This document shows, piece by piece, positions 1-37,439 of a stretch of DNA of 37,439 nt. The position numbers and the translations under genes were made by a program. The number at the start of each line of letters is the position of its first letter. Positions within the stretch are counted from its first letter, which is position 1. The stretch is from a virus (taxonomy: Duplodnaviria > Heunggongvirae > Uroviricota > Caudoviricetes): the IMG/VR virus record IMGVR_UViG_3300035688_000604. The stretch is one strand, 5' to 3'. The notes beneath the pieces were generated by a model. It was given only the letters and a program-made list of their open reading frames with translations, had not been told where the DNA came from and did no database searches.

Positions 1-159
1 CGCAGGGGAGAGGGGTGTGGGGGGCTAATTGAACCTTTTCATGTTCAGAACATACTCTTTGGTTCTAAAAACTAATGCTGGTGGTAATCTTGAATGGTTT
101 GGTGGTAATGGTGGTAAAGTATTTAAACTTACCTTAACAACAAAATAGTAGTGATTTCG

Positions 160-330
160 ATGAAAGAAGAAGATTTAGAAGTTGTTGTGACCAACAAAAG
201 AGAAAAAAATGGTCAAATTAGAATAACCATTCCTTCAAGATTTAGAAAATCCTTCTCACATAAAATCTGGAAGATGGTTAGAAAAAAAATTGGAAATAAT
301 GAATATTTTATATTAAAAAAAATCAAGTGA
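160..330 (+). CDS. AbrB/SpoVT-like small DNA-binding protein (56 aa)
   Basis: Hand translation MKEEDLEVVVTNKREKNGQIRITIPSRFRKS...; GQIRITIP..R resembles the AbrB swapped-hairpin motif; heads the + strand operon. Confidence 0.5.
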   Translation: MKEEDLEVVVTNKREKNGQIRITIPSRFRKSFSHKIWKMVRKKIGNNEYFILKKIK

Positions 331-334
331 GGTT

Positions 335-1069
335 ATGCACACAGAAAAAGAATTTCTCAATCTCATGAAAGAAAATGGATTCAGTGTATTGGAAGTTTCA
401 TCTCAATGGTCTACCCCTGCAACTAAATATCCTCTATCAAAAATCGTCTCTGCCGAGATTATCAGAGATGAGTATTGTGAAGGTATTTATGTTATGGAAG
501 GTGTTGGTGGTTATGAGTTCTTCTGGGTCAATGATAAAATTCCTATAACTATTCTTAATATAAATGGCAAGTGTGTTATGACCGATGACCCCCTTCATGA
601 AATTGGTATGGAAGAGTTAGGCAAGTCGAGTCATGGTAAAGTCCTTGTCGGTGGTCTCGGTCTTGGTCTAATTGTCCATGCTCTTGAAAAGAACCCTGAT
701 GTTGAGAATGTTGATGTTGTTGAGTATAATGAAGATGTGATAAAATTAATAGAGCCTTTGATTCCAAAAACAAAGACAAATATACACAAAGGTGATGTTT
801 TAGATGAAGAATGGAAACAGAAAAGTTATGATACAATCATACTCGACTTGTGGGTTAAAGGTGAAGATGGAGATGGTCTCGCTGGAATTGATAAAAGGAT
901 AGATGTCCACAGTCATACACTATCTTCTTTTGCTGAGTTCAAAAGTGCTTATCCAAATAGTGATGTGTTTATCTGGGGTTCAAGAAGTAAAATGATGAAT
1001 CCTTCAATCAAAAAAATGCCAAGTAAAAAATATTTTGAGTTCACTAAAAGAATGGAAGGGATGAAATAA
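335..1069 (+). CDS. Class I SAM-dependent methyltransferase, spermidine-synthase-like fold
   Basis: VLVGGLGLGL motif I, VDVVE (acidic end of beta-2), GDV, YDTIILDLW motif IV; GAGG RBS upstream. Confidence 0.75.
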   Translation: MHTEKEFLNLMKENGFSVLEVSSQWSTPATKYPLSKIVSAEIIRDEYCEGIYVMEGVGGYEFFWVNDKIPITILNINGKCVMTDDPLHEIGMEELGKSSHGKVLVGGLGLGLIVHALEKNPDVENVDVVEYNEDVIKLIEPLIPKTKTNIHKGDVLDEEWKQKSYDTIILDLWVKGEDGDGLAGIDKRIDVHSHTLSSFAEFKSAYPNSDVFIWGSRSKMMNPSIKKMPSKKYFEFTKRMEGMK

Positions 1070-2019
1070 TGATTGAACAATTCAGAAATTGGAATCCAAA
1101 ATCGAAAATCAAGATAAAATATAAAGATAACACTGGAGCAATCAGTGTCTGGCAAGCCGACCAGATACAACTTCTCAATGATATTCAGAGAATAGTAAAT
1201 TTCTATTCATCACAAGGAATAAAACTCACGAACAGACAATTATACTACCAACTTGTATCTGAAGGAATCATACCAAATGCTGATGCAGTCTACAAAAGAA
1301 TATGCACGTTCATTACTGATGCAAGATATGGTGGTAAAATAGATTGGAAAATGATTGAAGATAGAGGTCGTATTCCAGAAAAACATGCAGAATGGGATAA
1401 CATCAGCGACCTTGTGAAAAGTGCTGTCTATTCATACAGACTTCCGAGATGGAGTAACCAAGAATACTATATTGAACTCTACTGTGAGAAGCAAGCAATG
1501 GAAAGTGTTTTGAAACCGATAGCCGATAAGTATCATATTTATTTTGGATATAATAAGGGATATTCAAGTGCATCAACAATTTATGATATAGCACAGAGAC
1601 TCAAGGAACAAATCAAAAATGGAAAACAATGTATAGTCCTGTATCTCGGAGACCATGACCCATCGGGTCTTGATATGATTCGAGATATAAAAGTAAGGTT
1701 GAAAGAATTTCTTACTGGTGGAGATGACCCAGTTGACCCAGATTTTGATGTGATACAAATTGCATTGAACATGAAACAGATAAAACAATACAATCCACCA
1801 CCAAACCCAGCAAAGATAACAGACCCAAGAGCAAAGGGGTATATAACTAATTTCGGTAACATGAGTTGGGAACTTGATTCATTGAAACCAAATGTTCTTA
1901 TTCAACTCACAGAACAAGGCATCTTACAATATCTTGATGTCACTAAATACAATACTTGGATTCAACAAGAAAAGAAAGAATCCGAAAAACTCAAAGATTT
2001 TTCTAAAACAATAAGGTGA
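1069..2019 (+). CDS. Topo VI-A/Spo11-like protein (winged helix + Toprim; DUF2399/JetD-like)
   Basis: LTNRQLYYQLV (winged helix, candidate catalytic Tyr), IELYCEK (Toprim Glu), GYSS, LYLGDHDPSG (DxD), WELDSL; TAATG coupling. Confidence 0.75.
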   Translation: MIEQFRNWNPKSKIKIKYKDNTGAISVWQADQIQLLNDIQRIVNFYSSQGIKLTNRQLYYQLVSEGIIPNADAVYKRICTFITDARYGGKIDWKMIEDRGRIPEKHAEWDNISDLVKSAVYSYRLPRWSNQEYYIELYCEKQAMESVLKPIADKYHIYFGYNKGYSSASTIYDIAQRLKEQIKNGKQCIVLYLGDHDPSGLDMIRDIKVRLKEFLTGGDDPVDPDFDVIQIALNMKQIKQYNPPPNPAKITDPRAKGYITNFGNMSWELDSLKPNVLIQLTEQGILQYLDVTKYNTWIQQEKKESEKLKDFSKTIR

Positions 2020-3239
2020 ACGTAATGAAATACAGCATATCTGCACTCTCAGACAATCTCTGTAGCAAGAGTTTTGAAAGTTTTGCCAATTTTCTTAGTC
2101 AGGGAATGATGAGAGAAAATCCTGATTTTAAAGATTATTTGAAAGACCATACTATGATAACGAGAGAAAGCGTGGAAAGATTTATCTCATTCTGTGATTT
2201 AATATCCATACTTAGATTTCTAAAGACCAGAAAGGATTTTGTTATAGAATCGGAGATAGTTAAAGATTTCCAAAAAGGGCATCATATAAATCAGGATTAT
2301 GGTTTTACTTTGAAGACACCATTCCCTATAACATATATAAATTTTGATGACCCTGTTGAGGTTGAGATAGCGATACCAGAAAATTATTTCGATGGATTTA
2401 TGGATAATGATTATAACGAGTGGATTGAAAACAAAGTAAAGGAAAAAATGGTTGTTATCAAAAACCTGCTTCATGGTATTTTAATAGTTAGTGACCCGAA
2501 GGTTTTCAGAGAGATGAAGGATTCAACAGTCAACATGCAAGAACATGGTAAGAAAGTGATGCACGAAGATTCTTTCCAATATTATAAGACGATGAACCCA
2601 GAAAAAACGTTCAAGGTTTATTTCATTCTCGATGATTTGAGATTGAAGGAAGAATACAAAAAACAGTCTGAAGGTAAAGTTAATGAAAAGGTGAATGCCA
2701 TATTAAGAAAAAGTTATGAATACACCAACATACTTTTTGATTCTGAAAAACTTCCGAACTTCATATCAGAGTTCGGTCTTGGTGTCATCAATTTGAATGA
2801 GAAAGGTAGGGACGAACTCTCAAAGTGCCTGTGCAAACTGCTTGACATCACAATCCAAATAATAAATTTCATCAACTCTAATGATTATGTCGAACAAGCA
2901 CCGATGTGGAAAAGCCAGAAAAGCAAAGAACATTATGAAAAAAAATTCAACATGGCTTTGCCACCAGAGTTCTATATGTTGCGTGTCAAATATCCAAAGG
3001 AATTCATGACAAGAAATGGAGAAGGTCAGTCACACTCGCCTTATGGGTATCAGTTTGATGTTAGAGGGCATTGGAGACATTTGAGGTCTCCTGTATATAA
3101 ACAAAAAAGAGGAGCGGTAATTTGGATACCAAACTTCAAGAAAGGTCATGGTCTTTATATCCAAAAACGTTATGATGTTGTCAGCGAGCCAGATAAACTG
3201 ACTCAAGACCATTTGAAAGTAGAAAAGGTGGAACAATGA
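2016..3239 (+). CDS. Hypothetical virus-type protein with C-terminal VRGHWR...WIP motif
   Basis: 407-aa ORF; FDVRGHWRHLR...VIWIPNFKKG motif recurs in phage proteins of unknown function. Confidence 0.6.
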   Translation: MNVMKYSISALSDNLCSKSFESFANFLSQGMMRENPDFKDYLKDHTMITRESVERFISFCDLISILRFLKTRKDFVIESEIVKDFQKGHHINQDYGFTLKTPFPITYINFDDPVEVEIAIPENYFDGFMDNDYNEWIENKVKEKMVVIKNLLHGILIVSDPKVFREMKDSTVNMQEHGKKVMHEDSFQYYKTMNPEKTFKVYFILDDLRLKEEYKKQSEGKVNEKVNAILRKSYEYTNILFDSEKLPNFISEFGLGVINLNEKGRDELSKCLCKLLDITIQIINFINSNDYVEQAPMWKSQKSKEHYEKKFNMALPPEFYMLRVKYPKEFMTRNGEGQSHSPYGYQFDVRGHWRHLRSPVYKQKRGAVIWIPNFKKGHGLYIQKRYDVVSEPDKLTQDHLKVEKVEQ

Positions 3240-3406
3240 AAATAACTGCTCCGATATTCATAAAAATTGGCGACAAGATAACACCATTCATAAACAAACC
3301 AATGAAAATTTTTATTCAGGAATTTAACCCAAAAGAAGGTGTGATAATCGCAGATGGTAGACCTGTGAAACTCATAGATGGTAAATGGGTTTATATTCCT
3401 AAATAG
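3236..3406 (+). CDS. Small hypothetical protein (56 aa)
   Basis: ATGA overlap with the upstream stop, AGGTGG RBS; MKITAPIFIKIGDK...WVYIPK. Confidence 0.6.
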   Translation: MKITAPIFIKIGDKITPFINKPMKIFIQEFNPKEGVIIADGRPVKLIDGKWVYIPK

Positions 3407-3459
3407 ATAAAAAAGTGGCTCTTGGATACCATGTTGAGTTCAGTTGGGTTAGGGTCAAC

Positions 3460-3621
3460 TCATATTTTTACTATAGTTAATGATTCTTTTCTCAGATTTT
3501 TGTGACATTGAGAGCAGTTCACAATTGGATGTTTACTCTTGAATATTGTCTTCCTGATGACAAAGATATTACGAACATGTGTGAGTGAATGACAATTAGG
3601 GCATTGAAAATAGGTAGTCAT
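3460..3621 (-). CDS. Zinc-ribbon protein (53 aa)
   Basis: Hand translation MTTYFQCPNCH...VNCSQCHKN...; two CxxC pairs. Confidence 0.6.
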   Translation of the reverse strand: MTTYFQCPNCHSLTHVRNIFVIRKTIFKSKHPIVNCSQCHKNLRKESLTIVKI

Positions 3622-3651
3622 GAATAATCACAGAAGATGTTTTAGAAGTGT

Positions 3652-4086
3652 TTAAACTTTGACTTTCTTCTCTCGTAATAATTTACCAGCAGTTGTTTTC
3701 TCTGCTGGTGTGAATTTGACTTTACCAGTTTTCTTGATATAATCTACCATTGTATGCATCTTTATTTTTTCCTTTGATATGCTATCCTTAGTCTTCCAAG
3801 AACCTCTGACTTCCATCTCAAAATCTGGCTCTAACTTCTTATTCCTTGCATCAACTTTTAAAACCCAAGTCCTCATATCATATTCACTCGCTATGACTTC
3901 TGCAAACATCTTGGCAGATTTTAGATTATCCCAAAGATAAATATATTCTGGTCGGCTCTTCGCAGAAACAGTCGGAATATATTCTGGTAATTTTTTCTTT
4001 GGTTTAAGACCTTCAACAAGAATACCAAGAGTTTTTAAAGCATCGGCTACATGATACATCTCTGCCTTGTTAATTTTATGAACCAT
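3652..4086 (-). CDS. MVH-start protein, putative ADP-ribosyltransferase fold (Tpt1/KptA/DUF952-like)
   Basis: Starts MVHK; MYH...ILVEGLKP...YIYLW...A...VLKVD...PD...W...I..EKI pattern matches Tpt1/KptA-like ART domains by eye. Confidence 0.5.
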   Translation of the reverse strand: MVHKINKAEMYHVADALKTLGILVEGLKPKKKLPEYIPTVSAKSRPEYIYLWDNLKSAKMFAEVIASEYDMRTWVLKVDARNKKLEPDFEMEVRGSWKTKDSISKEKIKMHTMVDYIKKTGKVKFTPAEKTTAGKLLREKKVKV

Positions 4087-4088
4087 TT

Positions 4089-4271
4089 TTACACCTTTTT
4101 AATTACCTTAAAATTTTGATTTATAAGAACACGCCTGAAGTCTTTCATTTCTTTTTCATTCTTGAATTTCATAGTTAAACAATGCAAATGTAAATCTGCC
4201 TGAAATTTATTCGGATAAACAATAATCGTTGATGGAATCGATTTTCTATAATAAATAATCTTGTGAACCAT
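4089..4271 (-). CDS. MVH-start small basic protein (60 aa)
   Basis: ATGGTTCACAAG at 4271, 1 nt after the stop of the 810-aa gene; more likely start than 4322. Confidence 0.7.
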   Translation of the reverse strand: MVHKIIYYRKSIPSTIIVYPNKFQADLHLHCLTMKFKNEKEMKDFRRVLINQNFKVIKKV

Positions 4272-4272
4272 C

Positions 4273-6705
4273 TTATATTCCTTCGCCAGTTTTCTTACCA
4301 AATGAAGAGAATATAAAACCAAACATTGCAGTCACTGACAAAATAATGATAAAAATTGCAAGTGGCGGGCTCATACCTAATAAGAGATTACCCACACCTT
4401 CACCCACATCAGAAAGTGTGTCATTTAATTGTGTCGGCATACAAGAAAGACCGTATGATTTGATATAGTTCGTTGTGAAATTAAAAGATTCAAACAGTGG
4501 ATTGCATTTTATTGCAGTTGCGTTGAAAGTATAATTTATGTAGTAATCCCTAACAGCATCTGCATGATAACAATCAGATGGACAAGTTTCAACATATTCA
4601 AGACCGACCAAATCAATATCATTTGCTACTCCAGAAAATAATGTATTATCCTTGCTATCCTTCACGATGGCAATTGGATTGTTATTAGTAGTCAAATTCA
4701 CATACCAATATCTCCAAATTTCTGAAGTAGAATCACCAATATAATACAAACTTTCATCATCACCAAATGAACAGTTTATGCATGTCAAAGTCGTATCATA
4801 TAAAGCATAATTTTCTGTCAATCCAATAAACATGCTATCAGTGAAATTAAAATATTGATGCCAACTTGGATAAGAACCATCTAACCCCCAATCACTATCT
4901 CTGCTCACAACATTTCTTCCTGTGATATTTGAATTCTCATAAGTTATTTGATTTGTTTTAACATTCTCTAATTTCACATCCGCATCTGAAAAGAACATGG
5001 AAGAACCATTCTGCATATTCATATTTTTGAAAGTAACATTCTGGCAATTTTGACACATAACATACATCGTATCTTCGGTTATATCTTGATTGGAGATGTC
5101 TTTATGATAATATAGAGGTAATCCATTAGCAATATTGTTACTGAATTCTTGAGGAACAAAATATAAATCAACCGTCTTAAAAATGTAATTTTCAACTGGG
5201 TCATAAGCATTCGTCACTGTGAAATTATTATTTTTGATTGTTCCAGTTCTTGCTGAAGTATCCCAATTTGCAAATCCCCCCCTTGAAGTTATCACTGTAT
5301 TGTTAGCAAAAACAAAGTAATCACTGATATAATAGTCCCCAATGTCAGAAGACATAGAACCATTATAAAGCGTGTTATTTTCCACTAACGTATTGTTGAA
5401 ACCAACTAATCTTACCGCTCTATACTGTATATCAGAAGAAATGTTGTTATATTGAACTAAAGCATCAGTTCCATTTCGTAAATATACTCCATAATTGCCA
5501 TCAATCGTATTGTTTATGAAAGTTACACCATTAGAATTATCAACATAAACAATATAATTACCTGTGTTGTTATAGAAATTATTGCCTCTGAAAACATGAT
5601 TATAACCACCATCAAGCCATATTGCATACAGAGCATCATTTATATCATTATTTTCTATAGTCACGTTATCATAACTTCCATACCCCCCTGTAGATGCAAT
5701 TCCTATAGTCCAAGTTTTAAGTTTGCATCCGTTTATTGTTACGTTTGAATGACCCATTTCATATATCCCGTCTATCTCAGTATCTTTATAAACATCATAC
5801 GGTTCAACTCCAACAATCTCCGTTCCATTGCATTCTATATCTACATTGTCAGACATTATTTCTATAGCACCACAATGATAAGGTGGAGTTAAACAGTCTG
5901 TATCATTTATAATATAAGTCCCATTACAAAAATGATATGTTCCTGAAGAAGTTATTTCCAAATCACTTGTTGGTGTGACTCCACAATCTTGACAACAGTT
6001 TTGATAATTTTCATTTCCCTCACAAATATCATCCCCACAAATTGAATAATCCACTGACATTATCGGTGGATAATATCCACTAACAAGACATGGACAGTAT
6101 TGATAAGGGTCTTGAGTGCAAACCCAATCAGTTCCATTCCAACTAACAGAATTATCAGCAGGTTTGTCTTTTGAATTAGCCATCAAATATCCAACATAAT
6201 TAGCACCTGTATATGGGGTTATTGCAAAACTAACATAACCATCATTTTGATGTTTTAATGCAATTGGTAACACATCCCATGTCCAATTTAATTTTTGTCC
6301 ATTTCCATACGGAAAACCATAACTAAAAATATAATCCCCATAGGGTGGTTTATTAGTCCAATTAATCGTGTTCTCATCCCAACTTTGGTTTATTTCATAA
6401 AGGTATACATTAAATCCATTATGATTTAAATCGACTGTTAACCAATCAAAACAATCAGTAAAATTTGCATTAACCACACTTGAATTTTCTGGTAAGGTCA
6501 TATTAAATGCAAAGAATCCTTCAGCATCTCCAAAAGATGGGCTGGGTCTATCATCAACAGAAATCCATATTTTATCTCCACCCACACCACCATCATAAAA
6601 ATTAATATAAGCATCATCAATCGGAGTAAAATTTGCACCATAAAGAGCATTCACACTATTGAAAGAAAGACATAAAAAGAGAAATATTATGATGATTCTC
6701 TTCAT
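4273..6705 (-). CDS. Secreted surface/adhesin-like protein: DNRLRE-like domain, CGDxxC repeat, parallel beta-helix, conserved C-terminal anchor
   Basis: N-terminal signal peptide; DDAYIN...WDENTINWTNKP; CGDDICEGNENYQNCCQDCG; IxNN repeats; C-term TLSDVGEGVGNLLLGM + TM + GKKTGEGI. Confidence 0.85.
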   Translation of the reverse strand: MKRIIIIFLFLCLSFNSVNALYGANFTPIDDAYINFYDGGVGGDKIWISVDDRPSPSFGDAEGFFAFNMTLPENSSVVNANFTDCFDWLTVDLNHNGFNVYLYEINQSWDENTINWTNKPPYGDYIFSYGFPYGNGQKLNWTWDVLPIALKHQNDGYVSFAITPYTGANYVGYLMANSKDKPADNSVSWNGTDWVCTQDPYQYCPCLVSGYYPPIMSVDYSICGDDICEGNENYQNCCQDCGVTPTSDLEITSSGTYHFCNGTYIINDTDCLTPPYHCGAIEIMSDNVDIECNGTEIVGVEPYDVYKDTEIDGIYEMGHSNVTINGCKLKTWTIGIASTGGYGSYDNVTIENNDINDALYAIWLDGGYNHVFRGNNFYNNTGNYIVYVDNSNGVTFINNTIDGNYGVYLRNGTDALVQYNNISSDIQYRAVRLVGFNNTLVENNTLYNGSMSSDIGDYYISDYFVFANNTVITSRGGFANWDTSARTGTIKNNNFTVTNAYDPVENYIFKTVDLYFVPQEFSNNIANGLPLYYHKDISNQDITEDTMYVMCQNCQNVTFKNMNMQNGSSMFFSDADVKLENVKTNQITYENSNITGRNVVSRDSDWGLDGSYPSWHQYFNFTDSMFIGLTENYALYDTTLTCINCSFGDDESLYYIGDSTSEIWRYWYVNLTTNNNPIAIVKDSKDNTLFSGVANDIDLVGLEYVETCPSDCYHADAVRDYYINYTFNATAIKCNPLFESFNFTTNYIKSYGLSCMPTQLNDTLSDVGEGVGNLLLGMSPPLAIFIIILSVTAMFGFIFSSFGKKTGEGI

Positions 6706-9700
6706 ATTCCTTCACCCGTCTTCTTGCTGATTGATGCGATTATGAATCCAAACATCGCAGTCACAGATAAAAGAATGATGAATATTACTAACGGGTTGCT
6801 CATATTCAACAATAAATTACCTACACCCTGCCCTATATCTTCTCCAGTCTCACTGAATCCTCTTATTCCAATAAATGTAAGATTCAAACCATGTAGATAA
6901 TTGGTAAGCATATCCAGACTCAAGTATAAACTACCATAATTATTTTTCCAGAGCGTCAAGTTATAAGGTGCGTATTCCTCATAGTAGATATTTCCAGAAT
7001 CTTCCCACATCCTGTATCGAGGAACAGCCAAATTAATCAAACTTGATATATTGCTCAATACAGTATTGCCAAATCTGTTTTTTAGTAGAATGTTGACTGA
7101 AAGTGGAGTTGGGCTTCCGAATAACCCAGACTTAATCCACCATTTTCTGAAGACATTAGCACCGACATCCAAGTAATCAGTGCTGTTATCATAAGTAACA
7201 TTAGTCATGTTCATGTTTGCTTGATATACATACAATTCTGCTGAGTTATTTGTCATAGTAGAATCGTATACATCACAATTACTTACTTCACACGCTATAC
7301 TGTTATCGCTATTTTCTACTTTTATCTTTCTCATAGTTCCATTTGAAACGACAAATTCAATGCCACCCCAAGCATGATTCGTATTTATATTCTCTGCATT
7401 GCAATTAGAACATCCACCAAACTGTAAATATTGTTTGCTTCCAACATTCTGATTCTTTACAGTAACATTATTAGAAAGAACTATAAAAAGCAGATTTGTC
7501 TCAGTATCAAATTGGTCTGAACTTATTACTGTGTTATTTATGCTTTTATTGTAGAAAATTGGTCTCCCATTCGCTGTGTTGCTCGTGTCTATATCATTAT
7601 CATAAGCCTCAATGTTTTCTCCATATATATAAAATGACGTTAAATAATTTAAAAGAGACGAAGTGAAGTTATTATCACGCATATAAACATTACCTGTAGT
7701 TGTAGTAGCAGGAATAAACTGGAAAGCATTTCGTTCTGATGAGAATGTGTTGTTTATTACACGGGTTCTACCAGACCTTAATAGAAGACCAGAAGAGTAG
7801 ATATTTGAAATGAATTCATTATTAGTTATATTTAAAAACCCGTCTCCTATATCAAAATCGGAATTTGCATCCTGAATTCCATATCTGGCTATATTATCTG
7901 CACGATTTCTGTCTATTGTTCCATTTGTTGTGTTCCCTAACCATATTCCTGCACGAACATGAGAAGCATAATTGTCTGTTATGTTGAAATATTTAACATC
8001 TTCAAGCCTATATCCAACTTGTTCTGGATTTGATGGATATGAGGTTTCATTGCAATCATTACCTATTATATCTATGTTGTATATGAATTCATAATTACCC
8101 CAAGTAGCAACACAATGACCAGCACCCGTTCTAACTTTATTGAATGTGTTGTTCTGGATTGTTATGTTTTCTCCGTATTCGTCTATATGAATTCCTATAT
8201 AATAATCCATGAAATTTGAATCCCTTACATCTATATTTGTTATATTATCCATCCAAACATTATCCCCACTTGTGTTATAAACAGTTGAATCATCTATTGT
8301 AACATTATCACTGTTTGTAATTTGAATACCATTGCTATCAAAGTTAGACAAAGTGCAATTATCTATAATCGCATCACTCGTATTAAATAAGTTTATACCA
8401 TTACTCCCCCCAACAAAAACAGTATCACTAATCAAAATATTAGAATGTATATTTTCAGCATGAACCCCCTCATTACAGTCATGAACATAATTATCATGAA
8501 AACTCAATGATGTCTCTAATGGTCTGACAAATAATAAACAATTTTGTGAGTTATATAATTCAGAATTCTTTATTTCAACATCTCCACCACCATCATCTGA
8601 AGCATAATTTCTAACTGTATCATGAATATCAACATTATCAAAAACAACATCTGTCCCGTTATTAGTTATAGCAACCCCAACCTGACAATTTTTTATTTCA
8701 CTATTAGACCAATGAATATTAGATGCGTTATGTGCTATTTCAGAACCAAATAGACCACTCGTATCAACACTCACATTGTCTATAGAAACATTGTATGTAT
8801 TATCAGCAATGGTCATACCATCAAAACCAACATCATGAATGTCAATATCAATCATGTTTATATTATGAGAATCACCCCATACCCCCCCTGCTCTATCACT
8901 AATATTCCATACTTCACCCAAATCAAAATCAACATTATAAACATCAATCAATACTATTCCTTCTTGCGAATCTGTTACATTAAAGTTTTGGACTGTAATG
9001 TTTCGAGAACCGTCATCAATATAAATCCCGTTATCATTACTTCCATCACCAAATACAGTTATATTGTCTAATGTGATATTATCAGATGATTCTAAATAAA
9101 CACCGTTACCAAGATGCTCTATATACCCATTTGTAAATACACCGACTTCTCCATTTTCATTTGTAGCCCTGCCATAAATTCCATTATTTACATTATGCAT
9201 CTCATAATTACTAATGTTCCAATTCTGACCAGTATGTGCTTGAAGGACATCTAAATAGATTCCACTATCTGCATCGTTTATTTTAATATTATTTAGATTT
9301 ATACCATAAGAAGGCACATCTGTTCCTGCTCTAATCCATGCAATGATAAAAATCCCTTTATCAAGACTGTCATTGATACTTATATTATTACCAGATACAT
9401 TTTGAACACCTTGCAGAACAATTCCTTTATTCTGATTTACTGAAGTAAGATTATTAATTGTGATGTTACTTACATTACAAAATGTAACACCCGTATTAAC
9501 AGTATCAAATATATTGACATTTTTTAGTTCGACATTAGCAGATGAATTTATTAATATTCCAGAACCAGAAGCCCCATTGATAGTAACATTATCAATATAT
9601 ACAGTGATTGCATCGAAAGCATCAATACAATTTCCAGTGCAGTTCTCAAAAGTGACATTTATAATCGTCACATTGCTCGACCCTACATGAACTCCTTCAT

Positions 9701-10991
9701 TAAAATTAGTCCAAGTGCAGTTTCTTATCGTCACATTGTCATGACCATTAACGTTAAAACCCCAACCATTTCCATCACCAATTATCTCAGAATTATTGCA
9801 GTCAAATATAAAATTATTTGCATTCGCTATGAAGACACCATTTGATTCATCATCAGTCATGTTATATGAAGAATTTTCAGAATAAAGAAGCACACTATCA
9901 TTTATATAATTGTCATCTTGGAGAATATTACCACTACCAACAGAATAAGGCAATCTCGAACCACAATCTTCAGGACAGTTCTCCCATGTCTCATTAACTG
10001 GAAGACAACAACCATCACCGCAAGTTGATGGATTAAGTTCTATTTCCATATATGCATGATGTGCTGTATCTTCATTTTCTTGAGCAATAAAATGTAAACT
10101 GTCAGATTGATAATGTTCTGCATCCAACTCAATCATAACATCATAACCACTACGAGGCATGCATGAACCGTTGAAACGACCATCATCGCAAGAACAAGTT
10201 AATGGAGAACAATCATCATTTGGTTTAAAGGAATAATATTTTGGGTTTACAGTCCTGTTTATAGTCCAATTAGTAAGATTCCATTCGACCCATCTTGGAG
10301 TCCCAGATATATCCCCATTCCAGATTGAATCAAAAGCAAACCACTCTGGTATTTTACTGAATGCAGAATTTCCTGCTTGGCAAGATTGTGAACTGCAATT
10401 ATATATTAAAGTTTTTCTCATCGCCCTCATTATATTATATGCATCTCCAGTATAGTTAGTCCCATCACACCAACTATCACAATCATGGTATTTGTCCTCA
10501 TATTTCAGAGGATGTATATAAACACCGCCATCACCAGTCACAGCACCACCATCTGAATACATATAAAGAGTAGCATTCTTTACGAGACAAGAAGGAATCT
10601 CAAAATATTCCCCATCATTGGTTATACCTTTAGTCATATCAAACCACACAACAGTATCTTGGTCTGAAGAATAATAAGCCCCTGTAGGATTATTCTTTCC
10701 AGCACAAAGACCAGCAGTTCCAGACCCACTGTATTCGGCTACCCACAACTGAGAATCCCCTAAACCTTCGCACATTCCTTCAAAAGAAGGACACTTTTGA
10801 GCACAATATCTTTCACCGTTAATACAAGGATTCCATTGACAACCACCACTTAATGCATAATTACCAGTCATCCAAGCATCTTCAGTTATATTAACTCTGA
10901 CAATTGAAGGAACATAATCTGCCCTCACAGAAGTCATACTAAGAACTAAGAAAAGCCCTAAAAATGCTACAAGAAACAGTTTTAATTGCAT
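6702..10991 (-). CDS. Large secreted parallel beta-helix (NosD/pectin-lyase-like) surface protein with conserved C-terminal anchor
   Basis: Signal peptide, Cys-rich N-region, CGDGCC...NCPEDCG, long G/N-rich beta-helix repeats, C-term DIGQGVGNLLLNM + TM + KKTGEGI. Confidence 0.85.
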   Translation of the reverse strand: MQLKLFLVAFLGLFLVLSMTSVRADYVPSIVRVNITEDAWMTGNYALSGGCQWNPCINGERYCAQKCPSFEGMCEGLGDSQLWVAEYSGSGTAGLCAGKNNPTGAYYSSDQDTVVWFDMTKGITNDGEYFEIPSCLVKNATLYMYSDGGAVTGDGGVYIHPLKYEDKYHDCDSWCDGTNYTGDAYNIMRAMRKTLIYNCSSQSCQAGNSAFSKIPEWFAFDSIWNGDISGTPRWVEWNLTNWTINRTVNPKYYSFKPNDDCSPLTCSCDDGRFNGSCMPRSGYDVMIELDAEHYQSDSLHFIAQENEDTAHHAYMEIELNPSTCGDGCCLPVNETWENCPEDCGSRLPYSVGSGNILQDDNYINDSVLLYSENSSYNMTDDESNGVFIANANNFIFDCNNSEIIGDGNGWGFNVNGHDNVTIRNCTWTNFNEGVHVGSSNVTIINVTFENCTGNCIDAFDAITVYIDNVTINGASGSGILINSSANVELKNVNIFDTVNTGVTFCNVSNITINNLTSVNQNKGIVLQGVQNVSGNNISINDSLDKGIFIIAWIRAGTDVPSYGINLNNIKINDADSGIYLDVLQAHTGQNWNISNYEMHNVNNGIYGRATNENGEVGVFTNGYIEHLGNGVYLESSDNITLDNITVFGDGSNDNGIYIDDGSRNITVQNFNVTDSQEGIVLIDVYNVDFDLGEVWNISDRAGGVWGDSHNINMIDIDIHDVGFDGMTIADNTYNVSIDNVSVDTSGLFGSEIAHNASNIHWSNSEIKNCQVGVAITNNGTDVVFDNVDIHDTVRNYASDDGGGDVEIKNSELYNSQNCLLFVRPLETSLSFHDNYVHDCNEGVHAENIHSNILISDTVFVGGSNGINLFNTSDAIIDNCTLSNFDSNGIQITNSDNVTIDDSTVYNTSGDNVWMDNITNIDVRDSNFMDYYIGIHIDEYGENITIQNNTFNKVRTGAGHCVATWGNYEFIYNIDIIGNDCNETSYPSNPEQVGYRLEDVKYFNITDNYASHVRAGIWLGNTTNGTIDRNRADNIARYGIQDANSDFDIGDGFLNITNNEFISNIYSSGLLLRSGRTRVINNTFSSERNAFQFIPATTTTGNVYMRDNNFTSSLLNYLTSFYIYGENIEAYDNDIDTSNTANGRPIFYNKSINNTVISSDQFDTETNLLFIVLSNNVTVKNQNVGSKQYLQFGGCSNCNAENINTNHAWGGIEFVVSNGTMRKIKVENSDNSIACEVSNCDVYDSTMTNNSAELYVYQANMNMTNVTYDNSTDYLDVGANVFRKWWIKSGLFGSPTPLSVNILLKNRFGNTVLSNISSLINLAVPRYRMWEDSGNIYYEEYAPYNLTLWKNNYGSLYLSLDMLTNYLHGLNLTFIGIRGFSETGEDIGQGVGNLLLNMSNPLVIFIILLSVTAMFGFIIASISKKTGEGI

Positions 10992-10996
10992 TTAGA

Positions 10997-11054
10997 CCTA
11001 TTATATATAATAGGAGATAAACTATTTAAAATTTTCTAAAAATTTTAAAATTTT
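10997..11054 (-). promoter_or_regulatory. Repeated archaeal promoter element, copy 1, including a perfect 18-bp palindrome
   Basis: Minus-strand AGAAAATTTTAAATA (BRE/TATA-like; TATA at 11023-11030) ~32 nt before the ATG at 10991; cctattatatataatagg palindrome at 10997-11014. Confidence 0.7.
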
Positions 11055-13242
11055 ATACTTTCCCGCCAATACCCTTTCCAATAGATGCTATAAAGAATCC
11101 TACCATGCTTCCTATCGCTAAGAGAATTATGAAGATTGCAAGAGGCGAAGCCATGTTCAACAAAAGATTTCCCACACCTTGTCCGACATCAGATAAGGTT
11201 TCATTAACATTTCCCGATGGGGTTGGTGGTGTTGGATGACATGATAAAGTTGATATATTATTGTCAGATGGAATAACACCACCAAGAAGAGTTACATTAC
11301 CAACATCATAAATGTTACCGCAACCAGTGTTGTTATAAGAATTCTCAATCCACATATCCCAATATCCGTTATATCCGCTTATATCATTTTTCTCTAAATA
11401 ATTATTGTTTGAATAATAGAAAAGAATTCCAGAAGGATAATACACAGAATCATTGAGACAAATTATTACACCAGTCCTTGTAATTCTACAAAAACCATCG
11501 TCATTATATGCGGTGTTGTTAATTAATATTGAATTATTACCATATTCTAAATCAAATGCATATATAGTATTATACACAATGTTGTTTCTCAGTATGTTGT
11601 TTCTTGATTCTGAAGTGCTCGTGTTCCATGTTGCCCCTTCAAGAATCCCTTCACCGATATTCTGAATATAATTATTTTCTATTATAAAATCTCTCGACCT
11701 GTCAGATATTCCTAAAGCAATTGAGCCAGATTCACCAGTGTATTGATTTGCATTAGTGAACATGAATTTATTGTTGCTAAAGGTGTTATTCTTTGCCCAC
11801 CAATTTCGTCCACCATATTCCCAGATTATAAACCAACCACCACCTTTGAAAGTATTATTATCTATCAAAAGGTTTGAGTCTTCTTCCATCCTTAAATGGT
11901 CAACAGTAAAATTACCAGCAAAATAATTATCTTTAACCACACCACCTTCTATACCGAATAGATATATTCCCTTTCCTCTATTAAATCCTTGAGCATCACC
12001 AGTCACCCTTTCCCATATCGGCTGACCTTCAAAATAGTTATCCGTTAGAGTATAATACCCAAATCCTTTGTTGCAATCATAAGTCACTGGGTCAGAATAC
12101 CAGTTAGTTATATCAATCCAACTTCCGTTTGATTCCATCTGGCATCTCCAAGATTCTATTTTTATACCATTCTCCCAATTATTGTAAAATTTATTATCTT
12201 CAAAAACAGCACCGTTCACATTAGCAGAATGGATTCCATTAAAAAAATCTTTAAACGTGCATCCACGAATTGTGATATTATTATATTCCGTATCCCAATT
12301 AGTATATGCAGTCATTGCATCCACACCGTTACTAAGAGAGTTTGTCCCATTAACACCATTGAATTCAAAGACAGTATCATTACAAATGACAGCGATGTTA
12401 CTTCCGTTCAACGCTACACTCCATCCATTATTCAAAGGGTCAGAAAATTCATAATTTCCAGAACCAAAATTGTAAGTAGTGTTTTCTTGAATTATAATAT
12501 ACTCTCCCTCATAACCAAACATATCATAGTTCATCGCTATCTCTGGCGGTGACAACGCATAATGGAACATTTCCAGTTCATCGATGTCTCCATCAAAAAA
12601 TAAACCAAGACCATCTATCGAACCAACGCTCAAATCCATAGGATTATTCAACGAGCCGACTGGTGGTGGAAAATTTGCTGAAGATACAAGAACTTTATCT
12701 ATCCACATTTCCCAATGCTGTATATTTCTAAGGACAACTATCTGATGCCAGTTACCGTCCATTACATTAGGACTTGCTGGATTAAATAATGAGAAAAATC
12801 CACCAAAACCATCGCTTAAATCAAATTCTGGTTGGCAAGTATCGTGAAGATATAACCAGTATCCAATTGAAGGTGGGGCAACTGGTGCAGGTGGTATTGC
12901 CTTATGATATATAGTGCTACCATCAATGCAACTTCCCAACGGGACTTTCGCTCTCACCCATACTTTTATCGTCCACGCATCATCAGGAAGATTTAAGAGC
13001 ACATCATTCGTGCAGTTCACCCAATCATCTATACCGTCATAACGAAGAGCATAATCTTGAACTCCTACAATCCAACTGTCATTGAAATTAACTCTCGAAC
13101 AGACAACAGGAGAAACTTCATCCGCAATCAAATCTCCAGAACCTTCCTTGAATTTCCACCAATGTGTTGGCAGTGATGAAGCATTCACTGAGACTAAAGA
13201 AAGCAGTAGAAACGCACTTAAAATAACCAAAAACATCTTCAT
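11053..13242 (-). CDS. Secreted LamG-like jellyroll + beta-helix protein with conserved C-terminal anchor
   Basis: Signal peptide; WWKF.EGSG, ALRYDGIDDWV, WHQIV, FFDGDIDE..F..ALS (LamG/concanavalin-like); C-term TLSDVGQGVGNLLLNM + TM + GKGIGGKV. Confidence 0.85.
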   Translation of the reverse strand: MKMFLVILSAFLLLSLVSVNASSLPTHWWKFKEGSGDLIADEVSPVVCSRVNFNDSWIVGVQDYALRYDGIDDWVNCTNDVLLNLPDDAWTIKVWVRAKVPLGSCIDGSTIYHKAIPPAPVAPPSIGYWLYLHDTCQPEFDLSDGFGGFFSLFNPASPNVMDGNWHQIVVLRNIQHWEMWIDKVLVSSANFPPPVGSLNNPMDLSVGSIDGLGLFFDGDIDELEMFHYALSPPEIAMNYDMFGYEGEYIIIQENTTYNFGSGNYEFSDPLNNGWSVALNGSNIAVICNDTVFEFNGVNGTNSLSNGVDAMTAYTNWDTEYNNITIRGCTFKDFFNGIHSANVNGAVFEDNKFYNNWENGIKIESWRCQMESNGSWIDITNWYSDPVTYDCNKGFGYYTLTDNYFEGQPIWERVTGDAQGFNRGKGIYLFGIEGGVVKDNYFAGNFTVDHLRMEEDSNLLIDNNTFKGGGWFIIWEYGGRNWWAKNNTFSNNKFMFTNANQYTGESGSIALGISDRSRDFIIENNYIQNIGEGILEGATWNTSTSESRNNILRNNIVYNTIYAFDLEYGNNSILINNTAYNDDGFCRITRTGVIICLNDSVYYPSGILFYYSNNNYLEKNDISGYNGYWDMWIENSYNNTGCGNIYDVGNVTLLGGVIPSDNNISTLSCHPTPPTPSGNVNETLSDVGQGVGNLLLNMASPLAIFIILLAIGSMVGFFIASIGKGIGGKV
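12881..12924. repeat. 44-nt exact repeat shared with 25887-25930 (LamG coding region)
   Basis: actggtgcaggtggtattgccttatgatatatagtgctaccatc occurs in both genes. Confidence 0.9.
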
Positions 13243-13248
13243 TGTTAT

Positions 13249-13303
13249 CTATTATATATTAGGAGATAAAGTATTTAAAATTTTCTAAAAATTTTAAAAT
13301 TTT
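13249..13303 (-). promoter_or_regulatory. Repeated archaeal promoter element, copy 2
   Basis: Near-identical to 10998-11054 (aggagataaa-tatttaaaattttctaaaaattttaaaatttt); TATA at 13272-13279, ~30 nt before the ATG at 13242. Confidence 0.7.
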
Positions 13304-13350
13304 CATTTTGATGTCAAAACTATTTAAATTTTAAAAATAAAAAGATAGTC

Positions 13351-13623
13351 ATGAAGAATGATTTGTTCACAGATTTTCTGTTCGTTCTCCTACTGACTAT
13401 AATCTTTATCGTGTCACTATGGATGATTGACCTGTCGCTTGCTGGTCTGTTGACTAACAGTAATCTTGTCAGCATCCTTGGTATAGATGTAGACCCGAAC
13501 TTCTCGTATCATGCTGGTCTTCTATTAGCCACTGTTTGCTTCTTCTTAGTGGTGTCACTTTTTTTCTTCTTCAAGTTCAAAAATTTTGTCAAAGAATTAG
13601 AGGATATATTCAGCAAACCTTAA
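13351..13623 (+). CDS. Small membrane protein (2 TM)
   Basis: Two hydrophobic segments; TTTAAA-type box upstream. Confidence 0.65.
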   Translation: MKNDLFTDFLFVLLLTIIFIVSLWMIDLSLAGLLTNSNLVSILGIDVDPNFSYHAGLLLATVCFFLVVSLFFFFKFKNFVKELEDIFSKP

Positions 13624-13772
13624 TTTTCCCTTTCTACGACATCAAAACCATACTTCATGAGACCGAGTTTTATCCTGTCATGTATCTTCCTGTCAATAAT
13701 GACTTTCTTCAGATTTTTATTTTCATGTCTAAATCTTTCTCTTTCTCTCAAAAGGTAATCGGTTAATCTCAT
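13620..13772 (-). CDS. Small basic hypothetical protein (50 aa)
   Basis: MRLTDYLLRERE...; GAAAGGA upstream of the ATG at 13772 favours this start over 13838. Confidence 0.45.
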   Translation of the reverse strand: MRLTDYLLRERERFRHENKNLKKVIIDRKIHDRIKLGLMKYGFDVVEREN

Positions 13773-13874
13773 TCCTTTCATACTAAACACAGCAAATAAT
13801 TTAGTTAAAAAAGTATTAATAATTGAAAAACCGACCAAAACAATCTTTAAATCTTTTAAATTTAAATATTTTGC

Positions 13875-14453
13875 ATGAAAAGGGAATTTTTAATCGCATT
13901 CTTCTTAATCATCATGGTTTCTGCGTATGCTATCCCTATAATAGATGATGTTGAATCAGGAATCTCAGTATTCCCAACGAAAGCCGAGATAACGATTAAA
14001 GATAGGAATGAAGTTAATTACAATTTTACCGTAAAAAACCTTGAAAATAACCCAATAAATGTCTCTATGAAATATCTTAACGAAGGATTGAAAGAATTCA
14101 GTAGACCGCTAACTGATAGTATTTTAATTAAGCCAAACAGTAATGAAAATTTTACGATTGTCTTCTTCAGGAATGGGACTGATTATCTTGTATTCAATTC
14201 AAAGATAAGGTTCTACTCAAACAGTAGCAACATACCAAAGACACGCATGATAATGCAACAGAACATGGTTGATGTGGAAGTATGGATAGTCCAAGAAAAG
14301 ATTACAGACATAACAAACATAGAAATTCCAAATTATGCAATAATAATACTGATGGTTCTTGTGTTCTTGATAATATTCATAATCATTTATTATATCAAAA
14401 AAAGAGGTGAAAAAAATGGAAGAGGAGAATATAGTAACACCATCAGAGGGTGA
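13875..14453 (+). CDS. Secreted beta-sandwich-like protein with C-terminal TM anchor
   Basis: Signal peptide, NFTVKN/NFTIVF beta strands, TM AIIILMVLVFLIIFIIIYY followed by KKR. Confidence 0.7.
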   Translation: MKREFLIAFFLIIMVSAYAIPIIDDVESGISVFPTKAEITIKDRNEVNYNFTVKNLENNPINVSMKYLNEGLKEFSRPLTDSILIKPNSNENFTIVFFRNGTDYLVFNSKIRFYSNSSNIPKTRMIMQQNMVDVEVWIVQEKITDITNIEIPNYAIIILMVLVFLIIFIIIYYIKKRGEKNGRGEYSNTIRG

Positions 14454-14649
14454 TGAAGGCGAAGAAATAGGAAGGATTGTCGGTGATACAGCCGATATAA
14501 TTATCAGAAAGACGAGTTTCAAAGGAAGAAAATTCATCGACATAAGGAAATTCCTTCATGGTGCTAAATACACTGGATGGAGCAGAAAAGGAATTTCAAT
14601 AGCGATTGAAAACATAGAAGAGATAAAGAACATCCTATCGAAGGTCTAA
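14416..14649 (+). CDS. PC4/YdbC-like ssDNA-binding protein
   Basis: FKGRKFIDIRKF...W.RKGISI signature of the PC4 (p15) family; GAGGTGA RBS before the ATG at 14416. Confidence 0.8.
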   Translation: MEEENIVTPSEGDEGEEIGRIVGDTADIIIRKTSFKGRKFIDIRKFLHGAKYTGWSRKGISIAIENIEEIKNILSKV

Positions 14650-14897
14650 TCTTTTGTCTCGTCTATTATTATCGGGTCGTTATCATATTTGACTTGTGGC
14701 AATGATTGTTGCCTTGCAGGTCTTTTTTGTCTTTTCCTTAGAACAAAATATATCACGATGACTATCGGTATTCCTATAACTATTACACCGCCAAAACCTA
14801 ACCAGAAATCCTTGACTAAAACATACTGTTTAAAGAGGTTTACAAAAAATGTTATGAAATTTATGAGAAAACTCAAATCAATGTTCAAATACTCCAC
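14646..14897 (-). CDS. Small single-TM membrane protein
   Basis: FWLGFGGVIVIGIPIVIVIYFVL followed by RKRQKR; GTG start. Confidence 0.65.
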   Translation of the reverse strand: MEYLNIDLSFLINFITFFVNLFKQYVLVKDFWLGFGGVIVIGIPIVIVIYFVLRKRQKRPARQQSLPQVKYDNDPIIIDETKD

Positions 14898-15085
14898 CCT
14901 TGTTTTTCAGGTAGAAGTTTTTTCTTAGGTTGTTGTTGCTGAACTGGTAATTGTTGTTGTTGAGGCTGAGGCTCTGGTTTCTTCCTAAGTTTTGAGAATA
15001 AATAACCCCAACCTTCCAATCCTGCTGAAAAAATATTTTCTTCTTTTTTCCCACCTTCAATTTCAGTTTTATGAATTTTAATCAC
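14885..15085 (-). CDS. Small Q/P-rich protein with N-terminal IHK
   Basis: GTG-ATT-AAA-ATT-CAT-AAA; GAGGTG at the start; PQPQQQQLPVQQQQP; stop overlaps the next gene. Confidence 0.5.
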   Translation of the reverse strand: MIKIHKTEIEGGKKEENIFSAGLEGWGYLFSKLRKKPEPQPQQQQLPVQQQQPKKKLLPEKQGWSI

Positions 15086-15086
15086 C

Positions 15087-15863
15087 TCAAAAATTTAACG
15101 TTCTAATAAGATTTTCTTTATTTTTCAAGTCATCTTCCCATAAAACAACACATTTCCACCCAAAATTAGCAAAATGTGAAACTCGTTTTTGTTCATATTC
15201 CTTTGGTGATTCTTGTAAAATTTTTTTATGAAAATCTTTATTTGTAACTTCTAAACATATTTTTCGTCCATCATTTTCAACAAAATCTGGACATTTACCA
15301 TCTATAATAAGAGACCCATCTCCACAATAATTGAAAGGAAGAGAATATTTATTGAAAAATTCAATAAATTTTTGTTCAAGTTCAGTTGGTCTTTTCATTA
15401 AAGATTTCAAAGAATTTCTAAGTATTTTTTCTCTATATCCCTTTGAATTATAAACAGAGTCTGGGTCAGCCCACATTTTTCTCATTCTTTTTTTATTTTT
15501 TAATGTTTTTGCAGGGTTGTTCTTTAAATTTCTCTCAGTAACCCAGTCGCATTTTTTACCATATAATGGGTGATTTTTAGAATTTGCAAGTCTTTTTGTC
15601 ATAAATTCACTTATTTTATTTCTTACTTTTATATTTTTAGTTGGATTGTTTTCAATATTTCTTTTCGTTGTATCTGGTCTTTTATAACCAGATGGACGCA
15701 TGTTCCTTAATCTATCACCTGATAAAATTTTCCATTTTAAAAACTTATCTGTTTTTTTGAAGTTGTCCCATCCTTCTTTCATTTTTCCATTTCTTTCTGA
15801 TAACCATAATAGATATTTTGAAGAATTTTTTAATTCACTCCAAAATTCTTTTGTATAAACCAT
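15087..15863 (-). mobile_element. Free-standing putative homing endonuclease (NUMOD3-like repeats + Vsr/DUF559-like nuclease)
   Basis: NHPLYGK and NNPAK repeats; C-term PTELE...YCGDG...KCPDF...LEV...FGWKCVVLWEDDL. Confidence 0.7.
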
Positions 15864-15982
15864 TAAGTTTCATCTTTATCGTCTTGATTAATATCTTCCT
15901 CTTCAGGCGACATTTTTTTAACTAAAGGGTCATTCTTGACCAATTTTTTTAGAGTCTCTTTAGTTTTTTCAACGACATGCAT
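15863..15982 (-). CDS. MH-start micro-ORF (39 aa, acidic tail)
   Basis: Hand translation MHVVEKTKETLKKLVKNDPLVKKMSPEEEDINQDDKDET; TTTATATA box upstream; TAATG-coupled to the endonuclease. Confidence 0.55.
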   Translation of the reverse strand: MHVVEKTKETLKKLVKNDPLVKKMSPEEEDINQDDKDET

Positions 15983-16014
15983 AGTTATATTATTTAGAAA
16001 GAAAATATATAAAT

Positions 16015-16323
16015 CTACCACAAGGCATTAACAGATTCCAAGAAGCCACGAGCAAAGGATTGTTTTTTCAGACCAATTTTCTCAAGCATCTTTCTTTCAA
16101 GCATTTCTGTATATTCTGCCCGTTCTTTGACAATCTTGGTTCTGACATCGAGTTTTTTCATCAACGGATTCTTCTGTATCAACCATTCATTCTTTTTCGC
16201 ATCTTCAAGATATTCCCATTGTTCAAGAACAGGAGACCATTTATCCCTATTAAGTTTTGTATCAAAATATACTCTATAAGCCATCGCTATTCTTTTTTTT
16301 GGGTCTGTGATTTTATGAACCAT
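16015..16323 (-). CDS. MVH-start protein, paralog of 19858-20190
   Basis: MVHKITDPKKRIAMAYRVY...LEQWEYLEDA...KIVKE...RGFLES aligns with the 110-aa ORF; TAATG coupling. Confidence 0.8.
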   Translation of the reverse strand: MVHKITDPKKRIAMAYRVYFDTKLNRDKWSPVLEQWEYLEDAKKNEWLIQKNPLMKKLDVRTKIVKERAEYTEMLERKMLEKIGLKKQSFARGFLESVNALW

Positions 16324-19300
16324 TAGATTTTACCACCTATCCCTTTACCAAATGATGCAATCACAAAACCTACCATACTGGTTATTGCTAAAAGTATGAT
16401 AAAGATAGCCATCGGTGAACTCATATTCAACAGAAGATTACCGACACCTTCACCTATATCTTGACCAGTTTCACTGAATGTTCCCCGTCTAATAAATGAG
16501 AGTATAAAATTATTGAGATAATTATCAGTTAGGTCTAAACTCAATGTTATTAAACCATAACTTGGTTTTGATACCGTGATATTATACGATGAATAAGATT
16601 CCTGAGATGTATTACCTAAGCCATCATCCCAAACCTTATATTGAATCAAATCATAATTTATGAAATTTGTATAATTTTCAAAAGGTGTATTATTAAAAAT
16701 ATCCTTTATCGAAACATTAGCCTGAATAGGCAACGAATTGAATAGGATGTTTGACTTAATCCACCATTTTTTGAATAAAGTTGAATTATTATCAAGAAGA
16801 ATTTTACCATCATCCAAAGTTATATTTGTTGCATTTACGTTGGCATCCCAAAGGTATAAATCATAGTATAAATTATCACTGAAAGTAGAATCGAAAACAT
16901 CTGCATTAGAATCATATTGGATTAATGCTCCATAAAAATTATTCGATGCTTTGAGTCTGTTTACAGAACCAGAAGTGTTTGAATGAGATAAATATAATCC
17001 ATAAACAGTTCCGTTTATGTTGACATCGTCTATATTCACATTAGAGCATCCGCCTATTGCTAAATGTTGATTCAAGCCATTCATGTTCTGGTTCTTCAAA
17101 GTCACGTTGTCGGACAGCACTATATATAATATGTTTGTCGAAACACTTTCAACTACACTGTTATTGATTCCTTTCAGATATTTTATAGGCAGACCATTCG
17201 CTGTGTTACTTTCATCTATATCATTATCCCATCCCTCTATAATTTCTGGGGTTACATAGAATGTCGGTCTTAAATATGAAACAAATGTATTATTTCTGAG
17301 ATAATTGTGACCTTCTGAAACTAATATCATAGCATATCTCTCAACACTCACATTATTGTTTATGAAACTGTTATTAACACCCCGATTACCAACATAATAA
17401 ATACCGTATCTCCCACCAGTAATATTATTGTTTTCTATGAGAGAATCTGAAAGTTTATCATCAAAATTAATTGATGTTTGAGAATCATGAATATAATTAT
17501 CGATTACCGTTACATTGCTAAAATCACCTGAAAGTCTAAAACCGTTTCCATTATAAAGTTCTGAGTTAATTAAAGTAATGTTACTTCCAGAATCATCAAA
17601 ATCTATCGCTTGGTCGTCTGTATTGTATACAGTATTATTGTTTATGAACATATTATTAACAACTCTTCCCCATATCCCTCTGAACGAGCAATCATGAATA
17701 AGCATATTCTCAAGCATTATTCCTTGACTATCTTCAATTACCAAACCTACCCAACCAGCATTGAATATCTCACCATCAGAAATAGACACATTATTTACAT
17801 TATTCCATATTTGTATTCCATTATTTTCGTTGTTATAAGCAGAGACATTTATAAGGATAAAATTGCTACCACCTTGAATACCAAAACCATTTTGGGTGTT
17901 GTCATGTGATATTGTGTTGTAGAATGAATTCCCACCTGTTCCACCAGCATCATTCCATCCAAAACCCCAGTTAGTATTGTAGACTTCTGAATTGTTGACT
18001 ACAACATTGACACTTGCTATTTCTTCAATTCCAACAGCATTAGGACTATCATAAACTAATACATTATCAAGATAAGTGTTGTTAGCATTTGTAATTTCTA
18101 TACAAGCCTCGCTATTAGCACCACAATTGTATGCTTCTATGTTGGATAGAGTCACATTATTGCTACCACCCCATCCAAACTTTATTCCTTCCTCACCTGT
18201 ATCGTGTATTGTCACATTATCTATTATTAAATTAGTCACTTCAAGAAACATTCCCCGTTGGCTGATATTATAAATATCTGAATCTGATATGTTCACGTTA
18301 TTGGAATTTCGGATGTCTATCGCATATATAATACCATTGATATTGTTGTGATTAAAATTATATGACTCTCCAACACCTGCCTCATTCCAAATTTCAACTA
18401 CACGACCAGAATTATAAAAACTATTATTTTGTATAATTAAATAATCTAAGTCAGAATCTGGAGATTGACCAAGACCTGAATTAATATTATCAAAAGTCAT
18501 GTTCTGAATAGTTATGTTATCTGCATCCCCAGCATGAATCACACCCCAAGTCAGTGTGTTGAATTCACCGTTCTTGATAGTGGTATTGTCATATCCAAAT
18601 AACTGTATCCCTTTAAGAGTCGTAGTTTCATTACCAGTTGTATTTGAGTATATCTTATATCCGTTAAAATCTACGGTAATATTATCAGAATTAATACCAA
18701 GACAATAACAATCACTCTCTTCACAATATACGAAAAGGTCATTCTGTAGAACATATTCACCCGCACTATCAATGTTTTTACAATCTGTAATATCATAAGG
18801 CGAAGCATACTCATCGCTCAATGCAAGATAATCTACTTCGTTACCACAATCAATTCCTACAATACAGGAAGAATCTGTTGAAACATTATAAGCATCATCG
18901 CAGAACCCATCTTTATCAACATCAGTGCAAGTAATAGAATAATCGTTCCAAAAGTTTCCACCTATTTCTATTCCTTCAGAATAAATTCTTGTTCCATTCT
19001 GCCTTGTTGTATTCCAAAAATTGCTACCACCTGAAACTTGCATTGTTCCACTGAATTTGTTGTTATATATATTGTTACTGTTACCATACTCAGCAAACCA
19101 ACAACTTATTATATTGTCATAGACATTAGAATTAGATTGAACTTCCAAACATGCATTAGCACCACCACTTAATATGTTATTAAAATATGTGTTACTCCCA
19201 GTAAACTCTGAAATCCCCTTTCCAGAAGTTAAAGTAACTGTATTGTTGTATGCAGTCAAATAATTAGCGTGAACTTCAACGCCATAAAATCCACCTTGAA

Positions 19301-19856
19301 TGTTGCAATCTTTTATAGTTGCATTGTTGACTTCAACATCTATTCTTGATGGAGAACCATCATTTACTATATACCCCTGACAATCTAAAACTATATTATC
19401 AGCAGTGGTAATTTTAATGCATTCGGCAACAGCACCACTTACTATATTAGTAGTCAAATAATAAACATCAGATGAATTCAATTCCACACAACCAGAAATA
19501 GTTGTTACATTTGGAGAACAACCAATACCCCAACCAATTGCATTTCCACCGCTAACCTCAACGTGCATACCTGTGCTACCAGTATAAACCCAATCATGTA
19601 GAGTAATGATTTCAGTTGGGTCAAAATAAAAAAAACTTGGTAAACTTCCAAGAAATCTCGAAGTCCTATCGATATTATTAACCTTGATTTCCAAATTCTC
19701 TTTGTAGATTCTCTCATCCCCATTATTTCTTATAGAAAATGTCATATCACCATTAGGGCAACTCGTCCCTGTAAGTTGAATGCTTTTAGTAGCATGAACC
19801 ACAGGTAAAACTAATAAAATCAAAGACAGTGTTGCTAAAATTATTATTTTCTTCAT
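16323..19856 (-). CDS. Large secreted parallel beta-helix surface protein with conserved C-terminal anchor
   Basis: Likely start MKKIIILATL at 19856 (signal peptide); NosD-like repeats; C-term DIGEGVGNLLLNMSSP + TM + GKGIGGKI. Confidence 0.85.
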   Translation of the reverse strand: MKKIIILATLSLILLVLPVVHATKSIQLTGTSCPNGDMTFSIRNNGDERIYKENLEIKVNNIDRTSRFLGSLPSFFYFDPTEIITLHDWVYTGSTGMHVEVSGGNAIGWGIGCSPNVTTISGCVELNSSDVYYLTTNIVSGAVAECIKITTADNIVLDCQGYIVNDGSPSRIDVEVNNATIKDCNIQGGFYGVEVHANYLTAYNNTVTLTSGKGISEFTGSNTYFNNILSGGANACLEVQSNSNVYDNIISCWFAEYGNSNNIYNNKFSGTMQVSGGSNFWNTTRQNGTRIYSEGIEIGGNFWNDYSITCTDVDKDGFCDDAYNVSTDSSCIVGIDCGNEVDYLALSDEYASPYDITDCKNIDSAGEYVLQNDLFVYCEESDCYCLGINSDNITVDFNGYKIYSNTTGNETTTLKGIQLFGYDNTTIKNGEFNTLTWGVIHAGDADNITIQNMTFDNINSGLGQSPDSDLDYLIIQNNSFYNSGRVVEIWNEAGVGESYNFNHNNINGIIYAIDIRNSNNVNISDSDIYNISQRGMFLEVTNLIIDNVTIHDTGEEGIKFGWGGSNNVTLSNIEAYNCGANSEACIEITNANNTYLDNVLVYDSPNAVGIEEIASVNVVVNNSEVYNTNWGFGWNDAGGTGGNSFYNTISHDNTQNGFGIQGGSNFILINVSAYNNENNGIQIWNNVNNVSISDGEIFNAGWVGLVIEDSQGIMLENMLIHDCSFRGIWGRVVNNMFINNNTVYNTDDQAIDFDDSGSNITLINSELYNGNGFRLSGDFSNVTVIDNYIHDSQTSINFDDKLSDSLIENNNITGGRYGIYYVGNRGVNNSFINNNVSVERYAMILVSEGHNYLRNNTFVSYLRPTFYVTPEIIEGWDNDIDESNTANGLPIKYLKGINNSVVESVSTNILYIVLSDNVTLKNQNMNGLNQHLAIGGCSNVNIDDVNINGTVYGLYLSHSNTSGSVNRLKASNNFYGALIQYDSNADVFDSTFSDNLYYDLYLWDANVNATNITLDDGKILLDNNSTLFKKWWIKSNILFNSLPIQANVSIKDIFNNTPFENYTNFINYDLIQYKVWDDGLGNTSQESYSSYNITVSKPSYGLITLSLDLTDNYLNNFILSFIRRGTFSETGQDIGEGVGNLLLNMSSPMAIFIILLAITSMVGFVIASFGKGIGGKI
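16399..16445. repeat. 47-nt exact repeat shared with 23391-23437 (anchor coding region)
   Basis: ataaagatagccatcggtgaactcatattcaacagaagattaccgac occurs in both genes. Confidence 0.9.
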
Positions 19857-19857
19857 A

Positions 19858-20190
19858 TCATCCCCAATAATAAAATAGACTCTCCAACGCTCCTCTTGCA
19901 ACTGAGCGTTTCTTCATCCCAAGTTTTTCAAGGAAATGTCTTTCAGACATCTCCAATGGCTCTGCTGGTTCTTTAACAATCTTGGCTGTTATACCAATCT
20001 TCTTGAATGATGGGTCTTTTTCCATCATCCATAAAGCATTCTCAGCATCCTCAAGATATTTTCTTTGCTCAAGCATTGGAAACCATCCTTTAGCGAATGG
20101 AAATACTTTCGTAAAAGTTTCTGGATATTTGATATATATTCTGTAAGACATTGCAATCTTTTTTCTTGGGTCGCCAATTCTATGAACCAT
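19858..20190 (-). CDS. MVH-start protein, paralog of 16015-16323
   Basis: MVHRIGDPRKKIAMSYRIY...LEQRKYLEDA...KIVKE...RGALES. Confidence 0.8.
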   Translation of the reverse strand: MVHRIGDPRKKIAMSYRIYIKYPETFTKVFPFAKGWFPMLEQRKYLEDAENALWMMEKDPSFKKIGITAKIVKEPAEPLEMSERHFLEKLGMKKRSVARGALESLFYYWG

Positions 20191-20198
20191 TTTATCGC

Positions 20199-20480
20199 CT
20201 AACCCAACGCTCTCATTTCCTCAGTTTTTTCTTCTGGTTTCTTTTCCGCTTCTTTGTGAGAACCACCAAGTGAATCCAAGAACTCGTCCATTGATTCTTC
20301 GTAATCATCTATTATGTCTTTCTCGTCTTCTGCTTCTTTCTTCTGAATTGCTTCGACTGGTTGCGGTTCTTCTTTTTTGAGTTCCTCGATTAGTGCCTTG
20401 TCTTTCTGAATCTCCTTCTCGAATTCTTTCATATCCTCTTCCAAATGAGCGATTATTTTTTCATGCATTTTATGAACCAT
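20199..20480 (-). CDS. MVH-start acidic coiled-coil protein
   Basis: ORF track; MVHKMHEK, E/K-rich. Confidence 0.75.
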   Translation of the reverse strand: MVHKMHEKIIAHLEEDMKEFEKEIQKDKALIEELKKEEPQPVEAIQKKEAEDEKDIIDDYEESMDEFLDSLGGSHKEAEKKPEEKTEEMRALG

Positions 20481-20708
20481 TTAAATTTTCACCTTTTTCA
20501 CGATATTAAAATCATAAATTGATTCTACTTTACCAGTAGGTAATTTAATATCAATAACATCTAAAGTTCCTTGATGTGGTGCATCTTCCATAATTTTTAC
20601 AATTGATTTAATTTTTAACCAGTTCGTAGCAGGATATGATTCTTTGAGACCTATACCTGTAGGTTCAACTAAAACAAAACTACCTTTTTTTATCCATTTA
20701 TGAACCAT
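20481..20708 (-). CDS. MVH-start small beta-rich (SH3/KOW-like) protein
   Basis: MVHKWIKKGSFVLV...; GGTGA RBS; fold call tentative. Confidence 0.7.
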   Translation of the reverse strand: MVHKWIKKGSFVLVEPTGIGLKESYPATNWLKIKSIVKIMEDAPHQGTLDVIDIKLPTGKVESIYDFNIVKKVKI

Positions 20709-20715
20709 ATTTTAT

Positions 20716-20889
20716 TCACCCCGCTAAAAACCAAGCAAGTGTCATAATCTTTTGTGCGTTCCTATATTGTTTAGGCGTATATTTTTCTCTATACTTGATT
20801 ATCCTTTCTGCCTTTAATATTTTCTTCTGGATGTCTGGCTCAAGATGTGATATTCCCATTTCTTCTGCTTTTGTAATTCTATGAACCAT
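20716..20889 (-). CDS. MVH-start micro-ORF (57 aa)
   Basis: Hand translation MVHRITKAEEMGISHLEPDIQ...LAWFLAG; TAATG coupling. Confidence 0.7.
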   Translation of the reverse strand: MVHRITKAEEMGISHLEPDIQKKILKAERIIKYREKYTPKQYRNAQKIMTLAWFLAG

Positions 20890-21029
20890 TACATCGACCT
20901 CTTTTTCATCTTTCTCAGCATATAACGCATCTTTCCTATCGTCCTGCTATGCATCTTCCTGAAATATTGCTCCATCGTGTTGCTAAATCTCTTCATTGTT
21001 ATCATTGAATCTTTTCGTTTATGAGCCAT
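20889..21029 (-). CDS. MAH-start basic micro-ORF (46 aa)
   Basis: MAHKRKDSMITMKRF...MKKRSM; TAATG overlaps at both ends. Confidence 0.7.
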   Translation of the reverse strand: MAHKRKDSMITMKRFSNTMEQYFRKMHSRTIGKMRYMLRKMKKRSM

Positions 21030-21259
21030 TATTCTTTCACACCCCATTTACCATTGAACTTATCACCGAATAATAAATTATCTTGCTCGTCTGTAATCTT
21101 AATCAGGTCTGGTTTGTATGTCTCGAATGAAATCGTCCCTTCTCTAACCATCTTTGCAATCTGTTCTGCATTGAGACCGACTTGCTCAGTCATCATGTTT
21201 CCAAACCAGACTATCCAAGTCTTCTCAGGTTTTTCTTCAATCTCGATTTTGTGAACCAT
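21029..21259 (-). CDS. MVH-start protein (76 aa)
   Basis: MVHKIEIEEKP...; ATG at 21259 overlaps the upstream TAA. Confidence 0.75.
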   Translation of the reverse strand: MVHKIEIEEKPEKTWIVWFGNMMTEQVGLNAEQIAKMVREGTISFETYKPDLIKITDEQDNLLFGDKFNGKWGVKE

Positions 21260-21405
21260 TACCAAGCACCATATTTTCTTTTAGCATCTTTTAATGATAT
21301 TCTTTTTTTATATCCTGTGGCATCTGATACATCATAATAATATCGCCTGCCTGAAATCATATCTATGAATAAATGATGACCTTCATTATGTTTTTTATGA
21401 ACCAT
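21259..21405 (-). CDS. MVH-start micro-ORF (48 aa)
   Basis: MVHKKHNEGHHLFIDMISGRRYYYDVSDATGYKKRISLKDAKRKYGAW. Confidence 0.7.
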   Translation of the reverse strand: MVHKKHNEGHHLFIDMISGRRYYYDVSDATGYKKRISLKDAKRKYGAW

Positions 21406-21407
21406 AA

Positions 21408-21557
21408 TTACCACTCATACGGATTAAAATATCCTTGACCTATTATCCAATTTAATTCTACTGTCGTTGGTTTTCTTCCAACTTCCTTCTTGAATAATCT
21501 TTCTAATTTTTCTACGTCTTCATAAGTCATTTTTCTCTTCACTTTAATTATATGCAT
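21408..21557 (-). CDS. MH-start micro-ORF (49 aa)
   Basis: MHIIKVKRKMTYEDVEKLERLFKKEVGRKPTTVELNWIIGQGYFNPYEW; TAATG coupling. Confidence 0.65.
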   Translation of the reverse strand: MHIIKVKRKMTYEDVEKLERLFKKEVGRKPTTVELNWIIGQGYFNPYEW

Positions 21558-21664
21558 TAACTTCCACCCAAACCTTTTTTCAATCTTCTTATATAATTGC
21601 TCATACCGCTATCGCTAAACATGTCTCCTACTCCCTTCTTCTTTTCGAGTTTGTGCATTCTCAT
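21557..21664 (-). CDS. Micro-ORF (MR)MHKLEKKKGVGDMF... (33-35 aa)
   Basis: ATG at 21664 (ATGA overlap) or at 21658 (gives MHK); fills the gap exactly. Confidence 0.55.
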   Translation of the reverse strand: MRMHKLEKKKGVGDMFSDSGMSNYIRRLKKGLGGS

Positions 21665-22299
21665 ACCCATTCAATTTTAGTTTCCTTCTTCCAGTTGTTA
21701 TTCTTCTTTGATTTTTCTTCTTTTTTTGGTAGCAGTAGTGAAGGTATCGTCTTAGTGACAAATTTTGACGCACCAGCAAGAGCCTCTTTTATTTTCGGAA
21801 CAGCCTCTTCCAATTCTTCCATGACAGGTTTCTTTACTGGTCGTTGCATATATATTTCAGGTGCTACTCCATGCTCTGGAACTTCAATTTCATGTGTCTC
21901 AATGAAAGGTATTCTTGGTCTCTCTTTTGGCAAAGCACCTTCCTCAATTTCCATTTTTGTCTTCTCAAGTTCTTTCTCCATAAGGTCTTTTCTGAGGTTG
22001 AATATCTCTTCCCTTTCTTCTTTCAATTTCTCTCGCTCTTCTTCTGCAAGGCTTTTCGCTTCATCGAGTTCCTCTTGTTTTTCTTCTGCCAAATCCTCTG
22101 CCTCTCTTTCTGCGTAATAGTTTTCGATTTGTTTGTTGAACTGCTCTATCTCCCTGTCTCTTTGTGCCAATTCTGTATCCATCTCTTCCAACCAACTCGA
22201 TGCACCATCTACAGTATCGAGTCTATGAATCCCTGCCTTATGATTGGCAGGCATTTTATCTACTTGAAACTTCATAGTGTCTGTTAATTTATGAACCAT
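21661..22299 (-). CDS. MVH-start acidic coiled-coil protein (212 aa)
   Basis: MVHKLTD; internal AGIHR; long E/K/R heptad region. Confidence 0.8.
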   Translation of the reverse strand: MVHKLTDTMKFQVDKMPANHKAGIHRLDTVDGASSWLEEMDTELAQRDREIEQFNKQIENYYAEREAEDLAEEKQEELDEAKSLAEEEREKLKEEREEIFNLRKDLMEKELEKTKMEIEEGALPKERPRIPFIETHEIEVPEHGVAPEIYMQRPVKKPVMEELEEAVPKIKEALAGASKFVTKTIPSLLLPKKEEKSKKNNNWKKETKIEWV

Positions 22300-22301
22300 A
22301 C

Positions 22302-22466
22302 TTACATCCTAAACTTTTTAGCCCATTCCACCAATCCTTGTTCCGCCTCATAATATTCTGCTGGCGTGACACCTGTATCTTCCTCTTTCTTTTTCTTTTT
22401 TAACAATTTTTGTAATCTTTTTATTGTTTTCTCTATCTCATGCTCAGTTTTTTGGAACGTGTGCAT
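22302..22466 (-). CDS. MH-start micro-ORF (54 aa)
   Basis: MHTFQKTEHEIEKTIKRLQKLLKKKKKEED...WAKKFRM; GGTGA RBS. Confidence 0.65.
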   Translation of the reverse strand: MHTFQKTEHEIEKTIKRLQKLLKKKKKEEDTGVTPAEYYEAEQGLVEWAKKFRM

Positions 22467-22474
22467 TACATCAC

Positions 22475-22696
22475 CTATTTACATTTTTTACATGATTTTT
22501 TCTTCTTAATAATTTTTTTCTTTTTGGTTTTCATTTTCTTTCCACCTACTTCTTTACCCGCTCTCTTCAGAGCACCTTTGACTGGTTCTGCTCCATGCTT
22601 CATAAGAGCAGTGTAAATCGGGACAGTAGCCATTCCACCGAACATACCACCCATTCCAGCACCGACATCGGAAAGACTTCCACTTATTGTATGCAA
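22475..22696 (-). CDS. MH-start protein homologous to the adhesin C-terminal anchor (73 aa)
   Basis: TTG start after GGTGA; SLSDVGAGMGGMFGGMA...GKEVGGK aligns without gaps to TLSDVGQGVGNLLLNMA...GKGIGGK; K-rich tail with CKKC. Confidence 0.7.
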   Translation of the reverse strand: MHTISGSLSDVGAGMGGMFGGMATVPIYTALMKHGAEPVKGALKRAGKEVGGKKMKTKKKKIIKKKKSCKKCK

Positions 22697-22700
22697 TCAA

Positions 22701-22994
22701 TCACCTTTTTTTTAATTTTACACTTGTCCCCCATTCACTCCAATCATGAATGTCTGTTTCTCCGCCCCCAACTGGCATAGTCCAAAATTCCCAATATCCT
22801 TTGAAAAATGTCTTGATTCTTTTTCTATCTTCTGGGTTCATTTCTTCCAAAGATTTTTCTGGGTCTAACACCCTTGTAACTTCTTCTTCACCATATCTCG
22901 TTTTTACAATATCCCCTTCCTCTGGGGGTCGTGACATTTCTGGCATTAACCTAAACCCATCAACTATTCTAACTTTTTTGATTTTGTGAACCAT
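22701..22994 (-). CDS. MVH-start protein (97 aa)
   Basis: ORF track; MVHKIKKVR. Confidence 0.75.
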   Translation of the reverse strand: MVHKIKKVRIVDGFRLMPEMSRPPEEGDIVKTRYGEEEVTRVLDPEKSLEEMNPEDRKRIKTFFKGYWEFWTMPVGGGETDIHDWSEWGTSVKLKKR

Positions 22995-23315
22995 TTAACC
23001 AGTCCTCTTTAATTCGACATTCATATCAATTATCTCATCCATTTGAACAACACCATAAGCAGTTCCAATCAGAGCGATTTTATTATGAGATGAAAATACT
23101 TCAAAATCTTTCTGGTAGAAATCTTCATCTTTGTTATGAATATCGAGACCGCCAACAGGGAAAACTATTTTGTATTTTGGACTCCATAATTTATGCCTTC
23201 TTAAAAGATACTCGATATTTTTTGCTACATTTTTGTCATTGAAATCTTGAAAAATATCTGTGAGTTCTAAAACTTCTTCCTCACTTATTTTCTTTCTCTT
23301 AATTTTATGAACCAT
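22995..23315 (-). CDS. MVH-start protein (106 aa)
   Basis: MVHKIKRKK; ATG overlaps the adhesin stop (TAATG). Confidence 0.75.
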   Translation of the reverse strand: MVHKIKRKKISEEEVLELTDIFQDFNDKNVAKNIEYLLRRHKLWSPKYKIVFPVGGLDIHNKDEDFYQKDFEVFSSHNKIALIGTAYGVVQMDEIIDMNVELKRTG

Positions 23316-26248
23316 TAGACCTTACCACCTATTCCTTTTCCAACCGATGCAATGACAAAACCAATCATCGCTGTAATTGAAAGTAGAATTATAAAGATAG
23401 CCATCGGTGAACTCATATTCAACAGAAGATTACCGACTCCTTGCCCCACATCAGATAAAGTATCGTTAACTCTGCCTGCTGGGACTGGGACTTCTAATTC
23501 CATCCAATATGTAAACTCTGGGTATGTCACTTTTGAAAAATTAACAGTCTCTTGCGGGTTGACTTCCATTGTATAAGAAGTTGAATTCCTATCCCTCTCA
23601 AGGCATATATAATTATCCCAATCAAAGTTGATGCAAGTTTCATCATAGTCATGTAGATAAGAAGAACTTGTCTTTCCATTATAACTTGTATTTTCTAATA
23701 AAACTTGAGTTCCATTAGCGAAAGTTACGTTGACTTGCTTGTTATCAGTAGGAACTCCATTCACTTTAACTCCAAATGGAATATCCCATGATTTGTAAAC
23801 CCATACTTGAGTGTCATTATCACCAACTAAAAAGACATCACCCGTATCAACATTAATCAAATATAAATTTGAAGAATCAATCTCTATATTCCAAACATCT
23901 CCTGTATTGTTTCTAAGTTGTGAGTTGACTATGGTTACGTTATTAACTCCAGTAATCCAAGTCCCTTCTTGCACATCAGAGCCATCATTGATTGTGACAT
24001 TATCCCACAACACGTTTGCCACTCCACTGACTACAATAGAATATCTTGGATAAGGTCTGTTGTAGTTCTTTAAAGTGAAACTATCTGCACCCGCCACCAT
24101 TATACAGTCAGTGTTTGGATTATCAAGAACAACATCTCCACTGAACCAATATTCCATCGGTTTGTTATTTAAGTAATTGTTAGAAAAATCGAGAGTATCA
24201 CAAGTATCATCATAATTACATAAGGTTTGTGTGCAATACATACTTGGTTCTTCGACTGTGTAGAAATCATTGTCTTTGACTTCGATGTTGTTTGCTCCAC
24301 CAAAAGTTGTTATGAAACCACCAGTCCCGTATGCAGTGTTGTTCAACACATGAATGTCGGAAGAAGATGCAGTTATTGAAAAGCCCATCCCTCTGGGAGA
24401 TGATGTTCCAAGAGTAGAGTTTATGAAATTGTTTATGAATGTTATGTTTTGAGCATTCCTCACTTGGCTTATCTGCCTTGAACTGATTATTCTGTTGTTC
24501 TCAACTATACCATTACTACTATATCTTGGGTCTATGAGCGTCCTTACATTACTCAAATCGTTGTTGCTTACGTTGAAACCATCTACATAATACAAATAGA
24601 AACCTATTTGGTTAGTAACCCCAGAAGACCATGCTAATGTGCAGTTGTTATCATATATGTTCCAATTGCTACTGTTATCAGGTGTTTCCACTCTCACACA
24701 ACGAGTATCTCCAGAACCAGTGAAGATATTGTTGTATATGTCTATATTGTTCGTGGTTTCAGGTAATGCAACAATGCCTTCCTGTGTATAATCATATATA
24801 TTGCTGTTCTTTACTACAACATTACTCCCCGCACTCAGGTCAACACCATAAGTGACTCTGAATAATTCACAATTGTCTATTTCGACATTGTTTGAACCTG
24901 CTCTTACTCCCTTATCAAAATCACTGACACGACAATTCTTTACGATACTACCCTCACCAGTTGATATACCTGCATCACCAGAAGTATCACCATCTATTAT
25001 ATAATTCTGGCAATCCAAAGTGATGTTAGTTCCTGTTATATCCATACAAGTCGATTCTGAAGAATCTGTTATATCAGCAGTCAAATAATATGTTGCTCCT
25101 ATTTGGTCTAAAACAGAACAATCTGAAATCTCTACTGTTGAATTAAAAATCCAATAAATCCCTTCTTCATAAGCGATAGAATTGACATCATGATAACTTA
25201 ACATTTCCCATGCTCCGTCATAGCATTGCCATCCAACTGCCCCACCTTCATCTATATATAAGTATAATTCATCGGGGTCATAATTGAAGCACGAATCTGG
25301 AATCGTTATATTATATGCGAATGGCATTGGGTATTCATCTTTCACTTGCCATATTGCTCCAGTCGCACCAAATGGTTTGATATAATCCATACCGCATTCT
25401 GGTGCATTATCGTAAGTGTCCCAGTCCCCATCTATAACATTCATACCAACTGAACAAGCACTATATCCTTCAGGTAAAGTTTCTGGGAATAAACTATCTG
25501 CATATTCTTGATATAAAGGAGTATAACCAAAGAAATCATAATTCATCGCTATCTCTGGCGGTGACAACGCATAATTAAAGATTTCAAATTCATCAATGTC
25601 TCCATCAAAAAACAAACCAAGACCATCTATTGAACCGACACTCAATTCACCGACATTATTCAATGAACCAACAGGGGTATCGGCTGTGACTATCGGTATC
25701 TTATCTATCCACATCTCCCAGTGCATGACATTTCTTAGGATAACTATCTGATGCCAGTAACCGTCCATCACGTTTGGCGAAGAAGGAGTTGATAATATAA
25801 CAGCCCCACCAAAACTATCACTCGCAATAAATTGTGGTTGGCAAGTATCTAATAAATATAACCAGTATCCGACTGATGCTGGAAAAACTGGTGCAGGTGG
25901 TATTGCCTTATGATATATAGTGCTACCATCCACACAACTTGTCATAGGATGTTTTGCTCTGACCCATATTTTTATTGTAAAAGTATCTACTGGGTCAAAA
26001 TCTAAAAATGGACTATTAGTGCAATTTACCCAGTCATTTATTCCATCATAACGAAGTGCATAATTATTAACTCCTGCAATCCAATCAGCAGAATTCATTC
26101 TTTCACAAGGAACAGGATAAAATTCATTTGCTATTATATTTCCACTACCTTCTTTGAATTTCCACCAATCAACTATTGATGGTGGTGCTAATACCGTAGG
26201 TATCGCTAACAAAAACATTGATGCAACTAACAACATTATTTTTTTCAT
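23315..26248 (-). CDS. Secreted LamG + beta-helix surface protein with conserved C-terminal anchor
   Basis: Start MKKIMLL (TAATG coupling); LamG domain highly similar to 11053-13242; C-term TLSDVGQGVGNLLLNMSSP + TM + GKGIGGKV. Confidence 0.85.
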   Translation of the reverse strand: MKKIMLLVASMFLLAIPTVLAPPSIVDWWKFKEGSGNIIANEFYPVPCERMNSADWIAGVNNYALRYDGINDWVNCTNSPFLDFDPVDTFTIKIWVRAKHPMTSCVDGSTIYHKAIPPAPVFPASVGYWLYLLDTCQPQFIASDSFGGAVILSTPSSPNVMDGYWHQIVILRNVMHWEMWIDKIPIVTADTPVGSLNNVGELSVGSIDGLGLFFDGDIDEFEIFNYALSPPEIAMNYDFFGYTPLYQEYADSLFPETLPEGYSACSVGMNVIDGDWDTYDNAPECGMDYIKPFGATGAIWQVKDEYPMPFAYNITIPDSCFNYDPDELYLYIDEGGAVGWQCYDGAWEMLSYHDVNSIAYEEGIYWIFNSTVEISDCSVLDQIGATYYLTADITDSSESTCMDITGTNITLDCQNYIIDGDTSGDAGISTGEGSIVKNCRVSDFDKGVRAGSNNVEIDNCELFRVTYGVDLSAGSNVVVKNSNIYDYTQEGIVALPETTNNIDIYNNIFTGSGDTRCVRVETPDNSSNWNIYDNNCTLAWSSGVTNQIGFYLYYVDGFNVSNNDLSNVRTLIDPRYSSNGIVENNRIISSRQISQVRNAQNITFINNFINSTLGTSSPRGMGFSITASSSDIHVLNNTAYGTGGFITTFGGANNIEVKDNDFYTVEEPSMYCTQTLCNYDDTCDTLDFSNNYLNNKPMEYWFSGDVVLDNPNTDCIMVAGADSFTLKNYNRPYPRYSIVVSGVANVLWDNVTINDGSDVQEGTWITGVNNVTIVNSQLRNNTGDVWNIEIDSSNLYLINVDTGDVFLVGDNDTQVWVYKSWDIPFGVKVNGVPTDNKQVNVTFANGTQVLLENTSYNGKTSSSYLHDYDETCINFDWDNYICLERDRNSTSYTMEVNPQETVNFSKVTYPEFTYWMELEVPVPAGRVNDTLSDVGQGVGNLLLNMSSPMAIFIILLSITAMIGFVIASVGKGIGGKV

Positions 26249-26595
26249 TACCATTCACCATATTCAATTTCTTCTTTTTCTTTTTTTGGTGGAAGCGTGA
26301 CTCTTATAGGTCTTCTTGTCGGCTCTCTGTGAAGTATTCTTTCTTGAACGAATGCCCTTCCTTTCTTCAATGCCCTTGCAGTATCTCTTGCAATTTTTTG
26401 AGCCTTTGCATAATATCTAACTGCACTTTGATACATCTCTACTGCTTCTTTTGCTTGACGCTCATACTCTTTCTTCTGCCTATCAACCCAATCTTCTTCA
26501 CTTTCTTCTTTTCCAACCTCTACGCCAAATCTTTTCAAGTCTTCCTCAAAAGACTTCATCGCATCTTTTGGTTCTCTCTTCTTTTTATGAACCAT
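26248..26595 (-). CDS. MVH-start charged helical protein (115 aa)
   Basis: MVHKKKREPK; TAATG at both ends. Confidence 0.75.
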   Translation of the reverse strand: MVHKKKREPKDAMKSFEEDLKRFGVEVGKEESEEDWVDRQKKEYERQAKEAVEMYQSAVRYYAKAQKIARDTARALKKGRAFVQERILHREPTRRPIRVTLPPKKEKEEIEYGEW

Positions 26596-27446
26596 TATTT
26601 TTCACCCTTCATCTTCTTTATTTTTTTAATAGCCTCTGGGATTATTTTCTCCATCGGTTCTCCTTTTTGCAGTTTGTCCACAAACTCAACGAAGACTTTA
26701 TCTTCGACTGTTCCTTTTGATGGGTCAGTCCCAGTTAATGCAGTGAACTTGAATTTTTCTGGGTCACGATGAACTTTTAATAAATTATTGACAATTTTCT
26801 TGACTTTTGTTGAGTCTTTTTTCTGAACGAAGAAATCATATCCAGAAGAAAATACATTTGAAGTCCTTGAAAAAACTTTTGCATAGGCTACTTTCATATC
26901 ACCCAATTCTTTTGTCAGTTTTTCATCGAAATCTTCCAAGTCACCAGCATCTTCAGACATAGATAATATGCAATCGGAATGAACATTGACCCAATCTTTG
27001 CTTGTTACTTCATAATATCCACGCCATGCATCAGTAGAATGCCATTCAACTTCAAAATCACCTTGAGTCTCATCGGTGTAATGACATATAGCATGAGGAT
27101 ATGTATCGCCACCTTCCTCTGACTCATCCATCGGTGCTTGTGGATAATTGTAATAATAAACCGTTGCAGAAGGTTCTTCGGTATCATACTCAACTAACGC
27201 ATCAGAATCTCCTTTTGCCTTTTCTTCTGCATCTTCCTTTGTCAGTTCTCCTTTCTCATATTTTTCTTTGTAGTCGTTATAAATATCTCTGACTTCTTTT
27301 TCCCATTCATCTGTGTTTATATCTGGAAAATATGTTAATGAACTCTTGAAATCATCAAACGATTTGAAGTCTGATTTGTGCTTTCCAGCCTTATGTATTC
27401 CTCTCCCTGTCCTTGATATTTTATCTTTTTTTATTAAGTGAACCAT
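26595..27446 (-). CDS. MVH-start phage-type hypothetical protein (283 aa)
   Basis: MVHLIKK...GRGIHK; TDAWRGYY and SNVFSSG motifs resemble phage hypothetical families. Confidence 0.75.
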   Translation of the reverse strand: MVHLIKKDKISRTGRGIHKAGKHKSDFKSFDDFKSSLTYFPDINTDEWEKEVRDIYNDYKEKYEKGELTKEDAEEKAKGDSDALVEYDTEEPSATVYYYNYPQAPMDESEEGGDTYPHAICHYTDETQGDFEVEWHSTDAWRGYYEVTSKDWVNVHSDCILSMSEDAGDLEDFDEKLTKELGDMKVAYAKVFSRTSNVFSSGYDFFVQKKDSTKVKKIVNNLLKVHRDPEKFKFTALTGTDPSKGTVEDKVFVEFVDKLQKGEPMEKIIPEAIKKIKKMKGEK

Positions 27447-27447
27447 T

Positions 27448-27822
27448 TTATACCCACTCCTGTTTTAATTTGTAAGCACCTTCATGGCTGTAACTTCCGT
27501 CTGGATTTCTGTATAAATGTTCTGAAAGACCATAGACTACATGAAATCCCATATCCATACCAGCACCAGATACCCTCAAACCATCCCTGTCCATATCTCT
27601 TTTATAACCAAGAACTTTTTCTATATACCAATCTATACTTCTCGGTCTGCCATCCTTTCCTATCACAAAACAACTTATGACCCTGAACATACCAGAAGAA
27701 CTGACATGCCTCAAGATAGTATAAACCTTGTAATCAGATTCCTCTAAAATCTTTTTTAACTCATTCTCTGCCTGAGCAAGTTCTTGTTCCTTCAAACCTT
27801 TTTTCCTTATCTTGTGAACCAT
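27448..27822 (-). CDS. MVH-start protein of a conserved phage hypothetical family (GMDMGF motif)
   Basis: VYTILRHVSSSGMFRVI...VSGAGMDMGFHVVYGLS; true start at 27822 (TGATG coupling). Confidence 0.75.
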   Translation of the reverse strand: MVHKIRKKGLKEQELAQAENELKKILEESDYKVYTILRHVSSSGMFRVISCFVIGKDGRPRSIDWYIEKVLGYKRDMDRDGLRVSGAGMDMGFHVVYGLSEHLYRNPDGSYSHEGAYKLKQEWV

Positions 27823-28298
27823 CAATCCCACCATGACCTAATTATTTTCCCGCCTTCTTGTTTTACGAATGGGGCAGGGGCTTTTTTTACTAATCCAACT
27901 TCATCGGCTTCTCCAGTTTTTTTTAATTCTCTCATTATTCTTTGCGGATTATGCCCTTCAGGTTTTATGTAAATGACAACAGAAGATTCTCTTCCCAGTT
28001 TTGTTCTTGCTTTAGGAAATTTCTTCAATATAGAATAAACATTTTCAGGTTCAAACTGATTATACACGCCAGCAATCTTTGCAACTTTTAACCAATCTTC
28101 AGGTATCATATAGGAAGTTCCTTTCCATTTAAGGTTTCTTGTTTGATATGCAATTTTTTCTTCTTTTGGGGTTGATTTTCCTGTTATAAAAGAATCAGCG
28201 TAAGCAACTTTAGTTTTCTCTATTTCTTTTTGAATATCATATTTATGGATTCCTCTACCAAACTTTATTTTCCTTAATTTCATAATTTTGTGAACCAT
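27822..28298 (-). CDS. MVH-start protein (158 aa)
   Basis: MVHKIMK...GRGIHK; YNQF...GRESSVVIYI...ADE. Confidence 0.75.
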   Translation of the reverse strand: MVHKIMKLRKIKFGRGIHKYDIQKEIEKTKVAYADSFITGKSTPKEEKIAYQTRNLKWKGTSYMIPEDWLKVAKIAGVYNQFEPENVYSILKKFPKARTKLGRESSVVIYIKPEGHNPQRIMRELKKTGEADEVGLVKKAPAPFVKQEGGKIIRSWWD

Positions 28299-28510
28299 TA
28301 AACTCTCAACCTCAATCTTCTTCTTTCTTTTTCTAATTTTTCTGGATGTATGAATTCAGGAATTACTCCCTCTTCAGTTTCCCTTCCGACTTCTTTTATG
28401 CTTTTCCCGCTAATCGTTCTGAGACCTCTTATGAAAGCAAGGTTCATTCGTAACTGTCCTTCTAACTCTCCTTTCGTCTCTCCATAAGTCCTGTCAAACA
28501 TGTGAGACAT
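28298..28510 (-). CDS. MSH-start protein (70 aa)
   Basis: MSHMFDRTYGE; ATG at 28510 overlaps the upstream TAA; more likely start than 28561. Confidence 0.65.
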   Translation of the reverse strand: MSHMFDRTYGETKGELEGQLRMNLAFIRGLRTISGKSIKEVGRETEEGVIPEFIHPEKLEKERRRLRLRV

Positions 28511-28722
28511 TATTCTTCTTCCTCTTCTTCTTTTTCTTCTTCCAAACCCATCTCCTTCCAAGTGTCTTCCATTTCTTTTACTACTGATTCCCCTTCTCTA
28601 CTTGCACCCTCACCAAACTCTTCAAGACTCTTCATCTCATTCGTCATATCTTTCCATTCAGCATCCAATTTTCTTTCATATTCAGAGAGTGCATCCGTTT
28701 CTCTAACTTTTTTATGAACCAT
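28510..28722 (-). CDS. MVH-start acidic protein (70 aa)
   Basis: MVHKKVRETD...EEEKEEEEE. Confidence 0.7.
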   Translation of the reverse strand: MVHKKVRETDALSEYERKLDAEWKDMTNEMKSLEEFGEGASREGESVVKEMEDTWKEMGLEEEKEEEEEE

Positions 28723-28724
28723 AA

Positions 28725-28865
28725 TCATTCATCCTCTTCAAACATTTTTTCTCTTTCTTTATCGAGTTTCGCCACGAAGTTTGTCTGATAATCAATCATA
28801 GCACCGAGAGATTTTACAATCTCAATATCTTTCTTCAATTCTTTTTTTGGTTTTTTATGAACTAT
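28725..28865 (-). pseudogene. MVH-type ORF with ATA in place of ATG (46 codons): non-canonical start or pseudogene
   Basis: TAATAGTTCATAAAAAA at the position where neighbours have TAATGGTTCAT; open frame (I)VHKKPKKELKKD...MFEEDE. Confidence 0.55.
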
Positions 28866-29212
28866 TATCTCATCCTCTTTATTTTTCCAGTCTTCTCATC
28901 GACTTTCAATGAGAACTTTTTTTCATACAACGGTCTCCATGATGAAGCACCAAATATCGGGTCTGGCTCAAAACTTATCTTCTGACCAATGACATTCTCA
29001 TAGATTTTTTTGTTTGAAACATAAGGAAAATTCGTAGAACTAATATCGAATGCGTCATCTATACCATCACGCATAGGTCTCCAATCACCTGATATTGTTA
29101 TCATCCTACCGCTTGGTGTTTTTACATCCATACTCCACATAGTTCCCATATCATGGACTGACATGATTATTCCAGTATTTTCAACCTTTGATTTTTTTAT
29201 TCTATGAACCAT
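28865..29212 (-). CDS. MVH-start OB/beta-rich protein (115 aa)
   Basis: ORF track; MVHRIKKSK; fold tentative. Confidence 0.75.
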   Translation of the reverse strand: MVHRIKKSKVENTGIIMSVHDMGTMWSMDVKTPSGRMITISGDWRPMRDGIDDAFDISSTNFPYVSNKKIYENVIGQKISFEPDPIFGASSWRPLYEKKFSLKVDEKTGKIKRMR

Positions 29213-29218
29213 AAATTA

Positions 29219-29368
29219 TCACACCGTTACATTTTTGGGTAATTTTTTAAAAGTTTTCCCATCATACAAAAATAATTCTCCTTTTTGATTTTCGTAAACA
29301 TCTATTTTTGTGTCATGCCCTATTAACATTCCTTTTTGTTTCCAATCCTTTGTTATTTTATGAACCAT
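29219..29368 (-). CDS. MVH-start micro-ORF (49 aa)
   Basis: MVHKITKDWKQKGMLIGHDTKIDVYENQKGELFLYDGKTFKKLPKNVTV. Confidence 0.7.
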   Translation of the reverse strand: MVHKITKDWKQKGMLIGHDTKIDVYENQKGELFLYDGKTFKKLPKNVTV

Positions 29369-29372
29369 CAAA

Positions 29373-29513
29373 TCATCTCTTTCTTTTTAATTCATCATGC
29401 ATATTTTCATTAACAACCCACAATCTATCCGAATAATGTTTATAACTATCTAAATCCCTTTTCTTTATTTTTTCAAGATTTTTTTCGATGTCTTTTAATA
29501 ATCTATGAACCAT
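29373..29513 (-). CDS. MVH-start micro-ORF (46 aa)
   Basis: MVHRLLKDIEKNLEKIKKRDLDSYKHYSDRLWVVNENMHDELKRKR; TAATG coupling. Confidence 0.7.
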   Translation of the reverse strand: MVHRLLKDIEKNLEKIKKRDLDSYKHYSDRLWVVNENMHDELKRKR

Positions 29514-30082
29514 TATACCATCTCCTTCACGACTTCAGCATCAGTCGTTATTGGAATACCGCCACGCTCAACATTTTTTTCGCTTAATCCTTTCATCTCT
29601 CCAGTCAATCTCTTGCATTCTTTTTCAGCACTTTCTTTTGTCTTGTAAACTTTCGGGTCTAATGTCTTCGGCATTCCAGCCATAGGACTCCATTTGATTC
29701 TCCATTTTCCAGTCCATATTGGCTCTCTTATTCTTGGACGCAATTGTGTCCAAGTAGTATTGACTGAATAACCATCATAAGTTCTGAAATACCATTTACT
29801 ATTCATGTGAACAAGATTTTCTTCCCAGTTTGTTTCATCTTCATCTCCTTCATAACTGAGTTGTTGGTCAAAATCAGCAAAACCATCTAAATAATTATGT
29901 TCAAATTTATTGGCATTGCCATAATCCCAAGATTCAACAGCATCGAAAGGTTGTTCCTTATCAAGATAATTTAGAAGTTGTTTTTTAGACATCTTTTTTA
30001 TTTTATCAAAGAATTCCTTCTCAAGTTTATGGATTCCTCTAACTGAATATGCACTACCCTCTTTTTTTTTCATCCTATGCAA
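29513..30082 (-). CDS. MH-start protein (189 aa)
   Basis: TTG-CAT-AGG-ATG; RGIHK at residues 15-19; VYKTKESAEKEC motif. Confidence 0.7.
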   Translation of the reverse strand: MHRMKKKEGSAYSVRGIHKLEKEFFDKIKKMSKKQLLNYLDKEQPFDAVESWDYGNANKFEHNYLDGFADFDQQLSYEGDEDETNWEENLVHMNSKWYFRTYDGYSVNTTWTQLRPRIREPIWTGKWRIKWSPMAGMPKTLDPKVYKTKESAEKECKRLTGEMKGLSEKNVERGGIPITTDAEVVKEMV

Positions 30083-30097
30083 TTTTTACACCAACCT

Positions 30098-30637
30098 TTA
30101 TTTTCTTTCAGGCATAGCCTTTGCTCTTGCTTCTGGAGACATTGACATCCATTCTTTTCTTGCAGGTTCTGTCATTGCAAGTTTTTCTGCTCCTGTCATC
30201 AGATTTTTCTTGACATATTCTCTGTCAGCCACAAACTTTGGCAACGCACCATCAGTATGTTTTCTGAAAACTGTCTGTGCTTGCAACATCTTGAAAACAC
30301 TTGGAGCACCGAATTCTTTTTCTGCTGAACGCAATGCTCTTCTTCTCTGTTCTTCTGAGAAATGAATTCCATATCCATGTTTCTTCAAAGCACCTTTTCT
30401 TGAAATTTTGATTATTTTCTTTCCTCTACCTAACAAACCAACATCAGGTCTGTGTTGCGTCTTTCCTTTGACACCCCATGTCATCTTTTTTCTCTTTGCT
30501 GTGAACACTTTACCTTTCCTGTGGATTTTCCATTCCATTGTCTTCGCTCTTGCAGTAGTCGGTTTTATGACTACCTTTAATTTAGGTCTCCCAAAACCAA
30601 GCGTAACGGCTTTGGTCTTCTTAACTTTGTGAACCAT
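30098..30637 (-). CDS. MVH-start very basic protein with a giant-virus-like C-terminal domain
   Basis: MVHKVKK at 30637; GALKKHGY...RRRAL..A.KEFG..SVFKML.A..VFRK...F.ADREYV recalls an NCLDV family of unknown function (DUF5771-like, from memory). Confidence 0.6.
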   Translation of the reverse strand: MVHKVKKTKAVTLGFGRPKLKVVIKPTTARAKTMEWKIHRKGKVFTAKRKKMTWGVKGKTQHRPDVGLLGRGKKIIKISRKGALKKHGYGIHFSEEQRRRALRSAEKEFGAPSVFKMLQAQTVFRKHTDGALPKFVADREYVKKNLMTGAEKLAMTEPARKEWMSMSPEARAKAMPERK

Positions 30638-30660
30638 CTTTCTCAACCATTAATTTTTAA

Positions 30661-30819
30661 TTACAAACCCAACTTAGTAGCCTTAGCCTTCGCTTCAGAC
30701 TCTGAAGTTAGACCGCCAGCGACAATCTTCCATTCTCCGAACTTCCCAATCTTATCAGGATTCTGCTCGAAGACAGTCCATCTTTTGGTCTTTGGGTTTT
30801 CTTTAACCATGTGAACCAT
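30661..30819 (-). CDS. MVH-start micro-ORF (52 aa)
   Basis: MVHMVKENPKTKRWTVFEQ...GLTSESEAKAKATKLGL; GAGGT RBS. Confidence 0.7.
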   Translation of the reverse strand: MVHMVKENPKTKRWTVFEQNPDKIGKFGEWKIVAGGLTSESEAKAKATKLGL

Positions 30820-30830
30820 ATTTATTTACC

Positions 30831-30986
30831 TCAAACTCTTTTAAATCCAATACCAATATCTTTCAAAGTTCTAACAATAGTTTTTGCTTCACCAATTGAT
30901 TTTGGATAATTATCATGAAATTCATCTATTAGATTATCAACAGTGTTTATGACATCTTTCTCAATTTTAGTGAATTTATGAACCAT
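30831..30986 (-). CDS. MVH-start micro-ORF (51 aa)
   Basis: MVHKFTKIEKDVINTVDNLIDEF...IGFKRV; GGTGA RBS. Confidence 0.7.
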   Translation of the reverse strand: MVHKFTKIEKDVINTVDNLIDEFHDNYPKSIGEAKTIVRTLKDIGIGFKRV

Positions 30987-30990
30987 ATTT

Positions 30991-31092
30991 TCACCTTTTC
31001 TCAAATACAAATACCATACTTTTTCCTTCCCGATACCAGTCTATCGGATACCATCGATTAGGTATTTCTACTCTCCTCTTCATTCTATGCAA
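30991..31092 (-). CDS. MH-start micro-ORF (33 aa)
   Basis: TTG-CAT-AGA-ATG: MHRMKRRVEIPNRWYPIDWYREGKSMVFVFEKR. Confidence 0.55.
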   Translation of the reverse strand: MHRMKRRVEIPNRWYPIDWYREGKSMVFVFEKR

Positions 31093-31097
31093 ATTAA

Positions 31098-31436
31098 TTA
31101 CCTTGCGACTAATCCATATTTTGGAATGTGTGTAGGTCTTGCAAGGACTGTCTTTGTCTTAGATGATTTTAGTTTACTGAATACCGAAGGATATTTTCCT
31201 TTGAACTTCTTGACTGGATGCATCATTCTTTGGACTCTTGTTCCAGCAGTAAACGTAGAATCTGCAAACAACGGTATGAAACCGTCAGTCTTTAACGCTT
31301 CCTTTGGGACTCCTATTGTAAACTTGTATCCGCCACTCTCGATAGTCCTGAAACTTTTTGGATGAAATAGTTCTGGAGAGTAGAATCTCTCCATTACGAA
31401 TTTCTTTCCCAAATGGAATTTATGTTTGTGTGCCAT
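31098..31436 (-). CDS. MAH-start basic protein (112 aa)
   Basis: ORF track; MAHKHKFH. Confidence 0.75.
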   Translation of the reverse strand: MAHKHKFHLGKKFVMERFYSPELFHPKSFRTIESGGYKFTIGVPKEALKTDGFIPLFADSTFTAGTRVQRMMHPVKKFKGKYPSVFSKLKSSKTKTVLARPTHIPKYGLVAR

Positions 31437-31577
31437 TTATCTTCCCTTTTTCTTGAAAATCACTTTAACCATATTTGGTTGCATCTCGTCAGGCTCTGCT
31501 TTAACGAATTCAAATCCTTCTGGTATAAAGACAGTCCTATGCTTGACATTCTTGTGTTTCACATATTTGTGAGCCAA
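31437..31577 (-). CDS. MAH-start micro-ORF (46 aa)
   Basis: TTG-GCT-CAC-AAA after GAGGTGG; MAHKYVKHKNVKHRTVFIPEGFEF...KKKGR. Confidence 0.6.
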   Translation of the reverse strand: MAHKYVKHKNVKHRTVFIPEGFEFVKAEPDEMQPNMVKVIFKKKGR

Positions 31578-31703
31578 TCATTCCACCTCTTTATCTTCTT
31601 CTTCAGGTTTGTTAGCATTCTCCTCTTCTAAAATAGCCTCTGGAGAAATCGGAAGAACGACACCTTCATCGGTGTTACCGTTAGTTCCGTTAGTCTTGTG
31701 CAT
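31578..31703 (-). CDS. MH-start acidic micro-ORF (41 aa), first gene of the array
   Basis: MHKTNGTNGNTDEGVVLPISPEAILEEENANKPEEEDKEVE, directly after promoter copy 3. Confidence 0.55.
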   Translation of the reverse strand: MHKTNGTNGNTDEGVVLPISPEAILEEENANKPEEEDKEVE

Positions 31704-31713
31704 ACTAATCAAA

Positions 31714-31766
31714 CCTAATATATAATAGAGTAGAATAAGTATTTAAAATTTTCTAAAATTTTAAAA
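31714..31766 (-). promoter_or_regulatory. Repeated archaeal promoter element, copy 3 (heads the MVH array)
   Basis: cctaatatataatag...ataagtatttaaaattttctaaaattttaaaa matches copies 1 and 2; TATA at 31740-31747. Confidence 0.7.
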
Positions 31767-31793
31767 AAATTACAAAATCTTATTTTTGAGTAG

Positions 31794-32564
31794 TTATACC
31801 CACATTTTATTCACTATAGAGTCAATACAAGATTCGACATCTTCATAAATTTTATCTTCTGAAAAACGAAAAACCATAAAACCATTCTTTTTTAATTTTC
31901 TGTTTATTTTTCTATCATTTTTATAATTATATTTTTTATGCCAGTATGTTCCATCTGCATAAACACAAATATTAGGCTCTATAAAGATGTCTGGCTGAGT
32001 TATATTTAAAATTGGAATATGAGTCCTAAAAGTTATTTTTCTTTTTTTCAATTCTTTTTGCAATGCTTTCTCTATTAGTGTGTCTTTTAAAGGAATTTTT
32101 TGTTTCATCCGTGCTTTTCTTAATTTTTCTATTATTTCTCTACTCAAATTTTCTCTAAGATGGGCTATTTTATTTTTATCTTTACTTATTTTTGTATGAT
32201 GTTTACCGTAAAAGGGGTTATTTTTACCCTTTAAGTGTATTTCCATCCAATTAGCATAACATTCCATATTACAAAAATGATTTTTTTCATGTAATCGTTT
32301 GTATTTAATAACAAAGATTTCTTTCCCACAAAAAGAACATTTTAGTTTTTTCTTTGACCATCTGGGATGATTCTCACCATTCATAGGTAATCTTATGAGA
32401 TTATTACCACTATACCAACTTTCTCTTCTTGGAATACCAAAAGAAATCATACGAAGCCGTATACAAGTATAACTCACACCAAAAAATTTAGCAATTTCTT
32501 TAATTGTTAATTTTTTATTCCAATACAATATCCTGATTTTGTTATTATCTATAACTTTATCCAT
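31794..32564 (-). mobile_element. Putative homing endonuclease (HTH + Zn-finger + NUMOD3 + Vsr/DUF559-like nuclease)
   Basis: LTIKEIAKFFGVS (HTH), CSFCGK...FCNMEC, GKNNPFYGKHHT (NUMOD3), QPDIF...ADGTYWH...GFMVFRFSE. Confidence 0.75.
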
Positions 32565-32596
32565 ATTACTACTAAAAAATAGTTAAATTTAAATAA

Positions 32597-33602
32597 TTAT
32601 GTTACAGATAATTCATCTTCTGCTTTTCCAGCAACTGTTTTTTTTTCTTTCTTCGCTTTTAATTTATCTAAATCAATCCTTCCTTTGATAACTGCACGGG
32701 CTACAGAAGCCATTTCTTTTATTAATTTTTCGGGGCTACCAAATGGCACTAATAATCTTGCTACAGACATTCTTTCATCGTTTGTTTTACACATCTGGAA
32801 ACTCTCATCCTCTGCTATTGTCTTTATTACATCGAGACGATTCATCTCTCTTTCACCAAATTCCCTTGTCCTTATCAATTCAATCTGTTTGTCCTTTTTG
32901 TATTCATACTGAGCCATGAACTCCTGACATTTACCATATCTTGGGCAGACATCCTGTATACATGTGATTATTGTTTCCCTTCCTTTGTAGACTGTTGGTT
33001 TTGCAAAGAGACCGCAATGAAAAAGCCAACCGATAGGTATGACTACAACACCCATAGGAACTTTCGAGACTGTTGAAACTGAAATATTGTAAAGTATGCA
33101 ACGAACTAACAAGTGCTCAAAGTTTTTACCAAAACATTCAAGACCAAGTTGGCTGTTTCTTCCAACAAATTCATGGGGAATGTGCAATTTGGAATTTTTC
33201 AACTCACAAATTTTGACACCAATAAGTATGAATTTGATTCTTGGCTATGATGTTTGACATATCCTCAAGGACTTGCATTTCCGTATAAGACCCTGCTCCC
33301 GAATGTGTTTCTGTTTGCTCATCAATCTGAAATGTCGAGCCAAAAGGTAACGTTGGTGTTTTTAATTTTTCAAGATATTCAATCTCATTCGCACAGACAT
33401 GCCACAAAGTAAAAGGAACTTGAGTTAAATTCGCAGTGAATTTAGACAGAGCAGTAACTACAGTGGATTTACCTGTTCGTGTTCCGCCTTTTACTTCCAT
33501 ACCAATGTTTTCTCTGTATCTTGTTTTGTAATCCAGAAACTCGAAAAAAAGTTTTGTCTTTGATTTCCCTATACATTCTGCGAAGGCAGTAGACTGAGAC
33601 AT
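32597..33602 (-). CDS. P-loop ATPase (putative viral packaging/assembly ATPase), split by a 34-nt intron; spliced product 323 aa
   Basis: Walker A GGTRTGKST and Walker B FQIDE in 33204-33602; continues in a shifted frame (32597-33202); removing 33180-33213 gives ...QIHTYWCHPHEFVGRN... Confidence 0.7.
33180..33213 (-). other. Bulge-helix-bulge (archaeal-type) intron, 34 nt
   Basis: GUGU-[CAA]-AAUUUG-loop15-CAAAUU-GCAC-[AUU]: 4-bp central helix, two 3-nt bulges, 6-bp inner stem, outer 9-bp CAAAUUCAU/AUGAAUUUG helix; cutting after nt 2 of each bulge restores the frame. Confidence 0.75.
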
Positions 33603-33772
33603 TTTTTCTTGGATTTGGTCTTTTTACATGATAGGAATGATATTGACACTCACCATCATCTTGTATTGGGTCTATGCTCAATAATCATATAATTGATTAT
33701 CAATCTACATGCCAATCAAGTTGATTTATGTTCAGATTTGCAAGTGTATTCGTAAAGAACGTCACATTATTT

Positions 33773-34477
33773 TCACCCCCTTATTATTTTATTAACTTCT
33801 TGCCTTACTTCTGTTGGTTTTTTTAATTCTTCATCAGTAAAGCGTATAACATTCCATCCTAATTTATTTAGGTATTTGGTTCGTAATAAATCTTTCTTTT
33901 TATCTGTATGCCATCTTTTACCATCAGTTTCTATTGCTAATTTAATCTCAGGTATAGCAAAATCTAACCAATACGGATAAACATTATAATTGAAGAAAAA
34001 ATCTTTCTTATATGCAAATCCTGAATCGGAAAGAATTCTAAACATAACTTTTTCCGTTGATTTTTTCATTCTATTTCTATTCTTCGATAAGATATGATTA
34101 GGATGTTTTTCTGGATGGATTTTATATAATTCTTTTTTTAATTTACTTTGAAGTGGTTGAGGATTCCCTTTTTTAGCAAGGCTCATTTTTGTTTTACTTT
34201 CTTTTTTATGAGTTTTACCATACATTGAATTATTTTTACCTTTATTTAAATTTTTAGTATGGCATAACCAATTTTTATATTTCTCCGAATTGGTTTTTTT
34301 AAAATTATCCATACCTATTTTTGTGCCTATTTTTATGTGTTCTATCATTTTTTTACGAATGTTTAAAATTTTCCATTGATTTAATGTTTGTTTCCTTTTA
34401 AGTTCTCTATATTTTTTACTTCTAACAATCTCTAAATGTTTCATTCTTATTTCTGGAATTTTCATTGGATTTACCAT
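33773..34477 (-). mobile_element. Putative homing endonuclease (NUMOD3 + DUF559/Vsr-like nuclease)
   Basis: GKNNSMYGKTHKKESKTKMS (NUMOD3); YWLDFA...KLAIETDGKRWH...GWNVIRFT. Confidence 0.75.
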
Positions 34478-34479
34478 AA

Positions 34480-34908
34480 TTATTTTCTCTCCTTCATCAT
34501 TGATTCTATATCTGGAACTTCAAACCCAGTCGTCTTGAAAGGAATGTCTATTGAATATCTCTTCGCAACTTCTCTTACAATCTCATTTATTTTTATATGC
34601 GATTCTTCCAATTCTGCGATTATCTCACCAAGAGAACATTCAGTAGTCCTTCCTCTGCCTACCCTTATCTCTATCGGGGCTTCAAGACTGTAATGCATCT
34701 TCCTCATGAGTATATTGACTATGATAAAATAATTAGTCCTTAATCTACTTGTAGTATTGTTTTTTATCCATTCGAGTCTTTTTATTAAAGGCATATTAGG
34801 TTGGTCTTCCGCCTTCAAAATTTCCAAAGCCAAATGTAGGATTCCAGAATAATTACTACGAACTGTTTCCACCCTGAACTGAGTTATGAGCGTTTCCACA
34901 TAACGCAT
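34480..34908 (-). CDS. Hypothetical helical protein (142 aa)
   Basis: ORF track, tightly packed in the operon. Confidence 0.7.
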   Translation of the reverse strand: MRYVETLITQFRVETVRSNYSGILHLALEILKAEDQPNMPLIKRLEWIKNNTTSRLRTNYFIIVNILMRKMHYSLEAPIEIRVGRGRTTECSLGEIIAELEESHIKINEIVREVAKRYSIDIPFKTTGFEVPDIESMMKERK

Positions 34909-35139
34909 CTACCCACCTACCAATTGATGTATCGAGTCTAATATCTGGATTATTTTTGGTATAGTCATGATTAAATCAATCGTGGCAAATGTGAATAAAA
35001 GAGCAAGTATGCAGTTGAAAACCAAATCCCATCTCCTTTCATCTGGGTCTTGCCTCTTTCTTTGGAATGAGATATAGACTCTCATCCAATAAAAGACTGC
35101 CATAGCCATACTAAGCCAGATGTGAAAATTCAAGAACAC
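34909..35139 (-). CDS. Small membrane protein (2 TM)
   Basis: Two hydrophobic segments flanking QRKRQDPDERRW. Confidence 0.7.
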   Translation of the reverse strand: MFLNFHIWLSMAMAVFYWMRVYISFQRKRQDPDERRWDLVFNCILALLFTFATIDLIMTIPKIIQILDSIHQLVGG

Positions 35140-35140
35140 A

Positions 35141-35563
35141 TTAGACCCCTTTCTTTTTTTTATCTTCTTCTTCTATTTCTTTCCACCATTTTTCATACTG
35201 TTCCCATTGCATCTTAAAAAATAATTTTAATAATCTATAGATGCCGACAGCAATTTTTTTAAACACCCATTTCACCCCCATTATCATGTTAATAAGATAA
35301 TATGATGTATAAAGTTCTGCTGATGTAAAAGTAATGAATATCAAAGGATGTTTGTTCATCCACTCTGAATAAGGCGGTTGATTTATGTCAACATTAAAAT
35401 GTTGTATCATCCAATCAAGCGGTGGAATCCAACCTTTCTTTGCAAAAATAAACAAAAGCGTTGGTATTACCATGACTACAAGAAAAGGTATGCCTATGAA
35501 GATTATTAATAAGACAGTGAGTATCCATTCCCAATTTGCAATAGCCCAAACCAACCAACTCAT
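35141..35563 (-). CDS. Membrane protein (140 aa)
   Basis: Long N-terminal hydrophobic stretch, second hydrophobic segment, charged tail; ATGA overlap. Confidence 0.7.
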   Translation of the reverse strand: MSWLVWAIANWEWILTVLLIIFIGIPFLVVMVIPTLLFIFAKKGWIPPLDWMIQHFNVDINQPPYSEWMNKHPLIFITFTSAELYTSYYLINMIMGVKWVFKKIAVGIYRLLKLFFKMQWEQYEKWWKEIEEEDKKKKGV

Positions 35564-35817
35564 ACCTTCACCTTCTCACCACATTTAGGGCATTTTATTT
35601 CTAAAAAATCAACATCACCCATCTCAAACTCGAAACCTTCTTTCTTGGCTTCCTCTATCAGACCTATTTTTATTTTTTTGTAGAGGGGTTTGTTCCAGTG
35701 AGACAAAGCCCTCAGCAATGAGACCATCTCAAGTTCCCCCAATTCTACGCTCACTGGTTCTTTACCTAATTTTTTTCCCCACACCCCGATTTTAGTAGCC
35801 AAGATGAATATTGCCAT
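35560..35817 (-). CDS. Small protein with C-terminal Zn-ribbon half motif
   Basis: IKCPKCGEK at the C-terminus. Confidence 0.65.
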   Translation of the reverse strand: MAIFILATKIGVWGKKLGKEPVSVELGELEMVSLLRALSHWNKPLYKKIKIGLIEEAKKEGFEFEMGDVDFLEIKCPKCGEKVKV

Positions 35818-36048
35818 CTATCTTAACCCCAACATTTTTTTGGCTTGTTTCTCCAATCTTTTCTGCTCTTCTTCTGTTACACCCCGAATCTTGTTTATAT
35901 ACTGGTATAGTTTTCCAAAAAATGTCAAGAAGTTTTTGTCCTTTAAAATTTGTGAACATCGTTGCTCTAATTCTGTTCTTGGAAAGAAACTACAAAACCT
36001 ATCAAAAGCCAACAACTCATCCTTTGAAAATTCTATCTTATATTTCAT
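35818..36048 (-). CDS. Hypothetical protein (76 aa)
   Basis: GGTGA RBS; abuts its neighbours. Confidence 0.65.
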   Translation of the reverse strand: MKYKIEFSKDELLAFDRFCSFFPRTELEQRCSQILKDKNFLTFFGKLYQYINKIRGVTEEEQKRLEKQAKKMLGLR

Positions 36049-36056
36049 TTCATCAC

Positions 36057-36305
36057 CTACAAAATTTGAGCCCCAGCATCAGAAATGTTCGTGATATTAG
36101 GAATGATGAGTTTAGACTGAGTAATATTATAACTACAATTGCATGTAGTCGGACTACATTGGGATTGACTTTTTGGAAGGAAATCATAACAGAATTTCTT
36201 CAAATCCTTGAAAGCAGTATCGATGTTTCCTATAAGGATTAGTATCGTAATTAAGGTCAATATCTGGACTACTAACACTGCTATTAATAAATATTTAATC
36301 TCCAA
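36057..36305 (-). CDS. Small protein with N-terminal TM and Cys-rich tail
   Basis: YLLIAVLVVQILTLITILILIG; C...C....CNC; TTG start after GGTGA. Confidence 0.65.
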   Translation of the reverse strand: MEIKYLLIAVLVVQILTLITILILIGNIDTAFKDLKKFCYDFLPKSQSQCSPTTCNCSYNITQSKLIIPNITNISDAGAQIL

Positions 36306-36313
36306 ACAATCAC

Positions 36314-36427
36314 CTATATTTTATTTTCTTTCATACTCTGCTTAGTGTAAATAAACCAGTATACCAAAGCAACTACTATCACGAGTATAAAAGCCAGTGC
36401 GATAAACTCAGGTTCGATTCTTATCAC
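36314..36427 (-). CDS. Single-TM micro-peptide (37 aa)
   Basis: Hand translation IRIEPEFIALAFILVIVVALVYWFIYTKQSMKENKI; start codon uncertain. Confidence 0.4.
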   Translation of the reverse strand: MIRIEPEFIALAFILVIVVALVYWFIYTKQSMKENKI

Positions 36428-36456
36428 CTCATATTATATTTTGTAACATCATCTAT

Positions 36457-37227
36457 TTACGATTTTGTAGGAAGTTCTTGTGTTTTTGATGAGAACCTCA
36501 CTAACGGATTTATGTTTATTAATTCCCTGCTGACATTCGCAAAGTCTTCTACCTGAGTATACATCGTGTCAATCAGAGCAGGGTTCTTCTGCCTATCAAA
36601 TATCTCAAGTTTCTTGTCCGCTACATTACCAGCATTATCCCTTAAAACTGGATAGAGGAAGTTTCTGACTCTTTCAATACCAAGACCCCTGATTATTATC
36701 TTATCCCCATCGACTCTAACCAAATCTGTAGCGACTTGATATGTCTTCGTTTCTATTTTCTTCGTATCGGAATTAAATTCACGAAGAGTGTATTCCTTAT
36801 TGACATTACATTTAACTATGAAAATTTCTTTCACTAAATCAAGAAAATCAATCCTCGCAGGAATCCAGAACAGATACCATTTTTTCCCCTTCCAAGCCAT
36901 TATGTTCTTGTATCCATCCTGAGTTATAGATTCACCAAGATAATGACCGATGAATTGCAGTCTATCTTCAGAGACCATGTAAACATCCCTGACGACTGGA
37001 TTCTTATGGAACTTGCATAACGCCTTAGTCCTATTGTAAATCTCTGCGAATGGGTCTATCTTCTTCTTCATTTTTTTCCAAAGAAGATACACGAAAGCAA
37101 GCATCACAGCAATAACGAATACTACTATGATAATGAGCCAATATTTGACAAGAAGAACCACTATCTGTGCTACTATACTGGGTTTCTTGATTGGCTCAGT
37201 TATAACATTTACTGGAATTTCATTCAC
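36457..37227 (-). CDS. Membrane-anchored protein (256 aa)
   Basis: N-terminal hydrophobic segment followed by KKMKKK; GAGGTGA RBS. Confidence 0.75.
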   Translation of the reverse strand: MNEIPVNVITEPIKKPSIVAQIVVLLVKYWLIIIVVFVIAVMLAFVYLLWKKMKKKIDPFAEIYNRTKALCKFHKNPVVRDVYMVSEDRLQFIGHYLGESITQDGYKNIMAWKGKKWYLFWIPARIDFLDLVKEIFIVKCNVNKEYTLREFNSDTKKIETKTYQVATDLVRVDGDKIIIRGLGIERVRNFLYPVLRDNAGNVADKKLEIFDRQKNPALIDTMYTQVEDFANVSRELININPLVRFSSKTQELPTKS

Positions 37228-37228
37228 C

Positions 37229-37438
37229 TCATAAATTTATTTTTTCAATAATTTTTTCATTAATATCTGTCTCATCAAAAAATAAGACTTTCCAACCATA
37301 TTTATTAAAAACTTTGATTCTTTCTCTTTTCCATCCCTCAACATTACCTCTAAATTTTTGTTTATGTTTCCTGCAAAATGTTTCTATAGCAAATTTTTCT
37401 CCATTATTATTAATGAAATCTGGGTTGTATTTTTCTAT
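37229..37438 (-). mobile_element. C-terminal part of a fourth Vsr/DUF559-like endonuclease (truncated by the window edge)
   Basis: Hand translation ...KYNPDFINNNGEKFAIETF...FNKYGWKVLFFDETD..., parallel to the C-terminus of 15087-15863. Confidence 0.65.
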
Positions 37439-37439
37439 C

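Follow-up and report, generated by a model that had tools for sequence, protein, structure and literature searches.

A short amino-terminal His motif shared by otherwise unrelated small proteins of a putative archaeal virus- or plasmid-like element

The internal proteins of T4 (IPI, IPII, IPIII and Alt) are diverse, fast-evolving and otherwise unrelated, and share a short amino-terminal capsid-targeting sequence (CTS) that leads them to one destination (PMC3012670). The locus described here resembles this system in that varied accessory or defence proteins have only a short amino terminus in common, and in both systems the genes are clustered. The T4 CTS is about ten residues in length, attaches to the scaffolding core and is cut off by the prohead protease, whereas the tag examined here spans three to five residues and has the processed amino terminus as its point of reference. 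Further differences from T4 are the apparently archaeal host, the dozens of members per element and the lack of a recognisable protease, scaffold or capsid gene in the window and the flanks of its relatives. A CTS of the T4 type, with about ten residues and a prohead-protease site (L/I-x-E), was not found in the tagged proteins, which have no x-x-E site in common and whose conservation ends after residue 5.

Several shorter signals offer partial parallels. The PEXEL motif of Plasmodium and the RxLR motif of oomycetes are four to five residues long and lie near the amino terminus of many unrelated effectors, and PEXEL is cleaved such that the new terminus serves as the signal, which parallels a possible unmasking of an internal G-I-H-K motif in the present proteins. 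Both, however, come after a Sec signal peptide and operate in the eukaryotic secretory pathway, while no signal peptide or hydrophobic segment is present here; Sec, Tat and class III (prepilin) signal peptides were considered and rejected, with a hydrophobic h-region in 0 of 35 tagged proteins. N-degrons and their N-recognins (ClpS, UBR) and the IAP-binding motif (A-V-P-I, bound by BIR) likewise depend on one to four residues, take their register from the free alpha-amino group and act at a terminus created by Met excision or endoproteolysis. To our knowledge, no such amino-terminal reader has been described in archaea or their viruses, and we know of no N-recognin or BIR system that uses X-His or labels a viral gene arsenal. 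The proteins RcnR, NmtR and HypA bind nickel via the amino-terminal amine and His2 or His3, and insertion of one residue before the His of HypA changes the site (PMC7055735). Such X-His sites (GHK, the MHE of HypA, RcnR and NmtR) share with the present tag a free amine, a His in second or third place and the importance of exact register; unlike it, they occur in single, dedicated proteins with further ligands rather than in dozens of unrelated ones, and here a conserved basic residue and then a hydrophobic one come after the motif. At the coding start, the pattern ATG-NNT-CAC-AAA also bears a surface similarity to the pCold downstream box, which is a nucleotide-level element, whereas here the nucleotides vary freely and the peptide is kept. 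Literature searches found no published description of a system of this kind, in agreement with an initial annotation of the locus that knew of none.

The window (the whole stretch of 37,439 nucleotides that was analysed) is read here as part of an uncultivated virus- or plasmid-like element of archaea, with samples from sediment and peat. Recounting its tagged genes reproduced every count of the initial annotation. All 36 are small and lie on the minus strand, and they begin with MVH (23 genes, with an ATG-GTT-CAY start), ATA-VH (one gene, at 28865, with the start ATA-GTT-CAT and a TAATA junction where other junctions read TAATG), MAH (three genes, at 31577, with a TTG start, 31436 and 21029), MSH (one gene, at 28510) or MH (eight genes, at 31703, 31092, 30082, 22696, 22466, 21658, 21557 and 15982, with TTG starts at 31092, 30082 and 22696). 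From 31703 down to 19858, 32 of 32 small genes are tagged, with intergenic spacing of -1 to +23 nt and 12 TAATG junctions. The only interruption of this gap-free array is the gene of an untagged 979-aa surface protein (23315..26254, minus strand), which is part of the same operon with TAATG overlaps and encodes a signal peptide, a Laminin_G_3 domain, a beta-helix and a C-terminal transmembrane (TM) anchor. In the first run (26248..31703, minus strand), 18 tagged genes encoding 33-283 aa are butt-joined, among them the ATA-start gene and the gene of a DUF5771 protein (30098-30637); the second run (19858..23315, minus strand) has 14 such genes, encoding 33-212 aa. An untagged 1177-aa surface protein with a signal peptide, a beta-helix and a C-terminal TM anchor is encoded at 16323..19856 (minus strand). 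The remaining tagged genes, on the same strand, are located at 16015..16323 (MVHKI, 102 aa), at 15863..15982 (MH start, 39 aa, the weakest member, without a Shine-Dalgarno (SD) sequence and with a TATA-like stretch ahead), at 4089..4271 (MVHKI, 60 aa, directly after the gene of an 810-aa surface protein) and at 3652..4086 (MVHKI, 144 aa, an orphan whose sole database match is its own 92% variant).

Behind the tag, the payloads are unrelated. All-against-all BLASTP with the first six residues trimmed recovered only the one paralog pair noted previously, the genes at 16323 and 20190 (19858-20190), which are 48.5% identical. Of the 89 non-redundant tags in the window and its relatives, 73 have K or R after His, which confirms the usual pattern noted before. 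His makes up just 1.7% of the residues in gene bodies, and chance is therefore excluded as the source of the shared His; outside the arrays, a His at residue 2 or 3 was found only in a plus-strand gene at 335 (MHT). The tag is confined to soluble proteins. No TM segment is present in tagged proteins, a hydrophobic 19-residue window occurring in 0 of the 35 tested and in five surface proteins, and the untagged genes of the operon encode signal-peptide or TM proteins, the ATPase described below and homing endonucleases.

Residue 2 is restricted to V, A, G, S, T or P, or is absent, in every array member, and all of these permit Met excision. In the M-X-H tags whose codon 2 was free in the scan, X was V, A, S, G or P in 74 of 74, and T also occurs in one relative (L047); at this position I, L, F and D were never found, though each is one mutation from GTT. 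Given the known specificity of methionine aminopeptidase, Met should be removed before Val and the other permitted residues, and the original argument that His occupies position 2 of the mature protein withstands these new tests. An ATCUN site (NH2-X-X-His) does not fit, as His would be residue 2 either with Met kept (MH) or after excision (M-small-H). The GHK-type combination of a free alpha-amine and His2 is present in the sequence, provided that methionine aminopeptidase follows its known rule, and one relative encodes M-G-H-K, which would yield GHK itself. Ile, never found at residue 2, is yet invariant in an internal copy of the motif. This copy always reads G-I-H-K/R and was detected in 10 cases, in at least eight unrelated tagged families, at residues 14-25 and with varying codons; shuffling predicts 0.9, and 25.7 thousand residues of untagged proteins contain none. 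On the minus strand of the window, G-I-H-K forms residues 16-19 of the genes at 28298 (28242..28253), 27446 (27390..27401) and 30082 (30026..30037), and G-I-H-R residues 23-26 of the gene at 22299 (22222..22233).

Comparison with relatives demonstrates that the tag is restricted to this lineage, within which it was added. Among 155 DUF5771 representatives, eight are tagged, all of them closest relatives, and the other 147 are untagged (loci L011-L019); remote homologues of this one payload thus lack the tag, a comparison that the initial annotation had proposed. Within the tagged family H3 never changes, position 2 holds V or A or is missing, and indels fall directly after the tag. The tag is also physically linked to a module of conserved, untagged genes (32597..37227, minus strand) that immediately precedes the array; the order of the module genes is kept in 9 of 9 loci compared, and the tagged array lies directly downstream of the module in 9 of 9 loci examined. 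The seven genes encode, in order, a 256-aa protein with two TM helices, a small TM protein, an 85-aa Zn-ribbon protein, a 140-aa TM protein, a 76-aa TM protein, a 142-aa helical protein and a P-loop ATPase, which amounts to an ATPase, four membrane proteins and two soluble proteins. The ATPase gene (32597-33602) is interrupted; one homing endonuclease sits within the module as an insertion (33773-34477) and another immediately beyond the module span (31794-32564). Neither the ATPase nor the 142-aa protein returned an informative structural match. Pfam and PHROGs identified no recognisable capsid, portal or protease gene in the window, and no match to a prohead protease, scaffold or capsid in the window or the flanks of relatives, the element being about 100 kb in full. 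The gene neighbourhood points weakly to a functional tie between tag and module.

As the initial annotation had proposed, selection keeps the tag at the protein level; it is not a DNA or RNA motif. The block ATGGTTCAYAAA might be regarded as an mRNA or DNA signal (a downstream-box-like enhancer, a RegA-like repressor operator or a recombination site) with the peptide as a by-product, because GTT accounts for 24 of 24 tag Val codons in the window, far above its 38% share in gene bodies, the motif is confined to +1 to +14, homology blocks between relatives stop near gene starts, and the block is similar to the pCold leader ATGAATCACAAAGTG, which encodes MNHKV. This GTT excess is gone once the avoidance of GTAC and GGWCC is counted. 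Both sites are absent from every low-GC locus (0 in the window against 58.5 and 20.5 expected), so that GTA-CAY and G-GTC-C are forbidden; tag Val codons in the window and low-GC relatives are GTT 61, GTG 4, GTA 0 and GTC 0, and gene-body Val codons before C are GTT 34, GTC 13, GTG 5 and GTA 0. The constant GTT is thus explained by total avoidance of the two sites together with codon context, and CAC shows no excess (49% of tag His, 43% of body His before A). L047, with a GC content of 47%, 20 GGTCC sites and zero GTAC, retains the peptide with GTT 6, GTC 6 and GTG 2, plus one MTH (Thr as ACC) and one MAHR whose Arg is CGA; the peptide therefore persists with recoded codons across a shift from 34% to 47% GC. 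Variation obeys the genetic code (Y in third place of the His codon, AAA, AAG, AGA, AGG or CGA for K/R, nTn at codon 5), codon 2 encodes only small residues or is wholly missing (MH class), and the internal G-I-H-K copy is far from any start codon. Information between -40 and +30 is limited to the SD and +1 to +14, the start-region alignment showing no upstream conservation besides the SD, and neither the codon counts nor the L047 recoding reveal downstream-box-type conservation beyond what the peptide needs. A nucleotide signal is largely refuted by these results and is extremely improbable; more generally, extreme restriction-site avoidance can disguise a protein-level motif as a DNA-level one. 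It is also hardly conceivable that the tag is functionless and inherited as cassettes recombine at a shared start. Gene content differs among relatives in whole-gene blocks whose ends are no more than about 30 nt from a tag start, and a 47-nt leader is common to two non-orthologous genes; yet orthologues that have diverged to 55-60% identity, with saturation at synonymous sites, all retain the His, the peptide survives the GC shift and residue 2 changes within one chemical class. Recombination may exploit the tag, but on this evidence it cannot maintain it, and we disfavour this explanation. Integron-like cassettes were rejected as well, with no attC-type repeat between -40 and +30, junctions of 0-23 nt and no integrase domain in the window.

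Explanations that act through the peptide but involve no sorting were weighed on the same evidence. An amino-terminal X-His site, with the terminal amine, an amide nitrogen and the His imidazole as ligands for Ni(II), Cu(II) or Zn(II) and used for metal-bridged docking, sequestration or redox chemistry, would suit a His that always adjoins the inferred free amine, including the M-G-H-K relative, and has precedents in RcnR, NmtR and HypA (PMC7055735). The tagged proteins have no further metal ligand in common, however, anoxic sediment offers little Cu(II), and the conserved K/R and hydrophobic residue would be left unexplained, as would the metal need of about 65 unrelated proteins. Although sediment and peat, the source of the samples, are habitats of nickel-rich methanogens, an isolated X-His site binds nickel weakly, and we consider a metal site quite unlikely. 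A common half-life for the expression class, with an N-degron clearing early proteins or an anti-degron protecting very small ones from aminopeptidases or the proteasome, strikes us as rather improbable. Its register from the processed terminus and very short motif are those of N-degron pathways, and the members are small, soluble, fast-evolving and encoded in one operon; we know of no archaeal N-recognin, though, the internal G-I-H-K and the constant linkage to the ATPase and membrane module are poorly explained, and the surface proteins, whose genes are transcribed together with the tagged ones, seem to be late or structural products and not early ones. That MVHK-hydrophobic-K speeds early elongation or lowers drop-off, the cistrons having converged on it without any reader, is very unlikely despite the coupled genes, strong SDs and A-rich early codons; codons 3-5 reportedly have a strong effect on yield in bacteria (a result attributed to Verma et al., 2019). 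The element's untagged soluble genes, those of the ATPase, the 85-aa protein and the 142-aa protein of the module, do without the tag; there is no obvious translational reason for a residue 2 that is strictly small or missing and never Ile; and an internal G-I-H-K cannot affect initiation.

The reading we prefer, tentatively and at somewhat under an even chance, is that the tag is a peptide-level amino-terminal label whose free terminus is read by one putative reader, probably for sorting. Each member would display a free amine, His and usually K/R, as NH2-(V/M, rarely A/G/S/T/P)-His-(K/R)-hydrophobic, reached by either Met excision (M-V/A/G/S/T/P-H) or Met retention (M-H); in longer members, putative cleavage after the Gly of G-I-H-K would expose the same kind of terminus. 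A single hypothetical reader, whose existence we infer, would bind the alpha-amino group and the His2 imidazole, in the manner of an N-recognin or a BIR domain at a processed terminus, and the common tag would lead a rapidly changing set of soluble accessory proteins to one fate. The likeliest outcome would be sorting or packaging, in which the ATPase and membrane-protein module would load a particle or vesicle or carry out export. The fullest version, an NH2-(V/M/I)-His-(K/R) sorting code of an archaeal virus or plasmid lineage, exposed by Met excision or by cleavage between Gly and Ile of G-I-H-K, with the upstream ATPase/membrane machine routing more than 60 interchangeable effectors to particles, vesicles or the outside, is unlikely as a whole. 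Several points weigh against the preferred reading: about 65 different cargo proteins per element are many for a packaged set, recognisable window genes include no structural partner, and three to five residues are very short for the specificity of a docking signal. If one reader does recognise it, the tag would be shorter than any protein address label known so far, and the first sorting or amino-terminal recognition code for archaeal viruses or plasmids. The accessory arsenal of an uncultivated lineage, probably serving host take-over or anti-defence, would then be identifiable from sequence alone, and the minimal tag VHK would be transferable to reporters.

A sorting label of this kind would be carried by proteins made together with the surface proteins of the element. 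Just upstream of the first tagged gene (31703), which has no SD, lies an archaeal-type promoter-like element (31737..31782, minus strand) composed of a purine-rich BRE-like run, TTTAAATA and a TATATA-rich stretch. Near-copies are found upstream of 13242 and 10991, and the element is 84-87% identical to positions 10998-11055 of the window and to positions 8811-8879 of locus L006. The array and the surface-protein genes have one promoter type in common and are butt-joined.

The initial annotation's tally of starts was borne out, with 36 minus-strand genes opening on the shared protein start Met-(small residue or none)-His-Lys/Arg, here called the tag (23 M-V-H, one ATA-V-H, three M-A-H, one M-S-H and eight M-H). 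Thirty-two of them form an array of small genes that runs from 31703 down to 19858 with stop-to-start spacings of -1 to +23 nt; twelve junctions are TAATG, and the single interruption is the gene for a 979-aa surface protein. Further tagged members lie on the same strand at 16323, 15982, 4271 and 4086. Three MH members (31092, 30082 and 22696) need TTG starts, and the weakest of the 36 is the gene at 15982, which lacks a Shine-Dalgarno (SD) sequence. Because histidine accounts for only 1.7% of residues within gene bodies, chance is excluded as the source of the shared start. The payloads, or remainders of the tagged proteins, had been described as mostly unrelated, and BLASTP with the first six residues removed agreed, returning one paralog pair (16323 and 20190). 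Pfam and PHROGs named nearly none of these payloads, the exceptions being DUF5771 and a weak endolysin-like match at 21661-22299. The ATA-start member (28725-28865, minus) carries ATA where ATG is expected, in a junction that is otherwise a perfect example of the TAATGGTTCAT type. The start appears to derive from a canonical TAATG junction by a G-to-A change, and the gene would be either recently silenced or ATA-initiated by coupling. The sole gene outside the arrays with His at residue 2 is on the plus strand (335-1069, MHTEKE..., good SD) and shows weak methyltransferase-like Pfam matches; its histidine may be due to chance or may mark a lone tagged gene on the opposite strand. At the other end of the proteins, tryptophan occurs within the last four residues in 8 of 35 tagged proteins versus 2.6 expected (p = 0.003), in forms such as ...EWV, ...GEW, ...YEW and ...GAW (e.g. 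27822-27834, 26595-26607 and 21661-21672). The excess probably arises because the SD of the following gene (GGTG, GAGTGG) falls within the coding sequence before it.

Information content at the tagged starts is limited to the SD and positions +1 to +14. Across the window and six relatives of low GC content, the tag valine is written GTT 61 times, GTG four times and never GTA or GTC, while gene-body valines are 38% GTT, 12% GTG, 27% GTA and 23% GTC; on its face, this GTT excess suggests a DNA-level signal. The sites AGCT, CCGG, CGCG, CTAG, GATC, GCGC, GGCC, GTAC and GGWCC are entirely absent from the window (for GATC, 0 versus 118 expected; for GTAC, 0 versus 58.5 expected), and GTAC and GGWCC are at zero in every low-GC relative. 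The relatives avoid differing subsets, with GTAC and GGCC missing from all (L003, L006, L010, L020, L021 and L044-L047) and GATC or AGCT at normal levels in some. Such extreme site avoidance suggests that the hosts have numerous restriction-modification systems, the sets of which would be lineage-specific. ATG-GTA-CAY would generate GTAC and ATG-GTC-CAY would generate GGTCC. Gene-body valine codons that precede C number 34 GTT, 13 GTC, 5 GTG and 0 GTA, and CAC makes up 43% of gene-body histidine codons before A, matching the 49% in the tag. With site avoidance and codon context accounted for, no nucleotide constraint is left on the tag. A natural control is provided by L047, a relative whose GC content is 47% and whose ATPase shows 63% identity; GGTCC has 20 sites in it and GTAC has 0. 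Its tag valines are GTT in six cases, GTC in six and GTG in two, accompanied by one M-T-H and by one M-A-H-R with the arginine written CGA. As judged from its codons, this recoding confirms a peptide-level motif. Since site avoidance explains the GTT excess and L047 recodes the tag, the tag is selected as a peptide.

The position of the motif within the protein is also constrained. In a scan that left codon 2 free, residue 2 was V, A, S, G or P in 74 of 74 M-X-H tags, and L047 adds T. All six are residues that permit methionine excision under the specificity of methionine aminopeptidase. Isoleucine, leucine, phenylalanine and aspartate are each one mutation from GTT, yet have zero occurrences at this position. 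The remaining members, without codon 2, read M-H and would keep their methionine. A second motif, G-I-H-K/R, was found at residues 14-25 of ten tagged proteins, which represent at least eight unrelated families, and its codons vary. With the tagged proteins shuffled, 0.9 such motifs would be expected versus the ten seen, and none occurs in 25.7 thousand residues of untagged proteins. Isoleucine is invariant in the internal copy and never found at the N-terminus, where at residue 2 it would block methionine excision. This contrast between valine and isoleucine supports methionine excision. The simplest unifying reading of both motifs would be a free NH2-(V/M/I)-His-(K/R)-hydrophobic terminus, made by methionine excision, by methionine retention or, hypothetically, by cleavage after glycine.

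The sole payload with a named Pfam family, DUF5771 (30098-30637, minus), allowed the tag to be followed into homologous proteins. Among its orthologues His3 is invariant, residue 2 is V, A or none, and indels fall immediately after the tag. A profile search, as the initial annotation had proposed for the payloads, recovered the tag in 8 of 155 DUF5771 cluster representatives, these being the 8 closest, and homologues elsewhere (the other 147) have ordinary MAK, MGR or MPR-type termini. Genes adjoining the remote homologues on their contigs are likewise untagged. For the payload at 3652-4086, a homologue search retrieved its own variant alone. Within the relatives' arrays all genes are tagged, including two whose starts had been misplaced by the gene caller. 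The gene content of these arrays varies in whole-gene blocks, so recombination may exploit the shared start. In addition, a 47-nt leader (28253-28299; MVHKIMKL.K...) is 83% identical to L006 9638-9684 although the two genes are non-orthologous, which suggests that leaders have been exchanged or duplicated independently of payloads.

The same seven untagged genes, in the same order, lie immediately upstream of the array in 9 of 9 loci compared. This module encodes a P-loop ATPase, four small membrane proteins and two soluble ones, a Zn-ribbon protein of 85 aa and a helical protein of 142 aa; no membrane segment was found in the tagged proteins themselves. The ATPase (A2, 32597-33602) has a GxTRSGKST Walker A, a DEQTE Walker B and a Cys cluster. 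Its model (pLDDT 62) gave generic RecA/KaiC-like structural matches only, and PDB sequences yielded no match in a profile search. In the atlas, the closest clusters consist of viral P-loop proteins, with Zot or AAA domains in a minority, and we treat this likeness as a lead only. The 142-aa protein (A4, 34480-34908), encoded directly before the ATPase, has an all-helical model (pLDDT 80) with weak fold matches (E above 0.06) to small terminase subunit (E about 0.2-0.3), prefoldin and MarR. The A4-then-A2 order recalls that of small- and large-terminase genes; a terminase-like pair is likewise only a lead. These comparisons placed neither the ATPase nor the 142-aa protein in a subfamily. Inside the ATPase gene (33170-33220, minus), an insertion of about 31 nt, able to form a hairpin and containing a stop codon, interrupts the reading frame between the conserved residues W-C and H-(I)-P-H-E-F. 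The insertion shifts the frame by +1, is missing from intact homologues, and could be a mini-intron or a disruption. In relatives the ATPase gene contains inteins (L006 and L008) or is split (L007).

Five large untagged ORFs on the minus strand (4273-6705, 6702-10991, 11053-13242, 16323-19856 and 23315-26254) encode surface proteins with a signal peptide and a C-terminal membrane anchor, among which Laminin_G_3 and beta-helix domains occur. An atlas search with one of them gave no match. Their C-termini are nearly identical (…VGNLLL.M…, followed by a TM helix and a G/K-rich tail), and a tagged 73-aa protein (22475-22696) carries a related, non-hydrophobic version of this module. A promoter-like element of archaeal type, consisting of a BRE-like purine run, TTTAAATA and a TATATA-rich stretch about 25 nt downstream, occurs in three minus-strand copies, before the tagged array (31737-31782) and before two surface-protein genes (about 13250-13330 and 10998-11055), and also at L006 8811-8879. 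The first gene after the element is without an SD. Three homing-endonuclease-like genes lie between the operon genes (33773-34477, 31794-32564 and 15087-15863, minus) and are the operon's main untagged soluble genes; two combine NUMOD3 with DUF559/Vsr-like domains, and the third is related by DNA sequence.

The recoding in L047 and the invariant His3 of the DUF5771 orthologues uphold the initial proposal of a selected protein-level tag, and we consider a selected peptide in N-terminal register very probable from sequence comparison. It would serve as a protein-level address that a putative reader recognises at the processed N-terminus; the most likely outcome would be sorting, in the sense of packaging or export by way of the adjacent module. 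Sorting is suggested by gene linkage, by predicted co-transcription with the surface-protein genes and by the parallel with the T4 internal proteins, and we rate it as a tentative possibility, somewhat below even. The tag differs from the T4 targeting sequence in its length and in sharing no protease site, and Pfam and PHROGs recognised no head genes in the window or in the relatives' flanks. An X-His metal site is chemically plausible given the precedents of HypA, RcnR and NmtR, and is unlikely overall; a role as N-degron or anti-degron is unlikely to the same degree. A translational optimum acting at the level of the peptide is less probable again. A nucleotide-level element, for which the GTT excess would speak and against which the recoding in L047 stands, is highly improbable. 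Equally so is passive inheritance through cassette recombination: the whole-gene blocks of the relatives fit it, but recombination cannot maintain a shared start. Signal peptide, downstream box, ATCUN site and integron cassette boundary were each rejected as the identity of the tag, and a hairpin sequestering the SD (SD GUGA(A) with tag (U)UCAY) was dropped, GTGA being present by inspection in only about one third of upstream regions. Literature searches on MVHK, DUF5771 and archaeal-virus N-terminal motifs returned no description of such a tag, in keeping with the earlier statement that no system like it had been described.

Megablast of the window among phage records gave no match. Relatives were absent from viral_contigs, by protein or by pattern, and from genome_contigs, where the double-tag DNA pattern gave chance bacterial matches only. 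The window has no tRNA genes or Rfam families. Among the sequencing runs listed for the element, none is an RNA run. The DNA is carried by sediment and peat metagenomes and has matches in two contigs, one of 101 kb and a JGI contig of 91 kb.

Follow-up and report, generated by a model that had tools for sequence, protein, structure and literature searches.

Integron arrays, which are associated with IntI, attI, and attC, are of variable content and hold small unrelated ORFs in tandem and in one orientation. In PeSL shuffling, non-essential ORFans are inserted, deleted, or replaced by recombination at short gene-boundary repeats, which are non-coding cassettes of a promoter and a stem-loop. The capsid targeting sequence (CTS) of T4 is approximately 10 residues long, and the prohead protease cleaves it. 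At the internal-protein locus of T-even phages, which is variable and under strong restriction pressure, small proteins of very high diversity have nothing but a conserved N-terminal sequence in common (PMC3012670). In haloviruses of the HF1 group, palindromic tetramers (GATC, CTAG, and AGCT) and many 6-mers are wholly absent, which was credited to host restriction-modification (PMC7230728).

The locus described here shares features with each of these systems. The window, namely, the whole stretch of DNA that was analyzed, is 37,439 nucleotides long and forms part of an archaeal virus-like element of approximately 100 kb. On its minus strand, from 30986 to 4086, 24 gene starts read ATG/ATA-GTT-CAY (ATG-GTT-CAT at 15, ATG-GTT-CAC at 8, and ATA-GTT-CAT at one, at 28865), exactly as counted in the preliminary description. 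As in the T-even locus, variable and otherwise unrelated proteins under restriction pressure carry a conserved N-terminal peptide. Unlike the T4 CTS, the tag spans 2–3 residues with an invariant His and, with all its forms counted, is carried by more than 35 genes of the window. The methyltransferase gene on the plus strand at 335 likewise begins with MH. The features are as follows.

30831..30986, minus: MVHK gene, 51 aa, ATG-GTT-CAT
30661..30819, minus: MVHM gene, 52 aa, ATG-GTT-CAC
30098..30637, minus: MVHK gene, 179 aa, DUF5771; ortholog starts are ATG-GTG-CAT in L124 and L141 and TTG-GTG-CAT in L121
29373..29513, minus: MVHR gene, 46 aa, TAATG overlap
29219..29368, minus: MVHK gene, 49 aa
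28865..29212, minus: MVHR gene, 115 aa; other gene body beyond the first 21 nt in a peat strain
28725..28865, minus: VHK-tagged gene with ATA start, 46 aa
28510..28722, minus: MVHK gene, 70 aa; breaks between strains at 14 nt before the start and at 21 nt inside it
27822..28298, minus: MVHK gene, 158 aa
27448..27822, minus: MVHK gene, 124 aa, phrog_12365 family; L143 ortholog starts ATG-GTA-CAC; out-of-clade homologs untagged
26595..27446, minus: MVHL gene, 283 aa
26248..26595, minus: MVHK gene, 115 aa; break between strains at 11 nt before the start
22995..23315, minus: MVHK gene, 106 aa; in two runs, breaks at 2–4 nt before the start
22701..22994, minus: MVHK gene, 97 aa; strain break right at the ATG
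21661..22299, minus: MVHK gene, 212 aa
21259..21405, minus: MVHK gene, 48 aa; body like that of the next gene after the first 13 nt in one X4 contig
21029..21259, minus: MVHK gene, 76 aa
20716..20889, minus: MVHR gene, 57 aa; L118 ortholog start probably ATT-CAC (MH form)
20481..20708, minus: MVHK gene, 75 aa; clean loss in peat strains, with its start box fused to the start of the following gene
20199..20480, minus: MVHK gene, 93 aa; L118 ortholog starts ATG-GTG-CAC
19858..20190, minus: MVHR gene, 110 aa; probable paralog of the 16323 gene (best hit identical)
16015..16323, minus: MVHK gene, 102 aa
4089..4271, minus: MVHK gene, 60 aa
3652..4086, minus: MVHK gene, 144 aa
30991..31703, minus: four non-Val tagged genes at the array head (MHK 31703, TTG-AHK 31577, MAHK 31436, TTG-HR 31092)
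29513..30082, minus: MH-type tagged gene (TTG-CAT), 189 aa
28298..28510, minus: MSH-type tagged gene, 70 aa; orthologs MH-type
22302..22696, minus: two genes of the MH type, that at 22696 being a soluble homolog of the 54-aa membrane module
21408..21557, minus: MH-type gene, 49 aa; clean loss in peat strains, where its ATG is fused to the GTT of 21405
20889..21029, minus: MAHK gene, 46 aa
1..37439, no strand: restriction-site avoidance over the whole window; GATC, AGCT, GTAC, CTAG, GGCC, CCGG, GCGC, CGCG, GGNCC, CCWGG, GCWGC, GATATC, and CATATG absent

The tagged genes are tightly packed, with junction spacing of −1 to 23 nt across the array. A one-base overlap with the preceding stop was found at 9 of the 24 starts (7 TAATG, 1 TGATG, and 1 TAATA), and the remaining junctions mostly had gaps of 0–8 nt, with two exceptions of 11 and 23 nt. 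The overlaps and short gaps reported earlier were therefore present, but the tightness was not specific to the tag; untagged genes in the window were equally tight, and the TAATG overlap was rejected as a tag-specific signal. An ATGA overlap is not possible where codon 2 begins with G.

The invariance of GTT had been assigned a chance of 0.5^24 (approximately 6e-8) by taking GTT as half of all Val codons, with the remark that other Val codons occur freely elsewhere. The latter holds, as GTA, GTC, and GTG were all in use internally and GTT accounted for 42% (296/713) of internal Val codons; the probability was wrong, because GTA and GTC are excluded at these starts by genome-wide absent words. 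GTAC occurred 0 times in the window against 58.7 expected, and GGWCC 0 times against 21 expected (Markov). When codons were substituted in the ATG-GTN-CAY context, GTA created GTAC at 24/24 starts and GTC created GGWCC at 23/24. GTA and GTC are thus barred at the tag, and only GTT or GTG is left. The corrected chance of an all-GTT set was 4e-4 to 0.09; the value varied with the control used and with the treatment of GTG-CAC as barred or allowed. GTGCAC was depleted (8 versus 23 expected, pooled over the clade), but was rejected as a strict taboo since only 2 were expected in the window, it is present in the clade, and it is used at one L118 tag. At untagged Met-Val starts, where codon 3 has no initial C, GTA was found 8 times, GTC 3 times, and GTT and GTG once each. 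These results show that the Val codon of the tag is set by restriction-site avoidance and not by a DNA signal. GTA-CAY would yield GTAC, G-GTC-C would yield GGWCC, and GTG-CAC would yield the depleted GTGCAC, so that GTT remains, possibly further favored because codons ending in G are generally scarce close to gene starts.

The same avoidance process as in the HF1-group haloviruses is seen here, removing GTA and GTC. Unlike in those viruses, more words are missing (8/16 palindromic tetramers plus GGNCC, CCWGG, and GCWGC), and a protein tag comes to resemble a fixed DNA box through the avoidance. Once this avoidance is modelled, a p of approximately 1e-8 for synonymous-codon fixation collapses and a false lead is removed, which is a general caution for claims of DNA signals in viruses with purged palindromes.

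Relatives that differ in the words they tolerate support this account. L143 tolerates both GTAC and GGWCC and mostly uses GTA (5/8 tags), whereas L144 tolerates GGWCC alone (GTAC 0) and uses GTC at 6/13 tags, as often as GTT, and GTA at 0/13. GTA was found at 0/132 tags in GTAC-free genomes versus 5/8 in L143 (Fisher p = 1e-7), and GTC at 0/119 in GGWCC-free genomes versus 7/21 in L143 and L144 together (p = 6e-7); L143 and L144 are one contig each and tags within a genome are non-independent, so these p values overstate the certainty. The two genomes form a double dissociation in which the tag codon tracks the words that each genome avoids. GTG was also used at tags of L118, L121, L124, L141, and L146. 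The Val codons at these starts are thus mixed among relatives, an outcome that the preliminary description had named as refuting its reading. Among relatives, 0–9 of 11–24 tagged genes were shared. A viral contig collection was searched for relatives of this element and none was found, a pattern scan of the collection gave only loci with a single match, and a search of GTDB with a core gene gave no genome carrying it, the lone hit being weak and spurious.

The preliminary description had proposed that ATGGTTCAY is a nucleic-acid signal that needs GTT, acting in translational coupling or re-initiation, RNA processing, or protein binding. Such a signal is extremely improbable. GTT does stand at 24/24 window tags and at 111/119 in site-free relatives, where GTG takes the other 8, and CAC makes up 41% at the tag versus approximately 22% inside genes. 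However, the codon in relatives follows the avoided restriction words, and the pair of L143 and L144 largely refutes a requirement for GTT. Moreover, CAY was enriched in frame only, at codon 2 or 3, the start codons at the tag varied (ATG, TTG, GTG, ATA, and ATT), and the SD-AUG region was no more open with GTT than with other codons (ViennaRNA). An RNA-structure reading, with the SD pairing with UCAY or GTT improving accessibility, was likewise unsupported, and a search of Rfam gave no match. The gapped palindrome ATG-N3-CAT proved to be a mere consequence of Met-x-His(CAT), and it is broken by CAC, which is found at 15/19 tags in L121. The residual excess of GTT over GTG (111:8 in site-free relatives; p of 4e-4 to 0.09 in the window) may reflect 5' codon bias, recombinational copying of starts, or a weak RNA-level preference.

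At the protein level, residue 2 was small in 108/108 His-3 starts versus 57/127 untagged starts, and orthologs interchanged MVH, MAH, MSH, and MH forms with changed codons. Removal of the initiator Met follows MetAP specificity; after it, the N-terminus of every tagged product would read V/A/S/G/P/T-His or Met-His, in most cases with a basic stretch behind it. Selection thus acts on the protein N-terminus, and the conserved item is a mature NH2-X-His-(Lys/Arg) tag. A transmembrane segment was found in no tagged product (maximum 19-residue hydropathy ≤1.27), while 10/18 untagged products exceeded 1.8. In the case of the 124-aa gene (27448..27822), the tag was present on 2/120 homologs, both from this clade. 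The object is thereby sharpened to a 2–3-residue N-terminal His tag that a clade of archaeal elements conserves as protein and that could serve as a compact signal for loading cargo.

With the T4 capsid targeting sequence as a model, the tag could well be a sorting signal that loads soluble cargo into particles. A protein of the element itself would read it, and variable small soluble anti-defence or host-takeover proteins would be loaded into the particle or a transfer apparatus. The tag, X-His-Lys, is not a T4-type CTS sequence, no capsid, portal, or protease hits were obtained in the window and the flanking core genes scanned, and a literature search for the tag found nothing relevant. It is also quite possible that the account of GTT stands and that the X-His N-terminus is instead a stability or modification mark, a metal-binding end, or a passenger of an efficient start cassette copied by recombination. 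NH2-X-His binds Cu and Ni, e.g., in the GHK peptide. The mature His-2 rule, the basic tail, and the unrelated payloads agree with a mark other than sorting, and the MH start of the plus-strand methyltransferase fits a general mark. However, pure hitch-hiking explains neither the retention of His across MH, MAH, MSH, and MVH switches despite changed DNA nor the absence of the tag from membrane and core genes. More tentatively, an undescribed clade of membrane-associated archaeal viruses might tag dozens of unrelated soluble proteins with a minimal NH2-X-His-Lys for particle loading and delivery to the next cell; with the tag codons made a near-identical repeat by restriction-site avoidance, the array of start boxes would be a self-tagging cassette system. 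If this is true, a gene recombined into a start box gains its expression signals and delivery address together.

The preliminary description had also predicted gene gain and loss at the motif, and gene content was indeed not static. Whole genes differ between close strains, being lost or swapped at the common start. Strain joints and loose ends fell at tagged starts in 8/11 contig breaks listed (p = 2e-7). The list is confined to the best-supported breaks, X3 and X4 possibly belong to one campaign, and breaks close to starts would also be expected if whole genes were selected. Break positions spread between 14 nt upstream of the start and 21 nt inside the gene. The start repeat is a by-product of the protein motif and the codon constraint, which together would give a 12–13-nt direct repeat at each gene start. 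Crossover or slippage in this repeat would delete or exchange whole genes while the SD and tag stay in frame, and a foreign ORF fused at the repeat would acquire the tag; a dedicated recombinase would not be required. We infer that such microhomology explains the swapping at starts. As in PeSL shuffling, genes come and go at breakpoints inside the repeat; unlike PeSLs, the repeat consists of the first four codons of the gene itself, and is coding and hairpin-free.

Another proposal is integron-like capture without attC, in which a site-specific recombinase or RT would place new ORFs at a fixed ATGGTTCA junction. Strain differences that comprise whole genes with the start box as their boundary, the strong differences in gene content among relatives, and payload homologs that are untagged elsewhere would suit such capture, yet it is very unlikely. 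Junction DNA, including the Val codon, varied across the clade, and one clean loss joined the MH start of 21557 to the MVH start of 21405 with ATG alone in common. Other breaks lay 13–21 nt inside the gene or 0–14 nt upstream and not at one base. Unlike in integrons, attC hairpins and the GTTRRRY core were absent (the motif is GTTCAYA), the crossover was not fixed at G/TT, and the junction varied, with genes abutting or overlapping. No inverted repeats or hairpins spanned the junctions examined, and a scan of the larger window proteins gave no integrase or RT hit. The array is very probably the product of a protein tag, a codon set by restriction avoidance, and gene swapping at the start repeat. 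The start box is thus a gene-swap point too, and two unrelated pressures can build a cassette-like array without an integrase.

As for other proteins of the element, the 54-aa membrane module gave no match in PDB and PHROG. The ATPase model was of low confidence (pLDDT 62), with weak RecA-like matches and Zot/AAA as its Atlas neighbours.

The 24 Val-type tagged starts on the minus strand, from 30986 to 4086, comprised 15 ATG-GTT-CAT, 8 ATG-GTT-CAC, and one ATA-GTT-CAT, and a recount of the window confirmed the preliminary description that all 24 Val codons were GTT. As it had also stated, the other Val codons were employed elsewhere in the window, with internal Val encoded by GTT (42%), GTA (22%), GTC (21%), and GTG (16%). 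At least 13 more window genes had His but no Val (MH, MAH, or MSH), with ATG, TTG, or ATT as start codons. Apparent ATA/ATT starts of tagged genes (28865 and 15076 in the window; L118:16228 in a related locus) had SD-consistent spacing, and their orthologs started with ATG.

The Val codon of the tag was found to be set by restriction-site avoidance. The window contained no copy of 8 of the 16 palindromic tetramers or of several 5-mers and 6-mers; the missing words included GATC (0 vs. 130 expected), GTAC (0 vs. 58.7), and GGTCC/GGACC (GGWCC; 0 vs. 21). The same pattern is known from archaeal viruses, where it was attributed to evasion of host restriction-modification (PMC7230728). When the Val codon in ATG-GTN-CAY was substituted, GTA generated GTAC at 24/24 starts, GTC generated GGWCC at 23/24, and GTG generated GTGCAC at the 8 CAC starts. 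These words are RsaI-type (GTAC), AvaII/Sau96I-type (GGWCC/GGNCC), and ApaLI-type (GTGCAC) sites. Across the clade, GTGCAC was depleted (8 vs. 23 expected), not absolutely barred. The tiny chance value claimed for 24/24 GTT (about 6e-8) did not survive: once the absent words excluded GTA and GTC, the probability was 4e-4 to 0.09 and not about 1e-9; with GTT and GTG as the only choices, the probability was 4e-4 to 0.03 when GTG was allowed everywhere and 0.004 to 0.09 when GTG-CAC was barred. The DNA-level fixation of GTT is real yet ordinary. GGAGG/CCTCC was absent from the window too (0 vs. 19.5 expected), and because of this the ribosome-binding sites were GGTGA or GAGGT, never GGAGG.

In 11 low-GC related loci avoiding both GTAC and GGWCC, tag Val was GTT 111, GTG 8, GTA 0, and GTC 0 times. 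The relative L143 (47% GC) contained GTAC 47 times and GGWCC 20 times, and its tag Val codons were GTA 5, GTT 2, and GTC 1 by automatic count, or GTA 6, GTT 2, GTC 1, and GTG 1 by hand count from called genes. In the relative L144 (GTAC 0, GGWCC 27), they were GTC 6, GTT 6, GTG 1, and GTA 0. GTA and GTC each returned exactly where their own word was tolerated (Fisher p 1e-7 and 6e-7, both overstated, since tags in one genome are non-independent and L143 and L144 are each represented by a single contig). Val codons were thus mixed among related genomes, and the proposed nucleic-acid signal needing GTT was contradicted by GTA leading in L143 and GTC equaling GTT in L144; RNA folding of the starts showed no accessibility gain from GTT. 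A general second-codon preference for GTT was ruled out because untagged Met-Val starts, without the following C, favored GTA (8/13; GTC 3, GTT 1, GTG 1). That GTG is still short at tags fits start copying by recombination and the scarcity of codons ending in G early in genes, where 17 were counted at codon 4 (31 expected) and 3 at codon 5 (12 expected). Of 119 tags across loci, 49 had CAC at codon 3, where usage within genes predicts 26; context explains part of this excess, His before an A-starting codon being 37% CAC. The avoided words varied by lineage (GATC tolerated in L121, L144, and L145; AGCT in L118, L121, L140, and L141; GTAC and GGCC in L143 only) and could serve as a fingerprint of host restriction systems.

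The tag itself is conserved at the protein level. Of the 260 SD-supported starts across 16 loci, 108 had His at position 3 and 25 at position 2, while out-of-frame CAY was at background level. Residue 2 was small in 108/108 His-3 starts (V 94, A 9, G 2, P 2, T 1) vs. 57/127 untagged ones. Methionine aminopeptidase removes the initiator Met before a small residue 2; therefore, the predicted mature end is NH2-X-His in both the His-2 and His-3 classes, mostly followed by Lys/Arg. Orthologs exchanged tag forms and codons (MAHK to MVHK, MSH to MH, GTT-CAC to GTG-CAT and GTA-CAC). For the 124-aa phrog_12365 gene, the tag was present in only 2/120 homologs, both clade members, and was therefore added on entry. 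Tagged products were soluble, 33–283 aa long, and usually basic at the N-terminus, and membrane and core genes carried no tag. With a chance close to even, the tag would be a sorting signal for soluble cargo in the manner of the T4 CTS, which is found on defence proteins of many kinds (PMC3012670); the likeness is one N-terminal sequence on diverse proteins, and by membership the array is not a T4 CTS. The chance is somewhat short of even that the tag instead marks proteins for stability or modification, binds metal, or hitch-hikes with a start cassette.

Whole genes were exchanged at the start box, the shared DNA at tagged gene starts. Relatives shared 0–9 of their 11–24 tagged genes with the window. 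Contigs of two peat runs, a few percent diverged, lacked gene 20708-20481, whose upstream spacer ran directly into the next start, and gene 21557-21408, whose ATG was fused to the GTT of gene 21405. Within the best-supported subset of loose ends, from two runs that may be one campaign, 8/11 distinct ends were ≤21 nt from a tagged start, a zone covering 7.8% of the stretch (p 2e-7). These showed either the same start with another body after 13–21 nt or another upstream gene ending 0–14 nt before the ATG; the differences may be gains or losses. Gene content was not static, and the suggested gene capture held in that whole genes differed at starts, but not as a fixed junction, since breaks were spread and one join shared only ATG; this fits microhomology and whole-gene selection rather than a fixed cut. 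Exchange may proceed by homology-driven crossover or slippage at the start box. Such shuffling works like PeSL-mediated gene exchange (PMC2839356), differing in that the repeat here is coding, and the array is not a PeSL by membership. Nor is it an integron by membership (an integron-like array had been suggested): no attC-like hairpins were found at the junctions, no Rfam family matched, and there was no integrase or RT match among the scanned window proteins. The reported overlaps with the previous stop were present at 9 junctions (7 TAATG, 1 TGATG, 1 TAATA), with gaps mostly of 0–8 nt at the others, but untagged genes were packed equally tightly. No description of a tag-and-swap array was found in the papers searched.

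The window comes from an uncultivated virus-like element of archaea, which also encodes a P-loop ATPase, small membrane proteins, and five large signal-peptide proteins (beta-helix or LamG), each ending in a common membrane module. A 91-kb JGI contig had one identical protein and the same gene order, and about 15 distinct related loci were found via homologs of the 256-aa core protein and the ATPase; every locus extending to the array carried tagged genes. Relatives encoded a stand-alone 54-aa protein, often in two copies, with an acidic start, amphipathic helix, TM, and basic end. Its homologs are tagged gene 22696 and the C-terminal module that the five large surface proteins share.

Loci of the 54-aa protein and its homologous module
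L121:9467-9887, 54-aa protein
L143:9673-9837, 54-aa protein
L144:5339-5742, 54-aa protein
L146:6913-7077, 54-aa protein
Window, module C-termini at 23315, 16323, 11053, 6702, 4273

The 54-aa protein is reminiscent of a major coat protein that has natural display fusions; PDB and PHROG searches gave no match. In one sub-lineage (L120, minus 14673-12513 and 4020-5; L129; L133), the 256-aa core gene was inverted relative to its neighbors and had tagged arrays on either side. Tagged proteins of distant relatives contained an internal (R/A)GIHK motif (L146:11885-12619; L120:570-1124). In the window, a methyltransferase (phrog_15480; 335-1069, plus strand), on the strand opposite the array, also started with Met-His and adjoined a topoisomerase-like gene (phrog_6247). 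A near-identical AT-rich, TATA-like block lay at ~31730-31770 and ~13250-13300 (minus strand), upstream of the tagged-array head and the surface-protein operon.

Follow-up and report, generated by a model that had tools for sequence, protein, structure and literature searches.

Protein-free bulge-helix-bulge (BHB) introns are textbook features of archaeal tRNA and rRNA, whereas inside coding sequences they are documented for essentially one cellular gene, cbf5. The cbf5 pre-mRNA of Desulfurococcales and Sulfolobales (Watanabe 2002; Yoshinari 2006; Yokobori 2009, PMC2738675) has one short intron of 16-44 bp at one site. Its borders lie between the second and third bulge residues, the BHB motif is often relaxed, and the relaxed motifs are cut by the hetero-oligomeric endonuclease. 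The intron interrupts a conserved or catalytic motif and shows gain and loss among relatives, and its splicing was shown by cDNA and in vitro. Several tiny BHB introns per gene, at varied and non-canonical positions, occur in pre-tRNAs of Thermoproteales and of Atabeyarchaeia/Freyarchaeia, lineages whose endonuclease accepts relaxed motifs (PMC11291895; Sugahara 2008 as cited there). In an archaeal virus, 12-bp inserts in protein genes of rudivirus SIRV1 variants were discussed as putative introns (Peng 2004, as cited in PMC2738675). A functional analogy, not homology, is offered by non-spliceosomal mRNA splicing joined by RtcB, namely HAC1/XBP1 (IRE1) and the 'SOS splicing' of transposons from animal mRNAs (PMC10630183, PMC12779559). 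There, other endonucleases in other organisms recognise an RNA shape in an mRNA and a tRNA ligase rejoins the exons; SOS splicing likewise rescues genes from inserted DNA by recognising paired repeats.

Here we examined a conserved P-loop ATPase gene in a stretch of 37,439 nucleotides (the window; IMG/VR record IMGVR_UViG_3300035688_000604) of an uncultured archaeal virus-like element. All features of the window described below are on the minus strand. A preliminary description had noted a BHB-shaped 34-nt insert at 33180-33213 in this gene and proposed that it is an intron, and the observation of the insert was confirmed. First, we observed that the frame break is real: ORF-A (33204-33602) ends in YWCQNL followed by a stop codon, and ORF-B (32597-33202) continues in the +1 frame. 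When the region 33160-33245 was folded with RNAfold, the described structure was obtained as both the minimum-energy (MFE) and the centroid fold. It comprises an outer helix CAAAUUCAU (33236-33228) / AUGAAUUUG (33174-33166), an internal loop, a central helix GUGU (33219-33216) / GCAC (33185-33182) with one G-U pair, bulges CAA (33215-33213) and AUU (33181-33179), and a 6-bp inner stem AAUUUG (33212-33207) / CAAAUU (33191-33186) closing a 15-nt loop. The energy was -20.8 kcal/mol with z = -2.65, and 1 of 200 shuffles folded as well. The whole structure spans 33166-33236. Notably, its distal 9-bp exon-exon helix is a perfect 9/9 in the two alleles with an intron here (the window and L005, one of the related metagenome loci, which we number with the prefix L) and imperfect in alleles without one.

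Cutting after the second nucleotide of each bulge would give the sequence WC-H-PHEFVGR, with the His codon rebuilt across the junction as CA^U (a caret marks the cut). The predicted junction is GGUGUCA^UCCCCAUG. Ten full-length homologs uninterrupted at this site read W-[CAVL]-H-PHEFVGR contiguously with no extra residues, and only the exact pair 33213/33180 restores the invariant His. The alternative outcome, in which homologs carry about 11 extra residues or occur as two proteins, was not observed, and the interpretation of the insert as an intron is thus supported.

However, the 323-aa gene model of the preliminary description was incomplete, since it missed two introns and 31 N-terminal residues. 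The whole gene (32597-33765) consists of four exons and three BHB introns, and the spliced coding sequence is 1065 nt, corresponding to 354 codons plus stop. The triply spliced product is one open frame and aligns without gaps to the uninterrupted homologs P0008, P0010, P0013, P0011 and P0003. The gene probably starts at the GTG at 33765-33763; this start is inferred. A Shine-Dalgarno-like GGGGGTGA (33773-33780) lies 7 nt upstream and overlaps the stop codon of the upstream endonuclease gene. Exon 1 (33705-33765, 61 nt) encodes (M)TFFTNTLANLNINQLDWHV plus the G of the Asp codon and matches the N-terminal extension of uninterrupted homologs (..W.VDPIQ..). Intron I1 (33672-33704, 33 nt) is in frame but contains three in-frame stop codons, and its BHB is AUGU-AG^A-UUGAUAAUCA...UGAUUAUUGA-GCAU-AG^A. 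Introns at the same site occur in L012, L013, L009, L004 and L001. An alternative register for I1 (33680-33712) was rejected because it gives W-S-I-D instead of the conserved W-H-V-D. Exon 2 (33660-33671) is a 12-nt micro-exon (A CCC AAU ACA AG) coding (D)PIQ(E). Intron I2 (33623-33659, 37 nt) shifts the frame, and its BHB is UACA-AG^A-UGAUGG...CUAUCA-UGUA-AA^A; a 36-nt intron sits at the same site in L003 with the same helices. Exon 3 (33214-33622, 409 nt) carries Walker A (GGTRTGKST) and Walker B (FQIDEQTE) and ends with HTYWC plus CA of the His codon. Intron I3 (33180-33213) is the 34-nt insert described above. Exon 4 (32597-33179, 583 nt including the stop codon at 32599-32597) starts with the U of the His codon followed by PHEFVGRNSQLGLE and encodes a Cys-rich and helical C-terminal part. 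The predicted spliced sequence is ...GGCAUGUAG^ACCCAAUACAAG^AAGACCAAAUCC... and ...UUGGUGUCA^UCCCCAUGAA... at the exon junctions. The fold of the I1/I2 region had z = -3.19, although I2's central helix is not formed in its MFE because UACA pairs in I1's outer helix.

A loose BHB pattern alone is common in this AT-rich DNA, at about 0.0039 per candidate pair of cut sites with about 555 candidates in the gene region. We used another approach that ignored structure and looked only for inserts whose removal joins homology-supported peptides. This search found just three well-supported inserts in the window gene (12-17 equivalent cut pairs each) and one weakly supported 23-nt event (3 pairs), and each of the three has a BHB at the required cut. 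Furthermore, a Logan assembly of another read set (L016, SRR11721899) was 100% identical over 2901 nt, including all three inserts. By contrast, a loose BHB scan of the whole window combined with ORF-joining logic was unspecific and gave 30 + 62 candidates against 37 + 33 in a reversed-sequence control, mostly at ordinary gene boundaries. Apart from the ATPase gene, no convincing further BHB-split gene was found, although genes without intact references cannot be judged.

Subsequently, related sequences were examined. Fifteen related metagenome loci (some duplicate contigs) carry 32 such inserts in 27 sequence versions at about 16 sites, 19-37 nt long. The catalogued ones obey the same cutting rule. 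Their lengths modulo 3 are distributed 7:10:10, and phases 0/1/2 are 9/16/2. The central helix is 4 bp in 25 of 27 versions and 3 bp plus one mismatch in 2, and all bulges are 3 nt. In the structure-blind test, every well-supported insert except two had a BHB at the required cut: L001 2480-2499 has a central helix with one mismatch and one G-U, and the 16-nt insert near 2173-2188 of L014 has no convincing BHB. Introns at the same site showed double changes that keep the pairs, namely UAAGU/ACUUA versus UAAGA/UCUUA in the Walker-A intron, CUAUCU/AGAUAG versus CCAUC/GAUGG in the NSQ^LGLE intron, and AUGAUU/AAUCAU versus GUGAU/AUCAC in the WIV^DP intron, although the counts are small and rest on no formal covariation statistic. 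Identical introns appeared in contigs from three samples (L002, L003, L004). The exons are under strong purifying selection, with dN/dS of 0.02-0.09 between intron-bearing genes, and L006 and L008 differ by dN 0.01 but carry their single intron at different sites. Loop similarity between sites did not exceed shuffled controls (top score 3.6 against a null median maximum of 3.5), and there is therefore no sequence evidence that introns at different sites are copies of one another. Frame breaks inside the inteins of L001 and L004 gave only weak, ambiguous BHB candidates; an RBS plus ATG at the break suggests two ORFs instead, that is, a split intein with an endonuclease fused to the C-intein. 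A scan of IMG/VR for relatives gave 95 pattern hits, none of which was confirmed, and a GTDB genome scan revealed no relative and hence no hint of the host.

Taken together, these findings suggest, with high though not complete confidence, that in the primary transcript each insert folds with its exon flanks into a 4-bp helix flanked by two 3-nt bulges on opposite strands, that the host's tRNA-splicing endonuclease (EndA family) cuts after the second nucleotide of each bulge, and that an RtcB-type ligase joins the exons and probably circularises the intron, resulting in an mRNA for a 354-aa P-loop ATPase. Cleavage and ligation, the enzymes and the host are inferred without RNA data; no transcript-derived, full-length protein of this clade appeared among 5.8 billion clusters, and no EndA or RtcB gene was found among the 27 window ORFs scanned against Pfam. 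The element thus very probably needs its host's tRNA-splicing enzymes to make this protein, and an archaeal host, or at least one with a tRNA-splicing endonuclease, is inferred. The strict hBHBh' form, with a helix of at least 2 bp on both outer sides of the bulges, is not present. The inner helix is 6-10 bp, but the helix next to the 3' bulge is a single G-C pair for I3, 0 bp for I2, and beyond a C-C mismatch for I1, and it is 0-1 bp in 17 of 27 intron versions. The motif is therefore the relaxed (HBh'-like) kind, as in most cbf5 introns, which the cbf5 literature assigns to hetero-oligomeric, broad-specificity endonucleases. No Rfam family matched at gathering score anywhere in the window, and sizes of 33-37 nt are far below any ribozyme intron. 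No tRNA genes were found in the window.

The preliminary description had also called the protein a morphogenesis ATPase and suggested that the intron possibly times its expression. The former is not shown, and the latter remains speculation. Pfam, PHROG and PDB sequence searches gave no match for the ATPase, and the AF2 model of homolog P0004 (pLDDT 68) matched only generic RecA/ASCE folds (RecA, Z 7.4; phi8 P4, Z 7.1) in Foldseek searches. Weak Zot/AAA leads on 12-65% of cluster members in the Atlas were not confirmed by HMM. Only a generic RecA/ASCE P-loop fold could be assigned. The introns are not a fixed regulatory device but a fast-turnover population that sits in the most conserved motifs of this one gene, which also attracts inteins and homing endonucleases.

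Among other explanations, removal at the RNA level by a virus-encoded or other host nuclease that recognises the hairpins, rather than by the host EndA/RtcB pathway, survives best but is unlikely. The host enzymes are unobserved, and the third nucleotide of the 5' bulge is A in 25 of 27 versions and the 5' bulge is AAA in 13 of 27, a bias that is not part of the textbook BHB definition and could reflect another enzyme's preference. However, this bias may simply reflect 29% GC, the geometry is exactly that of EndA substrates and suffices for cbf5 (PMC2738675), and no nuclease other than two DUF559-type endonucleases was found among the 27 window ORFs scanned. Translational skipping, either by a ribosome hop of the kind attributed to T4 gene 60 and the 'byps' of Magnusiomyces mitochondria or by a programmed +1 frameshift, is very unlikely. 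I3 indeed has a formal hop signature, in which a take-off UUG (33209-33207) is followed at once by UGA and a matching UUG (33187-33185) lies 22 nt on in the ORF-B frame, and I1 could be read as GAU (then UGA) landing on GAC; both sites sit in stem-loops. Nevertheless, the I3 hop would give WCQNL-HIPHEF, which has four extra residues and breaks the invariant W-x-H-P-H-E-F spacing, and a +1 frameshift would add about 11 residues that no homolog has. Across relatives, only 2 of 27 versions have matching take-off and landing codons, and 11 of 27 cannot be written as whole-codon gaps at all because the junction codon is assembled from both exons, whereas the BHB rule fits all 27. It is equally improbable that the gene is a decaying pseudogene with random indels that happen to form hairpins. 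The gene is broken as annotated and the neighbourhood is full of selfish elements (homing endonuclease genes, inteins, TnpB), but after removal of the BHB inserts the window, L005, L006 and L008 genes checked are complete open frames, no other stop or frameshift was found apart from the 16-nt insert in L014, the dN/dS values are low, and the inserts, with the exceptions given above, have the same 4-bp/3-nt geometry at the exact position needed. An assembly or sequencing artefact can be practically dismissed, since the identical Logan contig contains all three inserts and related inserts recur across many samples and assemblers.

In comparison with cbf5, the present gene belongs to a virus-like element, has three introns (up to five in relatives), shows turnover between near-identical genes and also carries inteins, and its splicing is only inferred. 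Unlike the pre-tRNA introns, these introns lie in an mRNA, with reading-frame consequences, although the archaea carrying such pre-tRNA introns are plausible hosts. The SIRV1 inserts come in multiples of 12 bp, keep the frame, were not shown to be BHB-shaped or spliced, and may simply be translated, whereas here 20 of 27 versions break the frame and all are BHB-shaped. We found introns of this type in coding sequences reported in print for only one cellular gene and no virus.

Free-standing homing-endonuclease-like genes (NUMOD3 + DUF559/Vsr-like) lie directly upstream (33773-34477) and directly downstream (31794-32564) of the ATPase gene. It is possible, though tentative, that the mini-introns are not just tolerated debris but a mobile or selected population in an arms race between selfish elements. 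They sit in the DNA that encodes the most conserved motifs, Walker A, Walker B, THAGAGSYTEMQ and WCHPHEFVGR, the sites that inteins and homing endonucleases of co-infecting relatives target. By splitting those sites at the DNA level, the introns would make the gene immune to cutting, while host tRNA splicing restores the mRNA. Alternatively, they spread together with the flanking endonucleases, as in collaborative homing. Either way, an essential gene of the element would be hostage to the host's tRNA-splicing enzymes.

If splicing is confirmed, archaeal mRNA splicing is not a one-gene curiosity, and viruses can depend on the host tRNA-splicing apparatus. Standard gene callers would systematically break such genes; every member of this clade is annotated as fragments, and even the 'intact' homolog P0004 hides an upstream exon. 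The question of how BHB introns are gained would become testable, because this family offers many recent, independent gain and loss events in a single 1-kb gene. The introns would also be a cheap host marker, in that the host should be an archaeon with a broad-specificity endonuclease.

We first examined the disruption of the ATPase gene on the minus strand. An ORF of 132 aa (33602-33204) ends ...HTYWCQNL*, and a 201-aa ORF (33202-32597) continues in the +1 frame. When the region 33245-33160 was folded with RNAfold, the structure given in the preliminary description was obtained as both the minimum-energy and the centroid fold. This structure consists of a 9-bp distal exon-exon helix (CAAAUUCAU/AUGAAUUUG), an internal loop, a 4-bp helix (GUGU/GCAC) with one G-U pair, 3-nt bulges CAA and AUU, each located 3' of its strand of the central helix as in pre-tRNA, and a 6-bp inner stem with a 15-nt loop. 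The energy was -20.8 kcal/mol (z = -2.65), and 1 of 200 dinucleotide shuffles folded as well. Cutting after the second nucleotide of each bulge removes 34 nt (33213-33180, hereafter I3) and joins ...UGG UGU CA^U CCC CAU GAA..., where the caret marks the junction, which reads W-C-H-P-H-E-F.

Subsequently, 5.8 billion protein clusters were searched with the read-through translation, and 19 relatives were found. In the alignment, ten full-length homologs (50-58% identical) read W-[C/A/V/L]-H-P-H-E-F-V-G-R with no residue between, whereas the read-through of the window has an 11-residue gap-forming insert at that spot. Notably, the His is invariant and can only be produced by the exact cut pair that the BHB rule predicts; one nucleotide to the left gives Leu, and one to the right gives Gln. 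Hence, homologs neither carry the extra residues nor exist as two proteins, either of which the preliminary description had named as evidence against the intron.

We also observed that several homologs have an N-terminal extension (...W-x-V-D-P-I-Q-E/D-D-x-I-x-E-K-M-S...) upstream of the Met used by the ORF caller. In the window this extension is present but broken twice on the minus strand (33623-33704), by two further BHB introns that were absent from the preliminary description. I1 (33704-33672; 33 nt) is in frame, contains in-frame stops and has the form AUGU-AG^A-[10-bp stem]-GCAU-AG^A. I2 (33659-33623; 37 nt) has the form UACA-AG^A-[6-bp stem]-UGUA-AA^A, and a 12-nt micro-exon lies between the two. 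When GTG at 33765, 7 nt after GGGGGTGA, was taken as the start, the four exons gave one open frame of 354 codons. Its product aligned without gaps through all three junctions to uninterrupted ORFs from other metagenomes (P0008, P0010, P0013, P0011, and P0003). The I1/I2 region folded with z = -3.19. In that fold the outer helix of I1 (CUUGAUUGG/CCAAU-ACAAG) uses the micro-exon and competes with the central helix of I2, which may mean ordered splicing, although this is speculation. The loops of I3 (33206-33201), I2 (33652-33647), and an intron in the related locus L003 (1265-1270) begin G^UGAGU (GTGAGT), which resembles the eukaryotic 5' splice-site consensus but is probably a coincidence in AT-rich sequence.

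Next, we examined 15 related loci (L001-L015), some of which are duplicate contigs. Inspection of L005 by eye showed five inserts in the same gene, each a textbook BHB whose removal restores the conserved protein, and L004 and L001 showed five more. We then used an automated test, in which a BHB candidate was accepted only if the peptides on both sides abut in an intact reference. This test gave 32 occurrences in 27 distinct sequence versions at about 16 sites. The inserts are 19-37 nt long, with a length mod 3 (0:1:2) of 7:10:10, phases 0/1/2 of 9/16/2, and a GC content of 29%. The central helix is 4 bp in 25 of 27 versions and has one mismatch in 2, the inner stem is 4-10 bp, the outer helix is 0-1 bp in 17 of 27, and the 5' bulge is AAA in 13 of 27. 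The sites cluster in the conserved motifs, namely W-x-V^DPIQ, DPIQ^ED, KGG^TRTGK (Walker A), DEQTE^TH (Walker B), four sites within THAGAGSYTEMQ, ICA^KEQ, QIH^TVW, WxH^P, PHE^FVGR, NSQ^LGLE, and TPE^KLI. Loci without inserts in the tested part (L007 and L011) gave no accepted candidate. Even the locus (L009) of the 'intact' homolog P0004 hides an upstream exon and a 22-nt BHB intron (WIV^DPIQ; L009:3447-3468), and gene callers start this homolog at the internal Met.

As a structure-blind control, we listed all 12-63-nt deletions that would join 6-residue matches to the references. All well-supported events but two carry a BHB at a permitted cut, while the background density of the loose BHB pattern used here is 0.0039 per cut pair. 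Of the two exceptions, L001 2480-2499 has BHB geometry but a weak central helix, whereas a 16-nt frame-breaking insert between EDIQQ and ICAKEQ in L014 (near 2173-2188) has no convincing BHB and remains unexplained. No disruption other than BHB inserts, inteins, and this L014 insert was observed.

Introns at the same site keep the helices through double changes: UAAGU/ACUUA versus UAAGA/UCUUA in the Walker-A intron, CUAUCU/AGAUAG versus CCAUC/GAUGG in the NSQ^LGLE intron, and AUGAUU/AAUCAU versus GUGAU/AUCAC in the WIV^DP intron. I3 of the window and the L005 intron at the same codon have unrelated inner stems but the same architecture, with cuts offset by 1 nt. The spliced coding sequences are under strong purifying selection (dN/dS 0.02-0.09).

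Other explanations of the inserts were also considered. For ribosome hopping, I3 does show UUG-UGA...UUG; however, the product would have four extra residues, only 2 of 27 versions have matching take-off and landing codons, and 11 cannot be written as whole-codon gaps. A +1 frameshift adds 11 residues that no homolog has, and cannot pass the in-frame stops of I1 or of the 21-nt introns. No Rfam family matched. Gene decay is contradicted by the selection data. Assembly error is contradicted by a 100% identical Logan contig from SRR11721899, and by identical introns in contigs from three samples (L002-L004).

The protein has Walker A (GGTRTGKST) and Walker B (IDEQTE) motifs but matched no Pfam, PHROG, or PDB sequence family. 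An AlphaFold model of the homolog P0004 (pLDDT 68) matched only generic RecA/ASCE P-loop folds (RecA, Z 7.4; phi8 P4, Z 7.1), and the Atlas neighbours are viral hypotheticals with weak Zot/AAA leads. Accordingly, the function of morphogenesis ATPase assigned in the preliminary description is possible but not shown.

The gene is flanked on both sides by paralogous free-standing NUMOD3 + DUF559/Vsr-like endonuclease genes (31794-32564 and 33773-34477, minus strand), and the stop of the upstream one overlaps the ribosome-binding site of the ATPase gene. In relatives, the same gene carries inteins at Walker A, at Walker B, and at W^CH, which is 4-5 nt from the I3 site, and has HNH endonuclease or TnpB genes next to it. 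The coding region of the inteins at L012:2113-3539, L004:2433-3835, and L001:2535-3946 is two overlapping ORFs, the first of N-extein + N-intein and the second of RBS/ATG + DUF559 endonuclease + C-intein + C-extein, which looks like split inteins with the endonuclease fused to the C-half; that of L012, a 104.7-kb contig, sits at W^CH. In L013 a TnpB (OrfB_IS605/Cas12f-like) gene (119-1300) lies directly upstream of an ATPase gene with three BHB introns. The rest of the window encodes beta-helix/LamG surface proteins and many small ORFs. A 182-aa protein (30098-30646, minus strand) carries DUF5771 (E = 1e-8), and the same domain is conserved at the same relative position in L002-L004. Many genes, e.g. 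near 4086, 4271, 16323, 20480, and 29212, begin with the same nucleotide block, ATGGTTCAY-AAR (M-V-H-K). No EndA or RtcB was found among the 27 window ORFs scanned, and there are no tRNA genes in the window.

The closest known case is the cbf5 pre-mRNA intron of Crenarchaeota, which is 16-44 bp, is often a relaxed BHB, has borders between bulge residues 2 and 3, and is cut by the hetero-oligomeric endonuclease (PMC2738675). The same paper cites unproven 12-bp 'putative introns' in SIRV1. In full-text literature searches, no report of BHB introns in viral protein-coding genes was found. Wetland Asgard archaea with introns in 92-95% of their tRNA genes show that intron-rich hosts exist in comparable habitats (PMC11291895). 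The preliminary observation is confirmed and extended, and the intron reading, although it lacks RNA proof, is strongly supported by the comparative evidence. Within the family, L006 and L008 differ by dN 0.01 and dS 0.46, yet have their single intron at different sites, so gain and loss is fast.
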